Source: an uncultured bacterium
GTDB lineage: Bacteria; Verrucomicrobiota; Kiritimatiellia; RFP12; UBA1067
Assembly: GCA_902770045.1 (NCBI GenBank)
Contig: CACXRO010000014.1
Coordinates: 27,516 to 91,515 of the forward strand
Reading direction: 5' to 3'
DNA length: 64,000 nt
Shown: one piece after another, positions 1 through 64,000 of the stretch
Layout of the letters: every line of letters begins with the position of its first letter
How positions within the stretch are numbered: position 1 is the first letter of the stretch
The notes under the pieces: generated by a model
Databases searched by the model: none
What the model was told of the DNA's origin: nothing
What the model saw: only the letters and a program-made list of their open reading frames with translations
Made by a program: the position numbers and the translations under genes

Positions 1-1646
1 AAGGTGAAGATGTTGCGGTTGAATCCTGAGGCCGGAAGGTGCCGGACGGGGTGCTCCAGCCCCTCTATGGCGAAATGCACCCCGTCGTCCCTGACGATCA
101 CCCTCACGCCGTCCCGCTCCGGCTTGACCGTGATCTCGGCATGCACGCGCCGGTCGTTCCCGTTTTTCCCGCGAATCTGATCCAAGGAAAGCGTCAGCGC
201 GTGGAGAATCTGCTGGACGGTTTCGCCGGGCGCCTCCCGGGAAAGGGACTTTTCAATCGAGGCGAGCAATTCGCGGCACGACGCCGGGTCCGAGGCGTCG
301 ACAGACCAGACGTGGGTCTTGCGCCTGGACTTGGCCGACTTCAGCGAGCGCAGCAGGGGGCGGATCTGGAGCACCGCGACTGCGATCGCCGGCCCGGCCG
401 CGATGGAGACCCAGACCCCGTTCATCCCCGATATCCTCCCGCCAAACGCAAAGAGCAGCGCGACGGGAACAATGAAGAACGCCAGCGACGTCAGCTTGAC
501 CGAGCGGCCGGGCCGTCCAATGTACTGGTAATGGGAATTGAGCATGTACGCAAGCGCATACCCGGTAAGACCCACGCACGTCCACCTCGCCGCATGGCTC
601 GCCTCGCTGACATGCTCCGGGCTGTCGATGCCCACCGCAGAGGCGATCAGATCTGGCGCGACAAACACGACGACGGTGAGGAAAAGGCCTTCCAGGACCG
701 ATATGCACGCGGCGAACCGCACCAGGCTGTTGATCCCCGCGGTATTGCCCTCCCCGTGGTAAACCGTCTCTATCGGCTGCAGGGCTATGCCGACGCCGTT
801 GAAAAACAGCGAGAGCCGGACCACGAAGAACGCCACCGTCGCGACCGGCAGCGTGTCGGGTCCCCACAGAAGGATGATGTACTTGGTGGCGACAAACAGC
901 AGGAGCGCCTGGAAAAGGCCGGACGATGCGTCCCCAAAGCTCAGCTGCAGCGAGCGCAAGAATTCATTCGGCAGGAATTTCGGCGTGAAACGCACCCCGC
1001 ATCTTCCGCGGCGGAAAAACCGCGGCAGGAGCATTGCGATGCCGGACAGATAGGCAGCCACCGTGCCGAGCGCGATTCCGCCCATGCCGAGTCTCGGCAG
1101 CCCCCACTTGCCGGCGCAGAGACCGTACGAAAGCACTATGTTCACGACAACCTGCACACAATAGGACACCGTACAGCTGACGGCGCCTCCGTCCGTGTAG
1201 ACAAGATACAGCAGCAGGAGGTCGATTGCCTCCAGAAAGACGACAAGAGGATACCAGTTCAGGTAGCCGAGCGCATATCCTGTAGTTTCGGCGTCAGACG
1301 CCATGAAGCCGACATAGAGTCCCTTGACGGCGAATACCATGACGCCAATGGCAAGGCCGAGCAGAACCGATGCGACAAGCCCCTGCCCCGCAAGGTTTGC
1401 CGCGCGTTCCCGCTGCATCCGCGCCATCGCGTCCGAATAGACGATCGACGTGCCGACCGCCAGCAGCCAGGTGAAGAAGCTCACGACCATGAATATCGGC
1501 ATGAGCATGTTCGCCGCGCCGAGCGCCTTCTCGCCGAGCATCTGCCCGGCGATCACGCCGTCGGACAGCACGAGGATGTACTCAGCGACGATCACCACCG
1601 TCGCGGCGCCGAGGAATCCGATGAACTTGCGGTTGGCAAATGTCAT
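1..1646 (-). CDS. MATE-like polytopic membrane transporter with a C-terminal soluble extension (HATPase/anti-sigma-kinase-like?); 3' end runs off the window
   Basis: Not in the ORF track because it is open at the left edge. Hand translation from ATG 1646: MTFANRKFIGFLGAATVVIVAEYILVLSDGVIAGQMLGEKALGAANMLMPIFMVVSFF..., with many hydrophobic segments. The tail reads ...ETVQQILHALTLSLDQIRGKNGNDRRVHAEITVKPERDGVRVIVRDDGVHF. A promoter motif lies 31 nt upstream. Confidence 0.6.
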   Translation of the reverse strand, partial: MTFANRKFIGFLGAATVVIVAEYILVLSDGVIAGQMLGEKALGAANMLMPIFMVVSFFTWLLAVGTSIVYSDAMARMQRERAANLAGQGLVASVLLGLAIGVMVFAVKGLYVGFMASDAETTGYALGYLNWYPLVVFLEAIDLLLLYLVYTDGGAVSCTVSYCVQVVVNIVLSYGLCAGKWGLPRLGMGGIALGTVAAYLSGIAMLLPRFFRRGRCGVRFTPKFLPNEFLRSLQLSFGDASSGLFQALLLFVATKYIILLWGPDTLPVATVAFFVVRLSLFFNGVGIALQPIETVYHGEGNTAGINSLVRFAACISVLEGLFLTVVVFVAPDLIASAVGIDSPEHVSEASHAARWTCVGLTGYALAYMLNSHYQYIGRPGRSVKLTSLAFFIVPVALLFAFGGRISGMNGVWVSIAAGPAIAVAVLQIRPLLRSLKSAKSRRKTHVWSVDASDPASCRELLASIEKSLSREAPGETVQQILHALTLSLDQIRGKNGNDRRVHAEITVKPERDGVRVIVRDDGVHFAIEGLEHPVRHLPASGFNRNIFT

Positions 1647-1677
1647 GCGACTTTCACGTTGTCAATTGTTTATGCGT

Positions 1678-1686
1678 ATTATACCA
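1678..1686 (-). promoter_or_regulatory. extended -10 element TGGTATAAT (minus strand)
   Basis: Minus strand reads ggaataTGGTATAATACgcata. It lies 31 nt upstream of ATG 1646. Confidence 0.6.
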
Positions 1687-1832
1687 TATTCCGCCGCGCA
1701 AACTGCCGACATTTGCCATTTGCACGATTAATTCTGCCGCGCTATCGCAGGATGAAAAGGTTGACCGGGTTCGGGGGCATCGTCGCCAACGGCGTGTAGC
1801 CGTAGCGATGCGGAATCTGCCGACCCTTTTTA

Positions 1833-2657
1833 CTACCTCTTTGCGCCCTTCAGGACTTCGACGAGCGAATTCTGCAGGAGCTCGTTGTGTTCCGGCAAGG
1901 TGTCGCCTTCGACGATGCGACTGCATTTGTCGCAGATCCCGCACAGGTTTTCGTACAAAGCCGACTTCTCCTTTGCCGAAGCAAGTGACGCGGTCATTGC
2001 CGCGACGCGACTGGCTTCGTCCGCCGCCGCGGCAGTTTCCTGGCTGCAGATGCTGTTCGTCGCCGCCGCGATTTCCGCCGCGGCTTTGCACTCCACCACC
2101 TCTACATGCTTGTTCCAACCCCAAAGCCTGCCCTTCTCGAGGCGCTCGACCGAGACCTGGCACGGGAAGGCGTTGGTGGCCGCAAAGGCGCGGAGCCGGA
2201 CAATCTGATTGGTGCGATGGGCGTAGACGGTGGTGAGGATCAGAAGCTCCCGGTCAAGCTGCTTGATTTCCTTCTGCTGTCCCGAGAGCATCCTTTCGCA
2301 AACAGACTTCCGCTCCTTCCAGATGCGGCGCCAGCACTTTGCATAGCCTTTCGGGTCTTTCCGCCGCGCCTCGTCCGTCCACTCCCAGGGCAGAATCTCG
2401 TTGCCCTGCTCCTTGAGCCACGCATGGATCTCCGGCTCCAGCCCAACCTCGGCGTCCGACCAATTCGCAGCCGGCTTCACGAGCAGCCGCACGCAGCTCG
2501 CCCTTTGCGCCTCCTCGAGGAACTGCGCAAGCGTCTGGTGCTGCGTCTCCTCCGGCGGCCATAGGCGCACCACCACCCGATAGGCCAGCGCCAGCACGAC
2601 CACCACCAACAGTGCCGCGCCAAACATCCCCGCCAACTCCTTCGCCTCCTTTTTCAT
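1833..2657 (-). CDS. hypothetical membrane-anchored protein (one N-terminal TM helix, coiled-coil-like remainder)
   Basis: 274-aa ORF. The N-terminus is MKKEAKELAGMFGAALLVVVVLALAYRVVV. I recognise no family motif. A promoter motif abuts the ATG. Confidence 0.5.
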   Translation of the reverse strand: MKKEAKELAGMFGAALLVVVVLALAYRVVVRLWPPEETQHQTLAQFLEEAQRASCVRLLVKPAANWSDAEVGLEPEIHAWLKEQGNEILPWEWTDEARRKDPKGYAKCWRRIWKERKSVCERMLSGQQKEIKQLDRELLILTTVYAHRTNQIVRLRAFAATNAFPCQVSVERLEKGRLWGWNKHVEVVECKAAAEIAAATNSICSQETAAAADEASRVAAMTASLASAKEKSALYENLCGICDKCSRIVEGDTLPEHNELLQNSLVEVLKGAKR

Positions 2658-2664
2658 GCCCGGT

Positions 2665-2673
2665 ATTATACCA
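2665..2673 (-). promoter_or_regulatory. extended -10 TGGTATAAT, 7 nt from the ATG (leaderless configuration)
   Basis: Minus strand reads ttttTGGTATAATACCGGGCATG, with the ATG at 2657. Confidence 0.6.
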
Positions 2674-2792
2674 AAAATTCAGGTCTGCGGACGGAGATCT
2701 CGCGAAAACCGCCGGCCGCAGGCCTGTCCGGGCTCTCTCAGCCGGATACTGCCTAATGGCACACTAGTATACGGCGGGGAGTGGGAGAACTG

Positions 2793-2835
2793 ACAGGAAA
2801 GTGTTTGAGTTGAGAGGGTTTGAGTTGGGAGGCGG
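2793..2835. repeat. direct repeat copy A (GAGTTG/CAACTC-rich) flanking the hipBA module
   Basis: acaggaaagtgtttgagttgagag at 2793-2816 is identical to 4476-4499. The following ggtttgagttgggagg is similar to 4510-4524. Confidence 0.8.
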
Positions 2836-2841
2836 ATAACG

Positions 2842-4037
2842 CTATGCTTCCAGCCGGCGCGCGATCGCCTCGGCAAGTTCGCCGCGGACACCGGCCTCGG
2901 ACGCGAAACGCAGCCAGTCGCGGACGGCGCCCCTCACTTCGTCAAGGACTGCGCGCGCACGGCGCTCGCGCATGTTGGCGAACGTCGCCAAGGCGAGGAT
3001 GTCCGCTTCCTCAATGCCGGTGCGCCCCATTCGCCGCGCCTATCCATCAGGTACGCGATGTTCTTCACGTGGTCGTCGCAGTTCCACGCGAGGACGTTGA
3101 ACGCCATGCGGCGGAATAGCTGCTCGTCCGCCCGCGCGTCGTTCACCACCTGCCGCGTGACGCGAAACGCCTGCTCGTAGGAATATCCGGACGGGTCGTT
3201 GAAATCCATGTGCGCCATCGCCCCCAGCGTCTGCGCATGCAGCTTGCCGCCGTCCGGAAGCCGGTCGAACCGCCGCGTCATGAAGTGCCGTCCGTCCCAG
3301 AGACGGCATTCCGTCATCTCTATCCCGGCGGCACGGGCCATGAGATGGTAGGCATACTCGACGCGGCCATAGCCCCACTTGTCGTCGCCCTCCCTGTCGC
3401 CGTTGCCCGCGATTCCGTCGAACTTGACGAGCCAGTAGCCGAATCCTCCGGGAAGCGCAATCTGGCCGGAGCGCACTTCCCCCGTCGCCTCGTTCCAGCC
3501 GATGAGCGCCTTCGCCCTGGCGCCGCCGGCGGAAGATCCGACCCTGAGGATGGAGGCGTACCGCTTCATGTCGGGGACGAGCCTGGCGACGGACTCGGTC
3601 CGCACCCTGAGCACCTCGGCAGCCAGTTCGGCAAGGGCGTCGACATGGAGTTCCTCCGACTTGTCCTCGTCATCGAACAATGCCGGCCTGTACTCAAGCG
3701 CCCCCATCCCGCGAACGCCGGTGTAGCAAAGGCGTTCAATCGGCGTGAGGCTTTCCGGCAGCCGCCCCTGCGCCTTCAGCCACGCACCGATCACTGCGTT
3801 GCCGAACTTGTCCGGAAGCGAATCGGACAGCATTCCCGGGAGCCCGTGGAACGAGACCTGGGGAAGCGCGGCAAAAGAATACGTTCCGGCGCCTACGGGC
3901 ATCATCAACGGCGACGGCTCGATGCCCGCAACAATAAACTCCCGGTCATATGCAAACGACGCCCAGGAAGATCCCTCGGTCCTTGACACGACGCCAATGC
4001 GCCGTCCCCAAAGATAGACTTCCGCCGCTTCGTTCAT
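2842..4037 (-). pseudogene. hipA: HipA-family Ser/Thr kinase toxin, disrupted near 3013-3030 (internal deletion/frameshift)
   Basis: ORF 2934..4037 has the HipA N-terminal domain and the catalytic CDDHVKN motif. The expected W-x-LAPAYD segment is truncated to EWGAPA. The C-terminal tail (GRTGIEEADILALA...WLRFASEAGV...) continues in another frame as ORF 2842..3030. Confidence 0.65.
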
Positions 4038-4369
4038 TGGTCAGTCCCCCACACTTTGGCCGCCGCGCGCCTCCGCCGTGCGCGCTTCGGCAATGTTCGC
4101 TTTGCGAGGATGTCCTGCGGCGACAACTGCACCTCCGGAAGCAGCGACTCAAAACCATCCGTCAGCGACAACGCGCCACAAACGGCAAAGAAAACATCAA
4201 GCCGAAGTCCTCCAGCACCAGCCTCAAGCCGCTCAAGTGATCGCTTGGACACTCCAGCTCGCTGCGATAGCTCTGCCTGCGTTATGTTGCGAGCAAGCCT
4301 GACTTGCGCGAAACGCCTACCCGCCTCGCGTAAAGCCTCGTCCACAGTCATTGCCACATTGAATTTCAC
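4034..4369 (-). CDS. hipB: HipB-like XRE-family HTH antitoxin
   Basis: Contains ...LARNITQAELSQRAGVSKRSLERLEAG. There is a 4-nt overlap with the hipA start. The track start 4369 is a GTG. An in-frame ATG at 4351 (MTVDEAL) is an alternative start. Confidence 0.7.
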   Translation of the reverse strand: MKFNVAMTVDEALREAGRRFAQVRLARNITQAELSQRAGVSKRSLERLEAGAGGLRLDVFFAVCGALSLTDGFESLLPEVQLSPQDILAKRTLPKRARRRRAAAKVWGTDQ

Positions 4370-4388
4370 AATTCTACCTTTCTGGCGA

Positions 4389-4394
4389 ATTATA
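4389..4394 (-). promoter_or_regulatory. -10 hexamer TATAAT (no TG extension), proximal hipB promoter candidate
   Basis: Minus strand reads aaGGTATAATtcgcc, 19 nt upstream of GTG 4369. Confidence 0.4.
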
Positions 4395-4429
4395 CCTTAG
4401 TTACGCCTATTACTCGCCAACAACTGCGT

Positions 4430-4438
4430 ATTATACCA
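4430..4438 (-). promoter_or_regulatory. extended -10 TGGTATAAT, distal hipB promoter candidate
   Basis: Minus strand reads gggttgTGGTATAATACgcag. Confidence 0.5.
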
Positions 4439-4475
4439 CAACCCTCCGCAGTTGCGCAAGGGGCACGAGCCGGTC

Positions 4476-4525
4476 ACAGGAAAGTGTTTGAGTTGAGAGC
4501 GTTTTGGGGGTTGAGTTGGGGGAGT
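4476..4525. repeat. direct repeat copy B flanking the hipBA module
   Basis: See copy A. A 24-nt identical core is followed by a related gttgagttggggg stretch. Confidence 0.8.
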
Positions 4526-4545
4526 CAATGGTTTGAGTTGCGTTC

Positions 4546-5346
4546 CTATATCCCTCTGAAGAATTCCAGCAATGTTTTGATGACCTTTTCAACTGGCTCG
4601 TCAATCCATGCGTAATCTGGATTCGCCAGCCTCTTCAGAAAGGTCTTGCTGGAGAATATCCGCCCGAGCCGCCGTTCGATGTCGAGGACATCGTTCTCGA
4701 GCATTCCTACGTCCTCGAAGATGCATATCCGAAGGTAATCTCCCAGCACCTTGGCATCCACGCGGCTGCAGAGGTAGTAAAGGTCGTACACATCCTTGTA
4801 CCGCGTAGAGACAACTCCAAGCTTGAGCAGGCTTTTCAGCTTCTCGACAAAAATCTGCTCCTTGGAATTGACAAGAAGAACCACGCCGACGTCGTTTGAA
4901 ACCACCTTGAACCTGAAGTCCACCTGCTCAATTAACTTGTTGCCATGTACACCGATGTCGACTTTTGTCCTTATCGATCTCCCCGCGTCATCGGTCAGGA
5001 CTATGTTTGCCCGCATTCCTTTGTATTCGCCCTGCCGCAATTCCTGGATTTCGCCTTCAATCCGGATCTCGCATCCGGCAACGCGGTTGAGGCGTTGCAC
5101 GAAGCGCCTGATGGACGCATCGCCAAGGGAATAGCCGAGGAAATCGAAATCCATGTCTATGGTGGCACGGCGCACTGCATCTGATATCCCGCTCATGACC
5201 ACACCGCCCTTAATCGTCACCTTGTCGTGGAATCCGGCATCCTCGATTGCCTTGAGAACTATGTCATGGGCAATCTTGGCTTCAGCCTTGCGTGGCGGAT
5301 ATCCGGCCGCCTTCAGCGTTGCGGCGATATCATTGAAATCCATCAA
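4546..5346 (-). CDS. AbiEii/AbiGii-family nucleotidyltransferase toxin (type IV TA / abortive infection)
   Basis: KIAHDIVLKAIEDAGFHDKVTIKGGVVMSG...TIDMDFDF matches the family's N-terminal KGGTAL...D.D pattern as I remember it. The gene is AT-richer than its surroundings. Confidence 0.65.
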   Translation of the reverse strand: MMDFNDIAATLKAAGYPPRKAEAKIAHDIVLKAIEDAGFHDKVTIKGGVVMSGISDAVRRATIDMDFDFLGYSLGDASIRRFVQRLNRVAGCEIRIEGEIQELRQGEYKGMRANIVLTDDAGRSIRTKVDIGVHGNKLIEQVDFRFKVVSNDVGVVLLVNSKEQIFVEKLKSLLKLGVVSTRYKDVYDLYYLCSRVDAKVLGDYLRICIFEDVGMLENDVLDIERRLGRIFSSKTFLKRLANPDYAWIDEPVEKVIKTLLEFFRGI

Positions 5347-5882
5347 AACACCTCGCTTTCGATAGTCCGCAATATAGACTCCTTTTTGGGGAACACATCA
5401 AGATAGTCCGTTAGCTTCGCGGGATAGAGCGTGTCCCTTATCCGGCGGAAGGACTCAATGACCTCCTTGTAGAGGTCATAAGGTAGCTTTGTCTTGTTTC
5501 TTGCCGTCTCTATAAGCAGTCTTTCCTTGTCGAAGATACGCGAAACATCGTCGTTCAAGAACTTATGGGAAACGACGCCAATCCCCACCGTCCCCTTGGG
5601 CAGAAAGTGCTGTACGACCCGCTCATCATAAATCTTCGCCGCGTCCCTATCCGTTGCAAGATGGAGCGCTTCTGGAACTGAATCAGAAAGGTCATAGTAA
5701 AAATATGCGCTTTGCAGCGTCACAACCGCGTTGGGATATCTAGCCAGCATGACTTCGACTTCCGACCATTCCGCCTGATCACTATAGAGGCCCAAGGCGA
5801 CCTTATGCAGTTCGCCATTGCGTATCAGAAGTTCTGCCCGATACCGTCCGCCGTATTTCTCACAGCATTCTGAGAAACTCAT
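5343..5882 (-). CDS. AbiEi-family antitoxin / transcriptional regulator
   Basis: The N-terminus ...LIRNGELHKVALGLYSD is typical of the AbiEi_4 wHTH. There is a 4-nt overlap with the toxin gene. The track start 5888 is a GTG, and I prefer ATG 5882 (MSFSECC). Confidence 0.55.
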   Translation of the reverse strand: MSFSECCEKYGGRYRAELLIRNGELHKVALGLYSDQAEWSEVEVMLARYPNAVVTLQSAYFYYDLSDSVPEALHLATDRDAAKIYDERVVQHFLPKGTVGIGVVSHKFLNDDVSRIFDKERLLIETARNKTKLPYDLYKEVIESFRRIRDTLYPAKLTDYLDVFPKKESILRTIESEVF

Positions 5883-5933
5883 CACCACTACATCGCCCTC
5901 CGCGTTTTCATATTTTTGCGTAGAATGGTGTGT

Positions 5934-5942
5934 ATTGTACCA
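5934..5942 (-). promoter_or_regulatory. extended -10 TGGTACAAT upstream of abiEi
   Basis: Minus strand reads ggtaggtaTGGTACAATACacac, about 51 nt upstream of ATG 5882. Confidence 0.45.
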
Positions 5943-6005
5943 TACCTACCCAATAAGTGTCAATCGGCGTCAGATTGGCGGGGATTGGACGTATATGAGC
6001 ATGGT

Positions 6006-7661
6006 ATGAAAACTGACAAGCATAGCAAGAGGAAGTTCGCACGGACGAGATTTCTCGCGGCGGTGGTGACGTCGTCGCCGGCGGTCGTATTCGTCTATTC
6101 GCCGCTACTGGCCGGGATGACCGTCGTCGGCATCGTTGTCCCCTTCGCGATGGGGCGCTTCATCGACGCGCTCGTGGGCGGCCTGCCGCCGGTTGCTCCG
6201 TTCGCGGTCCTCGCCGCGCTGCTGGCAGCCCGCGCCGTCCTGACGCCCTGCCTCCAGCGGTTCGCCATCTCCCGAGCCAGAATGGTAGAGCTGCGGCTTC
6301 AGGAGCGCGTCCTCGCCGCTGTCATGGACTTTCCTCCCGCCGAGCTTTCGCCGCTCGCCGACGGATCGCTCGTCGCCAAGTTGACGCGCGACGCGTATGC
6401 CGTTGGCGGGTTCGTGAGCGGACTCTACCCGCGGCTGCTGACCGCCGTCGTCACGATGGCTGCGGCCGGCATCGCGCTGCACTCGCGCTCGCCCGTGCTT
6501 TCCATTGCCTTCATGGCGTTCATACCGCTCGCAATTCTCCTCTTCGTCCCCTTCACGCGGCGCTTCGCCGCCAACGCCCATTCTGTGCGCAAAAAGAGCG
6601 ACGGCGCATTTGCCGCGCTCTTCGACTTCTTCCGCTCACTCCCCTTCCTGCGCACGCTCGACGCCGAGCGCCGCTTCGCCGAGGCGCCGCGGCAGTCGCT
6701 GCAGGAGCTCAAGGACGGCAACTGCGCGATGGACAGGCTGACGGTCGCGTTCGGCGCACTGCTCGGCGCTACCTTGGTCATGGGGGAAATCGCCGTCCTC
6801 GGCGTGGCCGGCGCGCTCGCCGCCAGGGGCGCGATTCCGGTCGGGGACGTCGTGGTCTACCAGATGCTGTTCCTCGCGGCGATGCAGTCCGTGCAGGGCA
6901 TCGTCTCGCTCCTGCCGGAGACCGCGGCGCTTCGCGAAGGCGTCGACTCGCTGGACGAAATTCTCGGCCGCGCGCCGCCGCGCCGCGGCGGACGCCGGAT
7001 CGACGCCGTGGAGAGCGTCGAGTTCCGCGGCGTCACGTTCGCCTACCCGGGCGCGGACGCAAAGCCAGTAGTCAAGGACTTCTCCGCCTCCTTCCGAGCC
7101 GGGAGAATCGTCGCGATAGTCGGCGCCAACGGCTCCGGGAAAACGACCCTGCTCAGGCTGGCAACCGCCGCGCTGGCGCCGCAGGCTGGCGAAATCCTCG
7201 TCAACGGCTCGCCCATCGCGGCACTCAACGAGGGGTTCTTCCGGCGAAGGCTCGGGATCGTCTTTCAGGACAGCCTGCTCGTCTCCGGCACGGTGCGCGA
7301 CAACATCACGTTGCGGGATCCCGACTTCACGGCAAGCGACATCGACGAGGCAATGACGCTGAGCGGGCTAAAGGAGGTAGTCGGACGGCTCCCGGACGGA
7401 CTCGACACGCGCGTCGGACTCAACGGGCAGTCCCTTTCGGGCGGGGAAATGCAGCGCCTCGCGATCGCCAGGGCGCTCATTCGCAGACCAGGCATCCTCG
7501 TCCTCGACGAAGTGACGAACCATCTCGACGCGGAGGCGCGCGCCGGTTTCGGGAAACTCCTGCGCCGGCTGGCGCCAGGACGCATAGTCCTCGTCGTCAG
7601 CCACGACCACGCCATAATCGAACTCTGCGACGAAAAAATTTCCTGTCAGATTCCCGGATAG
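6006..7661 (+). CDS. fused permease/ATPase ABC exporter (type I exporter fold); candidate peptide exporter of the graspetide cluster
   Basis: Walker A GANGSGKTT, signature LSGGEMQR and Walker B ILVLDE are present, with N-terminal TM helices. The start at ATG 6006 (MKTDKHSKRK) is preferred. In-frame ATG 5925 is also possible. Confidence 0.8.
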   Translation: MKTDKHSKRKFARTRFLAAVVTSSPAVVFVYSPLLAGMTVVGIVVPFAMGRFIDALVGGLPPVAPFAVLAALLAARAVLTPCLQRFAISRARMVELRLQERVLAAVMDFPPAELSPLADGSLVAKLTRDAYAVGGFVSGLYPRLLTAVVTMAAAGIALHSRSPVLSIAFMAFIPLAILLFVPFTRRFAANAHSVRKKSDGAFAALFDFFRSLPFLRTLDAERRFAEAPRQSLQELKDGNCAMDRLTVAFGALLGATLVMGEIAVLGVAGALAARGAIPVGDVVVYQMLFLAAMQSVQGIVSLLPETAALREGVDSLDEILGRAPPRRGGRRIDAVESVEFRGVTFAYPGADAKPVVKDFSASFRAGRIVAIVGANGSGKTTLLRLATAALAPQAGEILVNGSPIAALNEGFFRRRLGIVFQDSLLVSGTVRDNITLRDPDFTASDIDEAMTLSGLKEVVGRLPDGLDTRVGLNGQSLSGGEMQRLAIARALIRRPGILVLDEVTNHLDAEARAGFGKLLRRLAPGRIVLVVSHDHAIIELCDEKISCQIPG

Positions 7662-7735
7662 CCGTCCGTATACAAGAACGTAGCGGGCGAGTGTCCGCTG
7701 CATTGGTTAACCAAAACAAAAAGGAAACAACAAAA

Positions 7736-7837
7736 ATGACACCAAATGACATCGCGACCGATATCGCTGGGCTTGACCCAAACAAGCCGACCACGTACTT
7801 CACCTACACGTTTGAAAGGTTGGATGACGCACAATAA
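7736..7837 (+). CDS. candidate graspetide precursor peptide (33 aa): MTPNDIATDIAGLDPNKPTTYFTYTFERLDDAQ
   Basis: Too short for the ORF track. The RBS is aaAGGAAAcaacaaaaATG and the stop is TAA at 7835-7837. The C-terminal half is rich in Thr (x4) and Lys with Glu/Asp (x3). It lies 70 nt upstream of the ATP-grasp gene. Confidence 0.55.
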   Translation: MTPNDIATDIAGLDPNKPTTYFTYTFERLDDAQ

Positions 7838-7851
7838 TTAGTGCAAAACCC

Positions 7852-7881
7852 AATCGGGGCTGGCAATAGTCAGCCCCGATT
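7852..7881 (+). terminator. perfect 11-bp hairpin after the precursor ORF (attenuator or partial terminator candidate)
   Basis: aatcggggctg-gcaatagt-cagccccgatt. There is no clean U-tract, so it may be a processing or attenuation structure. Confidence 0.45.
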
Positions 7882-7907
7882 ATCTCAATCCTCACATAAT
7901 AAGATCC

Positions 7908-8843
7908 ATGATCTTCATATATACCTTCAGCCAGGACTCGACCACTGACATAGTATTGGAAGAACTAGGCAAAAACGATGTTCTACGATTGAATATCGAC
8001 AAAACAGAGAATTTCGCATGGGATTTTCACCGCTATGGATTTTACATCGTTGACAAGTCGAACAACAAGGAAATTTCCGACAAAACAATATCTTCTTTCT
8101 ACCTTCGCAAACCAATTTTTCTAGATAGTATCGACATACCAAGATTCGGATGTGTAGAAAACTGGCGTCGAGAGGAAACGAGCGAGTTGTTTCAGGACTT
8201 CTACCGCGAATGTCAGCATCGCGGACTCGTCACACTCGTTCGCTCTCAGGACAACAAATACGGCAAACTGCGGCAGCTCCTCGTCGCACAGAAATATTTC
8301 CGCGTCGCCAAGTGGCACTTCTTCCATGGCAAGCTGCCCGAAGAGTGCAAACGCGGCAGATGGGTGGTGAAGTCGATGACGCAAACGTCTATCGGGGAAA
8401 ACAAGGTTTTCTTCGTCAAAGAAGTCGATCCCGCCGCGCTGGACCTCTCCTATCCGTGGTTCGTGCAGGAGCGGATCGAGGGCGAAGAGGAAGTGACGGT
8501 AGTCTATGTCGACGGCAAGACCTACGCTGCAAGCGCGGCGCGTGAATCGTTCGGCGGAGAGGACTCGCGGAAGTCGCTGCTTGAGCATCCAGTTGCCTGG
8601 CCGCGATGCGAGCTGACGCCGGAGGAGGAGCGCGCGATACGCGGCTTCATGGATGAGACGGGCTACCGGTTCGGGCGCTTCGACTTCATCCGCAAGGACG
8701 GCGAGCTGTGGTTCCTGGAGCTGAACCCGAACGGACAGTGGGCGTGGCTCGACGAGAAGAACGAGCACGGGCTCGTCTCAATGGTAGCTGGCGCGATCAA
8801 GGCCGAAGACCGGACGCATCGGGCGCGTCCATCTCTTCTCTGA
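7908..8843 (+). CDS. MdnC/MvdD-type ATP-grasp macrocyclase (graspetide synthetase)
   Basis: The N-terminus MIFIYTFSQDSTTDIVLEEL...LRLNIDK and C-terminal FDFIRKDGELWFLELNPNGQWAWL resemble MdnC (VLIVTFSRDNESIPLV...; IFLEINPVGEFFWL) from memory. The first ~300 nt are AT-rich. Confidence 0.7.
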   Translation: MIFIYTFSQDSTTDIVLEELGKNDVLRLNIDKTENFAWDFHRYGFYIVDKSNNKEISDKTISSFYLRKPIFLDSIDIPRFGCVENWRREETSELFQDFYRECQHRGLVTLVRSQDNKYGKLRQLLVAQKYFRVAKWHFFHGKLPEECKRGRWVVKSMTQTSIGENKVFFVKEVDPAALDLSYPWFVQERIEGEEEVTVVYVDGKTYAASAARESFGGEDSRKSLLEHPVAWPRCELTPEEERAIRGFMDETGYRFGRFDFIRKDGELWFLELNPNGQWAWLDEKNEHGLVSMVAGAIKAEDRTHRARPSLL

Positions 8844-9411
8844 CCTTCGCGGCGGTTTCGCGCAGCTTCGCGGTGAGGCGGGCGCGGATCTGGTAGAGGT
8901 TGTCGCGCGAGAGGCCGTAGAGCTTCATCACCGCCTCGGTGTCCTGCCCATCAACCGTGCTCGCCACGAACGCCGCGTAGTGGTCGGGGCGGACTTCCGG
9001 CTTGATGCGGCGCAGCGCCTCCTCCAGCGCGGCGGCCTGCCATTCGCGCTCGGAGAATCCGTTGTCGTCGCCAGGCTTCGTCTCTAAGACGTCCTTCAGC
9101 GCGGCGTCGCGGTTCCTCTCCCGGAACTTGTCCTTGACGCGCCAGTGGACGAGCCCGGTCAGGTACGACCTGAACTTGCCCTTCGCGCGGTCGTACTGGA
9201 ACGTCGGGAGGTTCCGCGCGAGGTCGGAGAAGACGACCTGCAAGACGTCGTCCGCGTCATCCTCCGAGAGCCCCTTGGAGCGCGCGATGGAGAAGATAAA
9301 CCCCGCATAGAGGTCGAAGAGCCGCTGCCAGGCGGCCTGGTTGCCGGTGTCCGCGACCGCCCTGATTACGCTGGAGCGCGTCGCCTCATTATTGAAGTGT
9401 CTGTAGGTCAT
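8797..9411 (-). CDS. ECF-type RNA polymerase sigma-70 family factor
   Basis: Region 2-like DDADDVLQVVFSDLARNL and region 4-like YGLSRDNLYQIRARL are present. There is a 4-nt overlap with the upstream kinase gene, and a convergent 47-nt overlap with the ATP-grasp 3' end. Confidence 0.75.
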   Translation of the reverse strand: MTYRHFNNEATRSSVIRAVADTGNQAAWQRLFDLYAGFIFSIARSKGLSEDDADDVLQVVFSDLARNLPTFQYDRAKGKFRSYLTGLVHWRVKDKFRERNRDAALKDVLETKPGDDNGFSEREWQAAALEEALRRIKPEVRPDHYAAFVASTVDGQDTEAVMKLYGLSRDNLYQIRARLTAKLRETAAKVREEMDAPDASGLRP

Positions 9412-10544
9412 TTAGAATCGCTTTCGTCACTCTCGTTATCAGTGGACTTCGGCGCGAAGTCAGCTTGCAGCCTGGCAAGATGTTCCTTCTGCTCGTTTTT
9501 CATTTCCTCAAACTGCGTGGAAAGTTCCATGTCCAACTCCCCGCTCCTAATCCGCTGTAGATTCGGGTCGTTCTTAACAGCATCTTCAACCAGCGATTTT
9601 TTCACCTCCTGCACGGAGACCGAGCGTCCACTGGAGGCGACAAGAAACCAGATGGCACCAATGGCGGCCAACGCCAGAAGCGCAATTGCGACCTTGAACA
9701 GAGGAGAACCTACAACCACGATTCTGCGATTAAGGCTTTCGAAGTCCTTCAAGAGCGCCTTGGCAGACTGGTAGCGTCGGGATGGTGTTGGATCAGTTGC
9801 CTTGTTGAGGATACGCCACCAGGCGGGGAAGAACCTTGATCCCGTATCCGCCTCCAGCGCAGGGCCCTTGTCCAGATCCTCGATTTTCCGGCCAAAGCTC
9901 GCGGCCTTCAGAGTGAGGCCGAGGCTGTAGACGTCGCCGGAGGCGGCGGTGAAGCTCTCCGGCGGAACATAGCCGGGGGTGCCGACCAGCGATGCCGCCG
10001 CAGCTTCCTCGACTACAAGTCCGGGGTCGGAAAGAACAGGACGGCCGCCGACATAGATTATGTTCCCGGGCTTGATGTCGCGGTGCAGCAGATGGTGGCG
10101 CTGGAGCGCGGCAAGTCCCTTGGCGAGGGTGACGCCAAGCTTGACGCACTCGCCGAGCGGCAGCGCCTTTTCGCCGGCGATGACGCTGGCAAGCGTCTTG
10201 GGGCGATAACCGGCTGACGCTTCCTGTGGACCGCCGAATTCGTCGTCCGCAAGCTCCATAACGGCAAAGAAGCCCCACGGCTCCTCCGCCAGTTCCAGCA
10301 TCCGGACAAGCCCTTCCTGCGGAGGAATCGCCCGGTAGAGTTTTGCGCCGCGCAGCTCGCGCTCGAAGCGCTCATCGCCAATATCTTCGCAACGGCAGAC
10401 CTTGACCGCCACGCGTCCGCCGTCAGGCGCGGAGGCGAGATAGACCGTGCCGTACGCGCCGCGGCCGATCTCCTGCTGGAGCCCGTATTCCCCGCATTGA
10501 CGCGGAAGCTCCCCACCTCCATCATGTATCGTGTCGAAAAGCAT
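9408..10544 (-). CDS. Ser/Thr protein kinase with a C-terminal TM helix and an extracytoplasmic coiled-coil tail
   Basis: Motifs GRGAYGTVY, AVKV, HRDIKPGNI, SDPG and GTPGYVPPE are present. The TM helix is PLFKVAIALLALAAIGAIWFLVA. Confidence 0.85.
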   Translation of the reverse strand: MLFDTIHDGGGELPRQCGEYGLQQEIGRGAYGTVYLASAPDGGRVAVKVCRCEDIGDERFERELRGAKLYRAIPPQEGLVRMLELAEEPWGFFAVMELADDEFGGPQEASAGYRPKTLASVIAGEKALPLGECVKLGVTLAKGLAALQRHHLLHRDIKPGNIIYVGGRPVLSDPGLVVEEAAAASLVGTPGYVPPESFTAASGDVYSLGLTLKAASFGRKIEDLDKGPALEADTGSRFFPAWWRILNKATDPTPSRRYQSAKALLKDFESLNRRIVVVGSPLFKVAIALLALAAIGAIWFLVASSGRSVSVQEVKKSLVEDAVKNDPNLQRIRSGELDMELSTQFEEMKNEQKEHLARLQADFAPKSTDNESDESDSK

Positions 10545-10551
10545 ATGACGT

Positions 10552-10560
10552 ATTATACCA
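10552..10560 (-). promoter_or_regulatory. extended -10 TGGTATAAT, 7 nt from the kinase ATG (leaderless configuration)
   Basis: Minus strand reads aaaataTGGTATAATACGTCATATG, with the ATG at 10544. Confidence 0.6.
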
Positions 10561-10647
10561 TATTTTTGTCGCGGTCCACGACCGACTTTGGCGGCACGGG
10601 GACAGTCCCCACAAATCCGAGGGGTCTGTCCTATGTTCTCTGCCGCA

Positions 10648-12867
10648 CTAGAGCAGATGCACGGCGAAGCCGCTTACGGGCAGACGGGTGATCTTCAGGA
10701 ATCCGGCATTCGTGGCGTTGTCGTACTCGGCCTTCACCCAATCCGCCGACGCGACGCCGGAGCGGATGCGGATCTCGTCGATCTCGCCCTGGAAGTTGCC
10801 TGTGTCTCCCGGCTGCGCGTTGGTGAATCCGCCGAGCCCGAAGACCGTCCGCGAGGTGCTCAGCGTATCCAGCTGATGATAGTCGCTGCTGTCCTGGGGT
10901 ATGAGGACGCCGTCCAGGTAGGTCTTGGAAGACGTGCTTTGGTAGACGCCGGTCACGAACTGCCAGGTGTCCTTCTTGCAACGAGACTTCGCCTTCGTCT
11001 GCTCGTCGGTGTCGCCAGCCGCCGCCTTCTGGAACGGCAGGTACTTGGCCAGATCGCTGTTGTTTGTGTCACCCATCACAAAGCCCTGTTTCCAGTTGAA
11101 GAAGATATTGGCGGCTTGGTTGTTCGTGCCGCAGGTCCAGATGCGTCCGCTGCCGGAGGCGCAATCCCAGCGACTGGCCGGATATCGGCTCCAGCAGGAG
11201 ACGGAGAACGGCTGGGAGAAGACATAGCCCGCCCCCTGCGCCAGCAGCGGATAGTCGCCGTAGATGCCGGCCGCGGAACCCTGCGCGCCGGCGACAACCG
11301 TCGGAGCAGTCCCGACCGGCTTGGCGGGATAGTTCGTCGAGACCGAGTTGGCATAGCCGCCGATAGTCGAGTCGTAGCGGTCGAGGTGCCAGACGAACTT
11401 GTATCCAGCCGCCGTCCAGACGGCGGAAGCTGGCATCGGCGGCAGTACGGCCGACGGGTTCTTCTTGTGCCAACGCATCGTCACCACCGTGTCGCGCGAA
11501 AGGCGCGGGACGCTCACGTAGAGCACGGACTCGCCCACCTGGTTCCACGAGGCGACTTCGTGGAAGAGCTGCAAGTCGTCTGCGTCGAAGAAGCGGACGT
11601 CCGAGCCGTCCACCGCCGCGTCGGCGTATGAGAAGCCGTACTTGTTGCTCGCCGTCAGCTTCACCATCAGCGGGAAATTCGTCAGCACCACGCCCGCAGC
11701 GAGGTTGGTGGCCGCGATTGTGCAGCCCCTGCTTAGGCTGGAAGGCTGCGCCATCGGAACGACGAAGCCCGGCTGCAGAGTGGCGTATTCCGCGGCGACC
11801 CATTCGTCGGACGAAGCGACGTTGCGGATGCGGGCCTCGTCGATATAGCCGTTCAACGAATAACTGCCATCTGTGAAGCAACCGAGACCGATACCCTTTG
11901 TGGGCTTGTGGCTGGTATAATTGGCGGGGTTGCCGCCGGCGCTGCCGGTCAAGTTCACCCCGTCGGCGAAGATGAACGTCTTCTGGGTGCTGCCGCGGCC
12001 GAAGACAGCCGCAGCACAGACCCAGCCGGTGGATCCCGCAGGATTGGCCTTGTTGTGGTAGCTGTTGCCGCCCATGCAGTAGATGTCGTCGCTGCCAACC
12101 GAGATGTTGGCCATCTGGCTGTAGGTGGCCCCGGTGGTAATGATGCGGCTGTAGCTTGCCGTCTGCCGCGCGTTGACGATGGCGGAGAACACGAAGCCAG
12201 GGCCGTTGAGCGTCGTCGACGAGGTTACACCCGCCGGCACGAGAAAGCCGCCTTTTACGTAGTGTGCCTTCCCGGCTCCGCAGGCGATGTTCATCGCCGT
12301 GCCGGTGAGCGGCGTCGGATGCGCGGTGACGGTGGGAGCGTTGTTCGTTGGGACTGGATAGTTGGCGTCGTCCTCGTCTTGCTTGTAGGCGTGCCAGCCC
12401 TTCCCGGAGGCATCAGGGGTGTAGTGCTTGCCTTCACCATCCTCGAGGATCACGTTCATGTGCCAAACGGCGTAATAGCCGGCGCGGGACCAGACATTGG
12501 TCGAATCCGGAGAGACTGGCGCCTCCACCGAGTTGGCCGAACAGTGCATTGTGATCGTCGCAGTCGTGGAGAGCGACGGCACGGAAACCCAGACGAGAGA
12601 CTCGCCGGTCGTGTCCCAGGTATCGACGTCGAAGGGAAGCGTTTCGTCGTTCCTGTCGGTGAACCAGAGGCAGCTGGCAGTCGGACATTCCGCATAGGAG
12701 AAGCCGTCCAGCGCGGCCGGGGAGATGCGCACGAGCACCGGGAAGTTCTCAAGCTCGGTCGATGATGCGCTGGGGAACGATAGTTCGCATTTGTATTCCG
12801 CGAGCGCGCCCAGCGCGACGGCGGCACAAACAACACCACACGCAAGTTTCTTGACCATGTTCATCAT
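10648..12867 (-). CDS. secreted 2x(DUF2341 + LamG/concanavalin-like) protein
   Basis: The true start MMNMVKKLACGVVCAAVALGALA (ATG 12867) is preceded by AGGAGGaaaa. ELENFPVLVRISPAALDGFSY... and VLTNFPLMVKLTASNKYGFSY... match the DUF2341 pattern. The track ORF start 12996 is an extension. Confidence 0.6.
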   Translation of the reverse strand: MMNMVKKLACGVVCAAVALGALAEYKCELSFPSASSTELENFPVLVRISPAALDGFSYAECPTASCLWFTDRNDETLPFDVDTWDTTGESLVWVSVPSLSTTATITMHCSANSVEAPVSPDSTNVWSRAGYYAVWHMNVILEDGEGKHYTPDASGKGWHAYKQDEDDANYPVPTNNAPTVTAHPTPLTGTAMNIACGAGKAHYVKGGFLVPAGVTSSTTLNGPGFVFSAIVNARQTASYSRIITTGATYSQMANISVGSDDIYCMGGNSYHNKANPAGSTGWVCAAAVFGRGSTQKTFIFADGVNLTGSAGGNPANYTSHKPTKGIGLGCFTDGSYSLNGYIDEARIRNVASSDEWVAAEYATLQPGFVVPMAQPSSLSRGCTIAATNLAAGVVLTNFPLMVKLTASNKYGFSYADAAVDGSDVRFFDADDLQLFHEVASWNQVGESVLYVSVPRLSRDTVVTMRWHKKNPSAVLPPMPASAVWTAAGYKFVWHLDRYDSTIGGYANSVSTNYPAKPVGTAPTVVAGAQGSAAGIYGDYPLLAQGAGYVFSQPFSVSCWSRYPASRWDCASGSGRIWTCGTNNQAANIFFNWKQGFVMGDTNNSDLAKYLPFQKAAAGDTDEQTKAKSRCKKDTWQFVTGVYQSTSSKTYLDGVLIPQDSSDYHQLDTLSTSRTVFGLGGFTNAQPGDTGNFQGEIDEIRIRSGVASADWVKAEYDNATNAGFLKITRLPVSGFAVHLL

Positions 12868-13072
12868 TTTTCCTCCTGATAAATTTAGATGCCGACTACC
12901 GACAGCGCTAGCGCTGGCAGCGCCAAAGCCGCGCAGATTGAGAACACCGGCCTGCGAGTTTCCATGATTCAACCCTCCTTGGGTTTGACTGCGCATATTC
13001 TAACAAACCGCGCAGAAAATCGCAATGGTCAAGCGCTCATTTTGCGCAGAAATATTCGCTCATAATGCGAAA

Positions 13073-14221
13073 CTACCTGCGACGCCCAAGAAGCCCGACC
13101 ATATAGGTCTGAGGAGAAACTCCGGCAATGGCCTTGAATACGCGGCGGAAGGTCGCGGACGAGGCAAAGCCGCAGCGGAGGTGGAGGTCTCCGATCTTGG
13201 CCTTGCCGTCCGCCATTATCTTCTTGGCGTGCTCCACGCGGGAAGAGTGGATCTCGTCGAGGATCGTGCTGTGCAGATACTGCCGGAACCGGAGTTCGGC
13301 GGCGCGGCGCGAGCATCCCATGGCGGCGACGACGTCTTCCACTGACAGCCCATCCGCCGCCTGCTTTCTGATCAGCTCAAGCGCGAGGTCGATGTTGCCG
13401 CCCTTGGCCGTGACGCGGCGCGTGGACTGGCGGCGCGTGATCTCCCGCGCCTCCAGCGTCTTGACGACGCCCTTGAGCCTAGGGTTCCTGAGCTTGGCGA
13501 CGAGCAGATCAGCAGCGGCCCGTCCCTCGGCAGCGAAGAACGGCCTGACGCTCGTCAGCGTCGGCGTCAGCGACTCGCAGTACACCTCAACGTCGTCGAC
13601 TCCGACGACAGCAATGTCGCCGGGGACGGCAATTCCAAGCCGCGAGGCAGCGGAGATGACATCCGCCGCGACTACGTCGTTGGAGCAGAACACGCCGGCG
13701 GGGCGCGGCAGGGATGAGAGAAAGGCCGGCAGACGGGAAGACCACCACCGCCTGCGCGTCTCGCCGAATTCGCGGTAGGGGCGGCAGTTAAGCTCGACCG
13801 ATTCCTTGAACGCATCGCGCCTCCCCTTTGCCCAGAACTGAGGGTCGGGCCTGTCGATGAACGCATACGACTCCAGATCGTGCCGTAGGAGCTCCTTCGC
13901 GGCGATCAAGCCGACCGAGCGCGCGTCCTGCATCACGCAAAGAGAACAGTCAGGCAATGTTGCGGGATCGCGGTCGAGCCAGACGGTAGGGATGTCGCCG
14001 AAGTCCTCCGGCGTGAAGCAGTTGCCGCGGAGTCCGCAGTGAATGATGCAGCCGTCAGGCGACCAGAATCCGAGGAGCCTCCTGAGCGCCTTGCGCGAAT
14101 TGACGTCGCCGGCGATGTGGACGTTGCAGCCGTGGTGTTCGCGAAGCGACACTATGCCCGAGAGCAGGTCGGATAGGTCCATAGGCGCGTAGGACGAAAG
14201 AAATAGTATCTCGCGCTTCAT
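13073..14221 (-). CDS. XylR-like regulator (periplasmic-binding-protein-like sensor domain plus C-terminal AraC HTH)
   Basis: The C-terminus ...LSVEDVVAAMGCSRRAAELRFRQYLHSTILDEI...LHLRCGFASSATFRRVFKAIAGVSPQTY is a typical AraC-type HTH pair. Confidence 0.7.
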   Translation of the reverse strand: MKREILFLSSYAPMDLSDLLSGIVSLREHHGCNVHIAGDVNSRKALRRLLGFWSPDGCIIHCGLRGNCFTPEDFGDIPTVWLDRDPATLPDCSLCVMQDARSVGLIAAKELLRHDLESYAFIDRPDPQFWAKGRRDAFKESVELNCRPYREFGETRRRWWSSRLPAFLSSLPRPAGVFCSNDVVAADVISAASRLGIAVPGDIAVVGVDDVEVYCESLTPTLTSVRPFFAAEGRAAADLLVAKLRNPRLKGVVKTLEAREITRRQSTRRVTAKGGNIDLALELIRKQAADGLSVEDVVAAMGCSRRAAELRFRQYLHSTILDEIHSSRVEHAKKIMADGKAKIGDLHLRCGFASSATFRRVFKAIAGVSPQTYMVGLLGRRR

Positions 14222-14240
14222 CGGACCTGCGCCTGACCGC

Positions 14241-15041
14241 TCAGGCGTAGAAGTTGCCCAGGGCGCGGAGCTTCGAATAGCGCTCCTCGACCAGCTGGTC
14301 GACGGGGACCTTCGCCAGTTCCTTGAGCGCCTTGAGGACCGCCTTCTTCACGTTCGCCGCGGCGGCGGCGTGGTTCGTCTGGGCGCCGCCGGCGGGCTCG
14401 GGCACGATCTCGTCGATCGCCTTGAGCCGCTTGAGGTCGCGGGCGGTGATCTTGAGCGCCTTCGCGGCCTCCGGGGCCTTGGATCCGTCGCGCCAGAGGA
14501 TGCCGGCGCAGCCCTCGGGGGAAATCACCGAGTAGACGGCGTTCTCGAGCATCAGCACGCGGTCGCCGACGGCAATCGCGAGCGCGCCGCCGGAGCCGCC
14601 TTCGCCGGTGACGACGACAACCACCGGAGTGCGGAGACGGGCGAAGAACTCGAGTGACTTCGCGATCGCCTCGGCCTGGCCGCGCTCCTCGGCCTCGCGG
14701 CCGGGATAGGCGCCGGGGGTGTCCACGAAGGTGACGACGGGCAGGTGGAACTTCTCGGCGAGCTTCGCGAGCCGCATCGCCTTGCGGTAGCCGTCGGGGT
14801 TGGCCATGCCGAAGTTGGCCTCCATGTTCTCCTCGACCGTCGCGCCCTTGTTGTGGCCGAGGACGAGGCACTTGACGCCGCCGATCGTGGCGAAGCCGCC
14901 CACGAGGGCGCGGTCGTCGTTGACGAGCCGGTCGCCGTGGAGCTCCGTGAAGTCGGAGCAGATGCGCGCGATGAAGTCCTTGAGGTGCGGCCGCTTCGGG
15001 TCGCGCGCGAGCTTCACGCAGTCCATTGCACTCTTAGCCAT
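14241..15041 (-). CDS. accA: acetyl-CoA carboxylase carboxyltransferase alpha subunit
   Basis: Contains ...LHGDRLVNDDRALVGGFATIGG...VTFVDTPGAYPGREAEERGQAEAIA. AGGAG precedes the ATG. Confidence 0.85.
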   Translation of the reverse strand: MAKSAMDCVKLARDPKRPHLKDFIARICSDFTELHGDRLVNDDRALVGGFATIGGVKCLVLGHNKGATVEENMEANFGMANPDGYRKAMRLAKLAEKFHLPVVTFVDTPGAYPGREAEERGQAEAIAKSLEFFARLRTPVVVVVTGEGGSGGALAIAVGDRVLMLENAVYSVISPEGCAGILWRDGSKAPEAAKALKITARDLKRLKAIDEIVPEPAGGAQTNHAAAAANVKKAVLKALKELAKVPVDQLVEERYSKLRALGNFYA

Positions 15042-15056
15042 AGCGAGATCTCCTAA

Positions 15057-15887
15057 CTAGAATCCCCAGTAGCCGAGCATCTTGGCGATGAAGCCCTTCA
15101 TCTCCTTGCGCTCGACGATCTTGTCGATGAAGCCGTGCTTCTCCAGGTACTCGGCGCTCTGGAAGTCGTCCGGCAGCTTCTGGTGGATGGTGTTCTCGAT
15201 CACCCTGCGCCCGGCGAATCCGATGAGCGCCCTGGGCTCGGTTATGTTGATGTCGCCGAGCATCGCGAACGAGGCGGAGACGCCGCCGGTGGTGGGATCG
15301 GTGAGCACCGAGATGTAGGGGAGCCCCGCCTCCTTGAGCTTCGCGATCGCGGCGGAGGTCTTGGCCATCTGCATGAGCGAGAGGATGCCCTCCTGCATCC
15401 GCGCGCCGCCGGAGGCGCAGAAGAGGACGAGCGGCAGCCGCTCCGCGACGGCGCGCTCGCAGGCGCGGGCGATGCGCTCGCCGGTACCGGTGCCGAGCGA
15501 CCCGCCCATGAACGCGAAGTCCATCACCCCGAGCATCGCGGGATGGCCGTCGATGCGGCAGACGCCCATCACCACCGACTCCCTCTCGCCGCTCTTGGCG
15601 ATCGCGGCCTCGACCTTGTCGCGGTAGGAGCCGGACGCGTCGCGGAACTCGAGGTGGTCTGAGTAGCTGACCTCGCGGAACACCTCGCTGAAAGAGCCTT
15701 CGTCGGCGACGAGCGCGATGCGCGCGCGCACCGGCAGCCGGCCGTGGTAGTTGCACTTGGGGCAGATGCCGCCGGCCTTCTTCCAGGCGGCCTTGCCGAA
15801 GTGGCTCTTGCACTTCGGGCACACCGCCCAGACCGCCTTCTCCGGCGGGATTGCGGGCTTCTCGGTCTTGGGGACGAACCAGGACAT
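15057..15887 (-). CDS. accD: acetyl-CoA carboxylase carboxyltransferase beta subunit (Zn-ribbon N-terminus)
   Basis: CPKCKSH...CPKCNYH is followed by MGGSLG and SGGARMQEG motifs. Confidence 0.85.
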   Translation of the reverse strand: MSWFVPKTEKPAIPPEKAVWAVCPKCKSHFGKAAWKKAGGICPKCNYHGRLPVRARIALVADEGSFSEVFREVSYSDHLEFRDASGSYRDKVEAAIAKSGERESVVMGVCRIDGHPAMLGVMDFAFMGGSLGTGTGERIARACERAVAERLPLVLFCASGGARMQEGILSLMQMAKTSAAIAKLKEAGLPYISVLTDPTTGGVSASFAMLGDINITEPRALIGFAGRRVIENTIHQKLPDDFQSAEYLEKHGFIDKIVERKEMKGFIAKMLGYWGF

Positions 15888-15909
15888 CGCATTCCTCCTT
15901 GGGTTTAGA

Positions 15910-16200
15910 TCAGCTTTCGGCTCCCTCGACGATCTTGGGGAGCAGGAACTCGTCGCCGGTGCGCGCCGGCGCGTTGGCGAGCGCGGTCTCGGCGGGGAGC
16001 GACTCCCCGACCACGTCCTCGCGGAAGACGTTGACGAGCTCGCGCCCGTGCATCATCGGCGGGACGCCCTCGACGTCGACGGAAGAGATCTTGTCCACGT
16101 ACTCGACGATGCTCTCGAGCTGCGGCTGGAAAGTCGCCTTCTCCTCCTCGGTGAGCTCCAGCCGCGCGAGCTCGGCGACGTAGGAAACGTCGATCTTCAT
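15910..16200 (-). CDS. gatC: Asp/Glu-tRNA amidotransferase subunit C
   Basis: MKIDVSYVAELARLELTEEEKATFQPQLESIVEYVDKI... I prefer ATG 16200 (GAGGGAG upstream) over the track's GTG 16206. Confidence 0.8.
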   Translation of the reverse strand: MKIDVSYVAELARLELTEEEKATFQPQLESIVEYVDKISSVDVEGVPPMMHGRELVNVFREDVVGESLPAETALANAPARTGDEFLLPKIVEGAES

Positions 16201-16210
16201 CGCCACTCCC

Positions 16211-17359
16211 TCAGCGCTGCCACACCGGCGAGATGAAGTTGCCGCTCGCGCCGAAGAGCTGGCGGGGCTTGTCGCCGTCCTTGAGCGTGTCGATTATGAA
16301 CAGCGCCTTGTCGCGGCTGGCGACGAGGTGGCGCATGTCGCGCGACCAGGACGGGTGCTCCCAGTTGCCCTCGGGGGTGACGAGCTCCGCCGAAACGTCG
16401 CCCTCGGCCGGGCTCATCACGGCGATCTGCGCGCCGCCGCGCTTGGTGATGTAGGCGATGCGGCCGTCGGGGCCCCAGTCGGGGTCGACGTTCTCGCGCC
16501 CCTTGGAGGTCAGCCGTCGCTTCGCCTTCGTCGCGACGTCGACGACGAAGATCTGCGGGTTGCGGGCCTCGTTGGAGACGTAGGCGATCTTCTTGCCGTC
16601 CGGGCTCCACGCTGGCTGGCCCTCGCTCGCGAGCGGGGTGTTGGTGAGCCGGACGAAGCGGTCGCCGGAGATGACGTAGAGCTCGGGGTTGCCGTGCACG
16701 GTGAGGATCGCCGCGACCTTGGTGCCGTCGGGCGAGACCGCGATCCCGTCCGGCGAGCCCTTGAGGCTCCACTTCTGGCGGCGCGTGCCGGTGGCGGTGT
16801 CGAGCTCCCACACCTGCGGCGAGCCCTTGAGGTCGCTGATGTACATCACCGAGTCGCGGTCCTTCCAGCGCTGGAAGATCGTCATGCGCCCGTCGCCGGT
16901 GAGCTGCTTCACGTCGTAGCCGTCGGGGTAGCTGACGCACATCTCGCTCGGCCGCACCTGGCCGCGGCCGGCGGACTTGCCGCGGTTGAGGAAGAGCACC
17001 CGGTCGAGCGCGAAGCCCTTCTGGTTGCCGAACGCCTCGCACATCGCGTCGGCGAAGCGGCGCGCGGCCATGCGGGCGGACTTGTCGTCGGAGAACGCCT
17101 CGGCCGAAGAGACCACCTTGCCGCGGCCCTCGGCCTTCATCGCGCCGGACGCCCCGCTCACCTTGATCGTGCCGTCGCCGCGGACGGTGAAGAGCCCCGA
17201 GATCTCGAGGTTCTTCGCCAGGCACTTCGAGTACGCGCCGTTGGCGACCTGGATCGACACCGTGAACTTCTGGGCGCCGACGCCGGAGATGTTGACGACC
17301 GTCTCCGCCGACGCGGCGAGAGCAAGGGCCATTGCGGCCAGGGAGATAATTCTTTTCAT
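16211..17359 (-). CDS. TolB-like periplasmic beta-propeller protein (PD40 repeats)
   Basis: The signal peptide is MKRIISLAAMALALAASAE. Repeated SPDG/WSPDG motifs occur. The track ORF (to 17623) is an artefactual extension through the heptamer array. Confidence 0.7.
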   Translation of the reverse strand: MKRIISLAAMALALAASAETVVNISGVGAQKFTVSIQVANGAYSKCLAKNLEISGLFTVRGDGTIKVSGASGAMKAEGRGKVVSSAEAFSDDKSARMAARRFADAMCEAFGNQKGFALDRVLFLNRGKSAGRGQVRPSEMCVSYPDGYDVKQLTGDGRMTIFQRWKDRDSVMYISDLKGSPQVWELDTATGTRRQKWSLKGSPDGIAVSPDGTKVAAILTVHGNPELYVISGDRFVRLTNTPLASEGQPAWSPDGKKIAYVSNEARNPQIFVVDVATKAKRRLTSKGRENVDPDWGPDGRIAYITKRGGAQIAVMSPAEGDVSAELVTPEGNWEHPSWSRDMRHLVASRDKALFIIDTLKDGDKPRQLFGASGNFISPVWQR

Positions 17360-17366
17360 GATGCGT

Positions 17367-17375
17367 ATTATACCA
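17367..17375 (-). promoter_or_regulatory. extended -10 TGGTATAAT, 7 nt from the ATG (leaderless configuration)
   Basis: Minus strand reads gcgaataTGGTATAATACGCATCATG, with the ATG at 17359. Confidence 0.6.
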
Positions 17376-17382
17376 TATTCGC

Positions 17383-17462
17383 GGTTCGTGGTTCGTGGTT
17401 CGTGGTTCGTGGTTCGTGGGTCGTGGGTCGTGGTTCGTGGTTCGTGGTTCGTGGTTCGTGGG
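17383..17462. repeat. heptanucleotide tandem array, 11 units of GGTTCGT (minus-sense ACGAACC), two of them GGGTCGT variants
   Basis: Counted unit by unit from 17383 to 17459, plus a partial unit. The array fills the gap between stop codon 17463-17465 and the promoter motif. Confidence 0.95.
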
Positions 17463-20400
17463 TTAGGGGAGGACCTGGCCGTCGGCGACGAGGCGGCGGC
17501 GGAGATCCGCGTAGGGGACGTCCTGCACCGCGACGCCCTTCTCGACCGCGACCGCCGCGGCGGTGCCGGCGGCCTGGCCGAGCGCGAAGAACACCGGCTC
17601 CATCCGGATCGACCCGAACGCAACGTGGCTCGCCGAAAGGCTCACGGGGACGAGCAGGTTCGTGCATTCGCCGCGCTTGGGGACGATTGCCCCGTAGTCG
17701 ATTCCATACGGCACCATCGCGCCCTTAAGCCCGGCGCCGCGCGAGTCCTCGAAGTTGCCCTCGTTTCGCACGAAGCCGTCCGCGGTCTCGACCCGGCGCA
17801 CGTGGTGGGAGTCCATCGTGTAGGCGGCCATCGCCACGGGACGGGAAACCGTCTTCTCGCCGCGGCAGTGGCTCTCCGTCATCACCGTCTCGCCCACCAT
17901 GCGCCGGCCCTCGCGGACGTAGAGCTGGCTCTGCCAGCCGTCGCCTGGTCCGTCCGTGAACTCGTCGCGGCACGTTCCCCACTTGGAGAAATACTCCCTC
18001 ACGCGCTTTGGAATCCGCTTATGGTTCGCAAGCGTCCACATGAGCCCGCGCTGGTAGTCGAGATGCGCCTTGAAGATCTCCTCGCGCCGCGCGTAAGACG
18101 CCTCCGGCCATTCGTGGTTCATGCCGATGAAGTCGCTCGAGAAGGCGGTGCGGTTGTTGGAGTCGGTCTTGCCGTCGGGCATGCGCGACATGATGAGCGG
18201 CACGAAGTCCCTGCCGCTTCTCCATGGCCGCGTACTCGCGGAAGAGCAGCTCGTACGCGCGCTCGTCGTAGCCTTCCGGACGCTTGAACGGGATGCGGTT
18301 CTCGGGGACGTCCGTAAGGCACATCCGGAAGCAGTACGCCTGCATGCGCCCATCGCCGTCGCCTGGCTTTTCCGCGGCGTTGTACGGCTCCACCCCGGGG
18401 AGCAGACCAGAGCTCCGGTCGCCCTCGACGACATACGGCGAGACTCCGGCGTGGAAGTTGTGGTGCCGCGAGCCGCAGGCGTCCGGCGCAATGCCGTTCA
18501 GCGTCTCGCCGTAGACGGAGTTGGCCTCGCGCCCGACGGCGTACTTCACTCCGGCGGCAGCCATCAGGTCGCCTTCGTAGGTTGCGTCGACGAACATTCT
18601 GCCGCGGTAGGTGCGCCCGGAGAGCGTGGTGACGGCGACGATGCTCGCGCCGCGCTTCTCCACTCCCCTTTCGCGGTCAAGCCGCTCTCCGCGGCGGATG
18701 TCGAGGCCGTCGCGTTTCTCCCAGCCCTCGAGGATCGCAAGCGCCGCGGAAGGCTCGAACGTCCACATCGAGCCGCCGGACTTGGAGCCGGCGCACTGTC
18801 CGTCGGGGAAATAATCCTCGGACTTCTGCCACTTCCAGTGCGAGGGGTCGGAGTACCACTTCGCGACATCGCGGTAGAACTCGAGGGCGATGCCGCCGAA
18901 AGCGGACTTGTTGCCGATGTCCGTCTGGCCGAGGCCGCCGGTGGTGAGTCCGCCGATGCGCGTCTCGGGCGAGACGACCACCGCCTTGAGCCCCATGCGT
19001 TTCGCCTGCACCGCGGCGGAAATCGCCGCCGGACTGCTTCCGTAGACCACCAGGTCGAAATCCTCCTCCGACGGCCAGCGCAGCAGGTCGGCCTCGCCGA
19101 CCGGAATGTCTTCGGGCAGCGCGCCCCAGTCGGCGACGCCGTCTCCGCAGAGGACGTCCACACTGCCCTTCGCCGCGGCGGCCACCCACTCCGGCGGCGG
19201 CGCGGCGAAGCGGCAGCCGAGGTAGAGCGCCTCGCCGGCGACGTCCTTCACGGCCTTGCGCGTGCGAGCGAAGTACTCGCCGAGCAGATAGTCGGTGAGC
19301 CCGCAGAGCTCCTGCTCCGAAAGCTGGTCGGGACCCTTCGCCGCGTCGTACTTCCGTCCGTCCGCGGCAAGCCGCTTCAGGAGCGCGCGCCGGGCGGGCT
19401 GGTCGGCCGGCGCGGCGAGCGCGCGCCTCGCGAGCTCGGCGTGGGTCGCGCCGAAGTCGACGTCGCGGTCGACGACGAGTCCGAGGCACCAGGGGCTGTG
19501 CGGCAGCGGACGGCGTCCGGCGAAGTCCCAGGTGACGCACTGCCCGAAGGTCGGGTCGAACGGGTCGCGCATCGCGCGCGGCGACTTCCAGAGCGGGCGC
19601 GACTCGGCGTTCACGTAGGCGACAAACGGGGTGGGGCGCGCCGGCGCGGCGGGGCAGGGGCGGGCGGACGAGGCGAGGTCGCGGAAGAGGCGGCCGTCGG
19701 GGTCGACGATCCACCAGGAGCCGCCGCGGCGCTCGACGCGGAAGCGCCCGGTCGCCGCGAGCTGCGGTCCCCGCAGCTGGCCGCCCCACTGGTCGATTCC
19801 GGCGGCCTCGTCGGTGCGGGCGCCGCGCCGCAGCGTCCACGAAGGCTGGTTCACGCCGTAGCCGCAGCCGTGGCCGACGCCCTGGGAATAGCGCAACTTC
19901 ACCGGTCCGCGGAGGTTGCGGAAGAGGATCATCTGTCCCGACGGCGGACAGACGTAGTCGGCGAGGCCGAAGTTGACGTTGACCGGGCAGGTGACGCGCA
20001 TCGCGAGGTTGACACCGTCCACATAGGCGAGCTCCGGCGTCCAGAGCGGAAACCAGCCGCCGATCCTGCCTAGGACCGGATGTCCGGCGAGGTCGCACAT
20101 CCAGGCGAAGTCGGGCGAGCAGCGCGAGACGTCAGGATCCAGCGCGGCGAGCGCGATCGAGCGGTAGCCGCCCATCGAACCGCCGCCGACGGTGAGCGTG
20201 CGTCCGTCCCACTGCTCCAGGGTCTTGGCGTAGGCGACCGCCCGGACGTCGCGCAGCAGCATGAGGAACAACTCGTTGGAGGTCTTCGCGCCGGTGTTGC
20301 GCCAGCAGTAGCCCTGCATCACGTTGGTCCAGAGGTTCTCGTGGTAGGCGGAGTCGGCGAGCGGGTCTTCGCCGTAGCGGGTGATGTGGAGGCGGATCGC

Positions 20401-21087
20401 GCCGCCGTCGCGCAGCACGGACTTCTCGTCGATGCGTCCGCGGCCGTAGCCGTAGCCGGGCACGTCGACGCGGATCGGCAGCGACTTCGCCGCCGCCGCG
20501 CGCGGCCACGCGATCAGTCCCGTGGCCGGTCCGAGTGAGGGGATGAGGTTGACCGAGAAGGCGTTGACGACGACGTTGGTGTCCTTGGACGCGACCGGGG
20601 TGAGCACGGGGCTCATCGGCACGGATTTAAGCCGCGCGAGCTCGAGGTCCCAGAACGCGTTGAAGTCGTCCGGCGCAGGCTTCGCCGGGATGCGCTCCGC
20701 GTCCGCGGCAGCGCTGGAGTCGAAGATGTCCGAGCCCGGGACCTGCCTTCCGTCCTCGTCGACGGCGCGAACGACGAGGTGGACGAAGCCGGGCGCGTCG
20801 AGCTTCGCCTTGACGACGAGCGGCTGGTCGGAGGACGCTTCGCCGGCGCGGCGGCTGCCGTCGTCGCCTTCGAGCGTCCAAGCGACGCGGCGGCCCGGGA
20901 CCGGCGCGTTCTTGGCGCTGCGGTCGACGAGCGTGACCGTGAAAACCATCTCCTCGCCGCAGGCGTAGGAGAGCGGGTCGCGGTCGGTGACGCCGTGGAA
21001 CGAGAGCGACTCGGCGGCGGAGGCGCCGAGCGCCGCGGCGAGCGCAAGCGCGCAGGCGAGCGGGCGGACAGTGCGGGTTGGGTTCAT
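17463..21087 (-). pseudogene. secreted three-domain protein (AXE1/CE7-like esterase, unknown middle domain, FAD-dependent oxidoreductase), frameshifted near 18213-18219 (or a sequencing error)
   Basis: The start MNPTRTVRPLACALALAAALGASA is ATG 21087, with AAGGAG upstream and an ATGA overlap with xseA. The nucleophile elbow is GGGSMGG and the FAD motif is DLVVYGSSPAAISAAVQAKRMG. The reading frame switches between ...LLFREYAAMEK and GRDFVPLIMSRMPDGKTDSNN. Confidence 0.6.
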
Positions 21088-22310
21088 TTCTCTCCTTTCG
21101 CGGTCGCGGACACGACCGAGACGGCTTCGCCGCGGGCGAAGCGGGTCCTGATTTCGTCGCCCCGCTTCAGCGCCGAGGCGTCGCGCACCGCCGAGCCGTC
21201 CGGCCCGGTGACGATCGCGTAGCCGCGCTCGAGCACTCCGTAGGGCGAATACGCCTCGAGCTTCGCCTGGGCCTTCTCGAGCCGCGCGGCGGCGGACTGA
21301 ATAGCGAGCGACTTCGCCGCGTCGAGTCGCGGCACGGCGCGCTCGAGCCGGCGCTCGGCCTTCGCGAGCGCGGCCGCCAACGCGGCGGCGAGCGAGTCGC
21401 CGAGGTGGTCGAGTCGCTGCGCGGTGACGTCGCCCCGGCTCTGGAGCGTGGCGGCCAGCTTGGACGCGAGAGCGTTCACGCGCTCGAGCAGATCCGCGCG
21501 CACCGGCACGGCGATCTCCGCGGCAATCGAGGGCGTGCCGGCGCGCCGGTCGGCGGCGAAGTCGCAGAGGGTGAAGTCGGTCTCGTGGCCGACGGCGCTG
21601 ATGACCGGAATCGCGGAGGCGGCGACGGCGCGGACGAGCGACTCGTCGTTGAAGCAGAAGAGGTCCTCGAAGCTGCCACCGCCGCGCGCGACGATGACGA
21701 GGTCGGCCCGCCAGTCCGGGCAGGAGTTGAAGTACTCGAGGCCGGCGACGATCCGCGGCGGCGCGTCCGCGCCCTGCACGAGGCAGGGGAAGAGCCTGAT
21801 TTCCAGCGCCGGGAAGCGCCGCGTCAGCACGGTGCACATGTCGTGCACCACCGCGCCTGCCTCGCTGGTGACGAGCCCGATGCGCCGCGGCAACGGCGGC
21901 AGCGGACGCTTCTTCGCGGGATCGAAGAGCCCTTCCTGCTCGAGCTTCGCCTTGAGCGCGAGGTAGCGCTGCATCAGCTCGCCGACGCCGGCGAGCCGGG
22001 CGCTGAGGACGTTGAGCTGGTAGTTGCCGCGCGGCGGATAGACGGTGAGGCTGCAGTAGAGGGCGACCTTGGCGCCGTCCTTGAGCTCGTCCCGCGCAGC
22101 GCAGCGCTGGAAGGCGGAGGCGAACATCACCGCCGCGATCTGCGCGCCCTCGTCCTTTACCGTGAAATAGCGGTGGCCGGAGGCGGCCGGGCGCCAGCCG
22201 CTGATCTCGCCTTCGACGATGATGCGCGACCAGCCGCGCTCCAGCGCGCCCTTGACCGCCGCGGTGAGCGAGGTCACGGTGAAGTGCGGGTATTTCGACT
22301 CCTCCGCCAC
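21084..22310 (-). CDS. xseA: exodeoxyribonuclease VII large subunit
   Basis: An OB-fold N-terminus (...TVTSLTAAVKGALE...VEGEISGW) is followed by ...VVARGGGSFEDLFCFNDE. The start codon is GTG. Confidence 0.85.
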   Translation of the reverse strand: MAEESKYPHFTVTSLTAAVKGALERGWSRIIVEGEISGWRPAASGHRYFTVKDEGAQIAAVMFASAFQRCAARDELKDGAKVALYCSLTVYPPRGNYQLNVLSARLAGVGELMQRYLALKAKLEQEGLFDPAKKRPLPPLPRRIGLVTSEAGAVVHDMCTVLTRRFPALEIRLFPCLVQGADAPPRIVAGLEYFNSCPDWRADLVIVARGGGSFEDLFCFNDESLVRAVAASAIPVISAVGHETDFTLCDFAADRRAGTPSIAAEIAVPVRADLLERVNALASKLAATLQSRGDVTAQRLDHLGDSLAAALAAALAKAERRLERAVPRLDAAKSLAIQSAAARLEKAQAKLEAYSPYGVLERGYAIVTGPDGSAVRDASALKRGDEIRTRFARGEAVSVVSATAKGEK

Positions 22311-22314
22311 GGCC

Positions 22315-23478
22315 TCACCTCACCAGCAGCTTGCGCAGCTTCTCGCGCTTGCGGTCGCGGTAGGAGTGGATACCCACCGAGAGAATCGTCCCGACCGCGA
22401 AGAAGGACGCGAGCATGTTCGTGCCGCCGTAGCTGAAGAACGGCAGCGCCATGCCCTTGGTGGGCAGCGCCTCGCAGACGACGCCGATGTTGAAGATCGC
22501 CTGGAAGAAGATGATGAACGCCATCCCGAGCGCGAGGAAGCGCCCGAAGCGGTCCGACGCGGAGCGGGCGATGTAGACCGAGAGGAGGAAGAACGCGAGG
22601 AAGAGGAGAAGCGTGCCGACCGAGAAGATTATCCCCAGCTCCTCCGCGCCGATGGCGAAGATGAAGTCGGTGTGGTTCTCGGGGAGGTATTTCTGCTTCT
22701 GCATGGACTGGGTGAGTCCCACGCCCCAGACGCCGCCGTTCATCATCGCCACCAGCGCCTGGTTGGCCTGGTAGGCCGCGCGCCTCGCGGCCTCGTCCAT
22801 CACCTGGGCGCCGACGTCGATCTTCACGCCGAAGAACGCCGCGATGCGCGCCATGCGGTTGGCGTTGGTGGCCACCTTGTAGACGAACGCGCAGATGCCG
22901 ACGACGGCGAACGGCGCGAGGTGCAGGAGGCGCGTCCCCGCGACGAACATCACCAGGAAGCCGGAGAATCCGATCACCATCGTCGAGCCGAAGTCCGGCT
23001 CGGCCATCACCGGGAGCGCCAGGAACCCGATGAGCAACGCGGGCACGAGCGCCCCGCGGCGGAAGAGCTCCACCCGCCAGGCGGCCAGGTCAAGCCAGAC
23101 CGAGACCACGATGACCACCGCGAGCTTGGCGAACTCGCTTGGCTGCAAATTGACAGGACCGAGCGAGATCCAGCGGTAGGAGCCGTTGATCCTGCGCCCG
23201 AGCGGCGGAAACACCGCGATGAGCAGCAGGAACACGATCGCGTAGAACATCCACGCAAGCGCCGGGGTGTCGCGCCAGCGCCGGTAGTCTACCGCCGCCA
23301 CCACCACCGCAAGCACCACGCCCACCCCGAGGTAGGCGAACTGGCGCTTCATGAAGTAGTAGGCGTCGCCGTGCAGCCTGACGCCGTTGACCTCGCTGGC
23401 GCTCGACAGGACTAAAAAGCCCAGCGCCACGAGGATCGCGACGACCAGGCCGAATGCGCAAAGCGCAGACTTGCGCAC
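22315..23478 (-). CDS. ftsW: FtsW/RodA/SpoVE-family (SEDS) protein
   Basis: About 10 TM segments, with ...PSEFAKLAVV... and ...GMALPFFSYGGTNMLA. It lies next to murD. Confidence 0.75.
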   Translation of the reverse strand: MRKSALCAFGLVVAILVALGFLVLSSASEVNGVRLHGDAYYFMKRQFAYLGVGVVLAVVVAAVDYRRWRDTPALAWMFYAIVFLLLIAVFPPLGRRINGSYRWISLGPVNLQPSEFAKLAVVIVVSVWLDLAAWRVELFRRGALVPALLIGFLALPVMAEPDFGSTMVIGFSGFLVMFVAGTRLLHLAPFAVVGICAFVYKVATNANRMARIAAFFGVKIDVGAQVMDEAARRAAYQANQALVAMMNGGVWGVGLTQSMQKQKYLPENHTDFIFAIGAEELGIIFSVGTLLLFLAFFLLSVYIARSASDRFGRFLALGMAFIIFFQAIFNIGVVCEALPTKGMALPFFSYGGTNMLASFFAVGTILSVGIHSYRDRKREKLRKLLVR

Positions 23479-23484
23479 AGCTGC

Positions 23485-24525
23485 TTACTGCTGGGCTTCA
23501 GCCGGCAGCTTGATGACCTGCCCAGGCTTGAGCTGGGCGTCGTCGGGGAGATTGTTGAGCTCGCGGATCTCGGCGGCGGAGACGCCGAAGCGGATCGTGA
23601 TCGACGTCAGGTCGTCGCCCTCCTGCACCACATAGGTGTTGAAGTCGGGAGCGGCGTCCTTCTTCGCGGCGTCCTCGGCTGCGGCGGGCTGGGCCTCGGC
23701 GGCGGCCTCCTCCTGCTTCCCGGCGGCGGCAGGCTCGGGCTTGATCTCGGCGGCGGACTTGGCCTCGGCGGCGGCGGCCTTCGGGGCCTCGGCCTTGGCG
23801 GCCTTGGCGGCAGGCTTGCCATCAGCCGGGATCTTGAGCTTCTGGCCGATGCGCAGCACGTCGCCGCTCAGGCCGTTGAGCTCCTTGAGCTGGCGGATGT
23901 TGATGCCGTTGCCGTAGGCGATCGCGCCGAGGGTGTCGCCGTTCTTGACGACGTACTCCTTGGTCGCGCCGGTGTAGGGCGTGTAGGACTTCTTCGCGGC
24001 GGCGGCGGCCTTGGGCGCCTCGGCAGCGGCGGGCGCGGCGGTCATGGACTCGGGCAGCTTGCCGGGGATCTTCAGCTTCTGGCCGATGCGGATCGTATCG
24101 CTCTTGAGGTCGTTGGCTTTCTTGATCGCGGCGATGGTGACGTTGCACTTCTTGGAGATCTTCGCGAGGTAGTCGCCGTTCTGGACGACGTAGATCGAGT
24201 ACTCCTGATCGGACGCGGGCACCTTTGCGCTCTTGGTCTTGACGATGCACGCGCAGTCGTCAGCGCCGCACTTGCACGGCTCGGCGTGGATGGTGCCGGG
24301 CGCGCAGAGGCAGCCCTTCTTGGCGATGACCGGCGGCGTGGGCGCGGGAGAGTCCTTGACCTCCGTCTTGTTCACGCCGGTGTCGGCTGGCGGCGGCGCC
24401 GGCTGCGTGTCGGCCATGCGCACATCCGACTGATTCGAAGCGCCGGGGCGCTTGAAGTCAGGATCCTTGCAACCAGAGAACGTCGCGACGGCCGCGACCG
24501 AGAGAACCACTGCGAGCTTGTTCAT
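23485..24525 (-). CDS. lipoprotein with three LysM domains and Ala/Pro-rich linkers
   Basis: The lipobox is ...ATFSGC. Three Y(V)VxxGDxLxxI...IGQKLKIP repeats are present. Confidence 0.8.
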   Translation of the reverse strand: MNKLAVVLSVAAVATFSGCKDPDFKRPGASNQSDVRMADTQPAPPPADTGVNKTEVKDSPAPTPPVIAKKGCLCAPGTIHAEPCKCGADDCACIVKTKSAKVPASDQEYSIYVVQNGDYLAKISKKCNVTIAAIKKANDLKSDTIRIGQKLKIPGKLPESMTAAPAAAEAPKAAAAAKKSYTPYTGATKEYVVKNGDTLGAIAYGNGINIRQLKELNGLSGDVLRIGQKLKIPADGKPAAKAAKAEAPKAAAAEAKSAAEIKPEPAAAGKQEEAAAEAQPAAAEDAAKKDAAPDFNTYVVQEGDDLTSITIRFGVSAAEIRELNNLPDDAQLKPGQVIKLPAEAQQ

Positions 24526-25631
24526 GTTTTGTCTTTTCCTTGTCCTTTGACGAGTTGCGCGAAGACCTCTCCGCGTTCCTCGAAGTTTTTAAACTGGTCG
24601 AAACTCGCGGCTCCCGGGGAAAGCAGCACCTTCTCGCCGTTCGCCGCCTCGCGCTTCGCCCTCTCGACCGCCTTCTCCAGGGTGCCGCAGACCTCGCAGT
24701 CCACGTCTTTGGACCAGGCGGAAAAGAGACTTTCCGCGCTTTGACCGATAAGATACACTTTTTTGACCCACTTTGTCAAGATGGGTAGTGAAATTTTCGG
24801 GTCGTCGCCTTTGGCGAGTCCGCCGGCCAGAAGACGCACCAAACGCCCGCCAGATGCGGCTTTGGCGGCCATTTCGACGCCTGCGGAGAGCGCCGCGAGC
24901 GAAGTCGCCTTGGAGTCGTCGATGTACTCGACGCCGTCGATCTCGGCCACTTTCGCCATCCGGTGGGGCAGCGGCTCGAACGCGGCGAACGCGCGCGCGA
25001 TCTCCTCGTCGCCGAGCCCGGCGACGCGCATCAGCGCCGCGGCGGCGAGTCCGTTCGCGCACAGGACGCGGTTGTCGAAGTATGATCCGGCGAGGAGCGC
25101 GGGGTCCTCGACGCACGGCTCGTCGAGCCCGACGCGGCGCTTCGCCATCGCCCAGAGACGGCGCTTGAGCGCGTGGTACGTCGCCGCGTCGCCGTGGCGG
25201 TCGAGGTGGTCCTCCTGCAGGTTGAGGATCGCCGCCGCCTCGAAGAAGTCGGCTGGCAGCGAAGTCGTCTCGAGCATGAAGGACGACACCTCGACGACCG
25301 CCCATCCGGTGCGCTCCTCGCGCGCGACGTCGCTCACCGGCCGGCCGTAGTTGCCGCAGGGGACGGCGAATCCGCCGGCGAGGTTGATCGCGTCGGCGAC
25401 GACCTTGACGACGCTCGACTTGCCCTTCGAGCCGGTGACTGCGAGGAGTCGCCAGCCGCGCTTCTTCAGCTCGCGGCAGCCGTACTCGAGCTCGCTCATG
25501 ACGCGCACGCCGGGGCTCGCCACCGCGAAGTCGACGCCGTCGGCGAACTCCACCTCGCCGCCGCCAGCCGCCGCGAGCGCCGCCGCCGCCTCGCCGCTGC
25601 GGCCGCGTCCGATGACGAGCACCCTACCCAT
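24522..25631 (-). CDS. murD: UDP-N-acetylmuramoylalanine--D-glutamate ligase (short form)
   Basis: AVTGSKGKSS P-loop and Mur ligase middle/C-terminal motifs (...NLQEDHLDRHG..., ...DDSKATS...) are present. Confidence 0.8.
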   Translation of the reverse strand: MGRVLVIGRGRSGEAAAALAAAGGGEVEFADGVDFAVASPGVRVMSELEYGCRELKKRGWRLLAVTGSKGKSSVVKVVADAINLAGGFAVPCGNYGRPVSDVAREERTGWAVVEVSSFMLETTSLPADFFEAAAILNLQEDHLDRHGDAATYHALKRRLWAMAKRRVGLDEPCVEDPALLAGSYFDNRVLCANGLAAAALMRVAGLGDEEIARAFAAFEPLPHRMAKVAEIDGVEYIDDSKATSLAALSAGVEMAAKAASGGRLVRLLAGGLAKGDDPKISLPILTKWVKKVYLIGQSAESLFSAWSKDVDCEVCGTLEKAVERAKREAANGEKVLLSPGAASFDQFKNFEERGEVFAQLVKGQGKDKT

Positions 25632-26616
25632 GGAGCTTGACGACGCCGAGGTCGGAGGGAATCCACCAGCCGTGCGGCGAGAGGTCGAAGGAGAACACCT
25701 TGACTCCGTCCGGCGCGCAGTTGCGCTTGAAGGCCTGGGTGAAGAAGCGGCGCAGGAAGATCGCGAGGGTCGCCTTGATCTCCGCGTCGGCGAAGCGTCC
25801 CCGGAAGAACTCCTTCGCCGCGTCGGCGAGCCGCTTCGGCCCCATCTCGTTGACGATGAAGTTCCAGAGGAAGAAGTCGTGCAGCTCGTACGGCCCGATC
25901 GTCCGCTCCGTGACCTGCCCCTTCACGAGCTCGGGCGAGACCGGCGTCGCCACGATGTCCTCCACCGCCGCGGCCGCGGCGCCGGGATGACGGGCCGCCC
26001 ACCAGGAGCACACCCTGCGCACCACGGTCTTGGGGACGCCGGAGTTGACGCAGAACATGGACATGTGGTCGCCGTTGTAGGTGCACCAGCCGATCGCGAT
26101 CTCGCTCAGGTCGCCGGTGCCGACCACGATGCCGCCGACCATGTTGGCGCGGTCCATCAGCACCATCGTGCGCATCCGCGCCTGGGCGTTCTCGTAGGCG
26201 GCGTCGGGCGTGGTGCCGTCGTGGCCGATCTCCTTCAGGTGGCGGCGCACGATGCCGCCGATCGGGATCGTCTCGGTCGCGACGCCGAGGCCCTCCGCGA
26301 ACGCGAGCGCGTTGCCGCGCGTCCGCCGCGTGGTGCCGAAGCCGGGCATGGTGATCGCGTGGATGCGCTTCGGGTCGAGGCGGAGGCGCGCGAACGCCTC
26401 GCGGCAGACGAGGAGCGCGAGCGCGGAGTCGAGTCCGCCGGAGACGCCCACCACGACGTCGCGGCAGCGGATCGCCCGAAGGCGGCGCCTAAGCCCCGCG
26501 ACCTGCGCGGCGAACACCTTCGCCGGGCTGCACGGAAACGGCGCGACCGCCCCCTTCTTCGGCGGCAGCCCCAGAAAGGCGCGGTGCCCGGCGAGCGAAC
26601 CCAGTTCCCTTTTCAT
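25624..26616 (-). CDS. nadE: NAD+ synthase (synthetase domain only)
   Basis: GVSGGLDSALAL PP-loop and ...GTGDLSEIAIGWCTYNGDH are present. Confidence 0.8.
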   Translation of the reverse strand: MKRELGSLAGHRAFLGLPPKKGAVAPFPCSPAKVFAAQVAGLRRRLRAIRCRDVVVGVSGGLDSALALLVCREAFARLRLDPKRIHAITMPGFGTTRRTRGNALAFAEGLGVATETIPIGGIVRRHLKEIGHDGTTPDAAYENAQARMRTMVLMDRANMVGGIVVGTGDLSEIAIGWCTYNGDHMSMFCVNSGVPKTVVRRVCSWWAARHPGAAAAAVEDIVATPVSPELVKGQVTERTIGPYELHDFFLWNFIVNEMGPKRLADAAKEFFRGRFADAEIKATLAIFLRRFFTQAFKRNCAPDGVKVFSFDLSPHGWWIPSDLGVVKLHG

Positions 26617-26626
26617 GCAAGTTTTC

Positions 26627-27277
26627 CTAATCGTAATACGAAAGCCGCTTCTCGATCCGCTCCATCGCCCAGGCGACGGCGAAGTTGAAGACGTAGTAGA
26701 AGACGCCGGCGGCGACGAGCGGGGCCATCGTGGTGTTGGAGCTCGAGAGCTGGCGGGCGATGGTGAACATCTCGGTGACGGCGATGGTGAAGGCGAGCGA
26801 AGTGTCCTTGACGAGCGTGATCACCTCGTTGCCGACCGCCGGTATGACGCGCTTCACCACCTGCGGCAGGATGATGCGCATGAATGTGGTCGTGCGCGGG
26901 AACCCGAGCGCCGCGGCGGCCTCGCGCTGGCCGGGGTCGATCGAGAGGATGCCGCCGCGGTAGATCTCGGCGAAGTAGGCGCCGTAGTTGAGGCCGAAGG
27001 CGATCACCGTGGCGAGGAGCCGCGGGTAGCTCGCGAGCGGCATCCCGAACATGAAGTAGGGCGCGAAGTAGACGAAGATGATCTGCAGCATCAGCGGGGT
27101 GCCGCGCACCACCGAGATGTAGAGGCGGAAGAGCCCGGAGACCACCGGGCTCTTCGACATCCTCCCGAGCGCCACCACGAGCCCGAGCGGCAGCGCCACC
27201 GCGAGCGTAAGGACGAAGATCTCCACCGAGACCGCAAGTCCCGAGAGGAGATCAACGACCATGCCGGAGTACGACAT
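26627..27277 (-). CDS. polar amino-acid ABC transporter permease
   Basis: 216 aa. Contains an EAA-like ...IDPGQREAAAALGF... loop. Confidence 0.8.
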   Translation of the reverse strand: MSYSGMVVDLLSGLAVSVEIFVLTLAVALPLGLVVALGRMSKSPVVSGLFRLYISVVRGTPLMLQIIFVYFAPYFMFGMPLASYPRLLATVIAFGLNYGAYFAEIYRGGILSIDPGQREAAAALGFPRTTTFMRIILPQVVKRVIPAVGNEVITLVKDTSLAFTIAVTEMFTIARQLSSSNTTMAPLVAAGVFYYVFNFAVAWAMERIEKRLSYYD

Positions 27278-27278
27278 C

Positions 27279-28052
27279 CTACTTGAGGATCAGCGCCGAC
27301 TTCTCGATGCCGTACTGCTCGGCGATCTTCGCCGCGGTGCCGTCGGCAAACAGCTTCCTGAGCTCCGCCTCCACCTGGTCGCGCAGCTCCTCGTTGCCGA
27401 GCTTGAAGCCGATGCCGTAGGTCTCGGTCATCACGATTTCGCCGAGCAGCTCGAACTTGCCGGGCAGGTCGGACATCTTGCGCTTCGCGACGCCGACGTC
27501 CATCGCCACCGCGTCGACCGCGCCGGCGGCGAGCTCGTTGACGGCCTGGTTGTAGTTCGGCTCGACGATCAGCTTCGCGAAGGTGGCGCCGAGCTTCTCG
27601 TGGTCGCCGCCCTTGGAGAGCGCCTTCATCACCGGGGTGTCGGTCTGGACGCCGACGATCTTCCCGGCGAGGTCGGCGAGGGTCTTGATCGGCGAGCCGG
27701 CCTTGACCAGCACAACCTGGGAGTTGTCCACGTAGGGCGAGGACCAGGTATACGCCTTCTCGCGGCCCTGGATCGTGAAGCCGTTCCAGATGCAGTCGAT
27801 GGCACCGGAGTTGAGCTCCATGTCCTTGGCGTCCCAGTTGATCGGGTTGGCGACGAACTCCCATCCCTTCGCGGCGCACACCGCGCGGGCGAGGTCAAGG
27901 TCGAAGCCCTTGTACTCCGAGCCCTCCTTGAAGCCGTAGGGCGGGAAGTCGGCGTCGAAGCCGACCACGAACCTGCCGTCGGTGAAGGTCGAGCGCTGCG
28001 AGCAGCCGGCGAGGACCGCCAGCGCGGCGGCCGCGATCAGGATGTTCCTCAT
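27279..28052 (-). CDS. amino-acid ABC transporter substrate-binding lipoprotein
   Basis: The true start is MRNILIAAAALAVLAGC (ATG 28052), followed by ...VVGFDADFPPYGF.... The track ORF start 28166 is an extension. Confidence 0.75.
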   Translation of the reverse strand: MRNILIAAAALAVLAGCSQRSTFTDGRFVVGFDADFPPYGFKEGSEYKGFDLDLARAVCAAKGWEFVANPINWDAKDMELNSGAIDCIWNGFTIQGREKAYTWSSPYVDNSQVVLVKAGSPIKTLADLAGKIVGVQTDTPVMKALSKGGDHEKLGATFAKLIVEPNYNQAVNELAAGAVDAVAMDVGVAKRKMSDLPGKFELLGEIVMTETYGIGFKLGNEELRDQVEAELRKLFADGTAAKIAEQYGIEKSALILK

Positions 28053-28081
28053 GTCGTTTCCCCCGTTTGCGGGACAGGACC

Positions 28082-28987
28082 TCAGAACGCGAAGCAGACC
28101 GAAACCCCGCCGTAGAGCAGCCCGGCGTGCGTGCTGTGGTCGCCTCCGACCGAATAGGAGTCCCATCCGGGGCAGTGGCGGACGCTGTGGTCGAGCTTGT
28201 AGAGGAAGTTGAGGTGCCCGCCGATCGTGAGGTTGTCGGTGATCGCATAGCTCAGGGCGACGCCGTTGTCCCAGCCGCCGAACGCAGCGCGGTCAAGCTC
28301 CCCGTCGGAGATGTACCTCGTGTACTCGGAGGTGTAGAGCGTCGTCTTGGAGGTGAGCTTGAGCGAGAGCTCCTCGGTGAGCTGGAAGCTGCGGGAGAGC
28401 GCGAAGTCGATCATGAACGCGGCGCCCGGCTTGTTGCCATGGCAGTACTCCCAGTAGAACTTGACGCTCGGGACGACAATCTCGTTGTCGTATTCGGCGC
28501 CGAGGGTCCAGAAGTTCTGCGACGTCCAGCCGCAGCGCGGATAGGTGTACCAGAGGTGGGATGCGGTGAGATTCACCGGCCCGATGGAGTTGCCGTAGAC
28601 GATCTCGTAGTCGAACTCGCCGATGCCGCCGAGCCGCTTGCCGCCGTTGCCGTAGTCGACCGAGCTGTGCTTCTTGTGGAGCTCCTGGCTGGCCCAGACG
28701 TCGACCCCGATCCAGCCGAAGTTCTCCGGGAGGTTAATCTGCCCCCAGATGTCGTACTGCGCGACAGGCGCGTCGGAGAAGATGCGGTTGTGGGAGACGT
28801 AGGCGGACTTGATGTCGAGCTGCAGCGCGAACTCGAAGAGCGGGGACTCTTCCTTCTCCAGTTCATCCTGCTCGACCTGGGCCGCCTCGGGCTTGGCAGC
28901 CTCCTTCGGAGCGGGAGTCTCGTCGGCATACGCCGTGAATGCGACGGCTGCGGCTACTGCGCCGAGCGCGATCATCGATTTTTTCAT
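28082..28987 (-). CDS. putative outer-membrane beta-barrel protein (porin-like)
   Basis: It has a signal peptide, MKKSMIALGAVAAAVAFTAYA. The pattern alternates aromatic and Gly residues. The C-terminus reads ...GGVSVCFAF. Confidence 0.45.
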   Translation of the reverse strand: MKKSMIALGAVAAAVAFTAYADETPAPKEAAKPEAAQVEQDELEKEESPLFEFALQLDIKSAYVSHNRIFSDAPVAQYDIWGQINLPENFGWIGVDVWASQELHKKHSSVDYGNGGKRLGGIGEFDYEIVYGNSIGPVNLTASHLWYTYPRCGWTSQNFWTLGAEYDNEIVVPSVKFYWEYCHGNKPGAAFMIDFALSRSFQLTEELSLKLTSKTTLYTSEYTRYISDGELDRAAFGGWDNGVALSYAITDNLTIGGHLNFLYKLDHSVRHCPGWDSYSVGGDHSTHAGLLYGGVSVCFAF

Positions 28988-29030
28988 GTGTTGTTTTCTC
29001 CTTTGGTGGGTTTGTAGGGAAATCGGTCCA

Positions 29031-29870
29031 CTATTGTCGTGGCATCTCGTTGATAACCTGCTTGAGGTGCTCGACCTCGTCCTCGGTGACGACGTCGTCC
29101 GCCAAGATGGCCTTGAGCTCGCCGCGCACCTTGCCGAGGAACTCGCCGAGGCGCCCCTGGTGCTCCTGGCCGAAGATCTCCGCCGGGGTGCCCTCGTTGG
29201 CGATGCGCCCGCCCTCGAGGAAGAGGACGCGGCTCGCGACGTCGCGCGCGAAGCGCATCTCGTGGGTGACTACGACCATGGTCATGCCGTTCCGGGCCAG
29301 GTCCTTCATGACGTCGAGAACCTCGCCGACCATCTCCGGGTCGAGCGCGGAAGTGGGCTCGTCGAAGAGCATCACCTTCGGCTCCATCGCGAGCGAGCGC
29401 ACGATCGCGACGCGCTGCTTCTGGCCGCCGGAGAGCTGCTGCGGGTACGCCTTTGCCTTCTCCGCGAGGCCGACGACCTCGAGGAGCTCCATCGCCTTCT
29501 TCTCGGCCTGTTCCCGCGGCAGGCGGCGGACGAGCCGCGGCGCGAGGGTGATGTTGTCGAGGATGGTGAGGTGGGGGAAGAGGTTGAAGTGCTGGAACAC
29601 CATGCCCATCTCGGAGCGGACGCGGTTCTTGGTCTTCTCGTCTGCGCTGACGATGTCGATGCCGTCGAAGATGATCGAGCCCTCGGTCGGCTGCTCGAGG
29701 AGGTTCATGCAGCGGAGGAAGGTGGACTTGCCGCCGCCGGACGGGCCGATCATCACCACGACCTCGCCCTTGCGGATCTCGGTGGAGATGCCCTTGAGCA
29801 CCTCCAGCTTCCCGAAGCACTTCTTCAGGTTCTCTATCTTAAGCAGTGTTTCGCCCATCTTCTTCACCAT
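29031..29870 (-). CDS. amino-acid ABC transporter ATP-binding protein (GlnQ-like) with a short C-terminal extension
   Basis: [20 protein letters not shown] and [10 protein letters not shown] motifs are present. Confidence 0.85.
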
Positions 29871-29878
29871 TGGCGTGT

Positions 29879-29887
29879 ATTATACCA
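29879..29887 (-). promoter_or_regulatory. extended -10 TGGTATAAT, 8 nt from the ATG (leaderless configuration)
   Basis: Minus strand reads agaataTGGTATAATACACGCCAATG, with the ATG at 29870. Confidence 0.6.
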
Positions 29888-29891
29888 TATT

Positions 29892-29919
29892 CTTCGTGGT
29901 TCGTGGCTCGTGATTCGTC
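29892..29919. repeat. heptanucleotide tandem array, 4 units of NTTCGTG (minus-sense CACGAAN)
   Basis: Units are cttcgtg gttcgtg gctcgtg attcgtc. The last unit overlaps the dprA stop codon. Confidence 0.8.
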
Positions 29920-30988
29920 ACCGCGGCAGGGCGATGCGGTTGCCGGGCAGGAAGCGGACGAAGCCCTTGAGCCGGAGCTCCATCGCGAGCGAGTTCACCT
30001 TGCGCGGGGGAAGGCCGGTTTTCGCGACCAGCTCGTCCACCGACACCCCGACGGCGTCCACGTGCAGCATGACGAGCGACTCCTCCACCGTGTAGGGCGG
30101 CGTTTCCGGGTCGCGAACTGGGGCAGATTCCTCCTTTGCCGGCTTCCGCGGCGAAAGCGGCGAAAGCACTTCGATGATGTCGTCGGCGTTGCGCACCAGG
30201 GTGGCGCCGTTGCGGATAAGGTCGAGGCAGCCGGCGGACATGTGGCTGTCGACCTGCCCCGGCACCGCCATCACCGGGCGGCCAAGGTCGCCGGCGATGC
30301 CGGTGGTGATCAGCGTGCCGGACTTCTGCGGGCACTCCACCGCCACCACGCCCTGCGCGAGCGCGGCGACGACATGGTTGCGGATCGGGAAGGTCTGCTC
30401 GTCGGCGGGGCGGCCGAACGGGAACTGGCTCGCCACCGCGCCGCCCTTGGACGCAATCTCGCGCGCGAGGTCGCGGTTGCGCTCGGGATAGAAGCGGTCG
30501 AGGCCGGAGCCGATCACGCCGACCGTAAGCCCCCTTGCGTCCAGCGCGCCGCGGTGACCGTCGGCGTCGATGCCGAGGGCGAGTCCGGAGACGACGCACC
30601 AGCCGGCGGAGGCGAGGTCGGCGGCGAGGCGGTGGGCGACGACGTGTCCGTATGGAGTGGCGCGGCGGGTGCCGACGATCGCCACCATCGGCTTCGAGAG
30701 CGCGGCGACGTCGCCCTTCACGTAGAGCGCGAGCGGCGCGCCGGGGACGCCGCGGAGCCGAGCGGGGTAGCCTTCGTCGGCCGGGGTGACGATCTTCACG
30801 CCGTAGCGCTTCGCGAGTTCCTCCTCGGCGGCGACGTCCACCTCGCCGCCGGTGCGCGAGACCTTCTCGGGATACGCCTCCCAGGCGGCGGCGACGCTGC
30901 CGCCGGCGGCCTCCGCCAGGCGCTCGAGCTTAGCCGGGCCGATGCGGTCGGTCAGGTTGAAGGCTATGTATGCTTGACGGTCTGACAT
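29918..30988 (-). CDS. dprA: DNA processing protein DprA/Smf
   Basis: Contains ...VAIVGTRRATPYG...VVSGLALGIDADGHRGAL...GVIGSGLDRFYP. Confidence 0.85.
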   Translation of the reverse strand: MSDRQAYIAFNLTDRIGPAKLERLAEAAGGSVAAAWEAYPEKVSRTGGEVDVAAEEELAKRYGVKIVTPADEGYPARLRGVPGAPLALYVKGDVAALSKPMVAIVGTRRATPYGHVVAHRLAADLASAGWCVVSGLALGIDADGHRGALDARGLTVGVIGSGLDRFYPERNRDLAREIASKGGAVASQFPFGRPADEQTFPIRNHVVAALAQGVVAVECPQKSGTLITTGIAGDLGRPVMAVPGQVDSHMSAGCLDLIRNGATLVRNADDIIEVLSPLSPRKPAKEESAPVRDPETPPYTVEESLVMLHVDAVGVSVDELVAKTGLPPRKVNSLAMELRLKGFVRFLPGNRIALPR

Positions 30989-31003
30989 CGGTTTTGGTAT
31001 ACT
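30974..31003 (+). promoter_or_regulatory. sigma70-type promoter for tRNA-Glu: TTGACG-N18-(TGG)TATACT
   Basis: -35 at 30974-30979. Extended -10 at 30995-31003. It lies 17 nt before the tRNA 5' end and inside the first codons of dprA on the other strand. Confidence 0.55.
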
Positions 31004-31020
31004 ACGCGCCGTTTTTCCGC

Positions 31021-31095
31021 GGCCCCATCGTCTATCGGCTAGGACACGAGCTTTTCATGCTCGTTAGAGGAGTTCGACTCTCCTTGGGGCTGCCA
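31021..31095 (+). tRNA. tRNA-Glu (anticodon TTC), CCA encoded
   Basis: Hand-folded. Acceptor stem GGCCCCA/TGGGGCT. D arm GTCT-ATCGGCTA-GGAC. Anticodon arm CGAGC-TTTTCAT-GCTCG. T arm AGGAG-TTCGACT-CTCCT. Discriminator G plus CCA. Confidence 0.9.
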
Positions 31096-31097
31096 TT

Positions 31098-32483
31098 TCA
31101 GCCCTGGGCCTTCAGCGCCTGGGAGACTGCGAGCATGCGCTCGGAGAGGTCCTCGAAGCCGACGTCGGTGGAGTAGACGTCCTTGTAGTAGCGGTAGGCC
31201 TTCTCGAGGTCGCCGGACGCCTCCGCGCAGAGGCCAAGCTGGTAGACGACGTTCTTCTTGAGTTCGTCCATCGTCGGCAGCGCGTCGCGCGCGGTCTCGA
31301 GCTGCATCACGGCCATGTCGGTCTGGCCCTGGTTTAGGAAGCACATCGCCAGGTAGTAGAGCGCCCAGAGGCGGTCCTTGGGGCTCTTCTGCGCGAGCTG
31401 GAGGTGGGTGAGGGCGTCCTCGTAGTAGCCGTACTTGAAGTACTCCTTGCCGAGCTCGAAGCGGAGGTGGAGGTCGTTGGGGTAGCGCTCCACCCGGGCG
31501 GCGAGGTCGTCGAACACGAACTGGTTCTTCTCTGCCTCGAGCTCGTTCGCCTCGTCCTCGCGACCCTCCGCCTTCAGCGCGTCGATCTGCTGCTCGTAGT
31601 ACTGCACCTTGGTCTGGGAGAGCATGCGGTCGAGCTCGGGGTCCATCGAGCCGGCGGCGGCGATGGCGGCCTCGAGGGTCTCCACCGCCTCGTAGTAGCG
31701 CTTGTTCTGGATGTAGATGCGGGCGAGCGCGCGGCGGGCGTTCATGTTCTTGGGCTCGGCGGCGATCTGCTGGAGCTTCTCGTTGATGAGCAGCTCGGCG
31801 TCGGCGTCGGTGACGACGGCCTTGTTGGCGGCGTCGAGCTTGGCGGCCTGCTCCTTGTTGGCGATGAGGTTCTGGAAGCCGCCCTTCTTGCCGGCGGTCT
31901 GCTCCCAGCCGGCGCTCATCGTGGCCTGCGCCTCGGCGTTCTTGAGCATCTGCAGGACGCGCTGGTCGCCTGGCTTCATCGCGGAGAGCTTCTGGTAGGC
32001 GTCGCGCGCCTTGTCCCAGCGCTTGGCCATCGTGTAGTAGGTGGCGACGCGCTCGAGGAGCGCGGGGTCCTGGTTGGAGCACTCGTAGGCGGCCTCGACG
32101 GAGATCGCCGCGTGGTCGGTCTTGCCGGCGGCCTCGGCCGCCTTGACCGCGGCCTCGATGTTGTCGGGGTCGAGCGGGTTCTGGCAGAGGAGCTTTTCCG
32201 CCTCGGCCATCGCCTCTGGCCCCTTGCCCTTCTTCGCGAGCGAAAGGATCTTCGCGCGCGCGGCGGCGAAGCCGATCTTGGCGAAGAGGCCGGTCTTGCC
32301 GCCGCCCTTGCGGAAGTTGGCGATCTGCGCGGCCCTCAGGAGCCGGCGCGTCTCGAGGACGTCCGGCGCGGCGGAGACCGCCTCCATCAGCATGTCGACC
32401 GCGAGGTCGTACTTGCCGGTCTCCAGCGCCTGGCGGCCGCGGTTGGTGAAGTTCTGGGCCTTCTGCGCGAGATCGACCGCCAT
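31098..32483 (-). CDS. TPR-repeat protein
   Basis: The true start is MAVDLAQKAQNF (ATG 32483, overlapping the upstream stop by 1 nt). Multiple TPR-like helices occur. The track ORF to 32831 is an extension. Confidence 0.6.
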   Translation of the reverse strand: MAVDLAQKAQNFTNRGRQALETGKYDLAVDMLMEAVSAAPDVLETRRLLRAAQIANFRKGGGKTGLFAKIGFAAARAKILSLAKKGKGPEAMAEAEKLLCQNPLDPDNIEAAVKAAEAAGKTDHAAISVEAAYECSNQDPALLERVATYYTMAKRWDKARDAYQKLSAMKPGDQRVLQMLKNAEAQATMSAGWEQTAGKKGGFQNLIANKEQAAKLDAANKAVVTDADAELLINEKLQQIAAEPKNMNARRALARIYIQNKRYYEAVETLEAAIAAAGSMDPELDRMLSQTKVQYYEQQIDALKAEGREDEANELEAEKNQFVFDDLAARVERYPNDLHLRFELGKEYFKYGYYEDALTHLQLAQKSPKDRLWALYYLAMCFLNQGQTDMAVMQLETARDALPTMDELKKNVVYQLGLCAEASGDLEKAYRYYKDVYSTDVGFEDLSERMLAVSQALKAQG

Positions 32484-32785
32484 CACGACACCTCCAGTCG
32501 GCCGTCGTCGAGCTTGCCGAGGATGCCGCCCGACTTGTAGGTCTTGAGCATGAAGTGGGTTGCGGTGGAGAGGACGCCTTCGAGCGTGGAGAGGTCCTGC
32601 GCCACGAACTGGGCGACGTCCTGCAGGCTGGAGCCCTTCACGAACACCAGGAGGTCGTACCCGCCGGACATGAGGAAGCACGCCTCCACCGCCTCGAAGC
32701 GCGAGACGCGCTCGGCGATGCGGCCGAAGCCGCAGTCGCGCTGGGGGGTGATCTTGAGTTCGATTACCGCATGCACTTCGTTCAT
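32483..32785 (-). CDS. stand-alone Lrp/AsnC-type ligand-binding (RAM) domain protein
   Basis: 100 aa, reading ...AVIELKITPQ...VEACFLMSGGYDLLVFVKGSSLQDVAQFV... Confidence 0.6.
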   Translation of the reverse strand: MNEVHAVIELKITPQRDCGFGRIAERVSRFEAVEACFLMSGGYDLLVFVKGSSLQDVAQFVAQDLSTLEGVLSTATHFMLKTYKSGGILGKLDDGRLEVS

Positions 32786-33324
32786 TTCGCGTTCTCCTTC
32801 CCTTTGGCGTCCTTGTCGCCGGTCCAGTCAATCCTCAGCAGGTCGTCCACCACCAGCCGCGAGAGCTCGTCGGCGAGCCTGCCGGACGCGTCGCGCTCGG
32901 CGGTGGTGAGGTCCTGCCCCGATGCGAAGGTGGTCTCGGCAGTGTACGGGCGGTCCGTGAAGATCACCCGGCCGGACGCCTTGTCCACCACCGTGACCAG
33001 CGCCTCGCAGGACATGGTAAAGCCGGTGTAGCGGCGGAGCGTGCGGCGGTTGTAGGCCACCGAGCCGGCCGAGACGCTCTTGACCACGCCCTGCACCTCG
33101 ACCTGCGCCTCGTCGGGCGAGGCGACGGTAAACGACCCCTCGCGCTGGATCTCCCGCAGCAGCTGGCGCGTCGCGGCCGCCCCCATCTCCTGGAGGCCGG
33201 ACTCGTTCCGGAACGTCGGCACCGAGATCAGGCGCCGGTCGGCGGGGACGTGCGACCGCCATGCGTAGTTCGCGCCGCAGCCGCAGAGCGCGGCAAGCGC
33301 AGCCACCAAGACGACTCTCCTCAT
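32782..33324 (-). CDS. LptE-like LPS-assembly lipoprotein
   Basis: The lipobox is LCGC, followed by ...ISVPTFRNESGLQEMGAAATRQLLREI... An LptF/G permease gene lies 2 kb away. Confidence 0.45.
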   Translation of the reverse strand: MRRVVLVAALAALCGCGANYAWRSHVPADRRLISVPTFRNESGLQEMGAAATRQLLREIQREGSFTVASPDEAQVEVQGVVKSVSAGSVAYNRRTLRRYTGFTMSCEALVTVVDKASGRVIFTDRPYTAETTFASGQDLTTAERDASGRLADELSRLVVDDLLRIDWTGDKDAKGKENAK

Positions 33325-34349
33325 TGGTCAGACCCTTTCTTGAGCTCCTCGAGCCGCGCGCGCGCCTCGTCGGCGTGGCTGCCCCGGGGATGGTTGGCAA
33401 GATACGTCTCGTAGGCGCTGACGGCGCTGCGCTTGGTGCGGATGCGCGAGTCGTAGAACTTCGCCGCGGCGAAGTCGTCGTCGTCGATGAGCGCGCGCGC
33501 CTCGTCGAGCTGGGCGCGGACGGCCTCCCGGTCCTCTCCCTCGCAGGCGCCCTCGGCCTGCTCCAGGAAGGCGATGGTGTCCCTCACCCGCTCGCGGTTG
33601 TAGCCCATTTCCTCCAGCACCATCATCCGCGCCGCGGCCTCGCGCACCAGCGCGGTCTTCGCCTCGGGCGTGCCGCGGTGAAGGTTGCGCAGGTTCTCGT
33701 AGACCTTGATCGCCTCGGTCCAGCGCATCTCGTCCTCGCGCAGGGAGGCGATCTCGAGCATCGCCTGGGGCGCCCACTCCGCTCCCGGCGCCCGGAGGAC
33801 GCACGCCTCGAGCGCGCGGCGCACGTCGGCGGTGTTCTTGAAGCGGAAGAACATGATCGTCTTGCCCTCGATGCGCATGACCGAGGCGACGCGGTAGAGG
33901 GCGTCGACGGCGGCGGAGTAGTCGCACTGCACCGAGTAGAAGTCCACCAGGTACCGCCATTCGCGGAAAGCCTCCTCGTAGTCCTTGAGCTTCGTCTCCA
34001 GCGTCTCGGCGAGGAGCCGCTGCGCCTCGGGCGCCTCGCGGGATACGGGCCACTCGCGCACCAGCGCGTCGAGCTCGCGCGCCGCCTTGGAGTACGACTC
34101 CTCGGCAATGAGGCCGCGGCAGTAGGAGAACTGCGCGGCGGAGTCCTCCATCTTCGGCCCGGTCAGCCAGGAAAACCACTTCGGGGTCTTCTTCTCCGGG
34201 TGCGTGCTCTCCTTCACCTCGTCGAAGCCAGGGTACGCGTCGGTCGCGTAGCGCGCGCCGGAGTTGATCGCTTCAGCCGCGGCGGTCTGTCCCGCGGCAA
34301 GCGGCAGCGCCGCGACGAGCGCAAGCGAGGCGATGAGGAGGCGCTTCAT
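33321..34349 (-). CDS. secreted TPR-like protein (BamD/YfiO-like?)
   Basis: It has a signal peptide, MKRLLIASLALVAALPLAAG. The rest consists of helical repeats. Confidence 0.35.
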   Translation of the reverse strand: MKRLLIASLALVAALPLAAGQTAAAEAINSGARYATDAYPGFDEVKESTHPEKKTPKWFSWLTGPKMEDSAAQFSYCRGLIAEESYSKAARELDALVREWPVSREAPEAQRLLAETLETKLKDYEEAFREWRYLVDFYSVQCDYSAAVDALYRVASVMRIEGKTIMFFRFKNTADVRRALEACVLRAPGAEWAPQAMLEIASLREDEMRWTEAIKVYENLRNLHRGTPEAKTALVREAAARMMVLEEMGYNRERVRDTIAFLEQAEGACEGEDREAVRAQLDEARALIDDDDFAAAKFYDSRIRTKRSAVSAYETYLANHPRGSHADEARARLEELKKGSDQ

Positions 34350-34351
34350 GC

Positions 34352-35365
34352 TCAGACCAGCCCCCGCTTGACGAGGTGTTCGGCGATCTCCACCGCGTTG
34401 AGCGCGGCGCCCCTGAGGAGCTGGTCGCCGGAGACGAACATCTCGAGCCCGCGGCGGTCGTCGCGGGAGATGTCCTGGCGGATGCGGCCGGCGAGCACGT
34501 CGTACTTCGCCGTCGCGTCGAGCGGCATCGGGTAGCCGCCGTTGAGCGGGTCGTCGACGACCTTCACCCCCTCGGCGCCCTTCAGTATCTCGCGCGCCTC
34601 CTCGGGCGTGATCTCGTTCTCGAACTCGAGGTTGAGCGACTCGGAGTGGGCGCGGGCGATCGGCACGCGCACGCAGGTGCAGCTGAGCTTCAGGTCCGGG
34701 AGGTGCAGCATCTTCCGCGCCTCGTTGCGCATCTTGAGCTCCTCGAACGTGTACCAGTTGGTCTCGTCGAACTTGTCGATGTGCGGGATGAGGTTGTACA
34801 TCAGCTGGTGCTGGAACGCCTTGACCGTCAGCGGACGGCCCTCGGCGTACTCGTGGACCTGCCCCTCCAGCTCCGCGAGGCCGGGCGCGCCGGCGCCTGA
34901 CGCCGCCTGGTAGGTCGCCGCGACAAGGCGCTTCAGGCCCTTCGCCCGGTGGAGCGGGGCGACCGCCTCGAGCATGATCGCGGTGGTGCAGTTGGGGTTG
35001 GCGATGACGCCCTTGTTCCAGTCGAGGTCCTCGGCGTTCACCTGCGGCACCACGAGCGGGACCTCCGGGTCCTGCCGGAACGCGCGGGAGTTGTCAATCA
35101 TCTTCGCGCCGGCCTTCACCACCGCGTCCTTCAGCTGGACCGCGACGTCGGTCTTGCCGGCGAAGAGCACGATGTCGAAGCCCTCGAAGCTCCGCTCGGT
35201 GGCCTGGAGCACGTGGTACTTCTCGCCGAGGATCTCCTCGTCGCGCTCGCGCGACGCGAAGACCTGGACCTGTCCCCTCACGGGGAACTTGCGGTCCCTG
35301 AGGACCTTTATCATCTCGGTGCCGACGGCGCCTACGCCGACCAGCCCCACTCTGTAGTCTTTCAT
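34352..35365 (-). CDS. asd: aspartate-semialdehyde dehydrogenase
   Basis: MKDYRVGLVGVGAVGTEM... and ...IANPNCTTAIM... (active-site Cys) are present. Confidence 0.85.
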   Translation of the reverse strand: MKDYRVGLVGVGAVGTEMIKVLRDRKFPVRGQVQVFASRERDEEILGEKYHVLQATERSFEGFDIVLFAGKTDVAVQLKDAVVKAGAKMIDNSRAFRQDPEVPLVVPQVNAEDLDWNKGVIANPNCTTAIMLEAVAPLHRAKGLKRLVAATYQAASGAGAPGLAELEGQVHEYAEGRPLTVKAFQHQLMYNLIPHIDKFDETNWYTFEELKMRNEARKMLHLPDLKLSCTCVRVPIARAHSESLNLEFENEITPEEAREILKGAEGVKVVDDPLNGGYPMPLDATAKYDVLAGRIRQDISRDDRRGLEMFVSGDQLLRGAALNAVEIAEHLVKRGLV

Positions 35366-35394
35366 CTGTCTGCCAACCTTTCGATAACTGGCGT

Positions 35395-35403
35395 ATTATA
35401 CCA
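35395..35403 (-). promoter_or_regulatory. extended -10 TGGTATAAT upstream of asd (29-nt leader with GAAAGG)
   Basis: Minus strand reads ggatttttGGTATAATACgcc. The element starts 12 nt after the lptF/G stop codon. Confidence 0.55.
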
Positions 35404-35411
35404 AAAATCCG

Positions 35412-36509
35412 CTAACGGTGGCGAACGAAGAGCCTCGCCCCGAGGAGGAAAAACACGACGTGCGGCGCGACCGCCGCCGGAATCGGCGGCAGCCAGGCGT
35501 TCTTCGCCGCCACCATGCAGCCGACGTCGAGCCCGTAGAACGCGAAGTACATCCCCAGCGCCCCTAGGACGCCGCGGAAGACGCTCTGCCGCCCCGAGGC
35601 GATGCCGGCCGGGATGGCGAAGAGGGTAATGACGATGCAGGCGAACGGCGCCATGATCTGCGCCCAGGTGTCGTAGAGGAGGTCGGCGCGGCGCTCGGGG
35701 GTGAGCTCCGGGTGGGTGCGGAGGTAGCGGAAGCGGTCGCGCACCGAGTTGTACTGCCACTTGCGGTTCTGGACGAGGAAGTCCTCCGGCAGCTCGTCGA
35801 ACTCGGCGAAGCACCGCAGGGGAAGCGCGTCCAGCTCCGGCGTAGCGGTGGCCACCTCGCGCCCGAGCGAGTCGAAGTGCTGCACGCGCGGGGAGACGAA
35901 CCACCACTCGCCGTCGAGGTATGACGCCTCGGGGGCGGTCACCGTGAGGCTCCGCGCCCCGCCTGGGCCGTCGACCGTCACCTTGACGTTGCCGAGCCGC
36001 GTGCAGTCGGGCGAGCGGATCTCGTCCACGTTCCACGTCCGCCCCGCCGCGGCGTTGCGCAGCACCAGGTTGTCCGCCTTGGCGATCGTCGCGGACTCGA
36101 ACTTGGCGGTCTTGAGCTGGGCAGCCCACTGCGACCACCGCGGCATGAAGCACTCGTCCACCCAGGCCACGACGACCGCCATCGCCGCCGCCGCGAAGAG
36201 GAGCGGACGGACTATCGTGAGGAACCCGATGCCGCTCGCGCGCATCGCCACGATCTCGGAATGGCGGCAGAACACCCACATCGTGTAGAGCGTCGCCAGC
36301 ATCAGCGCCGCCGGCGCGAGGTAGTGGAAGTACGGAGCCAGGTACCCGCAGAAGTAGAGCGCCGCGTCGCCGACGGGGAGGTGCGCCTCGAGCATCCGCG
36401 AAAACGAGCCGAAGAGGTCGAAGAGGACGTAGATCGAGACGAAGCCGACGAGGCAGTAGAAGAGCGGGGAGAGGAACTCCCTGAAGACGTATCTCGACAG
36501 AATCCCCAT
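35412..36509 (-). CDS. LptF/LptG-family (YjgP/YjgQ) LPS export permease
   Basis: The N-terminus MGILSRYVFREFLSPLFYCLVGF is typical of the family. It has 6 TM segments and a periplasmic beta-jellyroll insert. Confidence 0.75.
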   Translation of the reverse strand: MGILSRYVFREFLSPLFYCLVGFVSIYVLFDLFGSFSRMLEAHLPVGDAALYFCGYLAPYFHYLAPAALMLATLYTMWVFCRHSEIVAMRASGIGFLTIVRPLLFAAAAMAVVVAWVDECFMPRWSQWAAQLKTAKFESATIAKADNLVLRNAAAGRTWNVDEIRSPDCTRLGNVKVTVDGPGGARSLTVTAPEASYLDGEWWFVSPRVQHFDSLGREVATATPELDALPLRCFAEFDELPEDFLVQNRKWQYNSVRDRFRYLRTHPELTPERRADLLYDTWAQIMAPFACIVITLFAIPAGIASGRQSVFRGVLGALGMYFAFYGLDVGCMVAAKNAWLPPIPAAVAPHVVFFLLGARLFVRHR

Positions 36510-36515
36510 CTGCTG

Positions 36516-36529
36516 CCCCGCCCCCCCCC
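36516..36529. repeat. C4-G-C9 tract (sense strand G9-C-G4) between the carB stop and the lptF/G start
   Basis: Plus strand reads ccccgccccccccc at 36516-36529. The carB stop is at 36531-36533 and the lptF/G ATG at 36509. Confidence 0.95.
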
Positions 36530-36530
36530 G

Positions 36531-39761
<3,231 letters not shown>

Positions 39762-39805
39762 TTGTCCGCCCAGCCTTTCATTTGGAATGTCGAAATCGGG
39801 TGTGT

Positions 39806-39814
39806 ATTATACCA
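39806..39814 (-). promoter_or_regulatory. extended -10 TGGTATAAT upstream of carB (44-nt leader with GAAAGG)
   Basis: Minus strand reads ggaaataTGGTATAATACacacc. Confidence 0.55.
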
Positions 39815-39824
39815 TATTTCCCCA

Positions 39825-39887
39825 CTGGCTGCTGACCACTGGTTGTTGGCTACTGGCTGCTGGTTACTGGTTGCTGGCTGCTGGTTA
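39825..39887. repeat. heptanucleotide tandem array, 9 units of CTGGYTR (minus-sense CAGCCAG/TAACCAG)
   Basis: Units are ctggctg ctgacca ctggttg ttggcta ctggctg ctggtta ctggttg ctggctg ctggtta. Confidence 0.9.
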
Positions 39888-39909
39888 CTTGCACACTTCC
39901 GGGCTCGTG

Positions 39910-40824
39910 CTACGCCGGCACCCTGACATCCACGATGTTCCCGGCGCCGACGAGCGCCATCACCAGCCGGTCGACGCCGAGCGCGGCGCCGGCGGCGCGG
40001 CCGATCGCTGGAAGCGAGCAAAGGAACTCCTCGTCGAGCGGGTAGTCCTCCTCGCCCAGTTCGCGGCGGCGCGCGCGGGCATGCTCAAAGCGGCGGCGCT
40101 GCTCGGCGGCGTCGCAGAGCTCGGAGAAGCAGTTCGCGAGCTCAATGCCGTCCCAGTAGAACTCCCAACGCTCGGCGTAAGGCTCCCCTTCGCCGGAAAC
40201 AAGCGCAAGCGACGCCGCCGCAGGCGGATAGTCGGTCAGGAACACGCCGCCGCCCATCGCCTTGATCGCCGGCTCCACCTTCCCAGCCATGTCGAAGTCG
40301 AAGCGGTCCTGGTCCCATTCGCCGCTCCAGGGGTCCCAGCCGGCGAAGCGCCGGTAGGCGTCGCGCACGGCGAGGACCTCCGCGGACGAGTCCATGCGCC
40401 GCAGGCCCGGCGCGGCGTCCGAAACCGCCGCAAGCAGCTCCGCAAGGTCGTCGCGAAGCTCAAGGTAGCCGGCGCCGCGGCGGTACCACTCGAGCATCGT
40501 GAACTCGGGGTTGTGCCGCGACCCACGCTCGCCTTCGCGGAAGCACGGCCCGATCTGGTAGATGCGCTCCATTCCCGCGGCGAGGAGCTTCTTCATCTGC
40601 AGCTCCGGCGAGGCGCGCAGGTAGGAGGTCGCGCGGTCGCCGACGACGCCTGGCGCGGACGGCGGCGGCACCACCGGGCAGTCGATGTGCTCCTCCGGCG
40701 CCGGCGCGGCGATGCGCACCGCCGTCTCCACCTCGACGAAGCCACGGTTGTCGAAGAACGCGCGCACTGCGGCAACGATGCGCGCACGCATTTCGAGAAG
40801 CGGGATTCGCTCCGCCGCGGTCAT
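39910..40824 (-). CDS. epmA: EF-P lysine aminoacylase (GenX/PoxA, class II LysRS paralogue)
   Basis: Contains ...FFDNRGFVEVETAV...YLRASPELQMKKLLAAGMERIYQIGPCFREGERGSRHNPEFTMLEWY... Confidence 0.8.
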   Translation of the reverse strand: MTAAERIPLLEMRARIVAAVRAFFDNRGFVEVETAVRIAAPAPEEHIDCPVVPPPSAPGVVGDRATSYLRASPELQMKKLLAAGMERIYQIGPCFREGERGSRHNPEFTMLEWYRRGAGYLELRDDLAELLAAVSDAAPGLRRMDSSAEVLAVRDAYRRFAGWDPWSGEWDQDRFDFDMAGKVEPAIKAMGGGVFLTDYPPAAASLALVSGEGEPYAERWEFYWDGIELANCFSELCDAAEQRRRFEHARARRRELGEEDYPLDEEFLCSLPAIGRAAGAALGVDRLVMALVGAGNIVDVRVPA

Positions 40825-42041
40825 GCGAACCTTTCGAGGTGCTTCGAGAGAATCGGGGCGAGCCGCGTCTCAAGCCAGGGCGTCACCTGCCAGAAGTCCC
40901 TGAGCGCGAGGTACTCGCCAACCGCCGCGGCCTGTCCGCTCTTCACCCCCGACTCGCAGCGGAGCATGATGTTGCGCGCGGTCGCGTCCGGCGAGACGAA
41001 CTCCACCACCTGGACGCGGTAGCCGAGGATGCGCATGATCATCGCGCGGAAGGAGTCGGTGAGAATGTCGCAGAGCCGCTCGCGGAGGATCGACTGGCGG
41101 AGCAGCCCCGCGAAGGCGTCGCCGCCGGCGGAGCGCCCGTGCCCGAGCGCCTTCTGGAGCTCGTGCTGGCAGCAGGGCGCGCTCAAGACGTACTTCGTCT
41201 TCCACTCCACCGCCTTGGCAAGCGCCTCGTCCGTCGCGGTGTCGCAGGCATGGAGCGAGACCACCATGTCCGCAGCGCCGCCCGGAGGCGTAAACGCGGC
41301 GATGTCCGCCTCCTCGAAGGACACGCGCCCGCCGAGGTCGAGCTGCGCGGCCATGCGGCGGGCCGACTCGACCACGTCGCCCCGCCTGTCCACCCCGACC
41401 ACCTTTGCCGTGGGAATCTTCATCACCTCGACGAGATAGCAGGCGAGCGCGAGCGTGAGGTACGCCTTGCCGCAGCCGCAGTCGACCACGGTGAAGCTCC
41501 CCTGCCCATCGTGGCGCACTGTCTCGCCGACCATCCGCAGAAACTCGTTGACCTGGTCGTACTTGCCGCGCATCGACGCGCGCACCTTGCCCGACCCGTC
41601 GGCGATGCCGGTCGCCCGGAGGAGCGCGGCGGAATCGAAGGCCGAAAGCGGCAGGCGCTTGACGCGGTCGTGCGGCAGCACCACCACCTCGCGGTCCATC
41701 TCGGCGGAGCGCGAGACGACCACCCGCCCCTTGCGCGTCACCCTGACGTGGAGGTCGCCCCTGCCGGTCATCAAATGCAGTTCGCGCGCGCCCTTCTGGG
41801 CGAGGATCTCCTCCAGCCCCGCGGCCGCCGCGTCGGCATCGAGGTTCTTCACCTGCACCTGGCCGTCGTCGGTCATCTCCGCCTGGAACCGGCGCTCGCC
41901 GCCGATCTCCACCGGTCGCATCGCGATCCGGAAGACCGCGCCGCCGCGGCGGACGGACTGGACGATCTTCATGAAACCGTCGCCCAGGACCCGCGACCGG
42001 ATCTCGTCCTTCAGTTTCGGCTCGAGCTCGAACTTCTCCAT
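40821..42041 (-). CDS. class I SAM-dependent methyltransferase
   Basis: The true start is MEKFELEPK (ATG 42041). Motif I is VVDCGCGKAYLTLAL. The track ORF to 42206 is an extension. Confidence 0.6.
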   Translation of the reverse strand: MEKFELEPKLKDEIRSRVLGDGFMKIVQSVRRGGAVFRIAMRPVEIGGERRFQAEMTDDGQVQVKNLDADAAAAGLEEILAQKGARELHLMTGRGDLHVRVTRKGRVVVSRSAEMDREVVVLPHDRVKRLPLSAFDSAALLRATGIADGSGKVRASMRGKYDQVNEFLRMVGETVRHDGQGSFTVVDCGCGKAYLTLALACYLVEVMKIPTAKVVGVDRRGDVVESARRMAAQLDLGGRVSFEEADIAAFTPPGGAADMVVSLHACDTATDEALAKAVEWKTKYVLSAPCCQHELQKALGHGRSAGGDAFAGLLRQSILRERLCDILTDSFRAMIMRILGYRVQVVEFVSPDATARNIMLRCESGVKSGQAAAVGEYLALRDFWQVTPWLETRLAPILSKHLERFA

Positions 42042-42051
42042 CTCCGCGCCA

Positions 42052-45000
42052 TCACTCGGCGTTGACGAAGTCGAGCACCTGGCGGCGCACCCGCCACCAT
42101 TCGGCCTTGCCGTCCAGCGCCTTCTTGAGGTCAAACGCCGCGGCGGCCTTGGCGAAGCCGGCCGCGTCGGACCCGCGCAGGATCCGCGCCTTCTCCGCGG
42201 CGACAATGCCGTTCCTCAGCTCGAGGAAGCGCCAGCTCGGCACTCCGCCGGGATATGCGAGAAAGGTGTCGCCAGCGCGCCAGTCGCCGTAGCCGGCGTC
42301 GGCGAGCGGATCCTCCGGCCAGCTGTTCCACGCCCAGCGCAGGAAACCGTCCATTCCTGCAAACGCCGGGTACGCACCGAGCCAGAACGGCTCCTCGCCG
42401 GCGGACTCCATGAAAGTGTTCGGCTTGACCGGCCAGCAGCAGACGTAGTATGTGGTCTTGAAACCTTTTTCGCGGCGACCGTCGCACTCAGAAAGGAACT
42501 CGGGCGTCACATGGGAGAGTATCTGCGAATAGACGTCGATGTCGATGCCCTTGAAGTCGCTCGGCTTGCGGTTGCCGGCCATCGCGATGCGCAGACCCGG
42601 GGCGTGGCGGTGGACGAAGTCGACCACCGCCTTCACCTGGTCAGGCTCGCGCTCGTCCATCGCGATGATCGTGTCGTCGTACCACCCCTTCTCCTTCAGG
42701 TGCGCGGCGAAGCGCTGGATGAACGGAGCCCAGCGCGCCTCGAACTCGGGCGTGCCCGGTTTCTCCCTGAGCTTCCAGGGACAGAGCGTGTAGCAGGAGA
42801 TGTCCGGCCCCAGCCCGCAGGAGCGGCCGAACTCTACGTACTCGTCGAAGAGCGCGAAGCCGCCCTCGACCATCGAATGGTAGGCGTCGCGGCACTGGTG
42901 GTCCCACGGCTCGTCGAGGAGGGTCACGGTAAGCGTCTTCTGCCCCGCCGTCGCCAGCAGCTCCCAGACCGGCCGCATCGCCTCGTAGTGCTCCTTCGAG
43001 AACGGCCTGACGCCCGCGATGCGCGCGACCGCCCACGGATGCTGCCAGAGGTCGAGGTAGTACTTCCACTCCTTCGGCGGCGGCAGCACGCGGTCGAGAA
43101 CCTTCACCTCCATCATCCCGCAGCGGTAGACGCCCGGCTTCGCGTCCGCCGGCACCGTCACCTCGACCACCCTCGGCCCCGCGCCTTCGCCACCCCACTC
43201 CACGCAGTCATACGCCTCGCGGAGCTGCAGCGAGCCCGGCTCGGCGGCGTACTTGACTGGGTGCATCACGCCGACCTTCACCGCCAGCGGCGCGGGCGCG
43301 ACGCCAAGCTCGCAGGAGTCCGGCAGGCGCGCGGCGACGGTCTCGCCGCGCCACGCCCGGAGCTCGAAGGTGCGGGCGGAGGCTCCCAGCGCGAGCGACG
43401 CGAGCGCAAGCGCGAGCACGACGGCGCCGTGGCGGCGCATCTGCCGCGTCGACGGCGGGTCGATCACCTCCACCGCGGGCGCGGCCGCCGCGCGCTCCTT
43501 CGCCGTCTGGCGACGGATGATCCACATCTGCACGATCGAGAAGAGGTTGGAGAGGAACCAGTAGAGCGAGAGCGCCGATGGGAACGAATAGAACATGACG
43601 AGCATCATCAGCGGCATGAACACCATCATCATCCGCTGCTGGTTCTTGTCGCCGGTAGAGGGCGTGAACGCGCTCTGGAGGCCGGTCGAGACCGCCATCA
43701 GGATCGGCAGGAGGTTGAGGCCGCCGAACGGGAACCAGCTCGCGAAGAGCCCTTCCGGCTCGGAGAGGTCGGCAATCCAGAGGAACGGCGCGTAGCGGAG
43801 CTCGACCGCGGACCTGAGCACGTTGAAGAGCGCGATGAAGACGGGGATCTGGATCAGCATCGGCAGGCACGAGCTCGCCGGATTCACCTTCTCGGCGCGG
43901 TAGAGCGCCCAGGTCTCCTGCTGCATGCGCTGCGGGTTGTCCTTGTACTTCGCCTGGATCTCCTTCATCTTCGGCTGCAGCTCCTGCATCTTCTTCATGC
44001 CCACCGTCGACTTGTGGGTGAGCGGCCAGAAGAGGAGCCGCACGAGGATCGTCAAGAGGATGATCGCGACGCCGTAGTTGGGAATCCAGCCGTAGAAGAG
44101 GTTGAGCACCCAGACGAGCGGATAGCAGATCCACCGCCACATGCCGAACTCCATCACGTCCTTCATCCCGAGGTCCCAAAGGAGCGACTGCTTCTTGGGG
44201 CCGACGTAGAAGACGCTCGTGCGCTTCGCCGCGGCGTCGGCGAGCATGACGCTGGCGGAGACGGACGCCGGGCGGTAGCTGGCGGAGCCGATGTCGCGCG
44301 AGACCGTCGCGTCGAAGCCGGCGTTGGCCGCGGTCGACGAGCAGAACGCGGTCACGAAGAAGCGGTTCTTGACCGCCACCCACTGCTGCGCCCCGGGATA
44401 CTTCACCGAAGTCTCCGCGGGCATCCCCGCCGCGCTCTTGGAGCCGCTGCAGCCGCCGGAAAGGCCGCCGACGAGATAGCCCTTGAGCGGGGAGTCGCCC
44501 TCGCAGTGGTGGACGACTCCAGGCTTGCCCTTGCCGGCGTCCATCGCACAGCTGTCGACGGAGAGGAGGTCGTTCTTCGAGTCGCCCATGCGCATCTGCC
44601 CGAGCGAAACCGCCCCGCCGATCCCGTCGTCGTCGAGGGTGATGCGGTAGTCCGCGCCGAGGCGGATGGTGCGGGACTTCGCGCCGTTGACGAAGCGGAC
44701 GGAATCGGCGCCCTCCTCCGCGACTTCGAACGCCTCGACCACCGCGCCGGCGCCGAGCGGCGAATCCGAGAAGTCAAAGACGACCGGCGGGTTCTCGTCG
44801 GAGATTTCGCCGCGGTCCTTCGCGTACTTCTTCAAGGTCGCCTTCTTGACGACCGCGCCCCAGCTGGAAAGCTCGAGCTTAAGCTCCTCGTTCTCGAGGA
44901 CGACGACCTTCTCCGGAACCGACGGCTTCGCCGGCGCGGACTCGACCACCGCAGGCGACTTCGTGGCTTCGCCGGCTGCGGGCTCCGTCCGCGCGGCCTC

Positions 45001-45153
45001 GGCCTGCGCCGCGGCGTTCGTCGCGACGGCGACCGCGGCGGGATGCTCCGCCGCGTATTTCGCGCGCTCCTTGGCGCGGCCGAACTCGCCCCACACGTAC
45101 CACGCGAGAGCCGCGCCCAGCAGCAGACAGATTATCTTTTCGCTCTTGTTCAT
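42052..45153 (-). CDS. yidC: YidC membrane insertase fused in frame to a DUF4091/GH123-like domain that has its own signal-peptide-like segment
   Basis: The start MNKSEKIICLLLG is ATG 45153, with GGAGGaactgaag upstream. The YidC core reads ...NYGVAIILLTILVRLLFWPL...PMLIQIPVFIALF.... Then comes ...IRRQTAKERAAAAPAVEVIDPPSTRQ-MRRHGAVVLALALASLALGASA (internal ATG 43440) with no stop codon. The 462-aa C-terminal part contains ...YYLDLWQHPWAVARIAG... Confidence 0.7.
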   Translation of the reverse strand: MNKSEKIICLLLGAALAWYVWGEFGRAKERAKYAAEHPAAVAVATNAAAQAEAARTEPAAGEATKSPAVVESAPAKPSVPEKVVVLENEELKLELSSWGAVVKKATLKKYAKDRGEISDENPPVVFDFSDSPLGAGAVVEAFEVAEEGADSVRFVNGAKSRTIRLGADYRITLDDDGIGGAVSLGQMRMGDSKNDLLSVDSCAMDAGKGKPGVVHHCEGDSPLKGYLVGGLSGGCSGSKSAAGMPAETSVKYPGAQQWVAVKNRFFVTAFCSSTAANAGFDATVSRDIGSASYRPASVSASVMLADAAAKRTSVFYVGPKKQSLLWDLGMKDVMEFGMWRWICYPLVWVLNLFYGWIPNYGVAIILLTILVRLLFWPLTHKSTVGMKKMQELQPKMKEIQAKYKDNPQRMQQETWALYRAEKVNPASSCLPMLIQIPVFIALFNVLRSAVELRYAPFLWIADLSEPEGLFASWFPFGGLNLLPILMAVSTGLQSAFTPSTGDKNQQRMMMVFMPLMMLVMFYSFPSALSLYWFLSNLFSIVQMWIIRRQTAKERAAAAPAVEVIDPPSTRQMRRHGAVVLALALASLALGASARTFELRAWRGETVAARLPDSCELGVAPAPLAVKVGVMHPVKYAAEPGSLQLREAYDCVEWGGEGAGPRVVEVTVPADAKPGVYRCGMMEVKVLDRVLPPPKEWKYYLDLWQHPWAVARIAGVRPFSKEHYEAMRPVWELLATAGQKTLTVTLLDEPWDHQCRDAYHSMVEGGFALFDEYVEFGRSCGLGPDISCYTLCPWKLREKPGTPEFEARWAPFIQRFAAHLKEKGWYDDTIIAMDEREPDQVKAVVDFVHRHAPGLRIAMAGNRKPSDFKGIDIDVYSQILSHVTPEFLSECDGRREKGFKTTYYVCCWPVKPNTFMESAGEEPFWLGAYPAFAGMDGFLRWAWNSWPEDPLADAGYGDWRAGDTFLAYPGGVPSWRFLELRNGIVAAEKARILRGSDAAGFAKAAAAFDLKKALDGKAEWWRVRRQVLDFVNAE

Positions 45154-45155
45154 CT

Positions 45156-45389
45156 TCAGTTCCTCCAACGTCCCTTCGGCGGCACCGGGTCGGGGCCCTT
45201 CGCCCCGAACGGATGGCACCTCAAAATCCTCCAGAGCCCCAGCAGCGTCCCCTTCGCCGCGCCGTGCACCTGCAGCGCCTCGAGCATGTAGTTCGAGCAG
45301 CTGGGCGTGAACCGGCAGCAGTCGCCGAAGAGCGGACTAAGCGTCACCTGGTACGCCCTCACAAAAAGCTGCAATGTCCTGGACAACAT
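45156..45389 (-). CDS. yidD: membrane protein insertion efficiency factor YidD
   Basis: Contains ...AYQVTLSPLFGDCCRFTPSCSNYMLEALQVHG. Confidence 0.85.
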   Translation of the reverse strand: MLSRTLQLFVRAYQVTLSPLFGDCCRFTPSCSNYMLEALQVHGAAKGTLLGLWRILRCHPFGAKGPDPVPPKGRWRN

Positions 45390-45672
45390 CCTGCACCTTC
45401 TTCCCCGCGATCGCGCGCCTGGCGACGAACACCCACTCGGTGCGCTCCGGCACGCGTCCGTCCTTCGCCAGCAGCCGGAACGCCTCGCGCATCAGCCGCT
45501 TGGCCCGGTTGCGGTCGACCGCGTCGTGGAAGGTCTTCTTGGAAACCACGACGCCGGCCTGGCGGTCGGCGTCGGCTGACTTCAGCCGCCACGCGGCGAG
45601 GAGACGCCCCTTCAAGGAACGCCCCCGGTCGAAGACACGCTTGTACTTCGCGCCGGGGAGCCGCGTGGACAT
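45337..45672 (-). CDS. rnpA: RNase P protein component
   Basis: 111 aa and basic. It sits in the conserved position between rpmH and yidD. Confidence 0.8.
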   Translation of the reverse strand: MSTRLPGAKYKRVFDRGRSLKGRLLAAWRLKSADADRQAGVVVSKKTFHDAVDRNRAKRLMREAFRLLAKDGRVPERTEWVFVARRAIAGKKVQDVVQDIAAFCEGVPGDA

Positions 45673-45685
45673 TGGCCGGGCGGTG

Positions 45686-45823
45686 TCAGACCTGGGTCAG
45701 GCGCTTGCGCCCCTTGGCGCGACGGCGCGCAAGCACCTTGCGCCCGCCCTTCGTCGCCTTACGCGCGCGATAGCCGATTTTCCTCTTCCGCTTGATCTTG
45801 GAAGGCTGCCATGTCATCTTCAT
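45686..45823 (-). CDS. rpmH: 50S ribosomal protein L34
   Basis: Too short for the ORF track. Hand translation gives [45 protein letters not shown]. Confidence 0.9.
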
Positions 45824-45856
45824 TTTCTTGATTCCTTTCAGTTGAAAAGTTTGTGT

Positions 45857-45865
45857 ATTTTACCA
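45857..45865 (-). promoter_or_regulatory. extended -10 TGGTAAAAT upstream of rpmH (33-nt leader with AAAGGAA)
   Basis: Minus strand reads ggtaaataTGGTAAAATACacaa. It overlaps the end of the upstream gene. Confidence 0.5.
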
Positions 45866-45868
45866 TAT

Positions 45869-46681
45869 TTACCCCGCGCCGCGCAAGCGCGGCAGGAGCC
45901 GTGCAAGCCGCGTGTCGGTGGCGATGAACTCCTCCGCCGACATCGCGCGGAAGCGCTCTGGCGTGAAGGAGTTGTGGAGCATGATGAGCCCTGCCGTGCG
46001 CGCGAGGACGTCGTCGACCTCGCCCGGCTCGAACCAGTACTTCTGGTAGGCGGCCACGGCGTCGAGCCCGGTCGCCATCAGCTCCTCCTCCGGCACCGCG
46101 AAGATCGCGTCTTTGTCGATCCAGGCGTAGTCCTTTGGGTCCGCCGTCGCCGCGAGCGGGTCGATGATCGCGTTGACGCAGTAGTTCCAGCGGCGGATGA
46201 GCTTCCACTCGCCGCGGCGGAGGAGACGAAGGAGGAAGTTGGAGCGGAAGCGCTCCGCCTTTGCGACGCGCGGCTTGAGCTCGCGGTGCCAGTCGCAGAG
46301 GAACTTCGCCTCCGGCTTCGTCGCGTTGATGTAGGCGGCGTAGTGGACGAGCCCGCCGTCCTGGCGGCGCGCGACGATGGTGCAGTCCGCCGCCGAAAAC
46401 CTCTCGTCGAGCGGCTTCGTGAGCACCGAGTCGGCGTCCAGCCAGACGCCGCCGTGCTTCTTGAGGACGGCGCAGCGGATGCAGTCGGACTGCATCGCGA
46501 GCGTCATCTTGCGGCAGAGCACCTCGCGCTGCTCCGCCTCGGTCAGCCAGTCGCCGAGCGTCTCGTAGTCGAGGACGGTCGTCTCGTACCCGGGCAGACG
46601 GTCCTTCCACGTCTCCATGCAGAGGCGCACGTACCCCGGCACCCTCTCCTTCGGCTCCCAGAAAGTGAATACCCTTTTCAT
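45869..46681 (-). CDS. capsular-polysaccharide-synthesis-type (GT32-like) glycosyltransferase
   Basis: MKRVFTFWEP...MQSDCIRCAVLKKHGGVWLDADS contains a DxD-like motif. Confidence 0.45.
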   Translation of the reverse strand: MKRVFTFWEPKERVPGYVRLCMETWKDRLPGYETTVLDYETLGDWLTEAEQREVLCRKMTLAMQSDCIRCAVLKKHGGVWLDADSVLTKPLDERFSAADCTIVARRQDGGLVHYAAYINATKPEAKFLCDWHRELKPRVAKAERFRSNFLLRLLRRGEWKLIRRWNYCVNAIIDPLAATADPKDYAWIDKDAIFAVPEEELMATGLDAVAAYQKYWFEPGEVDDVLARTAGLIMLHNSFTPERFRAMSAEEFIATDTRLARLLPRLRGAG

Positions 46682-46685
46682 CTGA

Positions 46686-47540
46686 TCACCTCGGCTCGTT
46701 CTCGGTCCCGAACCACATCGGCCGCTCCTGCGGCGCCAGCCCCTTGCGCGCGAGGAAGCGCTCGAGCTTCCGGTAGAGCCGGAAGGCGGAGCGGTTGACC
46801 ATCGTCTCGAACGCGTTCCGCCCGTGCCAGCGCGCGCGGTCCTGCCGCCGCCAGCCCTCGTCGTAGCGGCGCTTCTCCTCCTCGCTGCGCGGGTCCGGCG
46901 CGGAGTAGTTCGCCTTGAGGAACGCGAGGATCTGGGAGTTGTCGATCTCGTGGTGGACGCCGCCGTCGTCCAGGTACTTGCGGTATTCGCAGCCGACGAC
47001 CGTGATTCCGTCGCGCTCCGACTCCACCACCGCGGCGCTTGCGCCCTCGGCGACGTGGAAGTAGAGGAGGTCGAACCTGACGCCGGGGAAGCGGGTCTCG
47101 AAGACGCGCTTAGTCTCGGCCAGCGTCTCGTCCCGGAGCCGCCCCAGAAGCGGCCACTCCACGCAGACGGCGAGCGCGGTCCTGGCTGACTCGAGACACT
47201 CGCGGAAGCGCTCGGCGCGGCGCTCGTACTTAGCCTTGACCTCGGCGTAGGCGTCGTCCGGCGACTTGAAGAGCGAGAAGTCGTGGACGAAGCCGAAGCC
47301 GGTCCTGCGGTTGAAGTAGACGCGGCGGTTGATGCCGCTGTGCCGGACGTCCGTAAGCTCGAGGTCCTCGCGGTCGAGCCAGTGCGCGAAGTCGGACGCC
47401 GCCATCCGCGCCGCCTTCGGGAAGCTCGGCGTCGCGGTCCAGTCGAACGGCAGCGAGGCGAACTGCAGGTTCGCGGCGCGGAGCGCCTGGGTGACGCCGC
47501 AGGAGAAGCCGCAGCCGAAGCAGAAGTCGTAGTTCTTCAT
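46686..47540 (-). CDS. DUF1796-like protein (putative papain-like peptidase fold)
   Basis: The true start is MKNYDFCFGCGFSCGVTQALRAANLQFASLPFDW (ATG 47540, ATGA overlap with the upstream gene). Confidence 0.4.
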   Translation of the reverse strand: MKNYDFCFGCGFSCGVTQALRAANLQFASLPFDWTATPSFPKAARMAASDFAHWLDREDLELTDVRHSGINRRVYFNRRTGFGFVHDFSLFKSPDDAYAEVKAKYERRAERFRECLESARTALAVCVEWPLLGRLRDETLAETKRVFETRFPGVRFDLLYFHVAEGASAAVVESERDGITVVGCEYRKYLDDGGVHHEIDNSQILAFLKANYSAPDPRSEEEKRRYDEGWRRQDRARWHGRNAFETMVNRSAFRLYRKLERFLARKGLAPQERPMWFGTENEPR

Positions 47541-48325
47541 TTCTCCCAGAGCTCCTTCACCCACGGGCACGGCCGCGTCCAGCCGTCAATGTGCTTCGAG
47601 CCGCGGAAGCCGTCGATCGCCTGCTGCGGCGTGGGCGTGCCGTGGAAGCAGAGGATGCGGGTGTCCTTCTTCATCCTGGGGACGAGGAAGTGGTTGAGCG
47701 GCCAGGGCCAGGTGCAGCTGCGCTTGAAGGACCTGACGAAGTTGTCCGGCCAGAAGTTCACCTTGTCGAAGCCGACGGCGTGGGTCATGTACTCCTGCTC
47801 GGTGCCGTAGACCTCGGGGTCCATCGCCACGTCTGCCTCGGAGCGGAAGGTGTCGTAGATGTAGCGGCAGCCCTCGCCGGCGTCGAAGCGGAAGCAGCTG
47901 GAGTTGCCGCAGAAAGGCACCTTGCGGAAGAGCCGCTTCCTGAGCGCCACCCAGTTGTGGATGATGCAGAACTTCCCGGGCAGGTAGTTGAAGAAGCAGT
48001 CGAGCGGGCCGGTGACTATCTGGTCGATGTCGAGGAAGAGCGTCGGCCCCACGAGGCCGGCGAACCCGGGCTCGAAGACGAGCAGCTTCACGTAGATGCC
48101 CGGCCACCCGGGGTAGCGGGCGTTGGGGTGGAACCAGTCCGGCTTCTCGGGGAACGCCACCGCGTCCACGCCCTCGGCGAGCCCCGCGGGGTCGTCGGTC
48201 ACGCAGACGAAGCGGAACGGGCGCGAAAGGTGCGCCTTCACCCCGCGGTAGAGACGGTTGACATACTCCGAGGAGTACAGCGTACCCCACTTCAGCGTAA
48301 GTATGTTGACCCTGTTCTCTTTCAT
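47537..48325 (-). CDS. putative nucleotide-sugar-dependent glycosyltransferase-like protein
   Basis: The start is MKENRVNILTLKWG (ATG 48325). ...TLFLDIDQIV is DxD-like. I recognise no firm family. Confidence 0.3.
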   Translation of the reverse strand: MKENRVNILTLKWGTLYSSEYVNRLYRGVKAHLSRPFRFVCVTDDPAGLAEGVDAVAFPEKPDWFHPNARYPGWPGIYVKLLVFEPGFAGLVGPTLFLDIDQIVTGPLDCFFNYLPGKFCIIHNWVALRKRLFRKVPFCGNSSCFRFDAGEGCRYIYDTFRSEADVAMDPEVYGTEQEYMTHAVGFDKVNFWPDNFVRSFKRSCTWPWPLNHFLVPRMKKDTRILCFHGTPTPQQAIDGFRGSKHIDGWTRPCPWVKELWEK

Positions 48326-48383
48326 GCGTGAATTCAACCTTGTTTTGCCAACGCCGCCCGCACAGCCCGGAGAGACGGCGCGC

Positions 48384-49391
48384 CTACAGCGACGCGCGGT
48401 CGCAGAGGGCCGACACGAGCAGCGCCTTGATCGTGTGCATGCGGTTCTCGGACTCGTCGAAGACCTTTGAGTACTTCGACTCGAACACCTCGTCGGTCAC
48501 CTCCAGCGCGCCGCACTCCTTCGTCACCTCGGTCTCGAAGTCGTGGAAGGCCGGCAGGCAGTGGAGGAACATGAGCCGCCCGTCGAGGTTGCCCGTGGCG
48601 CGCATGAGGTCCATGTTGATCTGGTAGGGCCGGAGCAGCTTGATGCGCTCGGCCGTCTTCGCCTCCTCGCCCATCGACACCCAGACGTCGGTGTAGAGGA
48701 CGTTCGCGCCCTTCACGCCCTTGGCGGGGTCGTCGAAGACGCGGATGTCCACGCCGTTGCGCTTCGCCACCTCCTCGGCCTCGGCGAGCACCTTCTCGTC
48801 CGGCCTCAGCTCGCTCGGGCAGCAGCAGACGTACCTCACGCCGCACTTGGCGCAGCCCATCATCAGCGAGTTGGCGACGTTGTTGCGGCCGTCGCCGACG
48901 TAGGCGACGCAGGTGTTGGCGTCCAGGGAGCCGAAGGTCTCGCGCACGGTGAGGAGGTCCGCGAATATCTGGGTCGGGTGGTAGTCGTCGGTAAGTCCGT
49001 TCCAGACCGGGACGCCGGAGTACTTCGCCAGCGCCTCGCAGTCCGCCTGGCGGAAGCCGCGGAAGAGGATGCCGTCGTAGATGCGCCCGAGGACGCGCGC
49101 GGTGTCCTTGACCGACTCCTTCTTGCCGAAGTGGATGTCGGGACGGGTCAGGTACTCGCCGTTGCCTCCCTCGTCCCGCACCGCGATCAGGGTGGAGTTG
49201 CGCGTCCGCGTGGAGCTCTTCTCGAAGATGAGCGCGATGTTGCGGCGCCGCAGCAGGTCGCCGCGCACGCCGGCGGCGCGCCGGGCCTTGAGCTGGGCGG
49301 CGAGGTCGATGAGGTTGACCATTTCCTCGTCGGTGAACGAGGCGAGGCGGAGCATCGAGCGCCCCTTGAGCGAGTCCATCCAGGTAAGCAT
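48384..49391 (-). CDS. ornithine carbamoyltransferase (argF/arcB type)
   Basis: STRTR, HPTQ and HCLPA motifs are present. Confidence 0.85.
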   Translation of the reverse strand: MLTWMDSLKGRSMLRLASFTDEEMVNLIDLAAQLKARRAAGVRGDLLRRRNIALIFEKSSTRTRNSTLIAVRDEGGNGEYLTRPDIHFGKKESVKDTARVLGRIYDGILFRGFRQADCEALAKYSGVPVWNGLTDDYHPTQIFADLLTVRETFGSLDANTCVAYVGDGRNNVANSLMMGCAKCGVRYVCCCPSELRPDEKVLAEAEEVAKRNGVDIRVFDDPAKGVKGANVLYTDVWVSMGEEAKTAERIKLLRPYQINMDLMRATGNLDGRLMFLHCLPAFHDFETEVTKECGALEVTDEVFESKYSKVFDESENRMHTIKALLVSALCDRASL

Positions 49392-49392
49392 G

Positions 49393-50307
49393 TCAGTAGA
49401 CCTTGATGTAGGTTTCGGCGCGGAGGCGCTCGATCCAGTCGCGGTATGCCTTCAGCGCGACGGCCTGGCGCACATTCTCCTCCACGTCGGCATACGCCTC
49501 GGCGAAGGTGCGGGCGCGGCCGGGGGTCTCGGCGTCCTTGCGCAGGAGGAAGCTCCAGCCGTCCAGCTCGATCCAGTGGCTGATGGTGCCCTTGGGCATC
49601 TTGGCGATCTCGTCGCAGATCTCCTTCTTGAAGACGTCGGCGGGGGTGACGTCCTTCCACACCCCGCCTTCCGCGGCGTGGCTGTCGGCGCTGTACCTGC
49701 GGGCGACGTCGGCGAAGGAGTTGGTGGCGATCGCGGCGGACACCTCGTCGCGCCTGTCGGCGTCCTCGGGCTTGAGCAGGATCACCGACACCGTGACCTT
49801 GGGCGGGGTGGAGTACTTCTCGGGGTGGGCGTTGAACTCCTCGCGCATCGCGGCGGGGCTGGCGGTGGCGTTCTTGTCCACCACGTTCCAGCGCATCGCC
49901 TGGATAATCATGTCCTCGCGCATCCGCGCGTGCCACTCCGGGTAGGACACCTTCTGCTTCGCGAGCGACTCCATGAGCTTGTTGCGGTCGCCGCCGAAGG
50001 CGCGGTCGACGATGTCGCGGATGCGGTTCTCGACGATCCAGTCCTGCATCGACATCTTCGCCTCGGACGCGGCGCGGAGGATCAGCTTGCGGTCGATCAT
50101 CCCCGCGCGCACCTCGTCGTAGCTGGAGGCCGGCGCGCGCAGGCGCTGCATCTCCATCGCCACGTCGCTCTTGAGGATCGTCTCCGTGCCGACCCGGGCG
50201 GCGATGCCGTCCACCTCCACCGCGCCGGCCGCGAGCGCGAGCGCGCCCGCGAGCGCGGACAGGGCGAACGACGCCGTCTTCATGGCTTCCACCGGTTTCC
50301 TCCGCAT
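49393..50307 (-). CDS. SurA/PpiD-like periplasmic chaperone with a parvulin PPIase domain
   Basis: The start is ATG 50307 (MRRKPVEAMKTASF...) or ATG 50283 (MKTASFALSALAGALALAAGA). The track ORF to 51213 is an extension. Confidence 0.6.
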   Translation of the reverse strand: MRRKPVEAMKTASFALSALAGALALAAGAVEVDGIAARVGTETILKSDVAMEMQRLRAPASSYDEVRAGMIDRKLILRAASEAKMSMQDWIVENRIRDIVDRAFGGDRNKLMESLAKQKVSYPEWHARMREDMIIQAMRWNVVDKNATASPAAMREEFNAHPEKYSTPPKVTVSVILLKPEDADRRDEVSAAIATNSFADVARRYSADSHAAEGGVWKDVTPADVFKKEICDEIAKMPKGTISHWIELDGWSFLLRKDAETPGRARTFAEAYADVEENVRQAVALKAYRDWIERLRAETYIKVY

Positions 50308-51587
50308 CAGAGCATCGCGGCGATGCCGGCGCCGACCATCGGCGCGTCGTCGACCTGCGGGGTGATCTCGTAGTGGATGTTGCGGCGCTTGACGAGCATG
50401 TCGTCGAGCTCCTTCACCACGGTCTGGGCGAACGGAATCGCCTTGGTCTTGTAGTAGGTGGACCCGTCGATGTTGATCGCGACCGGGGCGGAGGCGTCGG
50501 CCCCCTCGCCGGACTTGATCACGAACGCCGCGAGCTGCACCGCGGTGAGCACCGCCGCGCGCTCGAAGACCGGCAGCGTCAGCCGGCGGGCCATCTTCGC
50601 CTCGTCGGCGTCGGCGAAGACGCAGAAGAGCGGGTTCGGCCGCGTGTCGCGGAAGTTGGCGCAGAACTCGCTCAGGTCGCGCGTCTCGAGCGAGCCGAGG
50701 CCGGCGACGGCGTTGGCGGCCTTGGGCAGGAAGCCCTCCTTCGCCGCGGCCTTGAGGATCTCGAGCCCGACGCCGCCGAGGTAGGCGCCGGCGATCATCT
50801 TCTCGTAGAGGCCGTGGCCGGGGTTGCCGGTCTTGGCGTCCGCCGCGAGGTCGAACTTCGAGCGCGGCGCCTTGTCGAACGCGCCCGACTCGGCGTTGAT
50901 TATCATCGAGCCGCCGGCGGGCAGGCCGGGGAGCTTGGTGATGTTCTCGTTCTTCTCGACGTAGGCCGTGTTGGTGCCGGTGCCGAGGATGAAGCCGATG
51001 TAGGAGGAGTAGGTCTTGTCGCCCTCGGTCGCCTTGGCGGCGAGCAGGGTGGCGACCGTGTCGTTGACGACGGCGATGGACTTGCCGCCGGTGCGCTTGA
51101 GGAGCTCCGCGCCGACGTTCTGGCCGACGATCTCCGGCGCGTCCACGTTCTTCGTCCAGCGCAGCAGCTTCGCGTCCAGGTCTGGCGTGGACTCGGCCGG
51201 ATAGGAGAAGCACCAGCCGACCTTCTCGACCGTCGCCTTGCCGTCGAGGCGCTTGATCTCCTTCGCAAAGGCGTCGTAGAACTCGGCCTCGCCGACACGG
51301 CCGTGGGTGCCGGGCATCGGCTGGTTCTGCTTCTCCTCCACCTTCGGCGGGATGGTCACGACGCCGCCGCGGAAGTTGGTGCCGCCGGCGTCGAGCACGA
51401 TCGCCTTCGACCCCTGCGGGATGCGGCCGTCGACGCCGACGTAGGCCGGGATCATCAGCAGGGACGACTTCTCGCCCTTAAGGCCCTTCTCCATCTCCGA
51501 GAGGAGCGAGGCGGTGAGCGCCTGGCGGTCCAGCTCGGCCGCCGTCACGAAGCCGTTGTCGGCGAGAAACTCTTCGGGTGTCTTCAT
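50307..51587 (-). CDS. hexokinase-family (eukaryote-type) sugar kinase
   Basis: AIVLDAGGTNFRGG matches the hexokinase LDLGGTNFR signature. The size of 426 aa fits. AGGAGG precedes the ATG. Confidence 0.7.
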   Translation of the reverse strand: MKTPEEFLADNGFVTAAELDRQALTASLLSEMEKGLKGEKSSLLMIPAYVGVDGRIPQGSKAIVLDAGGTNFRGGVVTIPPKVEEKQNQPMPGTHGRVGEAEFYDAFAKEIKRLDGKATVEKVGWCFSYPAESTPDLDAKLLRWTKNVDAPEIVGQNVGAELLKRTGGKSIAVVNDTVATLLAAKATEGDKTYSSYIGFILGTGTNTAYVEKNENITKLPGLPAGGSMIINAESGAFDKAPRSKFDLAADAKTGNPGHGLYEKMIAGAYLGGVGLEILKAAAKEGFLPKAANAVAGLGSLETRDLSEFCANFRDTRPNPLFCVFADADEAKMARRLTLPVFERAAVLTAVQLAAFVIKSGEGADASAPVAINIDGSTYYKTKAIPFAQTVVKELDDMLVKRRNIHYEITPQVDDAPMVGAGIAAML

Positions 51588-51612
51588 TTGGAATCCTCCT
51601 TTGTTTTCGGGA

Positions 51613-51621
51613 ATTATACCA
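51613..51621 (-). promoter_or_regulatory. extended -10 TGGTATAAT upstream of the hexokinase gene (25-nt leader with AGGAGG)
   Basis: Minus strand reads ggtatttTGGTATAATtcccg. Confidence 0.55.
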
Positions 51622-51653
51622 AAATACCTCTGTCCAAGGCAACAGCGTCCGGA

Positions 51654-52685
51654 TCAGGCGCCAGCCTTGATGAGCACGGCGAGGCCGGCCACGAAGAGGA
51701 CGAACATCGCGAGGTTGAGGTACGCCGACTTCTTCGGCGCGCCCGCGAACTCCCTCCAGACCAGGATGCCCCAGAGCGCCGAGACGAGCGTCGCGCCCTG
51801 GCCGAGGGCGTAGGCGATCGCCGGCGAGGCCGCGCCCGCGGTGACGAACGAGAGGAGCGTGCCGAGTCCCCAGATGGTGCCGCCGAGCATGCCCACGAGG
51901 TGCGTCGCCGGCGAACCGGCGAAATAGCGCCTGATTCCGTCGCGGATCGGCTCGCCCTGCACCGGATGGCGCATCGCGATGGTGTTCCAGAGGAAGTTCG
52001 AGACGAAGATGCCGGCCGCGAAGACGAAGAACGCGGTGTAGGCGGTCATCTTGCCCGCCGCCGGCGCCGGGTTCGCGAAGGCGTTGTCGATCACCTTGTT
52101 GACGAGCGGCGAGAACCACATCATCAGAAGGCCGGCGACGGCCGCGAGCGCCAGGCCGCGGGCGGTCTTTGACGACTGGCCGCCATCCGCGGCGCCGGAC
52201 GACTTCGCCTTGAACGCCATCGCGTTGCAGACGATGGAGACGACGATGAGCGCCAGGCCCGCGACGATGAGCCCGAGCGGCTTGCCCGCCGGGTTGAAGT
52301 AGTAGTTGAACACCGTGCCGCCAACGAGCGCGAGGCCCACGCCGACCGGGAACGCGACCGACATCCCCGCCACCGCGATCGACGCCGAGAGGAGGATGTT
52401 CGAGAGGTTGAAGACGATGCCCGCCGCGAGCGGCCAGAGCCACGCGGGGCCGAAACTCGACTTCAGATTGGCGACGAAGCCCCATTCCGGATGCTCGCCG
52501 ATGCTGCCGAGCGTGAGCCCGGCGACTAGCGCGAAGATGAGCAGGCCGATCACGTAGTCCCAGTAGAAGAGCTCGTACCTCCAGCTTTTGCCCACCAGCT
52601 TCTGGGTGTTGCCCCAGCTGCCCCAGCAGAACATGCAGACGACGCAGAGCGCCACCGCGAACGTGTAGTCGGATACGTAGAACAT
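51654..52685 (-). CDS. DMT-superfamily sugar transporter (GRP/RhaT-like, 10 TM)
   Basis: The true start is MFYVSDYTFAVALCVVCMFCWGSWGNTQKL (ATG 52685). The track ORF to 53450 is an extension. Confidence 0.55.
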   Translation of the reverse strand: MFYVSDYTFAVALCVVCMFCWGSWGNTQKLVGKSWRYELFYWDYVIGLLIFALVAGLTLGSIGEHPEWGFVANLKSSFGPAWLWPLAAGIVFNLSNILLSASIAVAGMSVAFPVGVGLALVGGTVFNYYFNPAGKPLGLIVAGLALIVVSIVCNAMAFKAKSSGAADGGQSSKTARGLALAAVAGLLMMWFSPLVNKVIDNAFANPAPAAGKMTAYTAFFVFAAGIFVSNFLWNTIAMRHPVQGEPIRDGIRRYFAGSPATHLVGMLGGTIWGLGTLLSFVTAGAASPAIAYALGQGATLVSALWGILVWREFAGAPKKSAYLNLAMFVLFVAGLAVLIKAGA

Positions 52686-52720
52686 TTTCAGGTCCTTTCT
52701 TGTTGTTGTTTCTTTTGAAG

Positions 52721-53620
52721 CTACTTCACCTCGCGACGGCGCGGCACCGAGCTCTGGGCACCGGGCCGGGTCACGGAAATCGCCGACGCCTTCTGGGCGA
52801 AGGCAATCGCGTCCCGGCACGACTTCCCCTCCGCGAGCGCCACCACGAACGCGCCGTTGAAGGTGTCGCCGGCGGCGACGCAGTCCACGGCCTTCACCTT
52901 CTTCGCGGGATAGAGCCGCCGGCAGTTGCCGCAGTAGACGCCCTTCGCGCCCATGGTGATCGCGACGTTCTTCACGCCCTTGCGCTTCAGCGCGTCGACC
53001 GCGAGCTGCGCGCTCTTCGCGTCCTTCACCTTCACCCCGGTGAGCAGCTCCGCCTCGGTCTCGTTCGGGGTGATCCAGTCGATGAGCGGATAGAGCTCCT
53101 TCGGGAGCTTCGCCGCCGGCGCCGGGTTGAGCACCACCATCACGCCGGCCGCCTTCGCCGCCTTCGCCGCGGCGAGCACGGTGGGAATGGGCGTCTCGAG
53201 CTGCATCAGGAGCGCGGCCGCGCCCTTGAGGTCCTTCAGCCGCGGCTTCACGTCCGCCGGCGACAAGGTGCCGTTCGCGCCCAGCGCCACCGAAATCACG
53301 TTCTGCCCCTTCGCGTCGACCAGGATGAGCGCGGTGCCGCTCGGGTTCTTCCGGTCCACGACGAGCCGCGCGTCGATGCCCTCGGCGCGGAAGCGCGCAG
53401 CCGCGTCGCGCCCGAAGAGGTCGTCGCCGACCTTGGCGACGAAGACGCACTCGCCGCGCTTCGCCGCCAGCCTCGCCACCGCGACGGCCTGGTTGGCGCC
53501 CTTGCCGCCCGGGTTCATCATGAACTTGCCGCCGCTGATGGTCTCGCCCGGCGCCGGCAGCTTCCGGTCGGCGATCACCATGTCGGTGTTGGTCGAGCCA
53601 AGCACGAATATCTTCTTCAC
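52721..53620 (-). CDS. rbsK: ribokinase
   Basis: GTG 53620 is preceded by AGGAGG. The sequence reads (M)KKIFVLGSTNTDMV...GGKGANQAVA...DCVAAGDTFNGA. The track ORF to 54385 is an extension. Confidence 0.8.
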   Translation of the reverse strand: MKKIFVLGSTNTDMVIADRKLPAPGETISGGKFMMNPGGKGANQAVAVARLAAKRGECVFVAKVGDDLFGRDAAARFRAEGIDARLVVDRKNPSGTALILVDAKGQNVISVALGANGTLSPADVKPRLKDLKGAAALLMQLETPIPTVLAAAKAAKAAGVMVVLNPAPAAKLPKELYPLIDWITPNETEAELLTGVKVKDAKSAQLAVDALKRKGVKNVAITMGAKGVYCGNCRRLYPAKKVKAVDCVAAGDTFNGAFVVALAEGKSCRDAIAFAQKASAISVTRPGAQSSVPRRREVK

Positions 53621-54651
53621 TTTCCGAACCTCCTTACGATTTCCTCGTATTCCGCGGCCTGAGCCTCCATGGACTCCACCATCTTCAGCTGGGTGCGGCA
53701 CCGGACGAGGTTGTGGTCGTCGTAGGCGGTGTGGAAATAGGTGTCGCCGGCGAGGTAGTCGGTGAGGAAGCGGATGCCGATCGTAAGCGTGATCAGCCGG
53801 CCGGAGAACGCCAGGTTCTCCCGCTCCGCCTCGGTGAGAAACTTCGCCTTCGGCAGGTAGCCGGCGACGAGCGCCTCGAAGTACTCCTTCTTCGAGTACA
53901 CCTTGGAGAGGTCCTTCTCGTCCTCCGCCGCCGCGGCGGACGAGGTGCGCACCATGTCGCCGAAGTCGTACAGCGCCGAGCCGGGCATGGTGGTGTCGAG
54001 GTCGATGACGACCGTCGAGCCGTCCGGCGCCATCATCACGTTGTTGATCTTGGTGTCGTTGTGGGTGATGCGCTCGGGGATCTCGCCCGCGGCCATCATC
54101 TTCACGATCTTCGCCGCCTCGCCGCGGCGCGCGTCGATGAACGCAAGCTCCTTCGCGACCGAGGCGCGGCGCCCCTTCACGTCCGCGGCGGCGGCTTCGT
54201 CCAGGAGCCGCAGGCGGTCCACGGTGTCGTGGAAACGCGGGATCACCGCCTTGAGCGGCGGCGCGGGCAGGTCGGCGAGGTCGTTCTGGAACGACGCGAA
54301 CGCGCCGGCCGCGATTGCCGCGTCCTTGGGGTCGGTGATGAGGTCGACCGAGGCGTAGCCCTCGAGGAAGCGGTAGACCCGCCACGGGTTCTCGTAGCCG
54401 ACGACCTCGAGCGTCTTCACGCCCTTGGCCTTCAGGTGGGCGGTCACGCGCAGGATGTTCTCCTTGAGGACGTCCTTGTCGAAGATGTCGGTGACGCGCT
54501 GGAGGATGTACCGCGTCCCGCCGGCGGTCTCGACCTTGAAGGTGTCGTTGATGTGCCCCGAGCCGTAGCGCGAGACGTCGGTAGCGTCGTTGATGCCGAA
54601 GCCGGCGAGCGCCGACCTGAGCTCCTCCTGCGAGTACTGCCTGTTGGACAT
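53617..54651 (-). CDS. APH-fold sugar 1-kinase, N-acetylhexosamine 1-kinase (NahK)-like
   Basis: GSGHINDTF, ITHNDTKINNVMM, IDLDTTMPGSALYDFGD, EDEKDLSKV and HNLVRCRTQLKMVESME closely parallel Bifidobacterium NahK as I remember it. The start is ambiguous (ATG 54651, 54672 or 54702). Confidence 0.65.
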   Translation of the reverse strand: MSNRQYSQEELRSALAGFGINDATDVSRYGSGHINDTFKVETAGGTRYILQRVTDIFDKDVLKENILRVTAHLKAKGVKTLEVVGYENPWRVYRFLEGYASVDLITDPKDAAIAAGAFASFQNDLADLPAPPLKAVIPRFHDTVDRLRLLDEAAAADVKGRRASVAKELAFIDARRGEAAKIVKMMAAGEIPERITHNDTKINNVMMAPDGSTVVIDLDTTMPGSALYDFGDMVRTSSAAAAEDEKDLSKVYSKKEYFEALVAGYLPKAKFLTEAERENLAFSGRLITLTIGIRFLTDYLAGDTYFHTAYDDHNLVRCRTQLKMVESMEAQAAEYEEIVRRFGK

Positions 54652-54758
54652 GTCGAGTTGTTCCTTTCCCATCTCAGCCAGATGGTCGGCTTCGGCGGTC
54701 ATCTGGCGCTTGTTCAGTGTAGTCTATCATACTCCCCCAGCCGGGTCAATAGAGGTAG

Positions 54759-55589
54759 TCACACCCCCATGGCGCCGAGATACCAGTTGACGATCTCCGG
54801 GCCGAAGAACATCCACACCAGGCACGCGCCGCAGATGTACGGCCCGTAGGGGATCTCGAGGAAGCGCCCGAACTTGGTCTTCGCGAGCGCGACAAGCGTA
54901 AGCCCCGCCACCGAGCCGAGGACGGACGATACGATGAGCGTGAAGAGAACCGCCACCGGGCCGAACAGCGCCCCGACCGCGCCCATCAGGAAAACGTCGC
55001 CCATCCCCATCGCCTCGCGCTTGAACGCCTTGGTGCCGACTGTGCGGATGAACAACAGCAACCCGAAGCCGAAGACAAGGCCGGATACCGACCATGCAAG
55101 CGGCATGCATCCGGCGAAGCCTGCGCCGTAGACCATGTTCACCGCAGACTTGGCGACGGCATAGACGAGCCCGAGCGCCATGCCGCCTACGGTCACGAAG
55201 TCGGGGAGGAGCTTGTGGTCGAAGTCGATCACCGAGCCGACCAGCATCAGCGAGACCCAGATCCAGAGGAGCACCACCGCCGAGACCACCGGCAGGAACT
55301 TCCACGCCACGGCGAGGAAGAGGAGTCCGCCAATCGTCTCCACGATGATGTAGCGCGGCGAAATCGGCGCGCGGCAGCTGGCGCACTTGCCGCGCAGGGC
55401 GAGCCAGGAGAGGATGGGGACATTCTGCCACCACCTGATCGGAGCGTTGCACTTCGGGCAGTGCGACGGCGGGCGGACGATCGACTCGCCGCGCGGAACG
55501 CGCCAGGCGACGACGTTCAGGAACGAGGCGATCGAGGCGCCCAGCCCGAAGGCGAAGACGCAGAGGATCGTCTTAAGCTCGGAGTCCAT
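54759..55589 (-). CDS. pilD: prepilin peptidase (A24 family)
   Basis: Zn-knuckle-like CPKC...CASC is present, followed by multiple TM segments and ...MGMGDVFLMGAVGA. Confidence 0.8.
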   Translation of the reverse strand: MDSELKTILCVFAFGLGASIASFLNVVAWRVPRGESIVRPPSHCPKCNAPIRWWQNVPILSWLALRGKCASCRAPISPRYIIVETIGGLLFLAVAWKFLPVVSAVVLLWIWVSLMLVGSVIDFDHKLLPDFVTVGGMALGLVYAVAKSAVNMVYGAGFAGCMPLAWSVSGLVFGFGLLLFIRTVGTKAFKREAMGMGDVFLMGAVGALFGPVAVLFTLIVSSVLGSVAGLTLVALAKTKFGRFLEIPYGPYICGACLVWMFFGPEIVNWYLGAMGV

Positions 55590-55595
55590 CGCCGC

Positions 55596-56921
55596 CTACA
55601 TCCCGGCGCCGCCGGAGGACACCGAGCCGATGATCTTGACCATGGGCAGGAACATCGCCACCACGATGGTGCCGACCACCACCGCGAGCACGATGATCAG
55701 CGCCGGCTCGATCGCGGCGGTCATGCCGGCGACGGCGTTGTCCACCTCGTCGTCGTAGGTGTCTGCGATGCGGGTGAGCATGTCGGCGAGCGCGCCGGTC
55801 TCCTCGCCGACCTCGACCATGGAGATCACCATCGGCGGGAACACGGAGCACTGCGACAGCGGCTGGGTCATCGACTCGCCCTCCTTCACCGCGTCGTGCA
55901 CCGTCTGGATGGCGTTGGAGAGGACGCGGTTGCCGGTGGTGTCGCGGGTGATGACGAGCGACTGGAGGATCGGCACGCCGGAGGAAAGGAGCGTGCCCAG
56001 GGTGCGGGTGAAGCGCGACACCGCCGAGCGCTGGGCGAGGGTGCCGATGACCGGCAGCTTGAGCTTGAGCGCGTCGAAGAAGTACGCACCTGCCTCGGTC
56101 TTGCCGATCACCTTCACGATCACGAAGATGGCCACCGCGGCGATGAAGATCATGAGGCCGTTGTGCTGCACGAACTCCGAGGCCTGGATCACGAACTCCG
56201 TGACCGCCGGCAGCGACTGGCCGCCGAGCATGTCGCTGAACACCTGCTTGAACTTAGGGATCACCATCACCAGGAGGAACGCGGTGATGCCGATCGCGGC
56301 GAAGAGGACGACGCTCGGGTAGATCATCGCGCCCTTCACCTTGTTCTTGATCTTCTCGGACTTCTCCGCGAAGTCGGCGAGACGCGCCAGCACCACCTCC
56401 AGCACGCCGCCGGCCTCGCCGGCCTTGACCATGTTGATGTAGAGGTTGTCGAAGATCTTCGGGTAGGCGGTAAGCGCCTCGGAGAACGTGCCGCCGGCGG
56501 CGATGGTGTCGGAGATGCCGTCGAGCGCCTCGCGCATCTGCTGGTTCTTCATCTGGCGCTTGAGCACCTCGAGCCCGCGCATCAGCGCAAGCCCGGCGTT
56601 CACGAGCGTCGCCAGCTGGCGGGTGAACTGGGTGAGCACCTTGGTCTTGATCCGGCCCTGGAGGAACTTGGGGAGCTTGATCTTGATCTCGATGTTGCGG
56701 TTGAGGCCGCCGCTCTTCTTGCCCCCGGCGGCCGGCTTCTTCGCCGCCTTGCCGCGCGCCGCGGCCGGAGCCGGCGCGGCGCTTTTCACCTCGCCGAGCG
56801 CGGTCGGCATCAGCCCCTGCGCCCTGACGGCGGCGATCGCGGAACTGCGATCACCCGCCTCGACCGTACCCCGCGTCTCGTTGCCGGACGCGTCCTTGGC
56901 GATATACTGGAAAGTGGCCAT
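55596..56921 (-). CDS. pilC: type IV pilus / type II secretion platform protein (GspF/PilC family)
   Basis: Duplicated T2SSF domains are present. The sequence ends ...MFLPMVKIIGSVSSGG. Confidence 0.8.
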   Translation of the reverse strand: MATFQYIAKDASGNETRGTVEAGDRSSAIAAVRAQGLMPTALGEVKSAAPAPAAARGKAAKKPAAGGKKSGGLNRNIEIKIKLPKFLQGRIKTKVLTQFTRQLATLVNAGLALMRGLEVLKRQMKNQQMREALDGISDTIAAGGTFSEALTAYPKIFDNLYINMVKAGEAGGVLEVVLARLADFAEKSEKIKNKVKGAMIYPSVVLFAAIGITAFLLVMVIPKFKQVFSDMLGGQSLPAVTEFVIQASEFVQHNGLMIFIAAVAIFVIVKVIGKTEAGAYFFDALKLKLPVIGTLAQRSAVSRFTRTLGTLLSSGVPILQSLVITRDTTGNRVLSNAIQTVHDAVKEGESMTQPLSQCSVFPPMVISMVEVGEETGALADMLTRIADTYDDEVDNAVAGMTAAIEPALIIVLAVVVGTIVVAMFLPMVKIIGSVSSGGAGM

Positions 56922-56959
56922 CTCTATCCCCTTTTCGCTTCTTCAGACTGTTGACGCGT

Positions 56960-56989
56960 ATGATACCAAAACCGCCCCCCAGATGTCAA
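56960..56989 (-). promoter_or_regulatory. near-consensus sigma70 promoter TTGACA-N18-(TGG)TATCAT for pilC
   Basis: On the minus strand, -35 is at 56989-56984 and the extended -10 at 56968-56960. A 38-nt leader contains AAGGGGA. Confidence 0.6.
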
Positions 56990-57107
56990 ATGCGCACAGC
57001 GGTGTCGATTGCAAGAGTAAACGCAACTCCAACGGCAGGAATGGCTCTGACGCGGCGGGGCCTTGCCTAATCTTTCGTTTTGTTTTTCAACCTGTCAAAC
57101 AGGGTGG

Positions 57108-60100
57108 TTAGCGCAAGTAATACACCGAGCCGCGGGGGCGCGAGGCGTAGCAGCCGAGGTCGAGGCGGTGGCCGGAGAGGCGCTCGTAGCCGCGCAGGTC
57201 CTCCGTCGCCGTGCCGCCGCAGGCCGTGTACTCCGCCCAGGTCGAGCCGGTGTCGACCAGCGCCCCGCCGTTCCGCGGACGCAGACCGGCGACGTCCTCG
57301 GCGCGGCGCGACCAGTCGCGGAACGCCTTCTCGTCGACCACCTTCCATGTCGCGCAGGACTCGTTCGTCACCGCCGACGCGCAGTACGCGAACCGGTCGA
57401 GGTTGACACCGCCGAACTCGGCCACCTCGGTGCCTCCGTTGCCGAATATCACGCAGTTCACCGCCTTGGCGTTGGAGGACGCCATGTATAGCCCGGAACC
57501 AGAAACGCCAGTGCCGGTCGTGTTGTCGACAATGGTGCAGTTCACCGCAACCGCGCTGCCGCCGAGGTAAATGCCGCCGCCGAGCGTGCGGGACTCGTTG
57601 CCGTTGGCGTAGATGAGGCAGCTGTCCACGACCGCAGCGCCCTCGGCGCAGACGCCGCCGCCACGTCCAGTGTGGCCTTCGTCGGTGGCGTTGGACATAT
57701 GGCCGGCGCCGTGCCCTTGGGTGATCATCGAGCGCAGCAGTCTGCCGCCCGACATGTAGACGTTGCCGCCAAACCCGCGGCCCCAGCCGCCGTTATGAGT
57801 GCCGGCGCCATAGCCGCCGGTGACGATGCAGTTCTCGACCGTGCCGGCCGAGACGTTGATGTGCCCGCCGCAGACCGCCTCGCCGCCATAGATCGAAGTC
57901 CTGTAGCCGGTGCCGCTGACAGTAAGGTCCCTGACCACCGCGCCGGCGTGACTCATCGTGAACGCGCGCGAGCCGTTGACGCTGTCGTTGATGACGACGT
58001 CCGCCGGGTTGCCGGTGTCGCCGCGAACGGTGACGCCGCAGGCAAGCTGGAGGCCGGTCTCGGCGTGGGTGCCTGCGAGGACGCGGATGGTGCCGCCGTC
58101 GACGCAGCCGAGGTTGGCCGAGGAGTTGTTCGTCATCGCGAGGAGGCAGTCGGCGATCTTCCTCGCCGCCTTGGCCGGCGTGTCGTAGGGATACTCCGGA
58201 CTCGCGTTCGCGGAGTCGACGTACATCACCGCCGGCACGACCACGGTCTTGGTGGAGACCTCCGTCCAGTCACACCAGCTCGCGCCGCCGTCGTCGGATG
58301 CCGCGACGCGCACGGTGTAGAGCCCTGCCGCCGGATAGGCGTAGGAGTAGTCTGTGTTGGGAGCGGTGACGGTGACGCCGTTGCCGAAGTCCCAGCGGAA
58401 GATGAAGCTGCCGCTCCCGCCGATCGCCGAGGCGATGAAGGTTATGTTGCTGCCGACGAAGTAGGCGTAGGTGGACTGGATGCCGCTGCAGGAAATGCTC
58501 GACTGGTCCACCTCGTAGCAGCCGATGTCGATGGAACTGCCGGAGATGCGCGGATTGCCGTCGAAGTCGAGCGTTCCCGCATTGGCCGGATACCAATCTG
58601 CGTCGGTGGTGCCGTGGTTGACGAGCAAGCTCGACGGATTGGCATGGAAATCCTGCACCGAATATCCGGCGAAGTCGCTGTCGCCGATCAGATACCAGGT
58701 CTCGCACGACTCGTTGGTGACGGACGAAGCGCAGCACATGTACTTGCCGAGGTTCGCGGTACCGAACTCGGCCTTCGCGGTGCCGCCGTTGTCGTACAGA
58801 ACGCAGTTGACCGCCTTCGCATTCGCACCGTAGATGCAAATGCCGGCGCCGGGGTAGGTAGAATCGGTGGTGTTGCCGATTACAGTGCAGTTCACCGCAA
58901 CCGCGCTACCCGCAAGACAGATGCCGCCGCCGTAGGTAATCGTCGCGCTGCCGTTGCCGTAGATGAGGCAGCTGTCCACCACGGCGTCGCCCGCGGCGTA
59001 CACTCCGCCGCCGTAGCTGCGCCGGGAGTCTTCGTCCTTGGACTGCTTCCACACAGCTGGCTGGCCGCCGGTAATCTTCGAACGCGTCAGCCTTCCGCCG
59101 GACATGTAGACGTTGCCGCCCGAACCACGCCCCCAGCCTCCGCTGTTCGCTCTGGTGCCGCGCCCGCCGGTAATGACGCAGTTGTCGACGAGGCCCGCCG
59201 ACATGTTGACATGGCCGCCGCAGAAATGGTCGTTGGCCTTGCCGTTAATTCCATATCCGCTTATCGTAAGATCGCGCACGACAGCGCCGGCATGGGTGAT
59301 GGTAAAGGCGCGCGTACCACTTGCACCGGAATTGGTATTGTCCCTGATAACGACGTCCGCCGGATTGCCGGTGTCGCCGCGCACGGTGACGCCGCAGGCA
59401 AGCTTGACACCCGCCTCGGTGTGCGTGCCGGCGAGGACGCGGATGGTGCCGCCGTCGATCGTGCCGAGGTTGGCCGAGGCATTGTTCGTCATCGCCACAA
59501 GGCAGTCGGCAATCTTCTTCGCCGCCTTGGCCGGCGTGTCGTAGGGGTATTCCGGACTCGCGTTCGCGGAGTTGACGTACATCACCGCAGGGACAATGGC
59601 GATCTTGGTGGGGACGTCGGCCCAGGCGCTCCAGGTATTGCCGCCGTCGTCGGACGCCGCGACGCGCGCGGTGTACAGCCCCGCGGCCGGATAGGCGTAG
59701 GTGTATGCCGCATTGGCGGTATCGACGGTGACTCCGTTGCCGAAGTCGAAGCGGTAGAGGTAGCCGCCGCTGCCGCCAACCGCCGAGGCGGTGAAGGTTA
59801 TGTTGCTGCCGACGAAGTAGCCGTAGGTCGACGGCAGCGCGGAACAGGAAATACGTGACTGGTCGATCTCGTAGAAGCCGATGTCGTAGGCCGGACCCGA
59901 CTTGCGCGGATTGCCGAAAAAGTCGGTCGCGATGGGATCGTCATAAGGCGCGGAAACTGTGCCGTGGTCGGTCAGCGGCGAGGACGGATTGTGGCGGAAG
60001 TCCTGGACCAGGTATCCCATGAACGCACTTTCATCCATCAAATACCAGGTCGCGCACGACTCGTTGGTGACGGACGAGGCGCAGCACATGTACTTGCCGA

Positions 60101-60925
60101 GGTTCGCGGTGCCGAACTCGGCCTTCGCGGTGCCTCCGTTCCCGTACATCACGCAGTTGACCACCCTGGCGTCAGCCGAGTAGATGCAGACGCCGGCACC
60201 GGGATAGGCTGGATCGGTGGTGTTGTCGGCAATGGTGGAGTTGGACATCACCGCCCTGCCGTCAAGGCAGACGCCGCCGCCGTAGGTAATCGTCGCGCTG
60301 CCGTTGCCGTAGATGAGGCAGCTGTCCACCACGGCGTCGCCAGTGGCGTAGACGCCGCCGCCGTAGCTGCGCCGGGAGTCAACGTCGGAGGACTGCTTCC
60401 ACACAATTGCCTGGCCGGCGGTAATCTTCGAACGTGTCAGCCTGCCGCCGGACATGTAGACGTTCCCGCCCGAACCACGCCCCCAGCCTCCACTCGCCGA
60501 TCTGGCGCCGCGCCCGCCGGTGATGACGCAGTTGTCGACGACACCCGCCGACATGTTGACATGACCGCCGCAGAAGTTGTTGTTGGCGCTACCGTTTAGT
60601 CCATATCCGCGTATTGTTAACGAGCTCAAGCCGGCATACTGATGACTGATGGAAAACGCACGCGAGCCAGACGTTTTCTCACTGGAGTTGTCGGTAATCG
60701 AAACGTCCTTGGGGTCGCCGGTCTCGCCAACCACCAAAATCGGCGTGGAGAGGGCATAGCCGGAGCCAGTGTAGCTGCCGGCTGCCATCACGATCTTCGC
60801 CGCCCAGTTCGACGCGTTGGCGCAGGCGATCGCATCCGCGAGCGTTGCCGCGCCGGTTTCGCGGGTGGCGTAGGGCTCGACGTGATCCGCCGCGGACGGG
60901 TTCACGTACATCGTCTGGTAGACGA
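57108..60925. repeat. three tandem intragenic repeats of about 1.35 kb (about 60925-59595, 59594-58241, 58240-57108)
   Basis: 58721-58800 versus 60071-60150 gives 74/80 identical nt by my count. The third copy is more diverged and lacks the PKD part. Confidence 0.85.
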
Positions 60926-62591
60926 CGAACTCCACTTCCGAAGTCGCGCCTTCGTATAGCGACCCCGCCTTGCCGGTCACGATCGCCGTGGCGATGCCCG
61001 GCGCGGCGTTGTTGGTGTAGGAGACTTCGTAGTCGGTGTTCTTTATGAGTGTTCCGCCTGTCAACAAGCTGGTGACAACCGGCTCGGGGCACGCCGGCTC
61101 TCCGGCCACGTAGTCTTCCGATGCGATGGGCGCGACATGCAAGATCTGGTCCACGCGCTCGCCGGCAACGAATGAGCCAGTTCCGACGTTGGCGTAGAAG
61201 ACATCGTACACGCGGTCGTAGAGGCCGACCGCGCCGTCCTCCTCGCGGCGCGCGGGCACGAAGTCGCACTCCAGGACTCCGCCCTTCCTGATCTGCAGCG
61301 AATAGAGCGTCCAGGAACCCCTGTGGCCGCCGTCACAGTCAGCGAAGATGTTGAAGACTTCGCTGCTGGAACTACGGGAGACGGTGGTGGTGACTGCAGT
61401 TGAGCCGTAGTCGAGGATAAGCTGGTCGGAATCGTTGATGGTGAGATGGCAGTCGGTGTTATTCTTAAGGGAGCCGACGGTGGTTGCGGCCCCATAGAAC
61501 CTGTAGGCATTGTTCTGCTTGATGAAGAGATATTGGTTGCTGTTCCATTTCTGGCCGAAGAAAGTGGTGTCTCCTTGATAGGGCCCGGTGTTGAAGTCCA
61601 TCTCCACCGTGGTGGTCGTGCCGGGCTGGATGCCGGTCGTGATGTACTGATTTCCGGTGGAGGTGATTGACGCGAGCTTCTGGTAACCGCGCGGTAGGAC
61701 GATGTCGGAGGTGATCTGGAACATGGCCTTGGCAACCTCGCCGGCGTAGGTGCCGGCGCCGGTCGCGTATGCCCACGCGATTCCGGCCCAGGTGGTGTTG
61801 GAGTATGAGACGGTGTAGTCGGTGCCCTCGGAGAGCAGCGTGCCGGTTTCGGTGTCGGTTACGGTCACCGACGGCAGCGTCTGGGCGGATGGGTTGAACT
61901 CGACGGTGTCGGTGCTGAGGGCAACGGTCATCCGGCTGACGTCGAGGGGTTCGTAGGTGAAGTCTACCCCAGTGCCCTGGTTGGTACAGAAAACACGGGT
62001 GACGCAGTCGTAGAGACCAGGCTTGCTGTCAGACCGGCGCACCGCCGGCAGGTAGTAGTGGGCAACGGAGCCGCCCTGGCTGATCTCGAAGGACTTGAGC
62101 CCGAAGGTGCAGTAGTGTTCGGCGCCACACGAGAAGATGTAGAGCGTTCCGCCGTTGCTGGTGAGCGTGACGGACTTGGTGGAGGAGGCACCGTCAACTT
62201 CAAGCGTCAGGCTGCCGCCGCCGATGGTCAAGGAGGCGTCCTTGTTGTCTACGCACAAGATGTCGGTGTTGTCGTCATTGCCGAAGAAACGATAAGTACC
62301 TCCCCCACCCATATTGCCCTGCATGAAGAGCCAGCGGCCTTTGGCCCAGCCGGTGCCGAAAAAGGCGGTGTCGTGGACATAGGTGCCGGTGTTGAACTCC
62401 ATCTTGACCGAAGTCGAGGCGTTGGGCGCGAAGCCGGTGTTGATGTACTGCGCCCCGGAGGAGATGAGCATCTTCACCGGCTCGTAAGTGCCGGGTATGT
62501 CATTGTAGTCATACGCCCACGCGCTCGCCGCGCCCAGCGCGACCGCGGCAGACAACACGAAACCACCCGCGAGTTTCTTCACCCCGTTCAT
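57108..62591 (-). CDS. 1827-aa secreted repeat protein: 2x(QYIxTG jelly-roll-like plus Ig/MBG-like) followed by 3x(right-handed beta-helix, the first two with a PKD domain)
   Basis: It has a signal peptide, MNGVKKLAGGFVLSAAVALGAASAWA. Beta-helix turns read GGGVYA.GDAVVDSCLIYGNG. ...DIGFYE/DIGCYE motifs occur. The PKD-like segment reads FDFGNGVTV...YAYPAAGLYT.RVAASDDGG. GGAGG lies 7 nt upstream of the ATG. Confidence 0.8.
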   Translation of the reverse strand: MNGVKKLAGGFVLSAAVALGAASAWAYDYNDIPGTYEPVKMLISSGAQYINTGFAPNASTSVKMEFNTGTYVHDTAFFGTGWAKGRWLFMQGNMGGGGTYRFFGNDDNTDILCVDNKDASLTIGGGSLTLEVDGASSTKSVTLTSNGGTLYIFSCGAEHYCTFGLKSFEISQGGSVAHYYLPAVRRSDSKPGLYDCVTRVFCTNQGTGVDFTYEPLDVSRMTVALSTDTVEFNPSAQTLPSVTVTDTETGTLLSEGTDYTVSYSNTTWAGIAWAYATGAGTYAGEVAKAMFQITSDIVLPRGYQKLASITSTGNQYITTGIQPGTTTTVEMDFNTGPYQGDTTFFGQKWNSNQYLFIKQNNAYRFYGAATTVGSLKNNTDCHLTINDSDQLILDYGSTAVTTTVSRSSSSEVFNIFADCDGGHRGSWTLYSLQIRKGGVLECDFVPARREEDGAVGLYDRVYDVFYANVGTGSFVAGERVDQILHVAPIASEDYVAGEPACPEPVVTSLLTGGTLIKNTDYEVSYTNNAAPGIATAIVTGKAGSLYEGATSEVEFVVYQTMYVNPSAADHVEPYATRETGAATLADAIACANASNWAAKIVMAAGSYTGSGYALSTPILVVGETGDPKDVSITDNSSEKTSGSRAFSISHQYAGLSSLTIRGYGLNGSANNNFCGGHVNMSAGVVDNCVITGGRGARSASGGWGRGSGGNVYMSGGRLTRSKITAGQAIVWKQSSDVDSRRSYGGGVYATGDAVVDSCLIYGNGSATITYGGGVCLDGRAVMSNSTIADNTTDPAYPGAGVCIYSADARVVNCVMYGNGGTAKAEFGTANLGKYMCCASSVTNESCATWYLMDESAFMGYLVQDFRHNPSSPLTDHGTVSAPYDDPIATDFFGNPRKSGPAYDIGFYEIDQSRISCSALPSTYGYFVGSNITFTASAVGGSGGYLYRFDFGNGVTVDTANAAYTYAYPAAGLYTARVAASDDGGNTWSAWADVPTKIAIVPAVMYVNSANASPEYPYDTPAKAAKKIADCLVAMTNNASANLGTIDGGTIRVLAGTHTEAGVKLACGVTVRGDTGNPADVVIRDNTNSGASGTRAFTITHAGAVVRDLTISGYGINGKANDHFCGGHVNMSAGLVDNCVITGGRGTRANSGGWGRGSGGNVYMSGGRLTRSKITGGQPAVWKQSKDEDSRRSYGGGVYAAGDAVVDSCLIYGNGSATITYGGGICLAGSAVAVNCTVIGNTTDSTYPGAGICIYGANAKAVNCVLYDNGGTAKAEFGTANLGKYMCCASSVTNESCETWYLIGDSDFAGYSVQDFHANPSSLLVNHGTTDADWYPANAGTLDFDGNPRISGSSIDIGCYEVDQSSISCSGIQSTYAYFVGSNITFIASAIGGSGSFIFRWDFGNGVTVTAPNTDYSYAYPAAGLYTVRVAASDDGGASWCDWTEVSTKTVVVPAVMYVDSANASPEYPYDTPAKAARKIADCLLAMTNNSSANLGCVDGGTIRVLAGTHAETGLQLACGVTVRGDTGNPADVVINDSVNGSRAFTMSHAGAVVRDLTVSGTGYRTSIYGGEAVCGGHINVSAGTVENCIVTGGYGAGTHNGGWGRGFGGNVYMSGGRLLRSMITQGHGAGHMSNATDEGHTGRGGGVCAEGAAVVDSCLIYANGNESRTLGGGIYLGGSAVAVNCTIVDNTTGTGVSGSGLYMASSNAKAVNCVIFGNGGTEVAEFGGVNLDRFAYCASAVTNESCATWKVVDEKAFRDWSRRAEDVAGLRPRNGGALVDTGSTWAEYTACGGTATEDLRGYERLSGHRLDLGCYASRPRGSVYYLR

Positions 62592-62652
62592 TTGGCACCT
62601 CCAGTTGAATTTCGAGTATGCGAACGACGGGGGAAGATTTCTAAGAGGTTTG

Positions 62653-62666
62653 CCCCCCCCCCCCCC
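62653..62666. repeat. homopolymer C14 (G14 on the sense strand) in the leader of the giant gene
   Basis: Plus strand reads tg-cccccccccccccc-gcaa. It lies between the -10 at 62712-62720 and ATG 62591. Confidence 0.95.
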
Positions 62667-62711
62667 GCAAAATTTTAGCAGTTATGCTGATTCGCCGCTT
62701 CATTAATGCGA

Positions 62712-62720
62712 ATATTACCA
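62712..62720 (-). promoter_or_regulatory. extended -10 TGGTAATAT upstream of the giant gene (about 115-120-nt leader)
   Basis: Minus strand reads cgggataTGGTAATATtcgc. Confidence 0.45.
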
Positions 62721-62761
62721 TATCCCGCCAAGTCTGTCAACTGCCGCGGCACGGCGTATCG

Positions 62762-63736
62762 TCAGCGGCGGCGGGCGCGGCAGATGACGACGTCGTCGGC
62801 GACGGCGATGGTCTTCTCGCCGTCGACCTCGGCGAAGTCGGCGCTGGCGATGCACATGTAGCGCGGGTCGGCGCGGCCCTCGGAATGGTGCGCATGGAAG
62901 ACGATCCTGAGCCGCCCCTCGCGGTCGCGGAAGAACGAGTGGTGGCCGGTGCCGGACAGCCCCGCCTTGCGGAGCAGGATCGGGTTGGAGGCGTTCTTGG
63001 CGTAGGGTCCGGTGACCGACTTCGAGGTGGCGCAGCCGACGGCGTAGAGCGGGCTGCGGTAGTCGTTGGCGGACCAGGTGATGTAGTAGAGCCCGCCGTG
63101 CTTCAGCAGGAACGGTCCCTCGTTCACCCGCCCGAAGCCGCGCTTCTCCCATTCCCCGCGCGCGTCGAAGAGGAAAACCGGCTCCGCCCCCTTCTTGACC
63201 GCGGTCATGTCCTTCTCCATCTCGACGATGCGCGGACCAGATCCGTAGCCCGGTGCTCCGCCGGCGACATAGAGCATCCAGACGCGTCCGTCGTCGTCGG
63301 TGAAGAAAGAGTTGTCGATCGTGAAGCGGTCGTCCTCGAAAAGCGTGCGCTTCTCCGCCTGCCTGAACGGTCCGAGCGGCGAGTCGGCGACGGCGACGCA
63401 CACGCGCTCCTGGGCGGAGTACGCCATCACGTACCTGCCGTCGGCGCGGCGGTAGACCTCGGGCGCCCAGAACCAGCGCTCGCCCCAGACGTCGTCCTTG
63501 TGGAGCGCAAGCCCCTTCTTCGCCACGCCGACGCCGATGGTCCAGTCGACGAGGTTGGTGGAGACCGCGACCGGTATCCCGTCCGCGGCGCCGGTGCCGT
63601 AGGCGTAGTAGACGCCGCCGTCGAGGAGGACGAACGGGTCGGCGAGGTAGAGCCTGCCGTCGCCGCCGGCGTCGCCCGCGGCAAAGGCGGCGAAGGAGGC
63701 GAAAGCAAGAATCACGAATGCGAATGTCTTTCTCAT
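62762..63736 (-). CDS. glycoside hydrolase family 43 (beta-xylosidase/arabinofuranosidase-like)
   Basis: The true start is MRKTFAFVILAFASFAAFAAG (ATG 63736). It contains ...LADPFVL..., ...WAPEV... and ...NEGPFLLKHGGLYYITWS... Confidence 0.75.
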   Translation of the reverse strand: MRKTFAFVILAFASFAAFAAGDAGGDGRLYLADPFVLLDGGVYYAYGTGAADGIPVAVSTNLVDWTIGVGVAKKGLALHKDDVWGERWFWAPEVYRRADGRYVMAYSAQERVCVAVADSPLGPFRQAEKRTLFEDDRFTIDNSFFTDDDGRVWMLYVAGGAPGYGSGPRIVEMEKDMTAVKKGAEPVFLFDARGEWEKRGFGRVNEGPFLLKHGGLYYITWSANDYRSPLYAVGCATSKSVTGPYAKNASNPILLRKAGLSGTGHHSFFRDREGRLRIVFHAHHSEGRADPRYMCIASADFAEVDGEKTIAVADDVVICRARRR

Positions 63737-63743
63737 GGCAAGT

Positions 63744-63752
63744 ATTATACCA
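63744..63752 (-). promoter_or_regulatory. extended -10 TGGTATAAT, 7 nt from the ATG (leaderless configuration)
   Basis: Minus strand reads atgaataTGGTATAATACTTGCCATG, with the ATG at 63736. Confidence 0.6.
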
Positions 63753-63792
63753 TATTCATGGCTCATAGTTCGCAACTCGTGGATAGTTATAA

Positions 63793-63861
63793 CACACGGA
63801 TTTGCTCAGGTCTACGACCTTCGCCAACTGTGAGCGACGTAGTCGCGAACAAATCCGTGTG
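63793..63861 (-). terminator. 12-bp inverted repeat with a 45-nt loop, 8 nt after a stop codon (terminator or structured-RNA candidate)
   Basis: cacacggatttg (63793-63804) pairs with caaatccgtgtg (63850-63861). On the sense strand it is followed by TTATAAC. Confidence 0.3.
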
Positions 63862-63869
63862 CTGAAAAC

Positions 63870-64000
63870 TCAACGCAGGTAGTATACCGAACCTGCGCCG
63901 ATCTGGGTGTAGACCACGCTGGCTCCAGGCGCCACCTCCACCGTGAACGTGCCGCAGCGCGACTTGTGCGGCAGCTTAAGCGTGCCCGCCGACACCTTCA
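63870..64000 (-). CDS. 3' end of an unidentified gene (5' part outside the window); C-terminus ...QIGAGSVYYLR
   Basis: Hand translation gives ...KVSAGTLKLPHKSRCGTFTVEVAPGASVVYTQIGAGSVYYLR*, with the TGA stop at 63872-63870. It is open at the right edge and not in the ORF track. Confidence 0.55.
   Translation of the reverse strand, partial: KVSAGTLKLPHKSRCGTFTVEVAPGASVVYTQIGAGSVYYLR

Follow-up and report, generated by a model that had tools for sequence, protein, structure and literature searches.

The extended -10 motif that recurs throughout the analysed stretch of DNA (64,000 nucleotides, hereafter the window) is very probably the core promoter of the single housekeeping sigma-70 factor (RpoD) of a gut/rumen Kiritimatiellia bacterium. 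A first-pass annotation had already read the motif as a housekeeping promoter, and its genome-wide position, its orientation and its spacing to start codons all fit that reading. The 14 minus-strand sites listed in that annotation, together with a copy that lacks the TG, were all recovered at the positions named; each coordinate refers to the minus-strand T that opens TGG, 3 nt 5' of the -10 hexamer (Table 1). Exact TGGTATAATAC occurs nine times in the window, 0.00 copies being expected from 100 shuffles, and TATAAT occurs 12 times versus 1.25 expected. Hexamer-to-start-codon distances of 7-120 nt had been reported; they were re-measured at the listed sites and agree, and none of the listed copies lies inside a gene body. 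At several of these sites the -35 region runs into the 3' end of the preceding gene. On the plus strand, TGGTATAAT is present at 11913-11921, antisense within a 782-aa gene, where it scores less than 8 bits in the matrix described below.

Table 1. Promoters and associated features in the window. Distances in parentheses run from the -10 hexamer to the start codon.
Position	Strand	Sequence	-10 hexamer	-35 box (spacer)	Start codon	Downstream gene and remarks
63739..63758	-	TGAATATGG-TATAAT-ACTT	63749-63744		ATG 63736 (7 nt)	GH43 protein with signal peptide (MRKTFAFVILAFA...); predicted leaderless
62707..62740	-	GGGATATGG-TAATAT	62717-62712	TTGACA 62740-62735, perfect (17 bp)	ATG 62591 (120-nt leader)	1827-aa PKD-domain protein; leader contains G14 run
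56955..56989	-	TTTTGG-TATCAT-ACGC	56965-56960	TTGACA 56989-56984 (18 bp)	ATG 56921 (38 nt)	pilC (T2SSF)
54716..54749	-	TATGA-TAGACT-ACAC	54726-54721	TTGACC 54749-54744 (17 bp)	ATG 54702 (18 nt)	absent from first-pass annotation
51608..51627	-	TATTTTGG-TATAAT-TCCC	51618-51613		ATG 51587 (25 nt)	hexokinase; AAGGAGG Shine-Dalgarno in leader
45852..45871	-	AAATATGG-TAAAAT-ACAC	45862-45857		ATG 45823 (33 nt)	rpmH-rnpA-yidC operon; rpmH 45823-45686
39801..39820	-	AAATATGG-TATAAT-ACAC	39811-39806		ATG 39761 (44 nt)	carB; preceded by heptamer array 39825-39887
35390..35409	-	ATTTTTGG-TATAAT-ACGC	35400-35395		ATG 35365 (29 nt)	asd
30974..31008	+	TTTTGG-TATACT-ACGC		TTGACG 30974-30979 (18 bp)		tRNA-Glu; tRNA 31021-31095
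29874..29893	-	GAATATGG-TATAAT-ACAC	29884-29879		ATG 29870 (8 nt)	ABC ATPase, first in a run of ~10 tightly packed genes reaching 18019; predicted leaderless
17383-17462		11 CACGAAC heptamers				abut promoter 17362..17381
17362..17381	-	GAATATGG-TATAAT-ACGC	17372-17367		ATG 17359 (7 nt)	PD40 beta-propeller protein with signal peptide; predicted leaderless
10547..10566	-	AAATATGG-TATAAT-ACGT	10557-10552		ATG 10544 (7 nt)	Ser/Thr protein kinase; predicted leaderless
5929..5963	-	GGTATGG-TACAAT-ACAC	5939-5934	TTGACA 5963-5958, perfect (18 bp)	GTG 5888 (45 nt)	181-aa gene and AbiEii toxin gene
4384..4444	-	GTTGTGG-TATAAT-ACGC; TG-less AGG-TATAAT-TCGC; TAGAAT	4435-4430; 4394-4389; 4376-4371		GTG 4369	stacked -10 boxes before hipB-like HTH/hipA
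2660..2679	-	ATTTTTGG-TATAAT-ACCG	2670-2665		ATG 2657 (7 nt)	274-aa membrane protein, no Pfam match; predicted leaderless
1673..1692	-	GAATATGG-TATAAT-ACGC	1683-1678		ATG 1646 (31 nt)	MatE transporter

In the genome as a whole (2.27 Mb, 64.7% GC), TGGTATAATAC is found 195 times and ranks among the 25 commonest 11-mers. We used for the genome-wide analysis a 20-nt matrix, gAAWTWTGG-TATAAT-ACrC, of about 24 bits, and sites were accepted at a score of at least 14 bits. The genome contains 649 such sites and the reversed-sequence control 56. Coding cores make up 82% of the genome, and 619 of the 649 sites are located outside them, the other 30 falling inside called cores. The next gene is co-directional with the site in 528 cases and not in 68. 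Gene boundaries come from a crude caller based on codon usage (1696 genes called, 84% coverage) and the percentages are therefore approximate: the motif precedes about 50% of candidate operon-first genes versus 5% of operon-internal genes. As about half of the candidate operon starts do not show a strong copy, other promoter forms exist. Exact TATAAT is present in 392 of the 619 intergenic sites, the remainder being one-off variants. The hexamer itself occurs 540 times genome-wide, compared with 107-252 for other AT-only hexamers, and 387 of these 540 fit TGnTATAAT; upstream of all TATAAT (n=539), aligned with no preselection for TG, T reaches 79% and G 77% at -15/-14. Absence from genes was discarded as promoter evidence, being non-specific: all AT-only hexamers avoid coding sequence in this genome, and orientation, spacing and the reversed-sequence control are therefore used instead.

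With respect to the -35 box, the first-pass annotation had credited only the pilC and tRNA-Glu promoters with a good one. This is wrong, since the sites at 62720 and 5942 also carry a perfect TTGACA. A TTGACC upstream of TAGAAT at window position 13002 was considered and rejected as a -35, being 24 bp away. Over the genome, a match of at least 5/6 to TTGACA accompanies 15% of the motif copies versus 1.4% in the control, and 85% are devoid of a recognisable -35. A good -35 is found at 5.6% of perfect TATAAT versus 30% of imperfect hexamers (Fisher p = 5e-16), and where it is present the preferred spacer is of 18 bp. Judged from these frequencies, the -35 box is compensatory at imperfect -10 elements, not absent. 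The earlier proposal of a housekeeping sigma factor that relies on the extended -10 instead of a -35 is supported, the promoters depending mainly on the extended -10 and the motif heading housekeeping units, but has to be amended in that the -35 is still used, in a compensatory manner.

At 173 sites the hexamer is followed by a start codon at a distance of 5-10 nt, most often 7 or 8 nt, versus 4% in a shifted control. Within the TGGTATAAT subset, ATG accounts for 97 of the 103 starts at this spacing. No SD-like core precedes any of the 173 genes of this class, whereas 176 of 291 leadered genes have one. The base most often seen at -1 is C, and at +1 it is A. Five sites in the window have an ATG 7-8 nt past the hexamer; the 7-nt distance had been recorded in the first-pass annotation, which did not draw from it a conclusion about leaderless transcripts. 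By these crude gene calls, leaderless spacing is found at 173 of 464 assignable motif-bearing promoters (37%); relative to the roughly 753 candidate operon starts, the 173 sites make up 23%.

A single RpoD-type sigma factor was found in the genome, and its regions 2.4, 3.0 and 4.2 are canonical. It has the E. coli-type VHMIE for TG recognition and TRERIRQIE for -35 recognition. Region 3.0, RIPVHMIETINK, is the same as in E. coli in all relatives compared, including the conserved H455 and E458 (E. coli numbering), the residues that read the TG. An altered sigma factor was discarded as an explanation: motif-rich and motif-poor relatives do not differ in regions 2.3/2.4, 3.0 and 4.2. On this comparison, the sharp extended -10 is a property of the promoters and not of an altered sigma, the E. 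coli-type residues for TG and -35 being retained in RpoD.

According to the mechanism that we propose, sigma region 3.0 would read T-15 G-14, aided by the T/A-rich tract from -20 to -16, and region 2 would read and melt TATAAT. The binding energy of the extended -10 would be sufficient to render the -35 dispensable, leaving it a role chiefly at imperfect hexamers. Transcription would start 7-9 nt past the hexamer, a position to which the ATG spacing and the base preference at -1/+1 point indirectly. At about one third of the assignable copies this start would fall on the A of the ATG, so that the mRNA is predicted to be leaderless and would need to be translated without a Shine-Dalgarno sequence; the remaining copies would give short leaders of 20-45 nt with a GGAGG-type site. 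The motif would mark about half of the transcription units. We infer the start sites, the independence of the -35 in vivo and the leaderless translation from the sequence.

Could the box instead be a methylation site, or an operator bound by a dimeric protein, with no promoter function? G(-13)TATAATAC(-5) indeed forms a 4+1+4 palindrome, GTAT-A-ATAC, which gives rise to weak shadow matches on the opposite strand. A symmetric site, however, predicts no orientation bias, which the 528:68 split contradicts, and the conserved extension AAWTWTG has no symmetry. Sister genera in which TGGTATAAT is still abundant lack the AC needed for a full palindrome, and a fixed spacing of 6-9 nt to the ATG combined with compensation by the -35 are properties of promoters; we consider this alternative extremely improbable. 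Just as hard to sustain is recognition of the box by an alternative sigma factor. Nothing supports it directly, apart from a second RpoD-like paralogue in some relatives; against it, one RpoD-type sigma was found in the genome, the consensus corresponds to the canonical sigma-70 TGnTATAAT, and the motif heads the rpmH-rnpA-yidC operon, carB, asd, hexokinase, tRNA-Glu and enolase.

Copying deserves slightly more credit, although we regard it as improbable as well. Dispersed repeats or portable promoter cassettes would have spread the box, in place of independent selection at each gene. Upstream or downstream flanks recur beside another copy at 229 of the 649 sites (35%), and at 35 promoters heptamer arrays stand in a fixed register with the box. 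(These arrays were also considered as a mark of secreted-protein promoters, an idea that was dropped as the downstream genes are diverse.) Yet the 420 copies with unique flanks (65%) still carry AC in 58% of cases, information content falls to about zero outside the 20-nt core, beyond -9 and +10, and many of the recurring flanks are small intergenic repeats whose distance to the box is variable. Furthermore, orthologous asd promoters in many genera of the family retain the box at the same position although their flanks are unrelated. Part of the uniformity of the motif, corresponding to the 35% with recurring flanks, could nevertheless stem from copying and not from selection.

Only a few genera of one family are rich in TGGTATAAT, and the AC discriminator is distributed more narrowly. 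AC follows 48-65% of TGGTATAAT in one subclade of this genus (G000, G184, G190 and G185) and, separately, in G011; the value expected by chance is about 6%, and sister species show 2-30%. That the discriminator is nearly fixed as A-C-r-C in one subclade might mean that RNA polymerase, or some unknown factor bound to it, has recently co-evolved with nearly all promoters of a Gracilicutes bacterium, a proposal that we advance tentatively and consider rather unlikely. Discriminators have reportedly diversified in Gracilicutes for growth-rate control, according to a recent survey. The RelA_SpoT domain was not found in the genome, and of 59 high-quality genomes from the class, 54 likewise gave no match. 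This class-wide lack of a ppGpp synthetase could have permitted the discriminator change; as a cause it was rejected, because an absence throughout the class cannot explain a genus-level trait. The change may also be linked to substitutions in the sigma finger (region 3.2) seen only in TGGTATAAT-rich genera, SKVGDNDDAxYGDFIPD versus SPVGDGDDAxFGDFIED separating TGGTATAAT-rich from TGGTATAAT-poor genera. In the sequences compared this split amounts to one phylogenetic event and is to be taken as a lead only. In sigma region 1.2, the residue that follows MGQV (E/Q/P) appeared promising as a correlate of AC with 11 species and failed with 20, the counter-cases being G188 (E, 7% AC), G185 (P, 53%) and G190 (Q, 48%).

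In gut/rumen Kiritimatiellia MAGs, the box provides a simple and specific rule to locate promoters, to delimit operons and to pick out the true start codons. Since open frames are long and GC-rich there, standard callers over-extend 5' ends; in the window, two frames (16211-17623 and 62762-63775) extend across the promoters of their own genes. No genetic tools are known for gut/rumen Kiritimatiellia, and the motif would supply this group with strong, -35-independent promoter parts. A PVC lineage would join the bacteria predicted to use leaderless mRNAs at large scale, and a promoter consensus can sharpen within a genus, or even within part of one, with no change in the sigma residues known to contact DNA.

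What we describe is a known promoter design, now encountered in a little-studied group and in an unusually sharp form. A literature search on the motif string and on leaderless transcription or promoters in Kiritimatiellia and Verrucomicrobia returned nothing specific beyond one study of Akkermansia muciniphila, in which Cappable-seq in the mouse gut placed 10% of the mapped start sites at annotated start codons (PMC4782308). Both are gut bacteria of the PVC superphylum; A. muciniphila belongs to a different class, a near-invariant extended -10 consensus was not reported for it, and the predicted leaderless share is higher here. In GeneMarkS-2, genomes are assigned to group C (Actinobacteria and Deinococcus-Thermus) by a Pribnow box situated 6-8 nt ahead of starts (PMC6028130). 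As in that group, which includes Mycobacterium tuberculosis and Deinococcus deserti, the box of operon-first genes is separated from the ATG by 6-9 nt, and Shine-Dalgarno sequences are lacking at those genes and used at leadered ones (here by 176 of 291 leadered genes). Crude gene calls suggest that here the trait may extend to between a quarter and a third of transcription units, the share expected of group C being about 25-50% of operons. Unlike group C, the present bacterium belongs to the PVC group within Gracilicutes, shows full TATAAT with TGG instead of a loose TANNNT, and belongs to a few genera of one family to which the trait is limited. A further difference concerns CarD, which is present in leaderless-rich, -35-poor Actinobacteria and Deinococcus-Thermus; when a stand-alone CarD was sought in this genome, only Mfd was found.

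Our motif has in common with the extended -10 (TGn) promoters known from E. coli, and with the Firmicutes "-16 region" (TRTG), the TG one base 5' of TATAAT, a -35 that is dispensable and compensatory (here as judged from sequence) and conserved TG-reading residues in region 3.0. The purine at -16 that characterizes TRTG is replaced by TWTG (A 56%, T 36%, G 7%). While in E. coli and Firmicutes the extended -10 is a minority class, here it is the majority form, and its consensus is far sharper (about 24 bits over 20 nt), with G in 68% of cases at -13, an A/T tract that reaches -20, a species-conserved discriminator ACrC and a preference for an 18-bp spacer.

Re-reading of the sequence confirmed that the 14 minus-strand coordinates listed in the first-pass annotation (14/14), as well as the TG-less copy at 4394, correspond to -10-like boxes with the flanks described for them, each coordinate marking the T of TGG or the first base of the hexamer. 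In the window, TGGTATAATAC is present in nine copies (0.00 expected), GGTATAAT in 12 (0.11 expected) and TATAAT in 12 (1.25 expected). All nine copies of TGGTATAATAC lie on the minus strand; this orientation of the motif is accounted for by the fact that the minus strand holds nearly all window genes. The promoters serve both housekeeping and accessory genes.

Units of the window driven by the extended -10 motif, with the start of the -10 hexamer
Unit	Hexamer start	Strand
MatE transporter	1683	minus
Membrane protein, function unknown	2670	minus
hipB-like HTH + hipA	4435 / 4394	minus
181-aa gene + AbiEii	5939	minus
Ser/Thr kinase	10557	minus
PD40 propeller protein	17372	minus
ABC ATPase at head of ~10 genes	29884	minus
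asd	35400	minus
carB	39811	minus
rpmH (45823-45686)-rnpA-yidC	45862	minus
Hexokinase	51618	minus
pilC	56965	minus
1827-aa PKD protein	62717	minus
GH43	63749	minus
tRNA-Glu	30998	plus

Some of these units show features of their own. Three -10 boxes are stacked ahead of the hipB-like HTH/hipA genes (4371-4444, minus strand: TATAAT at 4435, TATAAT at 4394 and TAGAAT at 4376), the first two sharing the repeat GGTATAAT(A/T)CGC. Downstream of rpmH and rnpA, a single open frame of 1055 aa (42052-45219, minus strand) encodes YidC, comprising a periplasmic and a 60KD_IMP domain, joined at its C-terminus to the catalytic domain of a GH123 glycoside hydrolase. The leader of about 120 nt between promoter 62717 and the ATG at 62591, which precedes the gene for the 1827-aa PKD-domain surface protein, includes a G14 run (62653-62666, minus strand) that may act as a slipped-strand switch or be a tract prone to assembly errors.

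The source genome (G000, with the window at C14:27516-91515; 2.27 Mb in 87 contigs, 64.7% GC, 85% complete) contains 195 copies of TGGTATAATAC, which is thereby among the 25 commonest 11-mers, the others being GC repeats; TGGTATAAT is found 298 times and TATAAT 540 times. A 20-nt matrix was built iteratively (consensus gAAWTWTGG-TATAAT-ACrC, about 24 bits), and with a cut-off of 14 bits or more it yielded 649 matches in the genome vs. 56 in the reversed, non-complemented genome. Gene positions were taken from our own crude codon-usage caller (1696 genes), so percentages are approximate. Coding cores occupy 82% of the genome, and 619 of the 649 matches lie outside them; as every AT-only hexamer avoids coding sequence, this avoidance is on its own uninformative. 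The next downstream gene runs in the same direction for 528 matches and in the other direction for 68, and the motif precedes 375 of 753 candidate operon-first genes (50%) vs. 39 of 849 operon-internal genes (5%). Orientation, operon-first contrast and reversed control bear out the earlier proposal that the motif is an extended -10 promoter, and the sequence data point to a real and abundant housekeeping promoter with a large, predicted leaderless subclass. A copy of TGGTATAAT at 11913-11921 (plus strand), antisense within a 782-aa gene, scores below 8 bits with the matrix. As the motif contains the partial palindrome GTAT-A-ATAC, weak mirror matches also occur opposite true promoters (39813-39818 and 51620-51625, plus strand).

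Dispersal of a repeat would also multiply such a sequence, and 35% of the motif copies do share a flanking sequence with another copy; small intergenic repeats and heptamer arrays account for many of these flanks. The remaining 65% have unique flanks, with AC directly downstream of the hexamer in 58% of them, and the aligned copies hold almost no information outside positions -9 to +10, so the motif is not a long repeat. Copying contributes to the motif and does not explain it. The tandem heptamer arrays adjoin the promoter box (17383-17462, 29890-29915 and 39825-39887, minus strand; CACGAAC and CCAGCAG/CCAGTAA). CACGAAC units start at constant offsets from the hexamer (-11, -18/-19, -25/-26 and -32/-33) and are therefore in fixed register. 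At least two heptamer units are present at 35 promoters genome-wide; among TRF arrays of this family, the 20 that end no more than 60 nt upstream of a promoter all share its orientation, and the genes downstream of heptamer arrays are functionally diverse. Further period-7/8 families, TTGAAAGG, AACCACCT and ACACAGAG, occur in intergenic DNA.

A good -35 element (at least 5/6 matches to TTGACA, spacer of 16-18 bp) accompanies 90 of the 619 sites (15%) vs. 1.4% in the control, with a preferred spacer of 18 bp. It is found with 5.6% of perfect TATAAT hexamers, a share that rises to 30% where the hexamer is imperfect (Fisher p = 5e-16). The statement that only the pilC and tRNA-Glu promoters have a good -35 proved too narrow, since 62717, 5939 and 54726 carry one as well. 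All good -35s of the window pair with imperfect hexamers (62717 TAATAT, 56965 TATCAT, 5939 TACAAT, 54726 TAGACT, tRNA-Glu TATACT), and at its TATAAT and TAAAAT sites the -35 match never exceeds 4/6.

The genome encodes a single RpoD (G000:C7, 712 aa), whose closest relatives come from gut MAGs (sheep, goat, horse and human) labelled Kiritimatiellae or Verrucomicrobia. The comparison of sigma regions 2.4 and 3.0, proposed earlier as a check, was performed: regions 2.3/2.4 (YATWWIRQAATRAIADQ), 3.0 (RIPVHMIETINK) and 4.2 (TRERIRQIEAKALRKL) are canonical, and identical between motif-rich and motif-poor relatives. This sigma can therefore read both TG and -35, and the scarcity of -35 elements is a property of the promoters, not of sigma. 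A residue in region 1.2 was considered as a reason for the sharpness of the consensus and was rejected upon comparing RpoD across species. Among the RpoD loci L001, L082-L084 and L122-L141, the sigma finger (region 3.2) reads SKVGDNDDAxYGDFIPD in TGGTATAAT-rich genera and SPVGDGDDAxFGDFIED in G129, which belongs to a different genus of the family, and in two other families of the order; this coincidence is phylogenetically confounded and is taken as a lead only. No stand-alone CarD was found in the genome, the CarD domain occurring only within Mfd (G000:C17).

We compared the distribution of TGGTATAAT in relatives. Thirty other sampled species of the genus have 69-435 copies per genome (reversed control, 0-27 on both strands) and two sister genera have 88-128, while counts close to the control are seen in G129 (three copies) and in most of 120 class genomes. 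In nearly all of 24 family loci compared, the orthologous asd promoter lies 23-60 nt ahead of the ATG (outliers, 11 and 105 nt), with a TTGCnn-17-TATGAT-like form in the distant clade and a TTTTGG-TATAAT-like form in the near clade. This conservation is a phylogenetic footprint of function, and the two forms show that the consensus was sharpened in place. AC follows 65% of TGGTATAAT boxes in the source genome and its near-twin G184, and 48-53% in G190, G185 and G011; for the other species the figure is 5-30%, and for sister genera 2-25%. In the RpoD tree, the species with high AC fall into a single subclade, with G011 separate from it.

Distances between hexamer and start codon have a bimodal distribution, with 173 sites at 5-10 nt (24 at 6 nt, 53 at 7, 56 at 8 and 29 at 9) and 128 at 21-45 nt. 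The short class accounts for 28% of sites vs. 4% in a shifted-position control. ATG is used at 97 of 103 short-distance starts within the TGGTATAAT subset. Across the short class the A of the ATG is at +1, C is commonest at -1 (80/173), and 62 of 173 genes encode lysine at the second position. A Shine-Dalgarno-like core is present in 0/173 of the short class vs. 176/291 of the leadered class, and a good -35 in 5.8% vs. 21.6%. Five window units are of this type (ATGs at 63736, 29870, 17359, 10544 and 2657), and in three of them a signal-peptide or membrane-anchor N-terminus starts exactly at that ATG. The longest open frames 16211-17623 and 62762-63775 (minus strand) extend upstream across their own promoters, the former through the heptamer array too; the true starts are probably 17359 and 63736, and start callers that choose the longest ORF would mis-annotate these predicted leaderless genes.

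With respect to known systems, a survey of 49 species found that Terrabacteria have conserved discriminators (AG- or AT-rich) and that those of Gracilicutes vary, a variability attributed to ppGpp-linked growth-rate control (2025; PMC12641261). A search for the RelA_SpoT domain (ppGpp synthetase) covered the source genome and 60 genomes of the class; it found the domain neither in the source genome nor in 54 of the 59 class genomes with a completeness of 90% or more. The source genome encodes one DksA/TraR zinc-finger protein (G000:C10:19702-19809). As the survey finds variability in Gracilicutes, the fixed C-rich discriminator of this species, which lacks a detectable ppGpp synthetase, is a mild anomaly. 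GeneMarkS-2 group C genomes are characterized by leaderless transcription with a Pribnow box 6-8 nt from the start (PMC6028130). The short-distance class matches this signature, by which its mRNAs are predicted to be leaderless. Extended -10 promoters are a kind already known; the lineage is new.

Follow-up and report, generated by a model that had tools for sequence, protein, structure and literature searches.

An uncultured rumen bacterium of the Kiritimatiellia probably uses, as its housekeeping promoter, an extended -10 element that gives leaderless mRNAs beside mRNAs led by a Shine-Dalgarno (SD) sequence. In the window, the whole 64,000-nucleotide stretch of DNA analysed, TATAAT is followed after 7, 7, 7, 8 and 7 nt by the ATGs at 2657, 10544, 17359, 29870 and 63736, through the spacers ACCGGGC, ACGTCAT, ACGCATC, ACACGCCA and ACTTGCC, respectively. 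These distances are exactly those of an earlier sequence-only reading, whose five-site observation is confirmed; all five sites lie on the minus strand, which that reading had left unnamed. The ATGs open long reading frames of 274, 378, 382, 279 and 324 aa, and at each site the hexamer is embedded in TGGTATAAT, present in 11 copies in the window against 0.02 expected from shuffles. An in-frame coding start stands at 6-10 nt from 5 of the 10 minus-strand motifs in the window, compared with 2.5% of random genome positions. The five sites are:

2665-2673, minus strand: extended -10 promoter TGGTATAAT, 7 nt 5' of ATG 2657
10552-10560, minus strand: extended -10 promoter, 7 nt 5' of ATG 10544
17367-17375, minus strand: extended -10 promoter, 7 nt 5' of ATG 17359
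29879-29887, minus strand: extended -10 promoter, 8 nt 5' of ATG 29870
63744-63752, minus strand: extended -10 promoter, 7 nt 5' of ATG 63736

The genome searched (2.27 Mb) contains 540 copies of TATAAT, 387 of TGNTATAAT and 298 of exact TGGTATAAT, and a profile scan returns 591 motif sites against 28 in reversed sequence. TG stands one base 5' of the hexamer in 387 of the 540 TATAAT sites, with a near-invariant TGG extension, and no conserved -35 is seen in the motif logo of the genome sites; together with its occurrence at RNA genes, these features match the sigma-70 extended -10 (TGn) consensus. Judged from this sequence profile, the aaTaTGGTATAATACgC promoter appears to work without a -35 element. 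Its SD-like distance from many starts and its unusual uniformity (the 298 exact copies) could instead be taken to mean that the motif is not a promoter at all, being either an A/T-rich non-SD ribosome site (GeneMarkS-2 group B) or part of a dispersed repeat, a reading that we consider extremely unlikely. The motif is also found 11-24 nt upstream of the mature 5' end at 23 tRNA genes or clusters, which marks it as a promoter and not as a ribosome site or other translation signal; the non-SD ribosome site was rejected on this ground. One example lies in the window:

30995-31003, plus strand: motif TGGTATACT, 17 nt 5' of tRNA-Glu (31021-31095)

The motif moreover occurs 20-60 nt from SD-bearing genes. 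A dispersed repeat or mobile element was rejected because conservation does not extend more than about 8 nt upstream or more than 4-8 nt downstream of the hexamer. Regions 3.0 and 4.2 of RpoD appear to read like those of E. coli; this apparent likeness, which makes RpoD canonical in both regions, led us to reject an unusual sigma factor, and it too speaks against a non-promoter motif.

A genome-wide census of the distance between -10 and ATG, called for by the sequence-only reading, reveals a bimodal distribution of distances to the first coding start, with a sharp peak at 6-10 nt, the leaderless-type class, and a broad, SD-bearing hump at 20-60 nt. Gene calls for this census came from a home-made codon-score caller, unlike a benchmarked gene finder. 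Of the profile sites, 176 have a spacing of 6-10 nt, whereas 0-5 nt accounts for 5 and 12-19 nt for 21, and a peak this sharp, with almost nothing on either side, points to selection on the spacing itself. The start codon is ATG in 167 of the 176 genes (95%) at 6-10 nt, and in 58 of the 176 proteins a signal-peptide-like or membrane-helix-like N-terminus begins at that ATG. Counted on the TGNTATAAT sites, 127 of 387 are followed within 6-10 nt by a coding start in frame (random positions, 2.5%); across 5-11 nt there are 133 such sites, 127 of them with ATG. In genes of this class, the -10 box occupies the upstream space where an SD would stand. The leaderless-type share amounts to about one third of promoters, or an estimated 40% or so of the motif promoters to which a gene could be assigned.

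The genes and operons behind the five sites are as follows:

1833-2657, minus strand: gene 1, membrane protein of 274 aa, predicted leaderless, no Pfam match
8797-10544, minus strand: gene 2 unit, kinase plus ECF-type sigma factor, Pkinase match from kinase residue 22
9408-10544, minus strand: Ser/Thr kinase, predicted leaderless
8797-9411, minus strand: ECF-type sigma factor, downstream of the kinase
14241-17359, minus strand: operon TolB-like/gatC/accD/accA
16211-17359, minus strand: gene 3, TolB-like PD40 protein, predicted leaderless, signal peptide MKRIISLAAMALALAASA
15910-16206, minus strand: gatC
15057-15887, minus strand: accD
14241-15041, minus strand: accA
21084-29870, minus strand: co-directional string from ABC ATPase to xseA
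29031-29870, minus strand: gene 4, ABC ATPase, alternative start ATG 29858 (Met5)
21084-22310, minus strand: xseA
62762-63736, minus strand: gene 5, GH43 glycoside hydrolase, predicted leaderless, signal peptide MRKTFAFVILAFASFAAFAA from the ATG

The string reads ABC ATPase, solute-binding protein, permease, nadE, murD, LysM protein, ftsW and xseA. The sequence-only reading had thus named the kinase-sigma pair, the TolB-like-gatC-accD-accA operon and the string from ABC ATPase to xseA correctly; its statement that the leaderless genes head long operons holds for three of the five genes and fails for the other two.

That reading had also allowed for true start codons farther downstream in frame, and the promoter could indeed be real while many genes begin at such a codon, the first ATG lying in a short SD-less leader or in an unused N-terminal extension of a few codons. 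The clearest case in its favor is the ABC ATPase, whose orthologues begin with M(S/A/E)ETLLK, corresponding to Met5 of the window protein at ATG 29858, 12 nt downstream of ATG 29870; this gene may start either at Met1 (ATG 29870) or at Met5 (ATG 29858). Gene 1 has AAGGAGGCGAAGGAG 5' of its second ATG, but this second Met is replaced by Trp in a 52%-identical orthologue and is not kept, whereas the N-terminus MKKExKEL is kept in orthologues. The first ATG is needed for the charged start of the signal peptide in genes 3 and 5, and public gene calls give an identical 382-aa product for the TolB-like gene; gene 5 has only 2 orthologues in the genus, too few for judging conservation. Orthologue N-termini (genes 1 and 3) and signal peptides (genes 3 and 5) thus support ATGs 2657, 17359 and 63736 as the likely starts. 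ATG 10544 is similarly supported by domain position: the kinase has no second in-frame start within 113 nt and none before the glycine loop, and in the genus, 5 homologues show an extended -10 with a spacing of 7-9 nt. Genes 1, 2, 3 and 5 therefore favor the first ATG, with gene 4 divided between Met1 and Met5. Genome-wide, 13 of the 133 leaderless-class genes offer an in-frame start farther downstream that has an SD core, but 95% ATG at 6-10 nt is unexpected for an unused position, and we regard widespread downstream initiation as unlikely.

The TolB-like gene bears on a further alternative, in which transcription comes mostly from promoters farther upstream or from read-through, the ATG-proximal -10 is a chance or minor element and the mRNAs actually made carry leaders. 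In most orthologues within the genus this gene is operon-internal, with the stop codon of the upstream gene overlapping its ATG, so that transcription from upstream does exist in those relatives. However, leaders produced in this way would be devoid of an SD, as its position would be filled by TATAAT; the sharp peak at 6-10 nt requires selection on spacing; and the identical motif drives tRNA genes. We consider this alternative very unlikely. Upstream of the same gene, a strain variant has ACACGTC in place of the ACGCATC of the window, both of 7 nt, the spacing thus being held while the spacer sequence changes. All public contigs that encode the TolB-like protein come from DNA assemblies of metagenomes, and their ends are therefore uninformative on transcript ends.

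Other motifs in the window precede genes with leaders:

1678-1686, minus strand: comparison promoter, 31 nt to ATG 1646
35395-35403, minus strand: comparison promoter, 29 nt to ATG 35365, GAAAGG between
39806-39814, minus strand: comparison promoter, 44 nt to ATG 39761, GAAAGG between
51613-51621, minus strand: comparison promoter, 25 nt to ATG 51587, AAAGGAGG between

The leader class described in the sequence-only reading is thereby borne out, with four motifs whose distances to the ATG are 31, 29, 44 and 25 nt and which are separated from it by stretches containing GAAAG, GAAAGG or AAAGGAGG. In the genome, 79 of 100 genes with leaders have an SD core of at least 4 nt, the purine-rich SD standing at -14 to -6, and the 16S rRNA 3' end (...GGATCACCTCCTTTCT) carries a canonical, intact anti-SD (CCUCC). 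Leader-bearing promoters also have the ACGC discriminator in common, and at the 8th base after the -10, the position of the ATG in the 7-nt class, A is enriched to 51%.

Taken together, aaTaTGGTATAATACgC is probably the housekeeping promoter of this organism, an extended -10 of the sigma-70 type that has little or no -35. Going by the promoter geometry known from other bacteria, RNA polymerase would begin transcription some 7-8 nt past the hexamer. For the five flagged genes, and for about 170 others, the predicted start is the A of the ATG or 1-3 nt before it. A transcript opening with its start codon would have no room for an SD, and translation would then have to rely on the AUG being recognised at the 5' terminus, a mode demonstrated for other bacterial leaderless mRNAs; it is from promoter geometry that we infer the transcription start, the mode of translation and hence the leaderless status. 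Since the commonest spacing is 7-8 nt and not 6 nt, 1-3 additional bases may precede the start codon in many transcripts; where the spacing is 8-10 nt, a leader of 1-3 nt is more probable than its absence. The other promoters would yield 15-50-nt leaders that pair through a canonical SD with the intact CCUCC anti-SD, both initiation modes thus operating side by side in one genome. The two modes proposed in the sequence-only reading are in line with the bimodal spacing and the SD-bearing class, the leaderless one being the mode predicted here.

The layout is present in all 24 same-genus genomes searched, with 23-164 occurrences of TGGTATAAT-N6-9-ATG per genome and a reversed control near zero; in G000, 156 at 6-9 nt compare with 27 at 12-15 nt. 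Elsewhere in the order it recurs in some genera and families, and in few or none of the remaining ones sampled. We see an even chance that a few gut or rumen lineages of one Kiritimatiellia order took up the -35-less, high-information TGGTATAAT promoter and large-scale leaderless initiation together, with little or none in the sampled sister genera and families, and that initiation of one and the same orthologue varies among species between leaderless, SD-led and translationally coupled. The PVC superphylum would in that event provide a case of frequent leaderless initiation whose gain and loss are traceable at genus level. How leaderless initiation comes and goes can be compared at close range here, through its patchy occurrence in a single order and through one gene that changes between leaderless, SD-led and coupled states. 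In practical terms, gene callers that give weight to the SD can misplace starts in such genomes, for example in the TolB-like frame, which is open for 88 codons 5' of ATG 17359, and knowledge of the -10/ATG rule improves annotation for the many Kiritimatiellia genomes from uncultured members in rumen and gut. Because the promoter is very uniform, transcription units can be read straight from the sequence in these organisms. Nothing new is added on mechanism.

Deinococcus and actinobacteria are well known for this layout, and the one found here is of the GeneMarkS-2 "group C", Deinococcus deserti-like kind. In the literature searched, no description of the leaderless trait was found for Verrucomicrobia, Kiritimatiellae or Planctomycetes; one paper gives 63% SD use for Kiritimatiellae. 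Mycobacteria have a loosely defined -10, TANNNT, and often start at GTG, unlike the near-perfect TGGTATAAT and 95% ATG observed here. What is shared is a -10 directly followed by the start codon, mycobacterial leaderless mRNAs with ATG or GTG making up at least a quarter of transcripts (Cortes 2013; Shell 2015, as cited in PMC6028130). The main text on GeneMarkS-2 describes group C as having a Pribnow box about 6-8 nt 5' of the first gene of an operon for 25-50% of transcripts, with SD sites serving other genes; it reports the group often from Actinobacteria and Deinococcus-Thermus but rarely from Proteobacteria and Firmicutes, and names no Verrucomicrobia, Planctomycetes or PVC group for group C (Lomsadze et al. 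2018, PMC6028130). The 6-10-nt peak, the 167 of 176 ATG starts without an SD and the coexisting SD class with its intact anti-SD resemble the published description of this group. In Deinococcus deserti (de Groot et al. 2014, PMC4007540), too, a conserved -35 is undetected, leaderless mRNAs are a large fraction and most genes with leaders have an SD. There, start sites were mapped by dRNA-seq, with starts checked by proteomics, and 60% of mapped transcription start sites are leaderless, whereas the present share, about 40% of those motif promoters that could be assigned a gene, is estimated from sequence; the present case further differs in belonging to another phylum and in the near-invariant TGG extension of its promoter.

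The sequence-only reading had named five genes with a -10 hexamer 7-8 nt before the ATG, and all five sites are borne out in the sequence: each lies on the minus strand, has a long open frame beginning at its ATG and carries the same extended -10 promoter motif, TGGTATAAT, which contains TATAAT. The layout is real and holds genome-wide.

Motif sites in the window (positions of the five genes are those of the A of ATG)
2657, minus: gene 1, membrane protein; TGGTATAAT + ACCGGGC + ATG
10544, minus: gene 2, Ser/Thr kinase; TGGTATAAT + ACGTCAT + ATG
17359, minus: gene 3, TolB-like; TGGTATAAT + ACGCATC + ATG
29870, minus: gene 4, ABC ATPase; TGGTATAAT + ACACGCCA + ATG
63736, minus: gene 5, GH43 hydrolase; TGGTATAAT + ACTTGCC + ATG
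30995-31003: motif before the tRNA-Glu gene (31021-31095)

The window contains 11 exact copies of TGGTATAAT, against 0.02 expected from shuffles. Its host genome, G000 (2.27 Mb, 64.7% G+C, 85% complete, 87 contigs), has 540 copies of TATAAT, 387 of TGNTATAAT and 298 of TGGTATAAT, and close matches are rumen and gut genomes labeled Kiritimatiellae or Kiritimatiellia. The genomic logo reads a/g-a-a/t-T-a/t-TGG-TATAAT-A-C-g/a-C, with no conserved -35 visible.

The census of -10-to-ATG distances proposed at the outset, in which each -10 was paired with the first downstream in-frame start codon opening an ORF that scores as coding, is bimodal, with a peak at 6-10 nt (18, 35, 46, 17 and 11 genes at 6, 7, 8, 9 and 10 nt, totals that are approximate because genes were called with our own codon-score caller), near-emptiness at 0-5 nt and a second, broad hump at 20-50 nt; only 2.5% of random genome positions have a start at 6-10 nt. 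A profile scan tolerating one-off variants found 591 sites, versus 28 in reversed sequence, of which 176 lie at 6-10 nt (167 with ATG) and 183 at 15-99 nt, so that about 40% of gene-assigned motif promoters are of the leaderless type. Genome-wide (e.g. G000:C17:23783-23836), the 90 nt that precede promoters are enriched in ATTATACCATA, the motif's reverse complement, because divergent promoter pairs stand back-to-back, a few tens of nt apart.

The motif also precedes 23 tRNA genes or clusters (39 tRNA genes examined), the tRNA-Glu of the window among them, with 11-24 nt separating the end of its -10 from the mature 5' end, a position that rules out a translation signal. Nor is it a piece of a dispersed repeat, since upstream conservation ends about 8 nt from the hexamer. 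The RpoD homologue contains IRIPVHMIETINKL and a second, 32-residue stretch, which we take to correspond to the parts of the E. coli protein that recognize the TG extension and the -35.

On the plus strand of the window, an exact TGGTATAAT at 11913-11921, within and antisense to a 782-aa gene (10648-12996) and followed by no coding ORF, could be an antisense promoter or have arisen by chance. On the minus strand, tandem -10 boxes 41 nt apart (4389-4438; TGGTATAAT spanning 4430-4438, then AGGTATAAT with its end at 4389) precede a 111-aa gene starting at GTG 4369, with GAAAGG in between. Also on the minus strand, a 7-codon mini-ORF (ATG AAA GGC TGG GCG GAC AAA TGA; 39806-39761) lies between the promoter and the ATG of a 1076-aa gene; its stop overlaps the main ATG, and its GAAAGG likely also serves as a Shine-Dalgarno (SD) sequence.

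Promoters with leaders have the ACGC discriminator in common, and the eighth base after their hexamer, following C-rich positions, is A in 51% (background 18%), consistent with a pyrimidine-purine start site at this base. In the 7-nt class it coincides with the A of ATG and, in 51% of the 8-nt class, it is an A directly ahead of ATG. With such a start site, transcripts of the leaderless class (start codon 6-10 nt after the -10) would carry 0-3 nt before the AUG, as predicted from promoter sequence.

Downstream in-frame codons had been considered as alternative starts; the first ATG is supported for genes 1, 2, 3 and 5, and gene 4 would begin at Met1 or Met5. For gene 1, orthologues keep the MKKExKEL N-terminus. 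An orthologue of 52% identity has Trp in place of the second Met, which in the window follows an SD-like AAGGAGG, and reads TAGTACAAT + 7 nt + ATG; in a third species this start lies downstream of an AAGGAG leader. These points support ATG 2657. ATG 10544 is supported by a Pkinase match from residue 22 of gene 2, no alternative in-frame start within 113 nt and an extended -10 at 7-9 nt in five genus homologues, and ATG 17359 by a conserved signal peptide starting there and an identical product in public gene calls. In gene 4, the orthologue N-terminus M(S/A/E)ETLLK aligns with Met5 (29858), one orthologue has TGATATAAT + 7 nt before the equivalent ATG, and neither Met1 (29870) nor Met5 is preceded by an SD. 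The signal peptide of gene 5, MRKTFAFVILAFASFAAFAA, requires the first ATG, supporting 63736. Across the genome, 58 of 176 leaderless-class proteins, read from the flagged ATG, start with a signal-peptide-like or membrane-helix-like segment.

In leadered genes, positions -14 to -6 are rich in purines, and 79 of 100 such genes have an SD core of 4 nt or more located 4-11 nt ahead of the start (16S rRNA 3' end: ...GGATCACCTCCTTTCT). In the leaderless class, just 13 of 133 genes offer a second start, in frame and further downstream, that has an SD core. The second codon encodes lysine in 35% of leaderless-class genes versus 16% of leadered ones. Sequence geometry supports both the leaderless reading, at the flagged genes and genome-wide, and the proposal of two initiation modes.

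The TolB-like gene occurs as a single copy in 29 of the 30 genus genomes. Four genomes have it leaderless and two have it behind an extended -10 with SD, at distances of 31 and 44 nt; most of the others carry it inside an operon, where the TGA of the upstream gene overlaps its ATG (ACATGA). That upstream gene ends ...CDFSLDYVHINADYTT; at the window locus it is missing, and a FAD-oxidoreductase-like gene and heptad array precede the promoter instead. Among strains of the species the discriminator is ACGCATC or ACACGTC, constant at 7 nt. Arrays of 7-bp period lie directly upstream of three promoters, with units CCACGAA (minus strand; 17378-17461 and 29893-29918) and CAGCCAG (39824-39889). The number of units in the first differs between genomes, about 12 in the window against about 8 in a sister genome and roughly 3-4 in other strains, promoter and ATG being unchanged, and at least two CACGA units precede 19 of 386 promoters genome-wide versus 0.6% of random windows.

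G000 has 127 instances of TGGTATAAT-N6-9-ATG, and 24 other genus genomes have 23-164 apiece (reversed-pattern controls, 0-2); a sample of 40 genomes from the class gave 0-6.

Motif-ATG counts in 60 genomes of the order, TGN permitted (samples; related genomes are not independent)
G000: 156 at 6-9 nt, 27 at 12-15 nt
Three further genera of its family: 40-115 and 6-28
Three other genera of its family: 0-8 and 1-7
One genus of a second family: 63-87 and 8-25
One genus of a third family: 14-45 and 0-9

The remaining sampled families gave few matches, roughly equal at both spacings.

No description of a leaderless layout for Kiritimatiellia or other Verrucomicrobia was found in the literature searched. 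The layout in G000 belongs to an already known arrangement: read here from sequence, it is group C of GeneMarkS-2, in which a Pribnow box lies about 6-8 nt from an operon's first gene and the rest carry SD, a group reported as frequent in Actinobacteria and Deinococcus-Thermus (PMC6028130). For Deinococcus deserti, experiments established a TATAAT-like -10 immediately upstream, no conserved -35, a leaderless share of 60% and SD on 62% of leadered genes (PMC4007540), whereas its counterpart in G000 is drawn from promoter geometry.

Follow-up and report, generated by a model that had tools for sequence, protein, structure and literature searches.

The window, by which we mean the whole 64,000-nucleotide stretch that was analyzed, carries on its plus strand a compact group of genes for an ABC exporter, a short peptide, and an ATP-grasp ligase, and beyond them on the minus strand the genes for a sigma factor and a protein kinase. 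The genes and the associated sequence elements are arranged as follows:

5968–5994, plus strand: promoter-like motif cGTCAGATT-N13-CGTAT, separated from the downstream ABC start codon by 11 nt
6006–7661, plus strand: ABC exporter half-transporter (TMD + NBD; Pfam ABC_membrane 4.8e-17, ABC_tran 8.4e-31)
7644–7671, plus strand: promoter-like motif TGTCAGATT-N14-CGTAT, 64 nt upstream of the peptide ATG
7680–7701, plus strand: conserved hairpin (stem of 9 bp, loop GAGT), predicted to lie in the 5' UTR of the peptide transcript
7703–7714, plus strand: perfect 12-nt palindrome TTGGTTAACCAA, almost unchanged in 23 of the 24 loci aligned
7736–7837, plus strand: precursor peptide gene, 33 aa, MTPNDIATDIAGLDPNKPTTYFTYTFERLDDAQ, with a homologue beside the ligase in related loci
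7852–7881, plus strand: GC-rich hairpin of 13 bp between the peptide and ligase genes, with a weak U tract in the window
7908–8843, plus strand: ATP-grasp peptide macrocyclase (graspetide synthetase), 311 aa, of a clade unnamed by any curated model
8797–9411, minus strand: ECF-type sigma factor, encoded convergently to the ligase, with a 47-nt overlap at the 3' end of the ligase gene
9408–10544, minus strand: Ser/Thr kinase of the Hanks type, with a single TM helix and a charged C-terminal tail that varies between loci (NCBIfam kinase matches)
10552–10560, minus strand: extended -10 element TGGTATAAT, 7 nt before the kinase ATG

The three plus-strand open reading frames lie exactly where a first-pass annotation, made from the sequence alone, had placed them (6006–7661, 7736–7837, and 7908–8843). 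The genes of the unit that it drew at 6006–8843 stand, but its boundary does not, as the conserved unit also takes in 8797–10544 on the minus strand. Its description of the three as the only plus-strand protein genes is consistent with what we found for the five large plus-strand open reading frames tested in a nonexhaustive scan of the window, none of which has a Pfam match. Three of the four scanned minus-strand frames overlapping them do have Pfam matches, and the plus strand of the window also carries a tRNA-Glu. The sigma/kinase pair, the shared promoter motif, the hairpin between the peptide and ligase genes, and the swapped core classes had gone unnoticed.

We compared the window with related clusters (labeled L0xx), the ligases of which are from 98% down to 38% identical to that of the window. 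The hosts are MAGs of Kiritimatiellae from ruminant guts, a group that is abundant and almost uncultured in ruminant and other gut communities. Judged from these sequences, the ABC, peptide, and ligase genes are always linked: the ABC gene accompanies the ligase in all full loci with 58–96% identity, L036 giving only a weak partial match. The NCBIfam matches of the ABC gene are to generic exporters, all under cutoff. We considered and rejected a peptidase-containing transporter (PCAT), as there is no C39 domain, the protein begins about 40 residues before the first TM region, and the NHLM and bacteriocin ABC models align to it from their transporter part only. The domains found are ABC_membrane and ABC_tran alone, which agrees with the earlier description of a preceding same-strand exporter lacking C39. 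As a homodimer, the protein would carry the peptide across the inner membrane.

The ligase gene starts 70 nt 3' of the small open reading frame. No significant match to its product was found in Pfam, the best being ATP-grasp_3 with an E value of 0.13 and a score below the gathering score, and the four NCBIfam graspetide maturase models match it with E values of 3.7e-21 to 1.8e-8, all under their cutoffs. The best HMM match is the SAV_5884 model (TIGR04187; 3.7e-21), yet assignment to this type was rejected at 75.6 bits against a cutoff of 350, the best-scoring stretch covering only residues 151–295. The microviridin equivalogs were likewise rejected (MvdC, 64.3 bits against 425; MvdD, 37.5 against 475; TIGR04185/TIGR04184), as was grasp-with-spasm (TIGR04192; 34.1 bits against 230), for which the neighboring radical SAM gene is also missing, both from the window region and from the related loci. 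With no significant match in Pfam and a score under the cutoff of each curated family model, the ligase has probably escaped genome mining.

As a single sequence, the ligase matches AMdnB and MdnB with E values of about 1e-9, and the family profile matches the PDB entries of AMdnB (3e-36), MdnB (1e-34), CdnC (5e-34), MdnC (1.5e-29), and PruB (2e-23) over the full length, the next match after the graspetide ligases being D-Ala-D-Ala ligase (Ddl) with an E value of 0.009. Fifty family members all match the graspetide maturase models, each of the four models being matched by 47–50 of them. The AF2 model of the ligase has a pLDDT of 95.6, and the top 17 Foldseek matches to it are all graspetide ligases, led by PruB, MdnC, AMdnB, and CdnC; PruB is the best at 5.5e-15, and PsnB (1e-9) and RimK (1.7e-8) rank lower. 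The catalytic residues of the ATP-grasp fold are intact (the ATP-binding Lys, the Mg ligands D/E-x-N, and the catalytic Arg), K120, K155, R257, D259, and E271 being invariant and N273 nearly so in 50 relatives of 25–55% identity, and the motif FLELNPNGQW aligns with FLEINPTGEW of AMdnB. These sequence and model comparisons place the ligase in the graspetide macrocyclase superfamily. A RimK or glutathione synthetase-type ligase was rejected, as RimK folds rank under all graspetide ligases and the RimK model is matched by only one of the 50 family members, weakly (4.7e-4). The initial call of an MdnC-like enzyme distinct from RimK and GshB is thus borne out by HMM, PDB profile, and Foldseek comparison; the resemblance to MdnC-type enzymes is real but remote.

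The small open reading frame is preceded by the ribosome-binding site AGGAAA, 9 nt upstream, and consists of a leader, MTPNDIATDIAGL, and a core ending in TTYFTYTFERLDDAQ. A homologue lies directly 5' of the ligase in all loci holding the upstream DNA, across ligase identities of 98–38%, except L044 (41%), beside whose ligase no precursor-like open reading frame was found. The first eight leader codons (MTPNDIAT) vary largely at synonymous positions, and a profile search of public data gave 259 distinct peptide variants, all unnamed. They share the conserved leader consensus MTPN[DE]IATx[IV]xGL and have very variable cores, in which the signature T-x-[T/S/C]...DD is nevertheless held in more than 100 variants. 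Among the cores read, the first-donor Thr is kept in all except that of L024, where it is Ser; the second donor is T, S, or C throughout; and the Asp-Asp pair is kept in all except class E, which lacks it. The peptides of the window and L008 are an unusually short variant without the GxG-NI spacer and the C-terminal TWD. This conservation shows that the frame is a real, translated gene whose leader is kept while its core varies strongly, the classic pattern of a RiPP precursor, and its earlier reading as a 33-aa gene with its own ribosome-binding site holds far beyond chance, its place next to homologous ligases being conserved across loci. The pattern of Thr/Lys donors and Asp/Glu acceptors had been read correctly for the Thr and Asp positions, but the Lys was over-read: it is not conserved, and there is therefore no support for an amide link.

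In the window peptide, the predicted donors are T24 and T26 and the predicted acceptors D31 and D32. The ligase would bind the leader MTPNDIATxIxGL and, with ATP, phosphorylate the side chains of the Asp-Asp pair. It would then close two lactone rings, from the Thr and from the Thr, Ser, or Cys two residues on, giving a bicyclic hairpin with a loop of 4 to about 14 residues as its variable business end. The predicted product is a bicyclic omega-ester peptide with two lactones and a mass shift of -36 Da. We consider it very improbable that the small open reading frame is not the substrate, the ATP-grasp enzyme ligating some other molecule and the frame encoding an unrelated secreted or regulatory peptide. 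The position of the ligase under all curated cutoffs and without a significant Pfam match would fit such a reading, as would the ligase of L044 with no precursor-like frame found beside it, but the strict adjacency over 38–98% ligase identity, the leader/core pattern of conservation, in which more than 100 variants keep the nucleophile and acid positions, and the nearest structures, which are all peptide macrocyclases, three of them solved with precursor or leader and core peptides bound, argue for the peptide as the substrate.

Compared with microviridin (MdnA-E/MvdA-F, group 1), the cluster shares an ATP-grasp enzyme homologous to MdnB/MdnC with the FLExNPxGxW active-site motif, an N-terminal leader, and a same-strand ABC exporter. 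Microviridin clusters have two ligases and a GNAT acetyltransferase, whereas this one has one ligase and no GNAT, and both the PFFARFL leader and the TxKYPSDx(E/D)(D/E) core are missing from the peptide. As there is no conserved Lys in this family, no lactam is expected. The earlier judgment that the cluster is not a microviridin cluster, given the missing KYPSD core, PFFARFL leader, second ligase, and GNAT, was sound. A single ligase is also found in plesiocin (PsnA/PsnB), prunipeptin (PruB), and fuscimiditide (ThfA/ThfB, SAV_5884-type), and several Thr/Ser-to-Asp/Glu esters on a short hairpin-like core, as in these types, are predicted here. Nevertheless, neither the leader MTPNDIAT nor the core T-x-[T/S/C]...DD matches the descriptions of those groups, and the present cluster lacks a methyltransferase and repeated cores, resides in Kiritimatiellae, and is linked to an ECF sigma/kinase pair.

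We put at roughly 80% the probability that the locus is a graspetide (omega-ester RiPP) cluster and that its family, from gut and rumen Kiritimatiellae, had not been catalogued before. The family is real and apparently undescribed, and many rumen and gut Kiritimatiellae carry it. It was not found in the parts covered of two large catalogues, Makarova 2022 and Carter 2026, which does not prove its absence from them. The suggestion of a minimal, unclassified graspetide family in a PVC host was right: the hosts are Kiritimatiellae MAGs, and the cutoffs of all curated subfamilies are missed. Counting against the graspetide reading are the scores of the ligase far under the curated cutoffs, the lack of a leader peptidase nearby, and the unusually short peptide of the window. 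No leader peptidase gene is encoded near the cluster, and an HtrA-like protease, considered as a regular partner, is present in only two loci; leader removal, if any, would be carried out by a protease encoded elsewhere. We propose that the peptide is most likely a protease inhibitor or a strain-level competition factor.

The motif upstream of the ABC gene (5968–5994) is one mismatch from the motif found at the equivalent place in nearly all related loci, in most of them 3 to 14 nt ahead of the start codon. The motif upstream of the peptide gene (7644–7671) overlaps the final ABC codons (C-Q-I); across 24 loci, TGTCAGAT and GTA do not vary, even where a change in these codons would be synonymous. 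The exact TGTCAGATT-N14-CGTAT pattern occurs twice in the 64-kb window against 0.07 expected, and the promoter sites in the window number only three, all at most 7 kb from the sigma gene. That the motif is exclusive to the cluster was rejected, as it is also found before assorted unrelated neighbor genes. Across the two helices counted, 91% of cells are paired; in the hairpin at 7680–7701, three pairs change on both sides, G–U wobbles occur on the plus strand only, and the covariation score was reached by none of 500 shuffles. Rfam gave nothing for the conserved leader region. The adjacent palindrome is a candidate operator or small stem-loop. The hairpin at 7852–7881 (-24.5 kcal/mol, z = -5.0) was not called as a canonical terminator, and a strong hairpin of 8 to 17 bp lies between the peptide and ligase genes in all 30 loci of 30, with unrelated sequences in the divergent ones; it is a candidate terminator-like attenuator or mRNA stabilizer. 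The peptide would be transcribed from an ECF-like promoter lying within the last part of the ABC gene, which would itself be driven by a second copy. The 5' hairpin and the hairpin after the peptide gene may make the short mRNA stable and abundant and let only some transcription continue into the ligase gene.

The sigma factor matches TIGR02937 (sigma70-ECF) with 53.8 bits against a cutoff of 42.9, as well as Sigma70_r2, and the Pkinase domain is found in the kinase orthologues. The stop codon of the kinase overlaps the start of the sigma gene (ATGA), which suggests translational coupling. The element TGGTATAAT, of a type seen before the kinase gene in many loci, is a predicted housekeeping-type promoter of the kinase-sigma operon. 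The pair, by prediction constitutively expressed, would most likely switch on both promoters of the cluster. A sigma orthologue of 43–97% identity lies near the cluster in approximately 26 of 31 informative loci, including rearranged ones. A role of the kinase as a LanL-type peptide-tailoring enzyme is unlikely, as it is membrane-anchored and translationally coupled to the sigma factor.

The alternative that the cluster makes a graspetide while the pair is a syntenic neighbor regulating something else, the TGTCAG...CGTAT promoters being read by another sigma factor, we regard as possible but on the unlikely side. The pair is out of reach in about five of the 31 loci and absent beside ligases of lower identity (41% and 36%). 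Within the loci, many genes unrelated to the cluster have the motif in front of them, and the genomes carry many kinase paralogues. As a sign of autoregulation, TGTCAG...CGTAT was sought before the kinase-sigma operon and is absent there in the window, the loci giving only a CGTGT-ending variant in L015. The sigma factor also lacks the phospho-switch signature of ECF43. Against a bystander, the orthologous pair stays beside the cluster though the outer flanks differ completely, and its linkage survives five independent rearrangements (L016, L024, L025, L028, and L032) and is found in the deepest branches, L033 (56% ligase identity) and L036 (49%), where the flanking genes are unrelated. Wherever gene calls were read, the ligase and sigma genes overlap at the 3' end of the former, and L041, a decayed remnant of the cluster, still adjoins the pair.

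ECF43 sigma factors are activated by Hanks kinases (EcfP/PknT, EcfK/PknS) and have an uncharged region 2.2 with a phospho-acceptor Thr and QTTA in place of DxxD (PMC13147305). As in those systems, an ECF sigma gene is here coupled to a one-TM membrane Ser/Thr kinase with a variable outer domain (PMC13147305). In contrast to ECF43, the window sigma factor keeps the acidic residues of region 2.2 (SEDDADDVLQ), and the gene order is kinase then sigma. In the literature searched, we found no published link between a sigma/kinase pair of such type and a RiPP cluster.

The peptide cores fall into approximately five discrete classes, none of which follows the ligase tree: on it, the classes are polyphyletic. 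Between the window and L009/L035, identity is 94–95% through the ABC gene to peptide codon 10, the core and hairpin are unalignable, and identity is again 89–91% from the first ligase codon. On this evidence, core classes have been swapped like cassettes between near-identical backgrounds. By analogy, pherotype or bacteriocin loci such as comC/comD and agrD/agrC similarly show discrete peptide classes exchanged between near-identical backgrounds, with break points at the conserved leader and the next gene. It is improbable, in our view, that the modified peptide is a secreted pheromone with core classes as pherotypes, sensed by the kinase, which activates the sigma factor in autoinduction. Such a circuit would account for discrete classes exchanged between strains, for an exporter, a membrane kinase, and a sigma factor in one module, and for an alternative-sigma type promoter before both peptide and exporter, but the sensor would be expected in the extracytoplasmic kinase tail, and co-variation of the tail with peptide class was tested and rejected. 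The kinase domain is 60–82% identical across loci, the tail unalignable; L008 (class A), L035 (class C), and L030 (class B) have one tail type, and the window and L008 have the peptide in common and different tails. The tails are charged and coiled-coil-like, with no recognizable ligand-binding domain. As the sensor does not co-vary and the modification enzyme is an ATP-grasp ligase, the likeness to the pherotype loci is one of analogy only.

Class C cores have a Cys where sister cores have Ser/Thr (..ATYC.. against ..ATYS..). Because the Cys falls exactly at the donor position, class C may represent the first natural ATP-grasp thioester (thiolactone) graspetides and, jointly, the whole module a self-contained kinase-sigma circuit, a combined proposal that we hold to be speculative and rather unlikely. 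To our knowledge, ATP-grasp enzymes have so far made a thioester linkage on engineered substrates only, and the Cys/Ser alternation offers a test case for its natural formation.

We know of no characterized natural product from Kiritimatiellae. The cluster is a compact, directly expressible target of three genes (a peptide of 33–47 aa, a ligase of 311 aa, and an exporter), and the more than 250 natural cores on one leader amount to an existing library for probing the substrate tolerance of a graspetide synthetase. The PVC superphylum has many kinase-coupled sigma factors, and the linkage of kinase and ECF sigma factor with two copies of one promoter makes the locus a tractable case for their target choice. 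If true, the circuit of exporter, peptide, ligase, kinase, and ECF sigma factor would be a new mode of RiPP regulation, in which kinase-to-sigma signaling would control a strain-specific, cassette-swapped cyclic peptide.

The ligase gene encodes an ATP-grasp enzyme without a significant match in Pfam, the best being ATP-grasp_3 (E value 0.13, under the gathering score). Its nearest NCBIfam models are four graspetide maturase models, the SAV_5884 type (3.7e-21), MvdC (1e-17), MvdD (1.5e-9) and grasp-with-spasm (1.8e-8), for all of which it scores 4 to 12 times under the curated cut-offs. An exhaustive search of cluster representatives gave 1,722 relatives, and we built a profile (A2) from 50 of these with 25–55% identity. 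The SAV_5884, MvdC and MvdD models matched all 50 and grasp-with-spasm 47, the RimK model matching just one. A single-sequence PDB search found AMdnB, MdnB, CdnC, PruB and MdnC over the C-terminal half only; with the profile, the matches were full-length (AMdnB 3e-36, MdnB 1e-34, CdnC 5e-34, MdnC 1.5e-29, PruB 2e-23), and the next one was D-Ala-D-Ala ligase at 0.009. For an AlphaFold model of the ligase (pLDDT 95.6), Foldseek ranked PruB, MdnC, AMdnB, CdnC and MdnB first (5e-15 to 1e-12), followed by PsnB (1e-9), with RimK and Ddl behind at 1e-8 and weaker. Among the 50 relatives, K120, K155, R257, D259 and E271 never vary and N273 hardly does, which suggests a catalytically competent enzyme. 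Given the NCBIfam, PDB-profile and Foldseek rankings and these residues, we conclude that the ligase is a graspetide-type macrocyclase of a clade not named by any curated model; the likeness to MdnC-type rather than RimK or GshB enzymes, proposed in the first-pass annotation, is borne out by all three comparisons.

The ORF listing and direct reading confirmed that the ligase belongs to a run of three same-direction genes, as had been claimed; the other protein genes tested in the window lie on the minus strand.

Features of the cluster and its surroundings
2934-4369, minus strand: HipA kinase toxin (HipA_C and Couple_hipA) with an HTH partner
4546-5346, opposite strand to the cluster: AbiEii
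5343-5888, opposite strand to the cluster: AbiEi-like gene
5968-5994, plus strand: promoter-like motif of the ABC gene, one mismatch
6006-7661, plus strand: ABC half-transporter (Pfam ABC_membrane and ABC_tran)
7644-7671, plus strand: promoter-like motif of the peptide gene
7680-7701, plus strand: conserved hairpin downstream of the peptide promoter
7736-7837, plus strand: precursor peptide ORF of 33 codons, MTPNDIATDIAGLDPNKPTTYFTYTFERLDDAQ, with an AGGAAA ribosome-binding site 9 nt upstream
7852-7881, plus strand: peptide–ligase hairpin, -24.5 kcal/mol, z = -5.0
7908-8843, plus strand: ligase ORF, 311 aa, starting 70 nt past the peptide ORF
8797-9411, minus strand: ECF sigma factor over the TIGR02937 cut-off, convergent with the ligase, 3' ends overlapping by 47 nt
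9408-10544, minus strand: Hanks-type kinase, upstream of sigma on its strand, its stop overlapping the sigma start
10552-10560, minus strand: TGGTATAAT extended -10 element of the kinase gene

A Pfam scan of the ABC half-transporter found no C39 peptidase domain. The G+C content is 0.51–0.60 at 4–10 kb of the window versus about 0.63–0.73 for most of the remainder, and upstream of the cluster, on the opposite strand, Pfam identified the HipA/HTH and AbiEii/AbiEi-like pairs. The former also flanks the cluster in one related locus (L001); the latter lies inside a 1.49-kb insertion (4472-5957) missing in two 95%-identical loci, L009 and L035, and is preceded by a sigma-70-like promoter (TTGACA-18-TACAAT with TG, 5963 to 5934, minus strand). 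A tRNA-Glu (TTC) is found at 31021-31095 on the plus strand.

The ligase has more than 300 close homologues (about 74–98% identity among the 120 matches listed), which lack protein names and, where labeled, come from Kiritimatiellae MAGs. We obtained related loci via gene look-ups and a scan of species-representative genomes; the 34 loci from the scan are mostly labeled Kiritimatiellae, Verrucomicrobia or Lentisphaerae, many of them from goat, sheep, yak or cattle gut. The proposed conservation of the small ORF beside homologous ligases held: it is found upstream of the ligase in all loci including that DNA except L044, and is kept in divergent loci with ligase identities of 56% (L033), 49% (L036), 44% (L042) and 38% (L043). 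The aligned peptides share a leader, MTPN[D/E]IATx[I/V]xGL, followed by a Gly-rich spacer, often GxG[N/D][I/L], and a highly variable core that retains one Thr and, two residues on, Thr, Ser or Cys. An Asp-Asp pair lies 4 to about 14 residues past these donors, often with (T/N)W(D/G) next; the Lys of the window peptide, suggested earlier as a donor, is not conserved. DNA differences in codons 1–8 are mainly synonymous, which shows that the ORF is translated and that purifying selection acts on it. In public data, 259 distinct peptide variants were recovered with a profile, all unnamed and lacking a Pfam domain, and the leader, spacer and core scheme fits the 120 of the 259 that were inspected, the exceptions being class E, without Asp-Asp, and L024, with Ser for Thr. 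The window and L008 peptides represent a short form of class A, without the spacer and the C-terminal TWD. In locus L011 (3827-3970), an in-frame TGA interrupts the precursor core (..NYTYCSG*NGQRLDDSHTWD) and could be a pseudogene mutation, a sequencing error or recoding.

The cores sort into about five discrete classes.

Core classes of the precursor peptide
Class A: ..[F/Y]TYTFER[L/M]DD..
Class B: ..TGTQS[F/Y]VGxxxTIDD..
Class C: ..W[S/R]TxxT[Y/F/H][C/S]...[V/A][P/A]DDQ..
Class D: ..STNFT[Q/Y]S....DDANTWD
Class E: ..LPSWxxTLGG[Q/K]DWNQWDS

On a neighbour-joining ligase tree, classes A and C are polyphyletic. Between the window and L009/L035, the DNA is 94–95% identical from the ABC gene to peptide codon 10 (7765), unalignable across the core and hairpin (7766-7906), and, from ligase codon 1 onward and including the sigma gene, again 89–91% identical. 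An unalignable core between near-identical flanks shows its replacement as a cassette reaching from the conserved leader to the ligase gene, and the cores thus behave as exchangeable cassettes. Class C precursors such as those of L001 (5780-5923) and L009 (5796-5924) have Cys as the second predicted donor, a position filled by Ser or Thr in sister sequences (..ATYC.. versus ..ATYS..), and some of the cores contain two Cys. The MAG UBA3750 carries two clusters, L023 and L026, of core classes E and C, which are either paralogous loci of one genome or a strain mixture.

Upstream of the peptide gene, 24 aligned regions (A1) share an invariant TGTCAGAT, a spacer of 14 or 15 nt and CGTA(T), i.e. a CGTA(T)-type -10 element with a 16- or 17-nt gap between hexamers. 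Such a layout is typical of ECF-type promoters, e.g. that of Bacillus subtilis sigma-W (TGAAAC-N16-CGTATA). TGTCAGAT overlaps the final conserved ABC codons (C-Q-I), and the invariance of their synonymous positions argues for constraint at the DNA level. In nearly all loci the motif also lies ahead of the ABC start, mostly by 3 to 14 nt, and various other genes of the fetched loci have it in front of them; it therefore represents a promoter class and not a signal private to the cluster. The 64-kb window has just three sites, the ABC and peptide copies and a TGTCAG-N16-CGTAT at 2795-2769 (minus strand), 111 nt before a gene (1833-2657, minus strand) for a 274-aa membrane-anchored protein without a Pfam match, a possible member of the regulon. 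The motif is also found at the gene of an HtrA-like Trypsin/PDZ protease that adjoins the cluster in just two loci, L003 (2046-3518, minus strand) and L019 (5218-6690, minus strand), on opposite flanks; the two proteases are 78% identical and could be a leader peptidase or a target of the peptide.

Downstream of the peptide promoter, a region without a match in Rfam contains three conserved elements: the hairpin at 7680-7701, a nearly invariant 12-nt palindrome, TTGGTTAACCAA, and the A-rich ribosome-binding site. In the alignment of this region, 91% of the cells are paired over the two helices counted, and three pairs of the hairpin change on both sides, with G–U wobbles compatible with plus-strand RNA. 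In every locus a second strong hairpin, GC-rich and 8 to 17 bp long, separates the peptide and ligase genes, with unrelated sequences in divergent loci and, in some, a short T run after it; the window copy was not called a terminator in a consensus scan. As an attenuator or stabilizer, which we infer it to be, this hairpin would leave more peptide than ligase mRNA, an arrangement familiar from other RiPP operons. In the window, the predicted peptide mRNA would begin about 7 nt past CGTAT, and a short form with its end at 7881 would dominate.

Of 31 informative loci searched by tblastn with the window proteins, about 26 have an orthologous sigma/kinase pair beside the cluster, among them the deepest branches, L033 and L036, and genes outside the module differ wholly between loci. 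The pair is relocated upstream in L016 and L024, and the order is changed in L025, L028 and L032; in five loci tblastn did not find it within reach. One of these, L010, is an intact cluster on the same contig as, and 29 kb from, a decayed second cluster, L041 (5719-8238), where ABC codons ~269-316 are fused to ligase codons ~258-308 and sigma and kinase come next. L041 also has four copies of a near-identical 27-nt promoter-like motif, three identical and one with one base changed. Ligase relatives at 41% and 36% identity, which are more distant, have a TraB/PrgY-type protein or pentapeptide-repeat proteins as neighbours, and no such pair was found beside them. The conserved module comprises five genes, not three, with a defined promoter and hairpin architecture.

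With the TGGTATAAT element, present in many loci, the kinase–sigma operon has a housekeeping-type promoter distinct from the TGTCAG...CGTAT motif. In keeping with this promoter type, we infer that the pair acts at the ABC and peptide promoters: a constitutively made sensor kinase and sigma factor would act on two alternative promoters. As the promoter elements lie only about 7 nt (kinase) and 11 nt (ABC) before the start codons, leaderless mRNAs may occur in the host lineage. ECF43 factors have, in place of the acidic residues of region 2.2, an uncharged segment that carries a phospho-acceptor Thr (PMC13147305), whereas the window sigma retains them (DADDVLQ) and lacks this hallmark. Past a single TM helix, the kinase tails are charged and variable, unalignable even between the window and L008 despite identical peptides, and one tail type occurs in class A, class B and class C loci alike. 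Since the tails do not follow the core class, the kinase is unlikely to read the peptide core.

Graspetides are a known kind of system, and further groups are regularly reported. A full-text literature search found nothing for graspetides with Kiritimatiellae or rumen. Makarova et al. (2022) catalogued 174 precursor families by phylogenomics; the leader sequence and the name of the phylum are absent from both the text and the 187 supplement files, and the associated genes listed include neither sigma factors nor Ser/Thr kinases. The general leader feature of that catalogue, a Pro with hydrophobic residues after it inside the first 30 positions, is only loosely present here (P3...I6-A7). The 2026 RODEO update lists 43 groups and 21,584 peptides, and its supplement text, as far as it extends, has no match. 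The interpretation as a compact, uncatalogued graspetide cluster holds, and the family is widespread in gut Kiritimatiellae. The predicted product is a bicyclic peptide closed by lactones, with a loop that varies. The 2026 update describes thioester links by graspetide synthetases as so far "non-native," which makes the Cys/Ser alternation of class C worth testing. If true, the family would provide natural thioester rings in class C and a RiPP controlled by a kinase and an ECF sigma factor.

Follow-up and report, generated by a model that had tools for sequence, protein, structure and literature searches.

On the plus strand of the 64-kb stretch of DNA analysed here (the window), genes for an ABC exporter, a 33-residue peptide and an ATP-grasp ligase follow one another, with a hairpin between the last two and the ligase gene starting 70 nt 3' of the peptide gene (Table 1). 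The mechanical ORF of the ABC gene begins with a TTG at 5916, and its probable start is the ATG at 6006. Among related loci, an ABC gene with 58–96% identity lies directly 5' of the peptide gene in 27, and L029 has a weaker match on the opposite strand. A gene for an ECF-type sigma factor runs convergently towards the ATP-grasp gene, sharing 47 bp with the 3' end of the latter, and forms an operon with a Hanks-type Ser/Thr protein kinase gene. The kinase has one C-terminal transmembrane helix (hydrophobic stretch at approximately residues 281–302). An ECF sigma factor gene was present within 6 kb in approximately 25 of 34 loci, including those with rearranged gene orders, and the kinase was conserved in approximately 24 of the 34.

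Table 1. Positions of genes and sequence features around the peptide gene (window coordinates).
Feature	Position	Strand	Evidence or remark
Promoter-like motif GTCAGATT-N13-CGTA	5969..5993	+	Just 5' of the ABC exporter's probable ATG
ABC exporter, fused permease and ATPase	6006..7661	+	Pfam ABC_membrane, ABC_tran
Second copy of promoter-like motif, GTCAGATT-N14-CGTA	7645..7670	+	Overlaps last ABC codons
Inverted repeat (AGCGGGCgagtGTCCGCT) in predicted 5' UTR	7682..7699	+	Conserved in alignment of 25 upstream regions
Perfect 12-bp palindrome TTGGTTAACCAA in predicted 5' UTR	7703..7714	.	Nearly invariant in 24 of 25 loci; unique in window
Shine-Dalgarno-like AGGAAA	7722..7727	+	8 nt 5' of precursor ATG
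Precursor ORF, 33 codons	7736-7837	+	Translation MTPNDIATDIAGLDPNKPTTYFTYTFERLDDAQ*
Leader, residues 1–13 (MTPNDIATDIAGL)	7736..7774	+	Conserved over 123 distinct peptides
Spacer and core, residues 14–33 (DPNKPTTYFTYTFERLDDAQ), with stop codon	7775..7837	+	Family-conserved T20, T23, T25, D30, D31
Hairpin between precursor and ligase genes, 13-bp stem, 4-nt loop	7852..7881	+	Candidate attenuator or 3'-end stabiliser
ATP-grasp ligase, graspetide macrocyclase homologue, 311 aa	7908..8843	+	Profile, fold and sub-threshold NCBIfam matches
ECF-type sigma factor	8797..9411	-	Pfam Sigma70_r2, TIGR02937
Hanks-type Ser/Thr protein kinase	9408..10544	-	Pfam Pkinase; operon with sigma factor

The 33-codon frame was picked out in a first-pass annotation together with an AGGAAA ribosome-binding site 8 nt before its ATG, and both are present where that annotation had placed them. 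It was also argued there that the proposal would fall if the frame were missing from syntenic homologues or if homologous ligases were paired with a different peptide. Neither is the case: a peptide starting MTPNDIAT.I.GL is encoded directly 5' of a homologous ligase gene in all 28 genome loci checked, and the close ligase family is always accompanied by this peptide family. A peptide gene of the same family was also recovered at L038, where the ligase is only 44% identical. A profile search of metagenomes, seeded with a 46-aa relative placed first in the alignment (the 33-aa peptide being too short as a query), yielded 237 peptide clusters. The exact 33-aa sequence exists as a gene call on 18 public contigs, never named, and no NCBIfam family matches it. 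An AGGA/GGAG motif precedes the peptide gene in 23 of 24 loci and the ATP-grasp gene in 5 of them. In all six frames of the window there is a single leader-like ORF and no second precursor gene. The 33-codon frame is a genuine gene, conserved in uncultured rumen Kiritimatiellae.

Mean pairwise identity is 0.73 over residues 1–13 of the peptide, 0.36 over its remainder and 0.74 for the enzyme. The division into a leader and a core proposed from the single sequence is therefore real, but the conserved leader comprises residues 1–13 and not 1–16. Outside the leader the peptides are hypervariable, save for a Thr, a Ser, Thr or Cys two positions after it and an Asp-Asp pair, which occur at several spacings. 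The strict pattern T..T.[S/T/C]-x4-14-DD was found in 99 of the 123 peptides, with the central Thr invariant in those 99, and the Asp-Asp pair is present in all 123 except two divergent ones. Cys replaces Ser/Thr at the third nucleophile position in about one quarter of the strict-motif peptides; MTPNDIATSIASLGSAEQGGVRWSTMATYCLCGSSQVPDDQRSWD is an example of a Cys-type core. Among the residues nominated at first for ring formation, T23, T25 (Ser/Thr/Cys in relatives), D30 and D31 are shared family-wide and T20 by most members, but T19 and E27 are specific to a subfamily. An N-terminal [T/N]PxD[L/I] motif is kept in L029 and in six distant loci (L035–L040) with ligases approximately 35–50% identical. 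This layout of conserved leader and variable core looks like that of a RiPP precursor.

The downstream gene, which the first-pass annotation took for the modifying enzyme, does encode a graspetide-type ATP-grasp ligase, as judged by NCBIfam, PDB profile and Foldseek comparisons. A profile of the family matched, over the full length, only the graspetide macrocyclases AMdnB, MdnB, CdnC, MdnC and PruB in the PDB (E 1.9e-38 to 3.2e-26). An AlphaFold2 model reached a pLDDT of 95.7 once distant representatives were added to the alignment; a first model from close homologues only (42 sequences, 74–98% identical) had a pLDDT of 42 and was discarded. The top 17 Foldseek matches of the model in the PDB were those same graspetide ligases. 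In an alignment of 76 sequences with 25–80% identity to the window protein, K155, R257, D259, E271 and N273 were invariant or nearly so, and D259, E271 and N273 align with the D, E and N of the FDF...FLExNP motif in AMdnB and MdnB. Features by which graspetide loci are recognised are present here: a homologous ATP-grasp ligase with intact ATP/Mg2+ site residues, and an adjoining precursor gene whose product has a conserved leader and a core with hydroxyl/amine and carboxyl side chains.

Placement within the curated families was less close. No Pfam family matched the ligase, and NCBIfam returned sub-threshold matches to RiPP ATP-grasp maturases, with scores for the ligase a long way short of each curated family's cut-off. 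Of the curated ligase families, TIGR04187 (GRASP_SAV_5884) scored highest, with 75.6 bits against a cut-off of 350; ten relatives from the wider clade scored 61–98 bits. Assignment to the microviridin equivalogs TIGR04185/TIGR04184 (MvdC/MvdD) was rejected (64.3 bits against 425 and 37.5 against 475; no PFFARFL leader, no TxKYPSD core), as was TIGR04192 grasp-with-spasm (34.1 bits against a cut-off of 230; no radical-SAM gene in the neighbourhood).

The hairpin between the two genes had likewise been described correctly. It begins 14 nt past the stop codon and has the 11 perfect pairs claimed, which a G.U and a C-G pair extend to 13 (AATCGGGGCTGGC/GTCAGCCCCGATT). Its predicted free energy is -25.2 kcal/mol (z = -7.2 against 200 shuffles, of which none folded as well). 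As there is one copy in the 64 kb, the hairpin is not a dispersed repeat. A hairpin with a stem of 8–16 bp occupies the same place in all 27 loci analysed, and compensatory double changes were found in 10 of the 11 consensus pairs, so the hairpin is conserved as a structure. Its 3' tail in the window (ATCTCAAT) has no U-tract, as had been remarked before; the GC-rich stem-loop of an intrinsic terminator is present, but for want of the U-tract the window hairpin is not a canonical one. A terminator consensus scan did not call it, and Rfam gave no match over 7400–8100.

The explanation that best accounts for these observations jointly, and which we consider probable, is that ORF 7736..7837 encodes the precursor of a graspetide, a ribosomal peptide with cross-linked side chains, and that this precursor is cyclised by the ligase and exported, with the hairpin limiting expression of the ligase. 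The N-terminal 13 residues would serve as the recognition leader for the ATP-grasp ligase, which with ATP would activate the side-chain carboxylates of D30 and D31, and possibly of E27 in this subfamily. Joining of these carboxylates to the hydroxyls of T23, T25 and/or T20 would give two (perhaps three) nested omega-ester rings, and the upstream ABC protein may export the product. Transcription of the precursor gene would begin from an ECF-type promoter of its own, which lies within the last part of the ABC gene (7645–7670), a strong ribosome-binding site would drive translation, and most transcripts would be stopped or 3'-stabilised by the hairpin (7852–7881). Because the ATG of the ligase gene lies just 26 nt past the hairpin and has no ribosome-binding site, read-through would yield far less ligase than precursor, leaving many substrate molecules per enzyme. 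Several findings count against a graspetide: the Foldseek TM-scores are only approximately 0.46 despite a probability of 1.0; the window peptide, the shortest type in its family, has neither the G.GNI segment nor the TWD tail at the C-terminus; the cluster contains no gene for a leader protease, and Pfam detects no C39 peptidase domain in the ABC exporter; and the P-h-h-x-h motif found in about half of graspetide leaders (Makarova et al., 2022, PMC8939145) is absent from this one.

Attenuators downstream of structural genes are known from lantibiotic operons, for example the hairpin after nisA and before nisB. The present locus resembles nisA-nisB in having a stable hairpin directly past the precursor gene and before a co-oriented modification gene, with no promoter between them, which implies partial read-through. 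It differs in RiPP class and phylum and in that the window hairpin has no U-tract, and partial termination is something we infer. The hairpin could instead be a full terminator, or merely stabilise the 3' end of an ABC-precursor transcript, with no setting of a ratio and with the ATP-grasp gene under its own promoter. A stem of -25 kcal/mol would suit such a role, as would the canonical U-tracts of some relatives (a run of at least three T at the hairpin foot in 12 of 26 related loci, with clear tracts of T6 in L038 and T5 in L036). However, the gap between hairpin and ligase ATG is 17–54 nt in 26 of 27 loci (26 nt in the window; 140 nt in L010), which leaves no room for a promoter and a 5' UTR, and between the hairpin and the ligase ATG of the window there is no promoter-like site and no copy listed in the promoter-motif search. 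We therefore regard a complete terminator or simple stabiliser as unlikely and favour partial read-through past the hairpin.

Still less probable, in our view, is that the peptide is a substrate of the ligase for some other chemistry, such as RimK-like attachment of amino acids to a carboxylate, coupling to a second molecule, or phosphorylation of the Thr-rich core by the kinase. This would accord with RimK and D-Ala-D-Ala ligase following directly on the graspetide ligases among the structural neighbours, with the distance of the enzyme from the cut-offs of all curated graspetide ligase families and with the conservation of a Ser/Thr kinase in the neighbourhood. Against it, the sequence profile matched graspetide macrocyclases only (E 1e-38 to 1e-26), the next PDB match being D-Ala-D-Ala ligase at E 0.007, and the conserved hydroxyl residues and Asp-Asp pair are what ester cross-links require. 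The kinase gene is in an operon with the sigma factor gene, which points to regulation.

A short ORF, a strong hairpin 14 nt on and then the next gene also make up the layout of a classical attenuator, in which translation of a regulatory upstream ORF, together with the hairpin, would control the ATP-grasp gene while the peptide itself had no function. The coding sequence argues strongly against this. Codons of the leader show synonymous third-position changes and switches between the AGC and TCN families of Ser codons with the amino acids kept, which indicates selection at the protein level, and the Thr and Asp-Asp positions are held amid variation, which would be unexpected if the peptide sequence were irrelevant. 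In addition, no alternative anti-terminator pairing is apparent in the minimum-free-energy folds, and the neighbouring gene encodes a peptide-modifying ligase; we judge a functionless peptide to be very improbable. A chance intergenic reading frame, for which the length of 33 codons and the missing NCBIfam family might speak, is effectively refuted by the 28 of 28 syntenic loci, the 237 peptide clusters and the coding-type substitutions.

Among characterised graspetides, the ligase is closest to the microviridin system (MdnA; MdnC, MdnB/AMdnB; PDB 5ig9, 5ig8, 7m4s), whose ligases show full-length homology to it (profile E 1e-38 to 1e-31) and provide the top fold matches. Both systems have a precursor gene adjoining a ligase gene, a conserved leader, and Thr/Ser with Asp/Glu in the core. 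Unlike in microviridin, there is one ligase here rather than two and no acetyltransferase is encoded, the leader has only approximately 13 residues at the extreme N-terminus and no PFFARFL-type helix motif, and the core has no TxKYPSDWEE sequence. No Lys is conserved in this core, so that no lactam would be expected.

The core itself is more reminiscent of the hairpin-type omega-ester graspetides (plesiocin, thuringinin group), which reportedly correspond to groups 2–3 of Lee et al. 2020. A Thr cluster, a short turn, clustered acids and a single ligase are common to both, and this arrangement suggests nested ester rings across a beta-hairpin. Here, in contrast, the core is unrepeated, with Asp-Asp in place of Glu-Glu and a spacing of 4 to 14 residues. 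In structure, the plesiocin ligase PsnB (PDB 7drm) matches less closely (E 1e-8) than do the microviridin-type ligases (E 1e-14), and it is absent from the sequence profile matches. The actinobacterial SAV_5884-type graspetides provide the best curated match (TIGR04187), and PruB of the prunipeptin cluster (PDB 9bou) a profile match at E 3e-26; the present locus differs from this type in the absence of an O-methyltransferase, in its leader and in its host phylum, Kiritimatiellota (rumen).

The strings PNDIAT, TPNDI, NDIATD, YTFER and Kiritimat do not occur in the 187 supplementary files of Makarova et al. (2022), nor do LPAYDW-type strings of the sister clade; a single ‘LPAYD’ match in these files belongs to an unrelated chryseoviridin precursor. 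A literature search, to which Ramesh et al. (2021) and Lee et al. (2020) did not belong, gave no link between Kiritimatiellae and this RiPP. The peptide and ligase family appears to form a hitherto undescribed group within a well-known natural-product class, the graspetides, new to the curated families and the literature searched, from uncultured and poorly known Kiritimatiellota that are often found in ruminant guts. One very short leader of 13 residues carries more than 100 natural core variants and is paired with a highly conserved ligase, which makes the family attractive for studies of substrate tolerance and for the engineering of peptide cyclisation. As graspetides usually inhibit proteases, the products may play a part in microbial competition or protist predation in the rumen.

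The sequence GTCAGA-N14-18-CGTA has only the two matches in the window listed in Table 1, and in nearly all related loci such a promoter-like motif stands before the ABC gene as well as before the peptide gene. The copy at the end of the ABC gene is nearly invariant in DNA across 25 aligned loci, third codon positions included, and is likely the promoter of the precursor gene. Its CGTA resembles a -10 element, from which we infer that the motif may be read by an ECF sigma factor. The 12-bp palindrome in the predicted 5' UTR may be an operator. At L006, ATPase-like ORFs follow extra copies of the motif on the minus strand, with no obvious connection. The regulatory layout of the cluster is compact and conserved: the promoter motif is dedicated to it, the 5' UTR is structured, the precursor gene has a strong ribosome-binding site and the enzyme gene none, and a covarying hairpin separates the two. 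It offers a clean natural test case for precursor-to-enzyme stoichiometry in RiPP operons.

Co-located and co-oriented genes for an ECF sigma factor and a membrane Hanks-type kinase, with no anti-sigma gene, are also a feature of the ECF43 pairs EcfP-PknT and EcfK-PknS (PMC13147305). In ECF43, region 2.2 carries in place of DxxD an uncharged motif that contains Thr and is phosphorylated (PMC13147305). Membership of ECF43 was rejected here: a Hanks kinase co-occurs, but region 2.2 reads DADDVLQ, retaining the acidic DxxD, and not an uncharged Thr-containing QTTA. We know of no description of an ECF sigma factor/Hanks kinase pair linked to a RiPP cluster. The link hints at regulated, possibly self-induced, production. 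A circuit can be imagined in which the kinase senses the exported peptide and activates the sigma factor, which fires both GTCAGA-N15/16-CGTA promoters, and in which the ring of Cys-type peptides could be a thioester; we consider this full circuit unlikely. To our knowledge, a side-chain thioester ring made by an ATP-grasp RiPP ligase has no precedent, and such a ring would recall the thiolactone autoinducers of staphylococci. If the circuit existed, the five genes would make up a self-contained peptide-signalling module, an autoinduction loop built from a graspetide.

The 311-aa ATP-grasp ligase encoded next to the proposed precursor had no match in Pfam, and its NCBIfam matches were ATP-grasp ribosomal-peptide maturases only, all sub-threshold (TIGR04187, 75.6 bits against a cut-off of 350; MvdC, 64.3 against 425; MvdD, 37.5 against 475; grasp-with-spasm, 34.1 against 230). 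Searched as a single sequence against the PDB, it recovered the graspetide ligases AMdnB, MdnB, CdnC, PruB and MdnC (E 1.5e-9 to 6e-3). When 76 family members (25-80% identity to the window protein) were combined in a profile, it matched AMdnB, MdnB, CdnC, MdnC and PruB over their full length (E 1.9e-38, 9.5e-37, 2.3e-35, 8.8e-31 and 3.2e-26), with nothing beyond these five before D-Ala-D-Ala ligase at E 0.007. Across the 76-member alignment K155, R257, D259 and E271 never vary and N273 hardly does; the FDF...FLExNP motif found in the solved ligases aligns with D259, E271 and N273. Modeling from close homologues alone gave a pLDDT of 42 and was replaced by a model from a diverse alignment (pLDDT 95.7, pTM 0.91), for which the top 17 Foldseek PDB matches were AMdnB, PruB, MdnC, CdnC and MdnB (E about 1e-14, probability 1.0), followed by the plesiocin ligase PsnB and RimK (E about 1e-8). 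TM-scores to the Foldseek matches were only about 0.46, which may be due to different domain openings. The window ligase is a homologue of the graspetide-type macrocyclases.

Relatives of this enzyme numbered 339 in a set of 5.8 billion proteins; the best 120 of these all shared 74% identity or more, bore no name or only "hypothetical", and came, where a source was named, from Kiritimatiellae MAGs. A genome scan found 34 loci, nearly all in MAGs from the rumen or gut of goat, sheep, yak and cattle, labeled Kiritimatiellae, Verrucomicrobia or Lentisphaerae. In an exhaustive search of 1.84 billion representatives, the number of clusters grew from 65 at E <= 1e-30 to 221 at E <= 1e-10 and to 1722 at E <= 1e-3. 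Relatives at 30-47% identity were all "hypothetical", without a Pfam domain and under every NCBIfam cut-off, and their hosts, where named, were Verrucomicrobiaceae, Chlorobiaceae and other MAGs.

The first-pass annotation had proposed a 33-aa precursor ORF with an AGGAAA ribosome-binding site 8 nt from its ATG, to be given up if syntenic homologues lacked it. The ORF is present as described, and wherever a locus extends to the ligase start (28 of 28 cases), an MTPNDIAT.I.GL-type ORF stands directly 5' of the ligase gene. Searching with a profile of 24 family peptides brought up 237 peptide clusters, none with a name other than "hypothetical", and on 18 contigs gene calling has picked up the exact window peptide. 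Its own cluster holds four other 33-aa microvariants (carrying N16D, F22Y, A32E or Q33H) as well as a 44-aa member whose called start lies further upstream; T19, T20, T23, T25, E27, D30 and D31 are retained in every member. Over 22 loci, mean pairwise identity reached 0.73 in the leader (peptide residues 1-13) and 0.74 in the ligase, against 0.36 in the remaining peptide, and core similarity showed almost no correlation with ligase similarity (r = 0.21). Conserved leader residues vary at the third codon position (Pro CCA/CCT/CCG, Ile ATC/ATA/ATT, also Gly and Leu) and Ser 11 switches between AGC and TCN among relatives, indicating that selection acts on the protein. The 33-codon ORF is very probably a genuine precursor gene for the adjoining ligase. 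At L004, a goat-omasum MAG locus, the core of the precursor homologue (3827-3964) is interrupted by an in-frame TGA (...YTYCSG*NGQRLDDSHTWD*); a pseudogene, an error in sequencing and stop-codon recoding are candidate explanations.

Small ORFs adjoining ligases of the wider clade mostly encode another precursor type (e.g., M..TP.DL..AP...EF.LPAYDWNKQ...T..S.QTF...G.P.D...DND) that has an N-terminal [T/N]PxD[L/I] motif in common with the window leader; the exception is the distant locus L038, whose peptide belongs to the window's family. These sister-clade precursors (L035 4797-4988, L036 4756-4944, L037 about 4810-5001, L039 2192-2377), whose partner ligases are the 30-47% identical ones of Verrucomicrobiaceae and environmental MAGs, are unannotated, combine the EF.LPAYDWNKQ leader motif with an acidic DND tail, and appear undescribed in the literature searched.

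Comparison of 123 distinct family peptides defined the core. The pattern T/S-x-x-T-x-[S/T/C], followed 4-14 residues on by DD, occurs in 99 of them; among these the central Thr never varies, and the third nucleophile position is taken by Ser (56 peptides), Cys (25) or Thr (18). The DD pair is present in all 123 bar two divergent peptides, is usually followed by a five-residue tail with W-D or W-G at its end, and no conserved Lys was found in the set. The window peptide is of the shortest type in the family, without the leader-core G.GNI segment and the C-terminal TWD tail. Stacked side-chain ester rings, as first suggested, are chemically reasonable given the conserved pattern of T20, T23 and T25 with D30 and D31, but T19 and E27, which had been counted in the ring spacing, are confined to the YTFER[LM]DD subfamily. 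What the family core conserves suggests two donor-acceptor pairs, to which the window's subfamily may add a third, and the product likely bears ester rings linking conserved Thr/Ser side chains with Asp-Asp. Cores with Cys (family peptides P0121-P0240; e.g., L005 151-288 and L013 1839-1976) are of the type W-S-T-x-x-T-[Y/F/H]-C; Cys as third nucleophile might form a thioester ring or have another role.

The 11-bp perfect hairpin reported 14 nt past the precursor stop codon was recovered with two further pairs: the stem AATCGGGGCTGGC/GTCAGCCCCGATT closes an AATA loop with 11 perfect pairs plus G.U and C-G (-25.2 kcal/mol; z = -7.2 against 200 dinucleotide shuffles). Its 3' tail, ATCTCAAT, indeed has no U-tract, and a consensus terminator scan therefore did not list it; Rfam had no match in 7400-8100. 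A dispersed repeat was rejected, since the sequence is single-copy in the 64-kb window. A GC-rich hairpin of 8-16 bp occupies this place in 27 of 27 loci analyzed, starting 8-27 nt after the peptide stop (61 nt in L004) and ending 17-54 nt before the ligase ATG (140 nt in L010). Many loci have the stem core GGGGCTGG...CCAGCCCC in common, several have quite different stems (e.g., GCCTGGGAACGG, GGAGGTGGCGGC, GGCCCCGGCGGCG), and RNAalifold gave 11 consensus pairs, 10 with compensatory double changes. Of 26 loci, 12 have a T-run of at least 3 at the 3' foot; L038, with a 44% identical ligase, has a T6 tract, and in sister-clade L036 the precursor and ligase genes are separated by a canonical terminator with a 12-bp stem and a T5 tract. 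An SD-like motif precedes the peptide gene in 23 of 24 loci but the ligase gene in only 5, and no promoter-like site was found in the window's 26-nt gap between hairpin and ligase ATG. The conserved hairpin, the SD contrast and the lack of room for a promoter fit expression of the ligase by read-through, behind what would be a leaky terminator or a 3' stabiliser. We lean towards the hairpin reducing ligase expression relative to the precursor; such an arrangement, if true, would keep the precursor well in excess of the enzyme. Lantibiotic operons are known to follow this logic, which the window's cluster may share.

Coordinates of features in and around the cluster
Feature	Position	Strand	Remarks
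HipA-like kinase	2934..4037	-	with small partner ORF
AbiEii nucleotidyltransferase	4546..5346	-	with small partner ORF
ABC exporter, fused permease-ATPase	5916/6006..7661	+	Pfam
Promoter-like motif GTCAGATT-N13/14-CGTA, copy 1	5969-5993	+	13 nt before probable ATG of ABC gene
Promoter-like motif GTCAGATT-N13/14-CGTA, copy 2	7645-7670	+	before precursor gene
TTGTCAGATT, then about 14-15 nt, then TCGTAT	last codons of ABC gene onward		25-region alignment
Inverted repeat AGCGGGCgagtGTCCGCT	7682-7699		predicted 5' UTR of precursor; 25-region alignment
Perfect palindrome TTGGTTAACCAA	7703-7714		predicted 5' UTR; nearly invariant; 25-region alignment
AGGAAA	7722-7727		8 nt from precursor ATG
Precursor ORF	7736-7837	+	translation MTPNDIATDIAGLDPNKPTTYFTYTFERLDDAQ
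Hairpin	7852-7881		between precursor and ligase
ATP-grasp ligase	7908..8843	+	311 aa; sub-threshold NCBIfam ATP-grasp maturase matches
Ligase/sigma 3' overlap	8797-8843		47 bp, convergent genes
ECF sigma factor	8797..9411	-	convergent with ligase gene, overlaps its 3' end
Hanks-type Ser/Thr kinase	9408..10544	-	one transmembrane helix; next after sigma gene
TATAAT region (ggTATAATacgtcatATG)	10545-10575	-	hexamer about 7 nt upstream of kinase ATG

DNA upstream of the precursor is nearly invariant in an alignment of 25 such regions, with the promoter-like motif, inverted repeat, palindrome and an A-rich stretch with the SD in that order. The inverted repeat, which shows compensatory or wobble changes in some loci, and the palindrome may serve as an operator, stabilise the 5' end or act as a regulatory RNA element. 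GTCAGA-N14-18-CGTA has exactly two copies in the window, and both positions are conserved in nearly all related loci (L001-L032). The CGTA -10-like element suggests that the motif may be an ECF-type promoter, and the conserved neighboring ECF sigma factor is the obvious candidate to act on it; that it drives both copies we put forward tentatively. Divergent minus-strand copies lie beside the ABC-proximal one in several loci. Transcription from the 5969-5993 copy would leave the ABC gene, in whose product no C39 peptidase domain was found, a 5' UTR of about 5-13 nt.

Sigma and kinase genes lie within 6 kb in about 25 of the 34 loci, also where gene order is rearranged. Membership in ECF43 was rejected, because region 2.2 keeps the acidic DxxD and thus lacks the hallmark defined for that group (PMC13147305). 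Coordinates from tblastn suggest a similar ligase/sigma overlap in most related loci; its size would vary with the ligase C-terminus, where relatives of 311 and 322 aa diverge. With a TATAAT so close to the kinase ATG, transcripts of the kinase-sigma operon may have little or no 5' UTR.

The cluster follows graspetides in its enzymology and in the logic of its operon. Apparently new are its very short leader at the N-terminus, the core motif with its Cys variants, the candidate conserved attenuator hairpin, the ECF sigma/kinase pair with its promoter motif and, for graspetides, the host phylum. None of the 187 supplementary files accompanying the largest open census of graspetides (Makarova et al., 2022; PMC8939145) contains the peptide motifs, and neither PVC-group bacteria nor sigma/kinase partners figure among the associated genes that the census lists. 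No paper in the literature searched matched; the group may nonetheless have been described elsewhere.

G+C is 0.40-0.48 over 7600-8200 (precursor and first third of the ligase gene), rises within the ligase gene from 0.40 to 0.65, and is 0.65-0.70 in the flanking ABC, sigma and kinase genes. Directly upstream of the cluster lie toxin-antitoxin-type genes (2934-5888, minus strand). The HipA-like and AbiEii pairs are both found in the closest relative, L001; L002 has the HipA-like pair only and L028 only a short fragment of the HipA-like partner ORF. These genes are a variable flank outside the cluster. The contig DGHT01000045.1 carries an intact cluster (L003), with no sigma/kinase within 6 kb, and a second, degenerate copy (L034) reduced to a 51-residue C-terminal ligase fragment and a 40-residue ABC fragment; the latter copy adjoins an intact sigma/kinase pair, and upstream of it the promoter-like motif occurs four more times on the minus strand.
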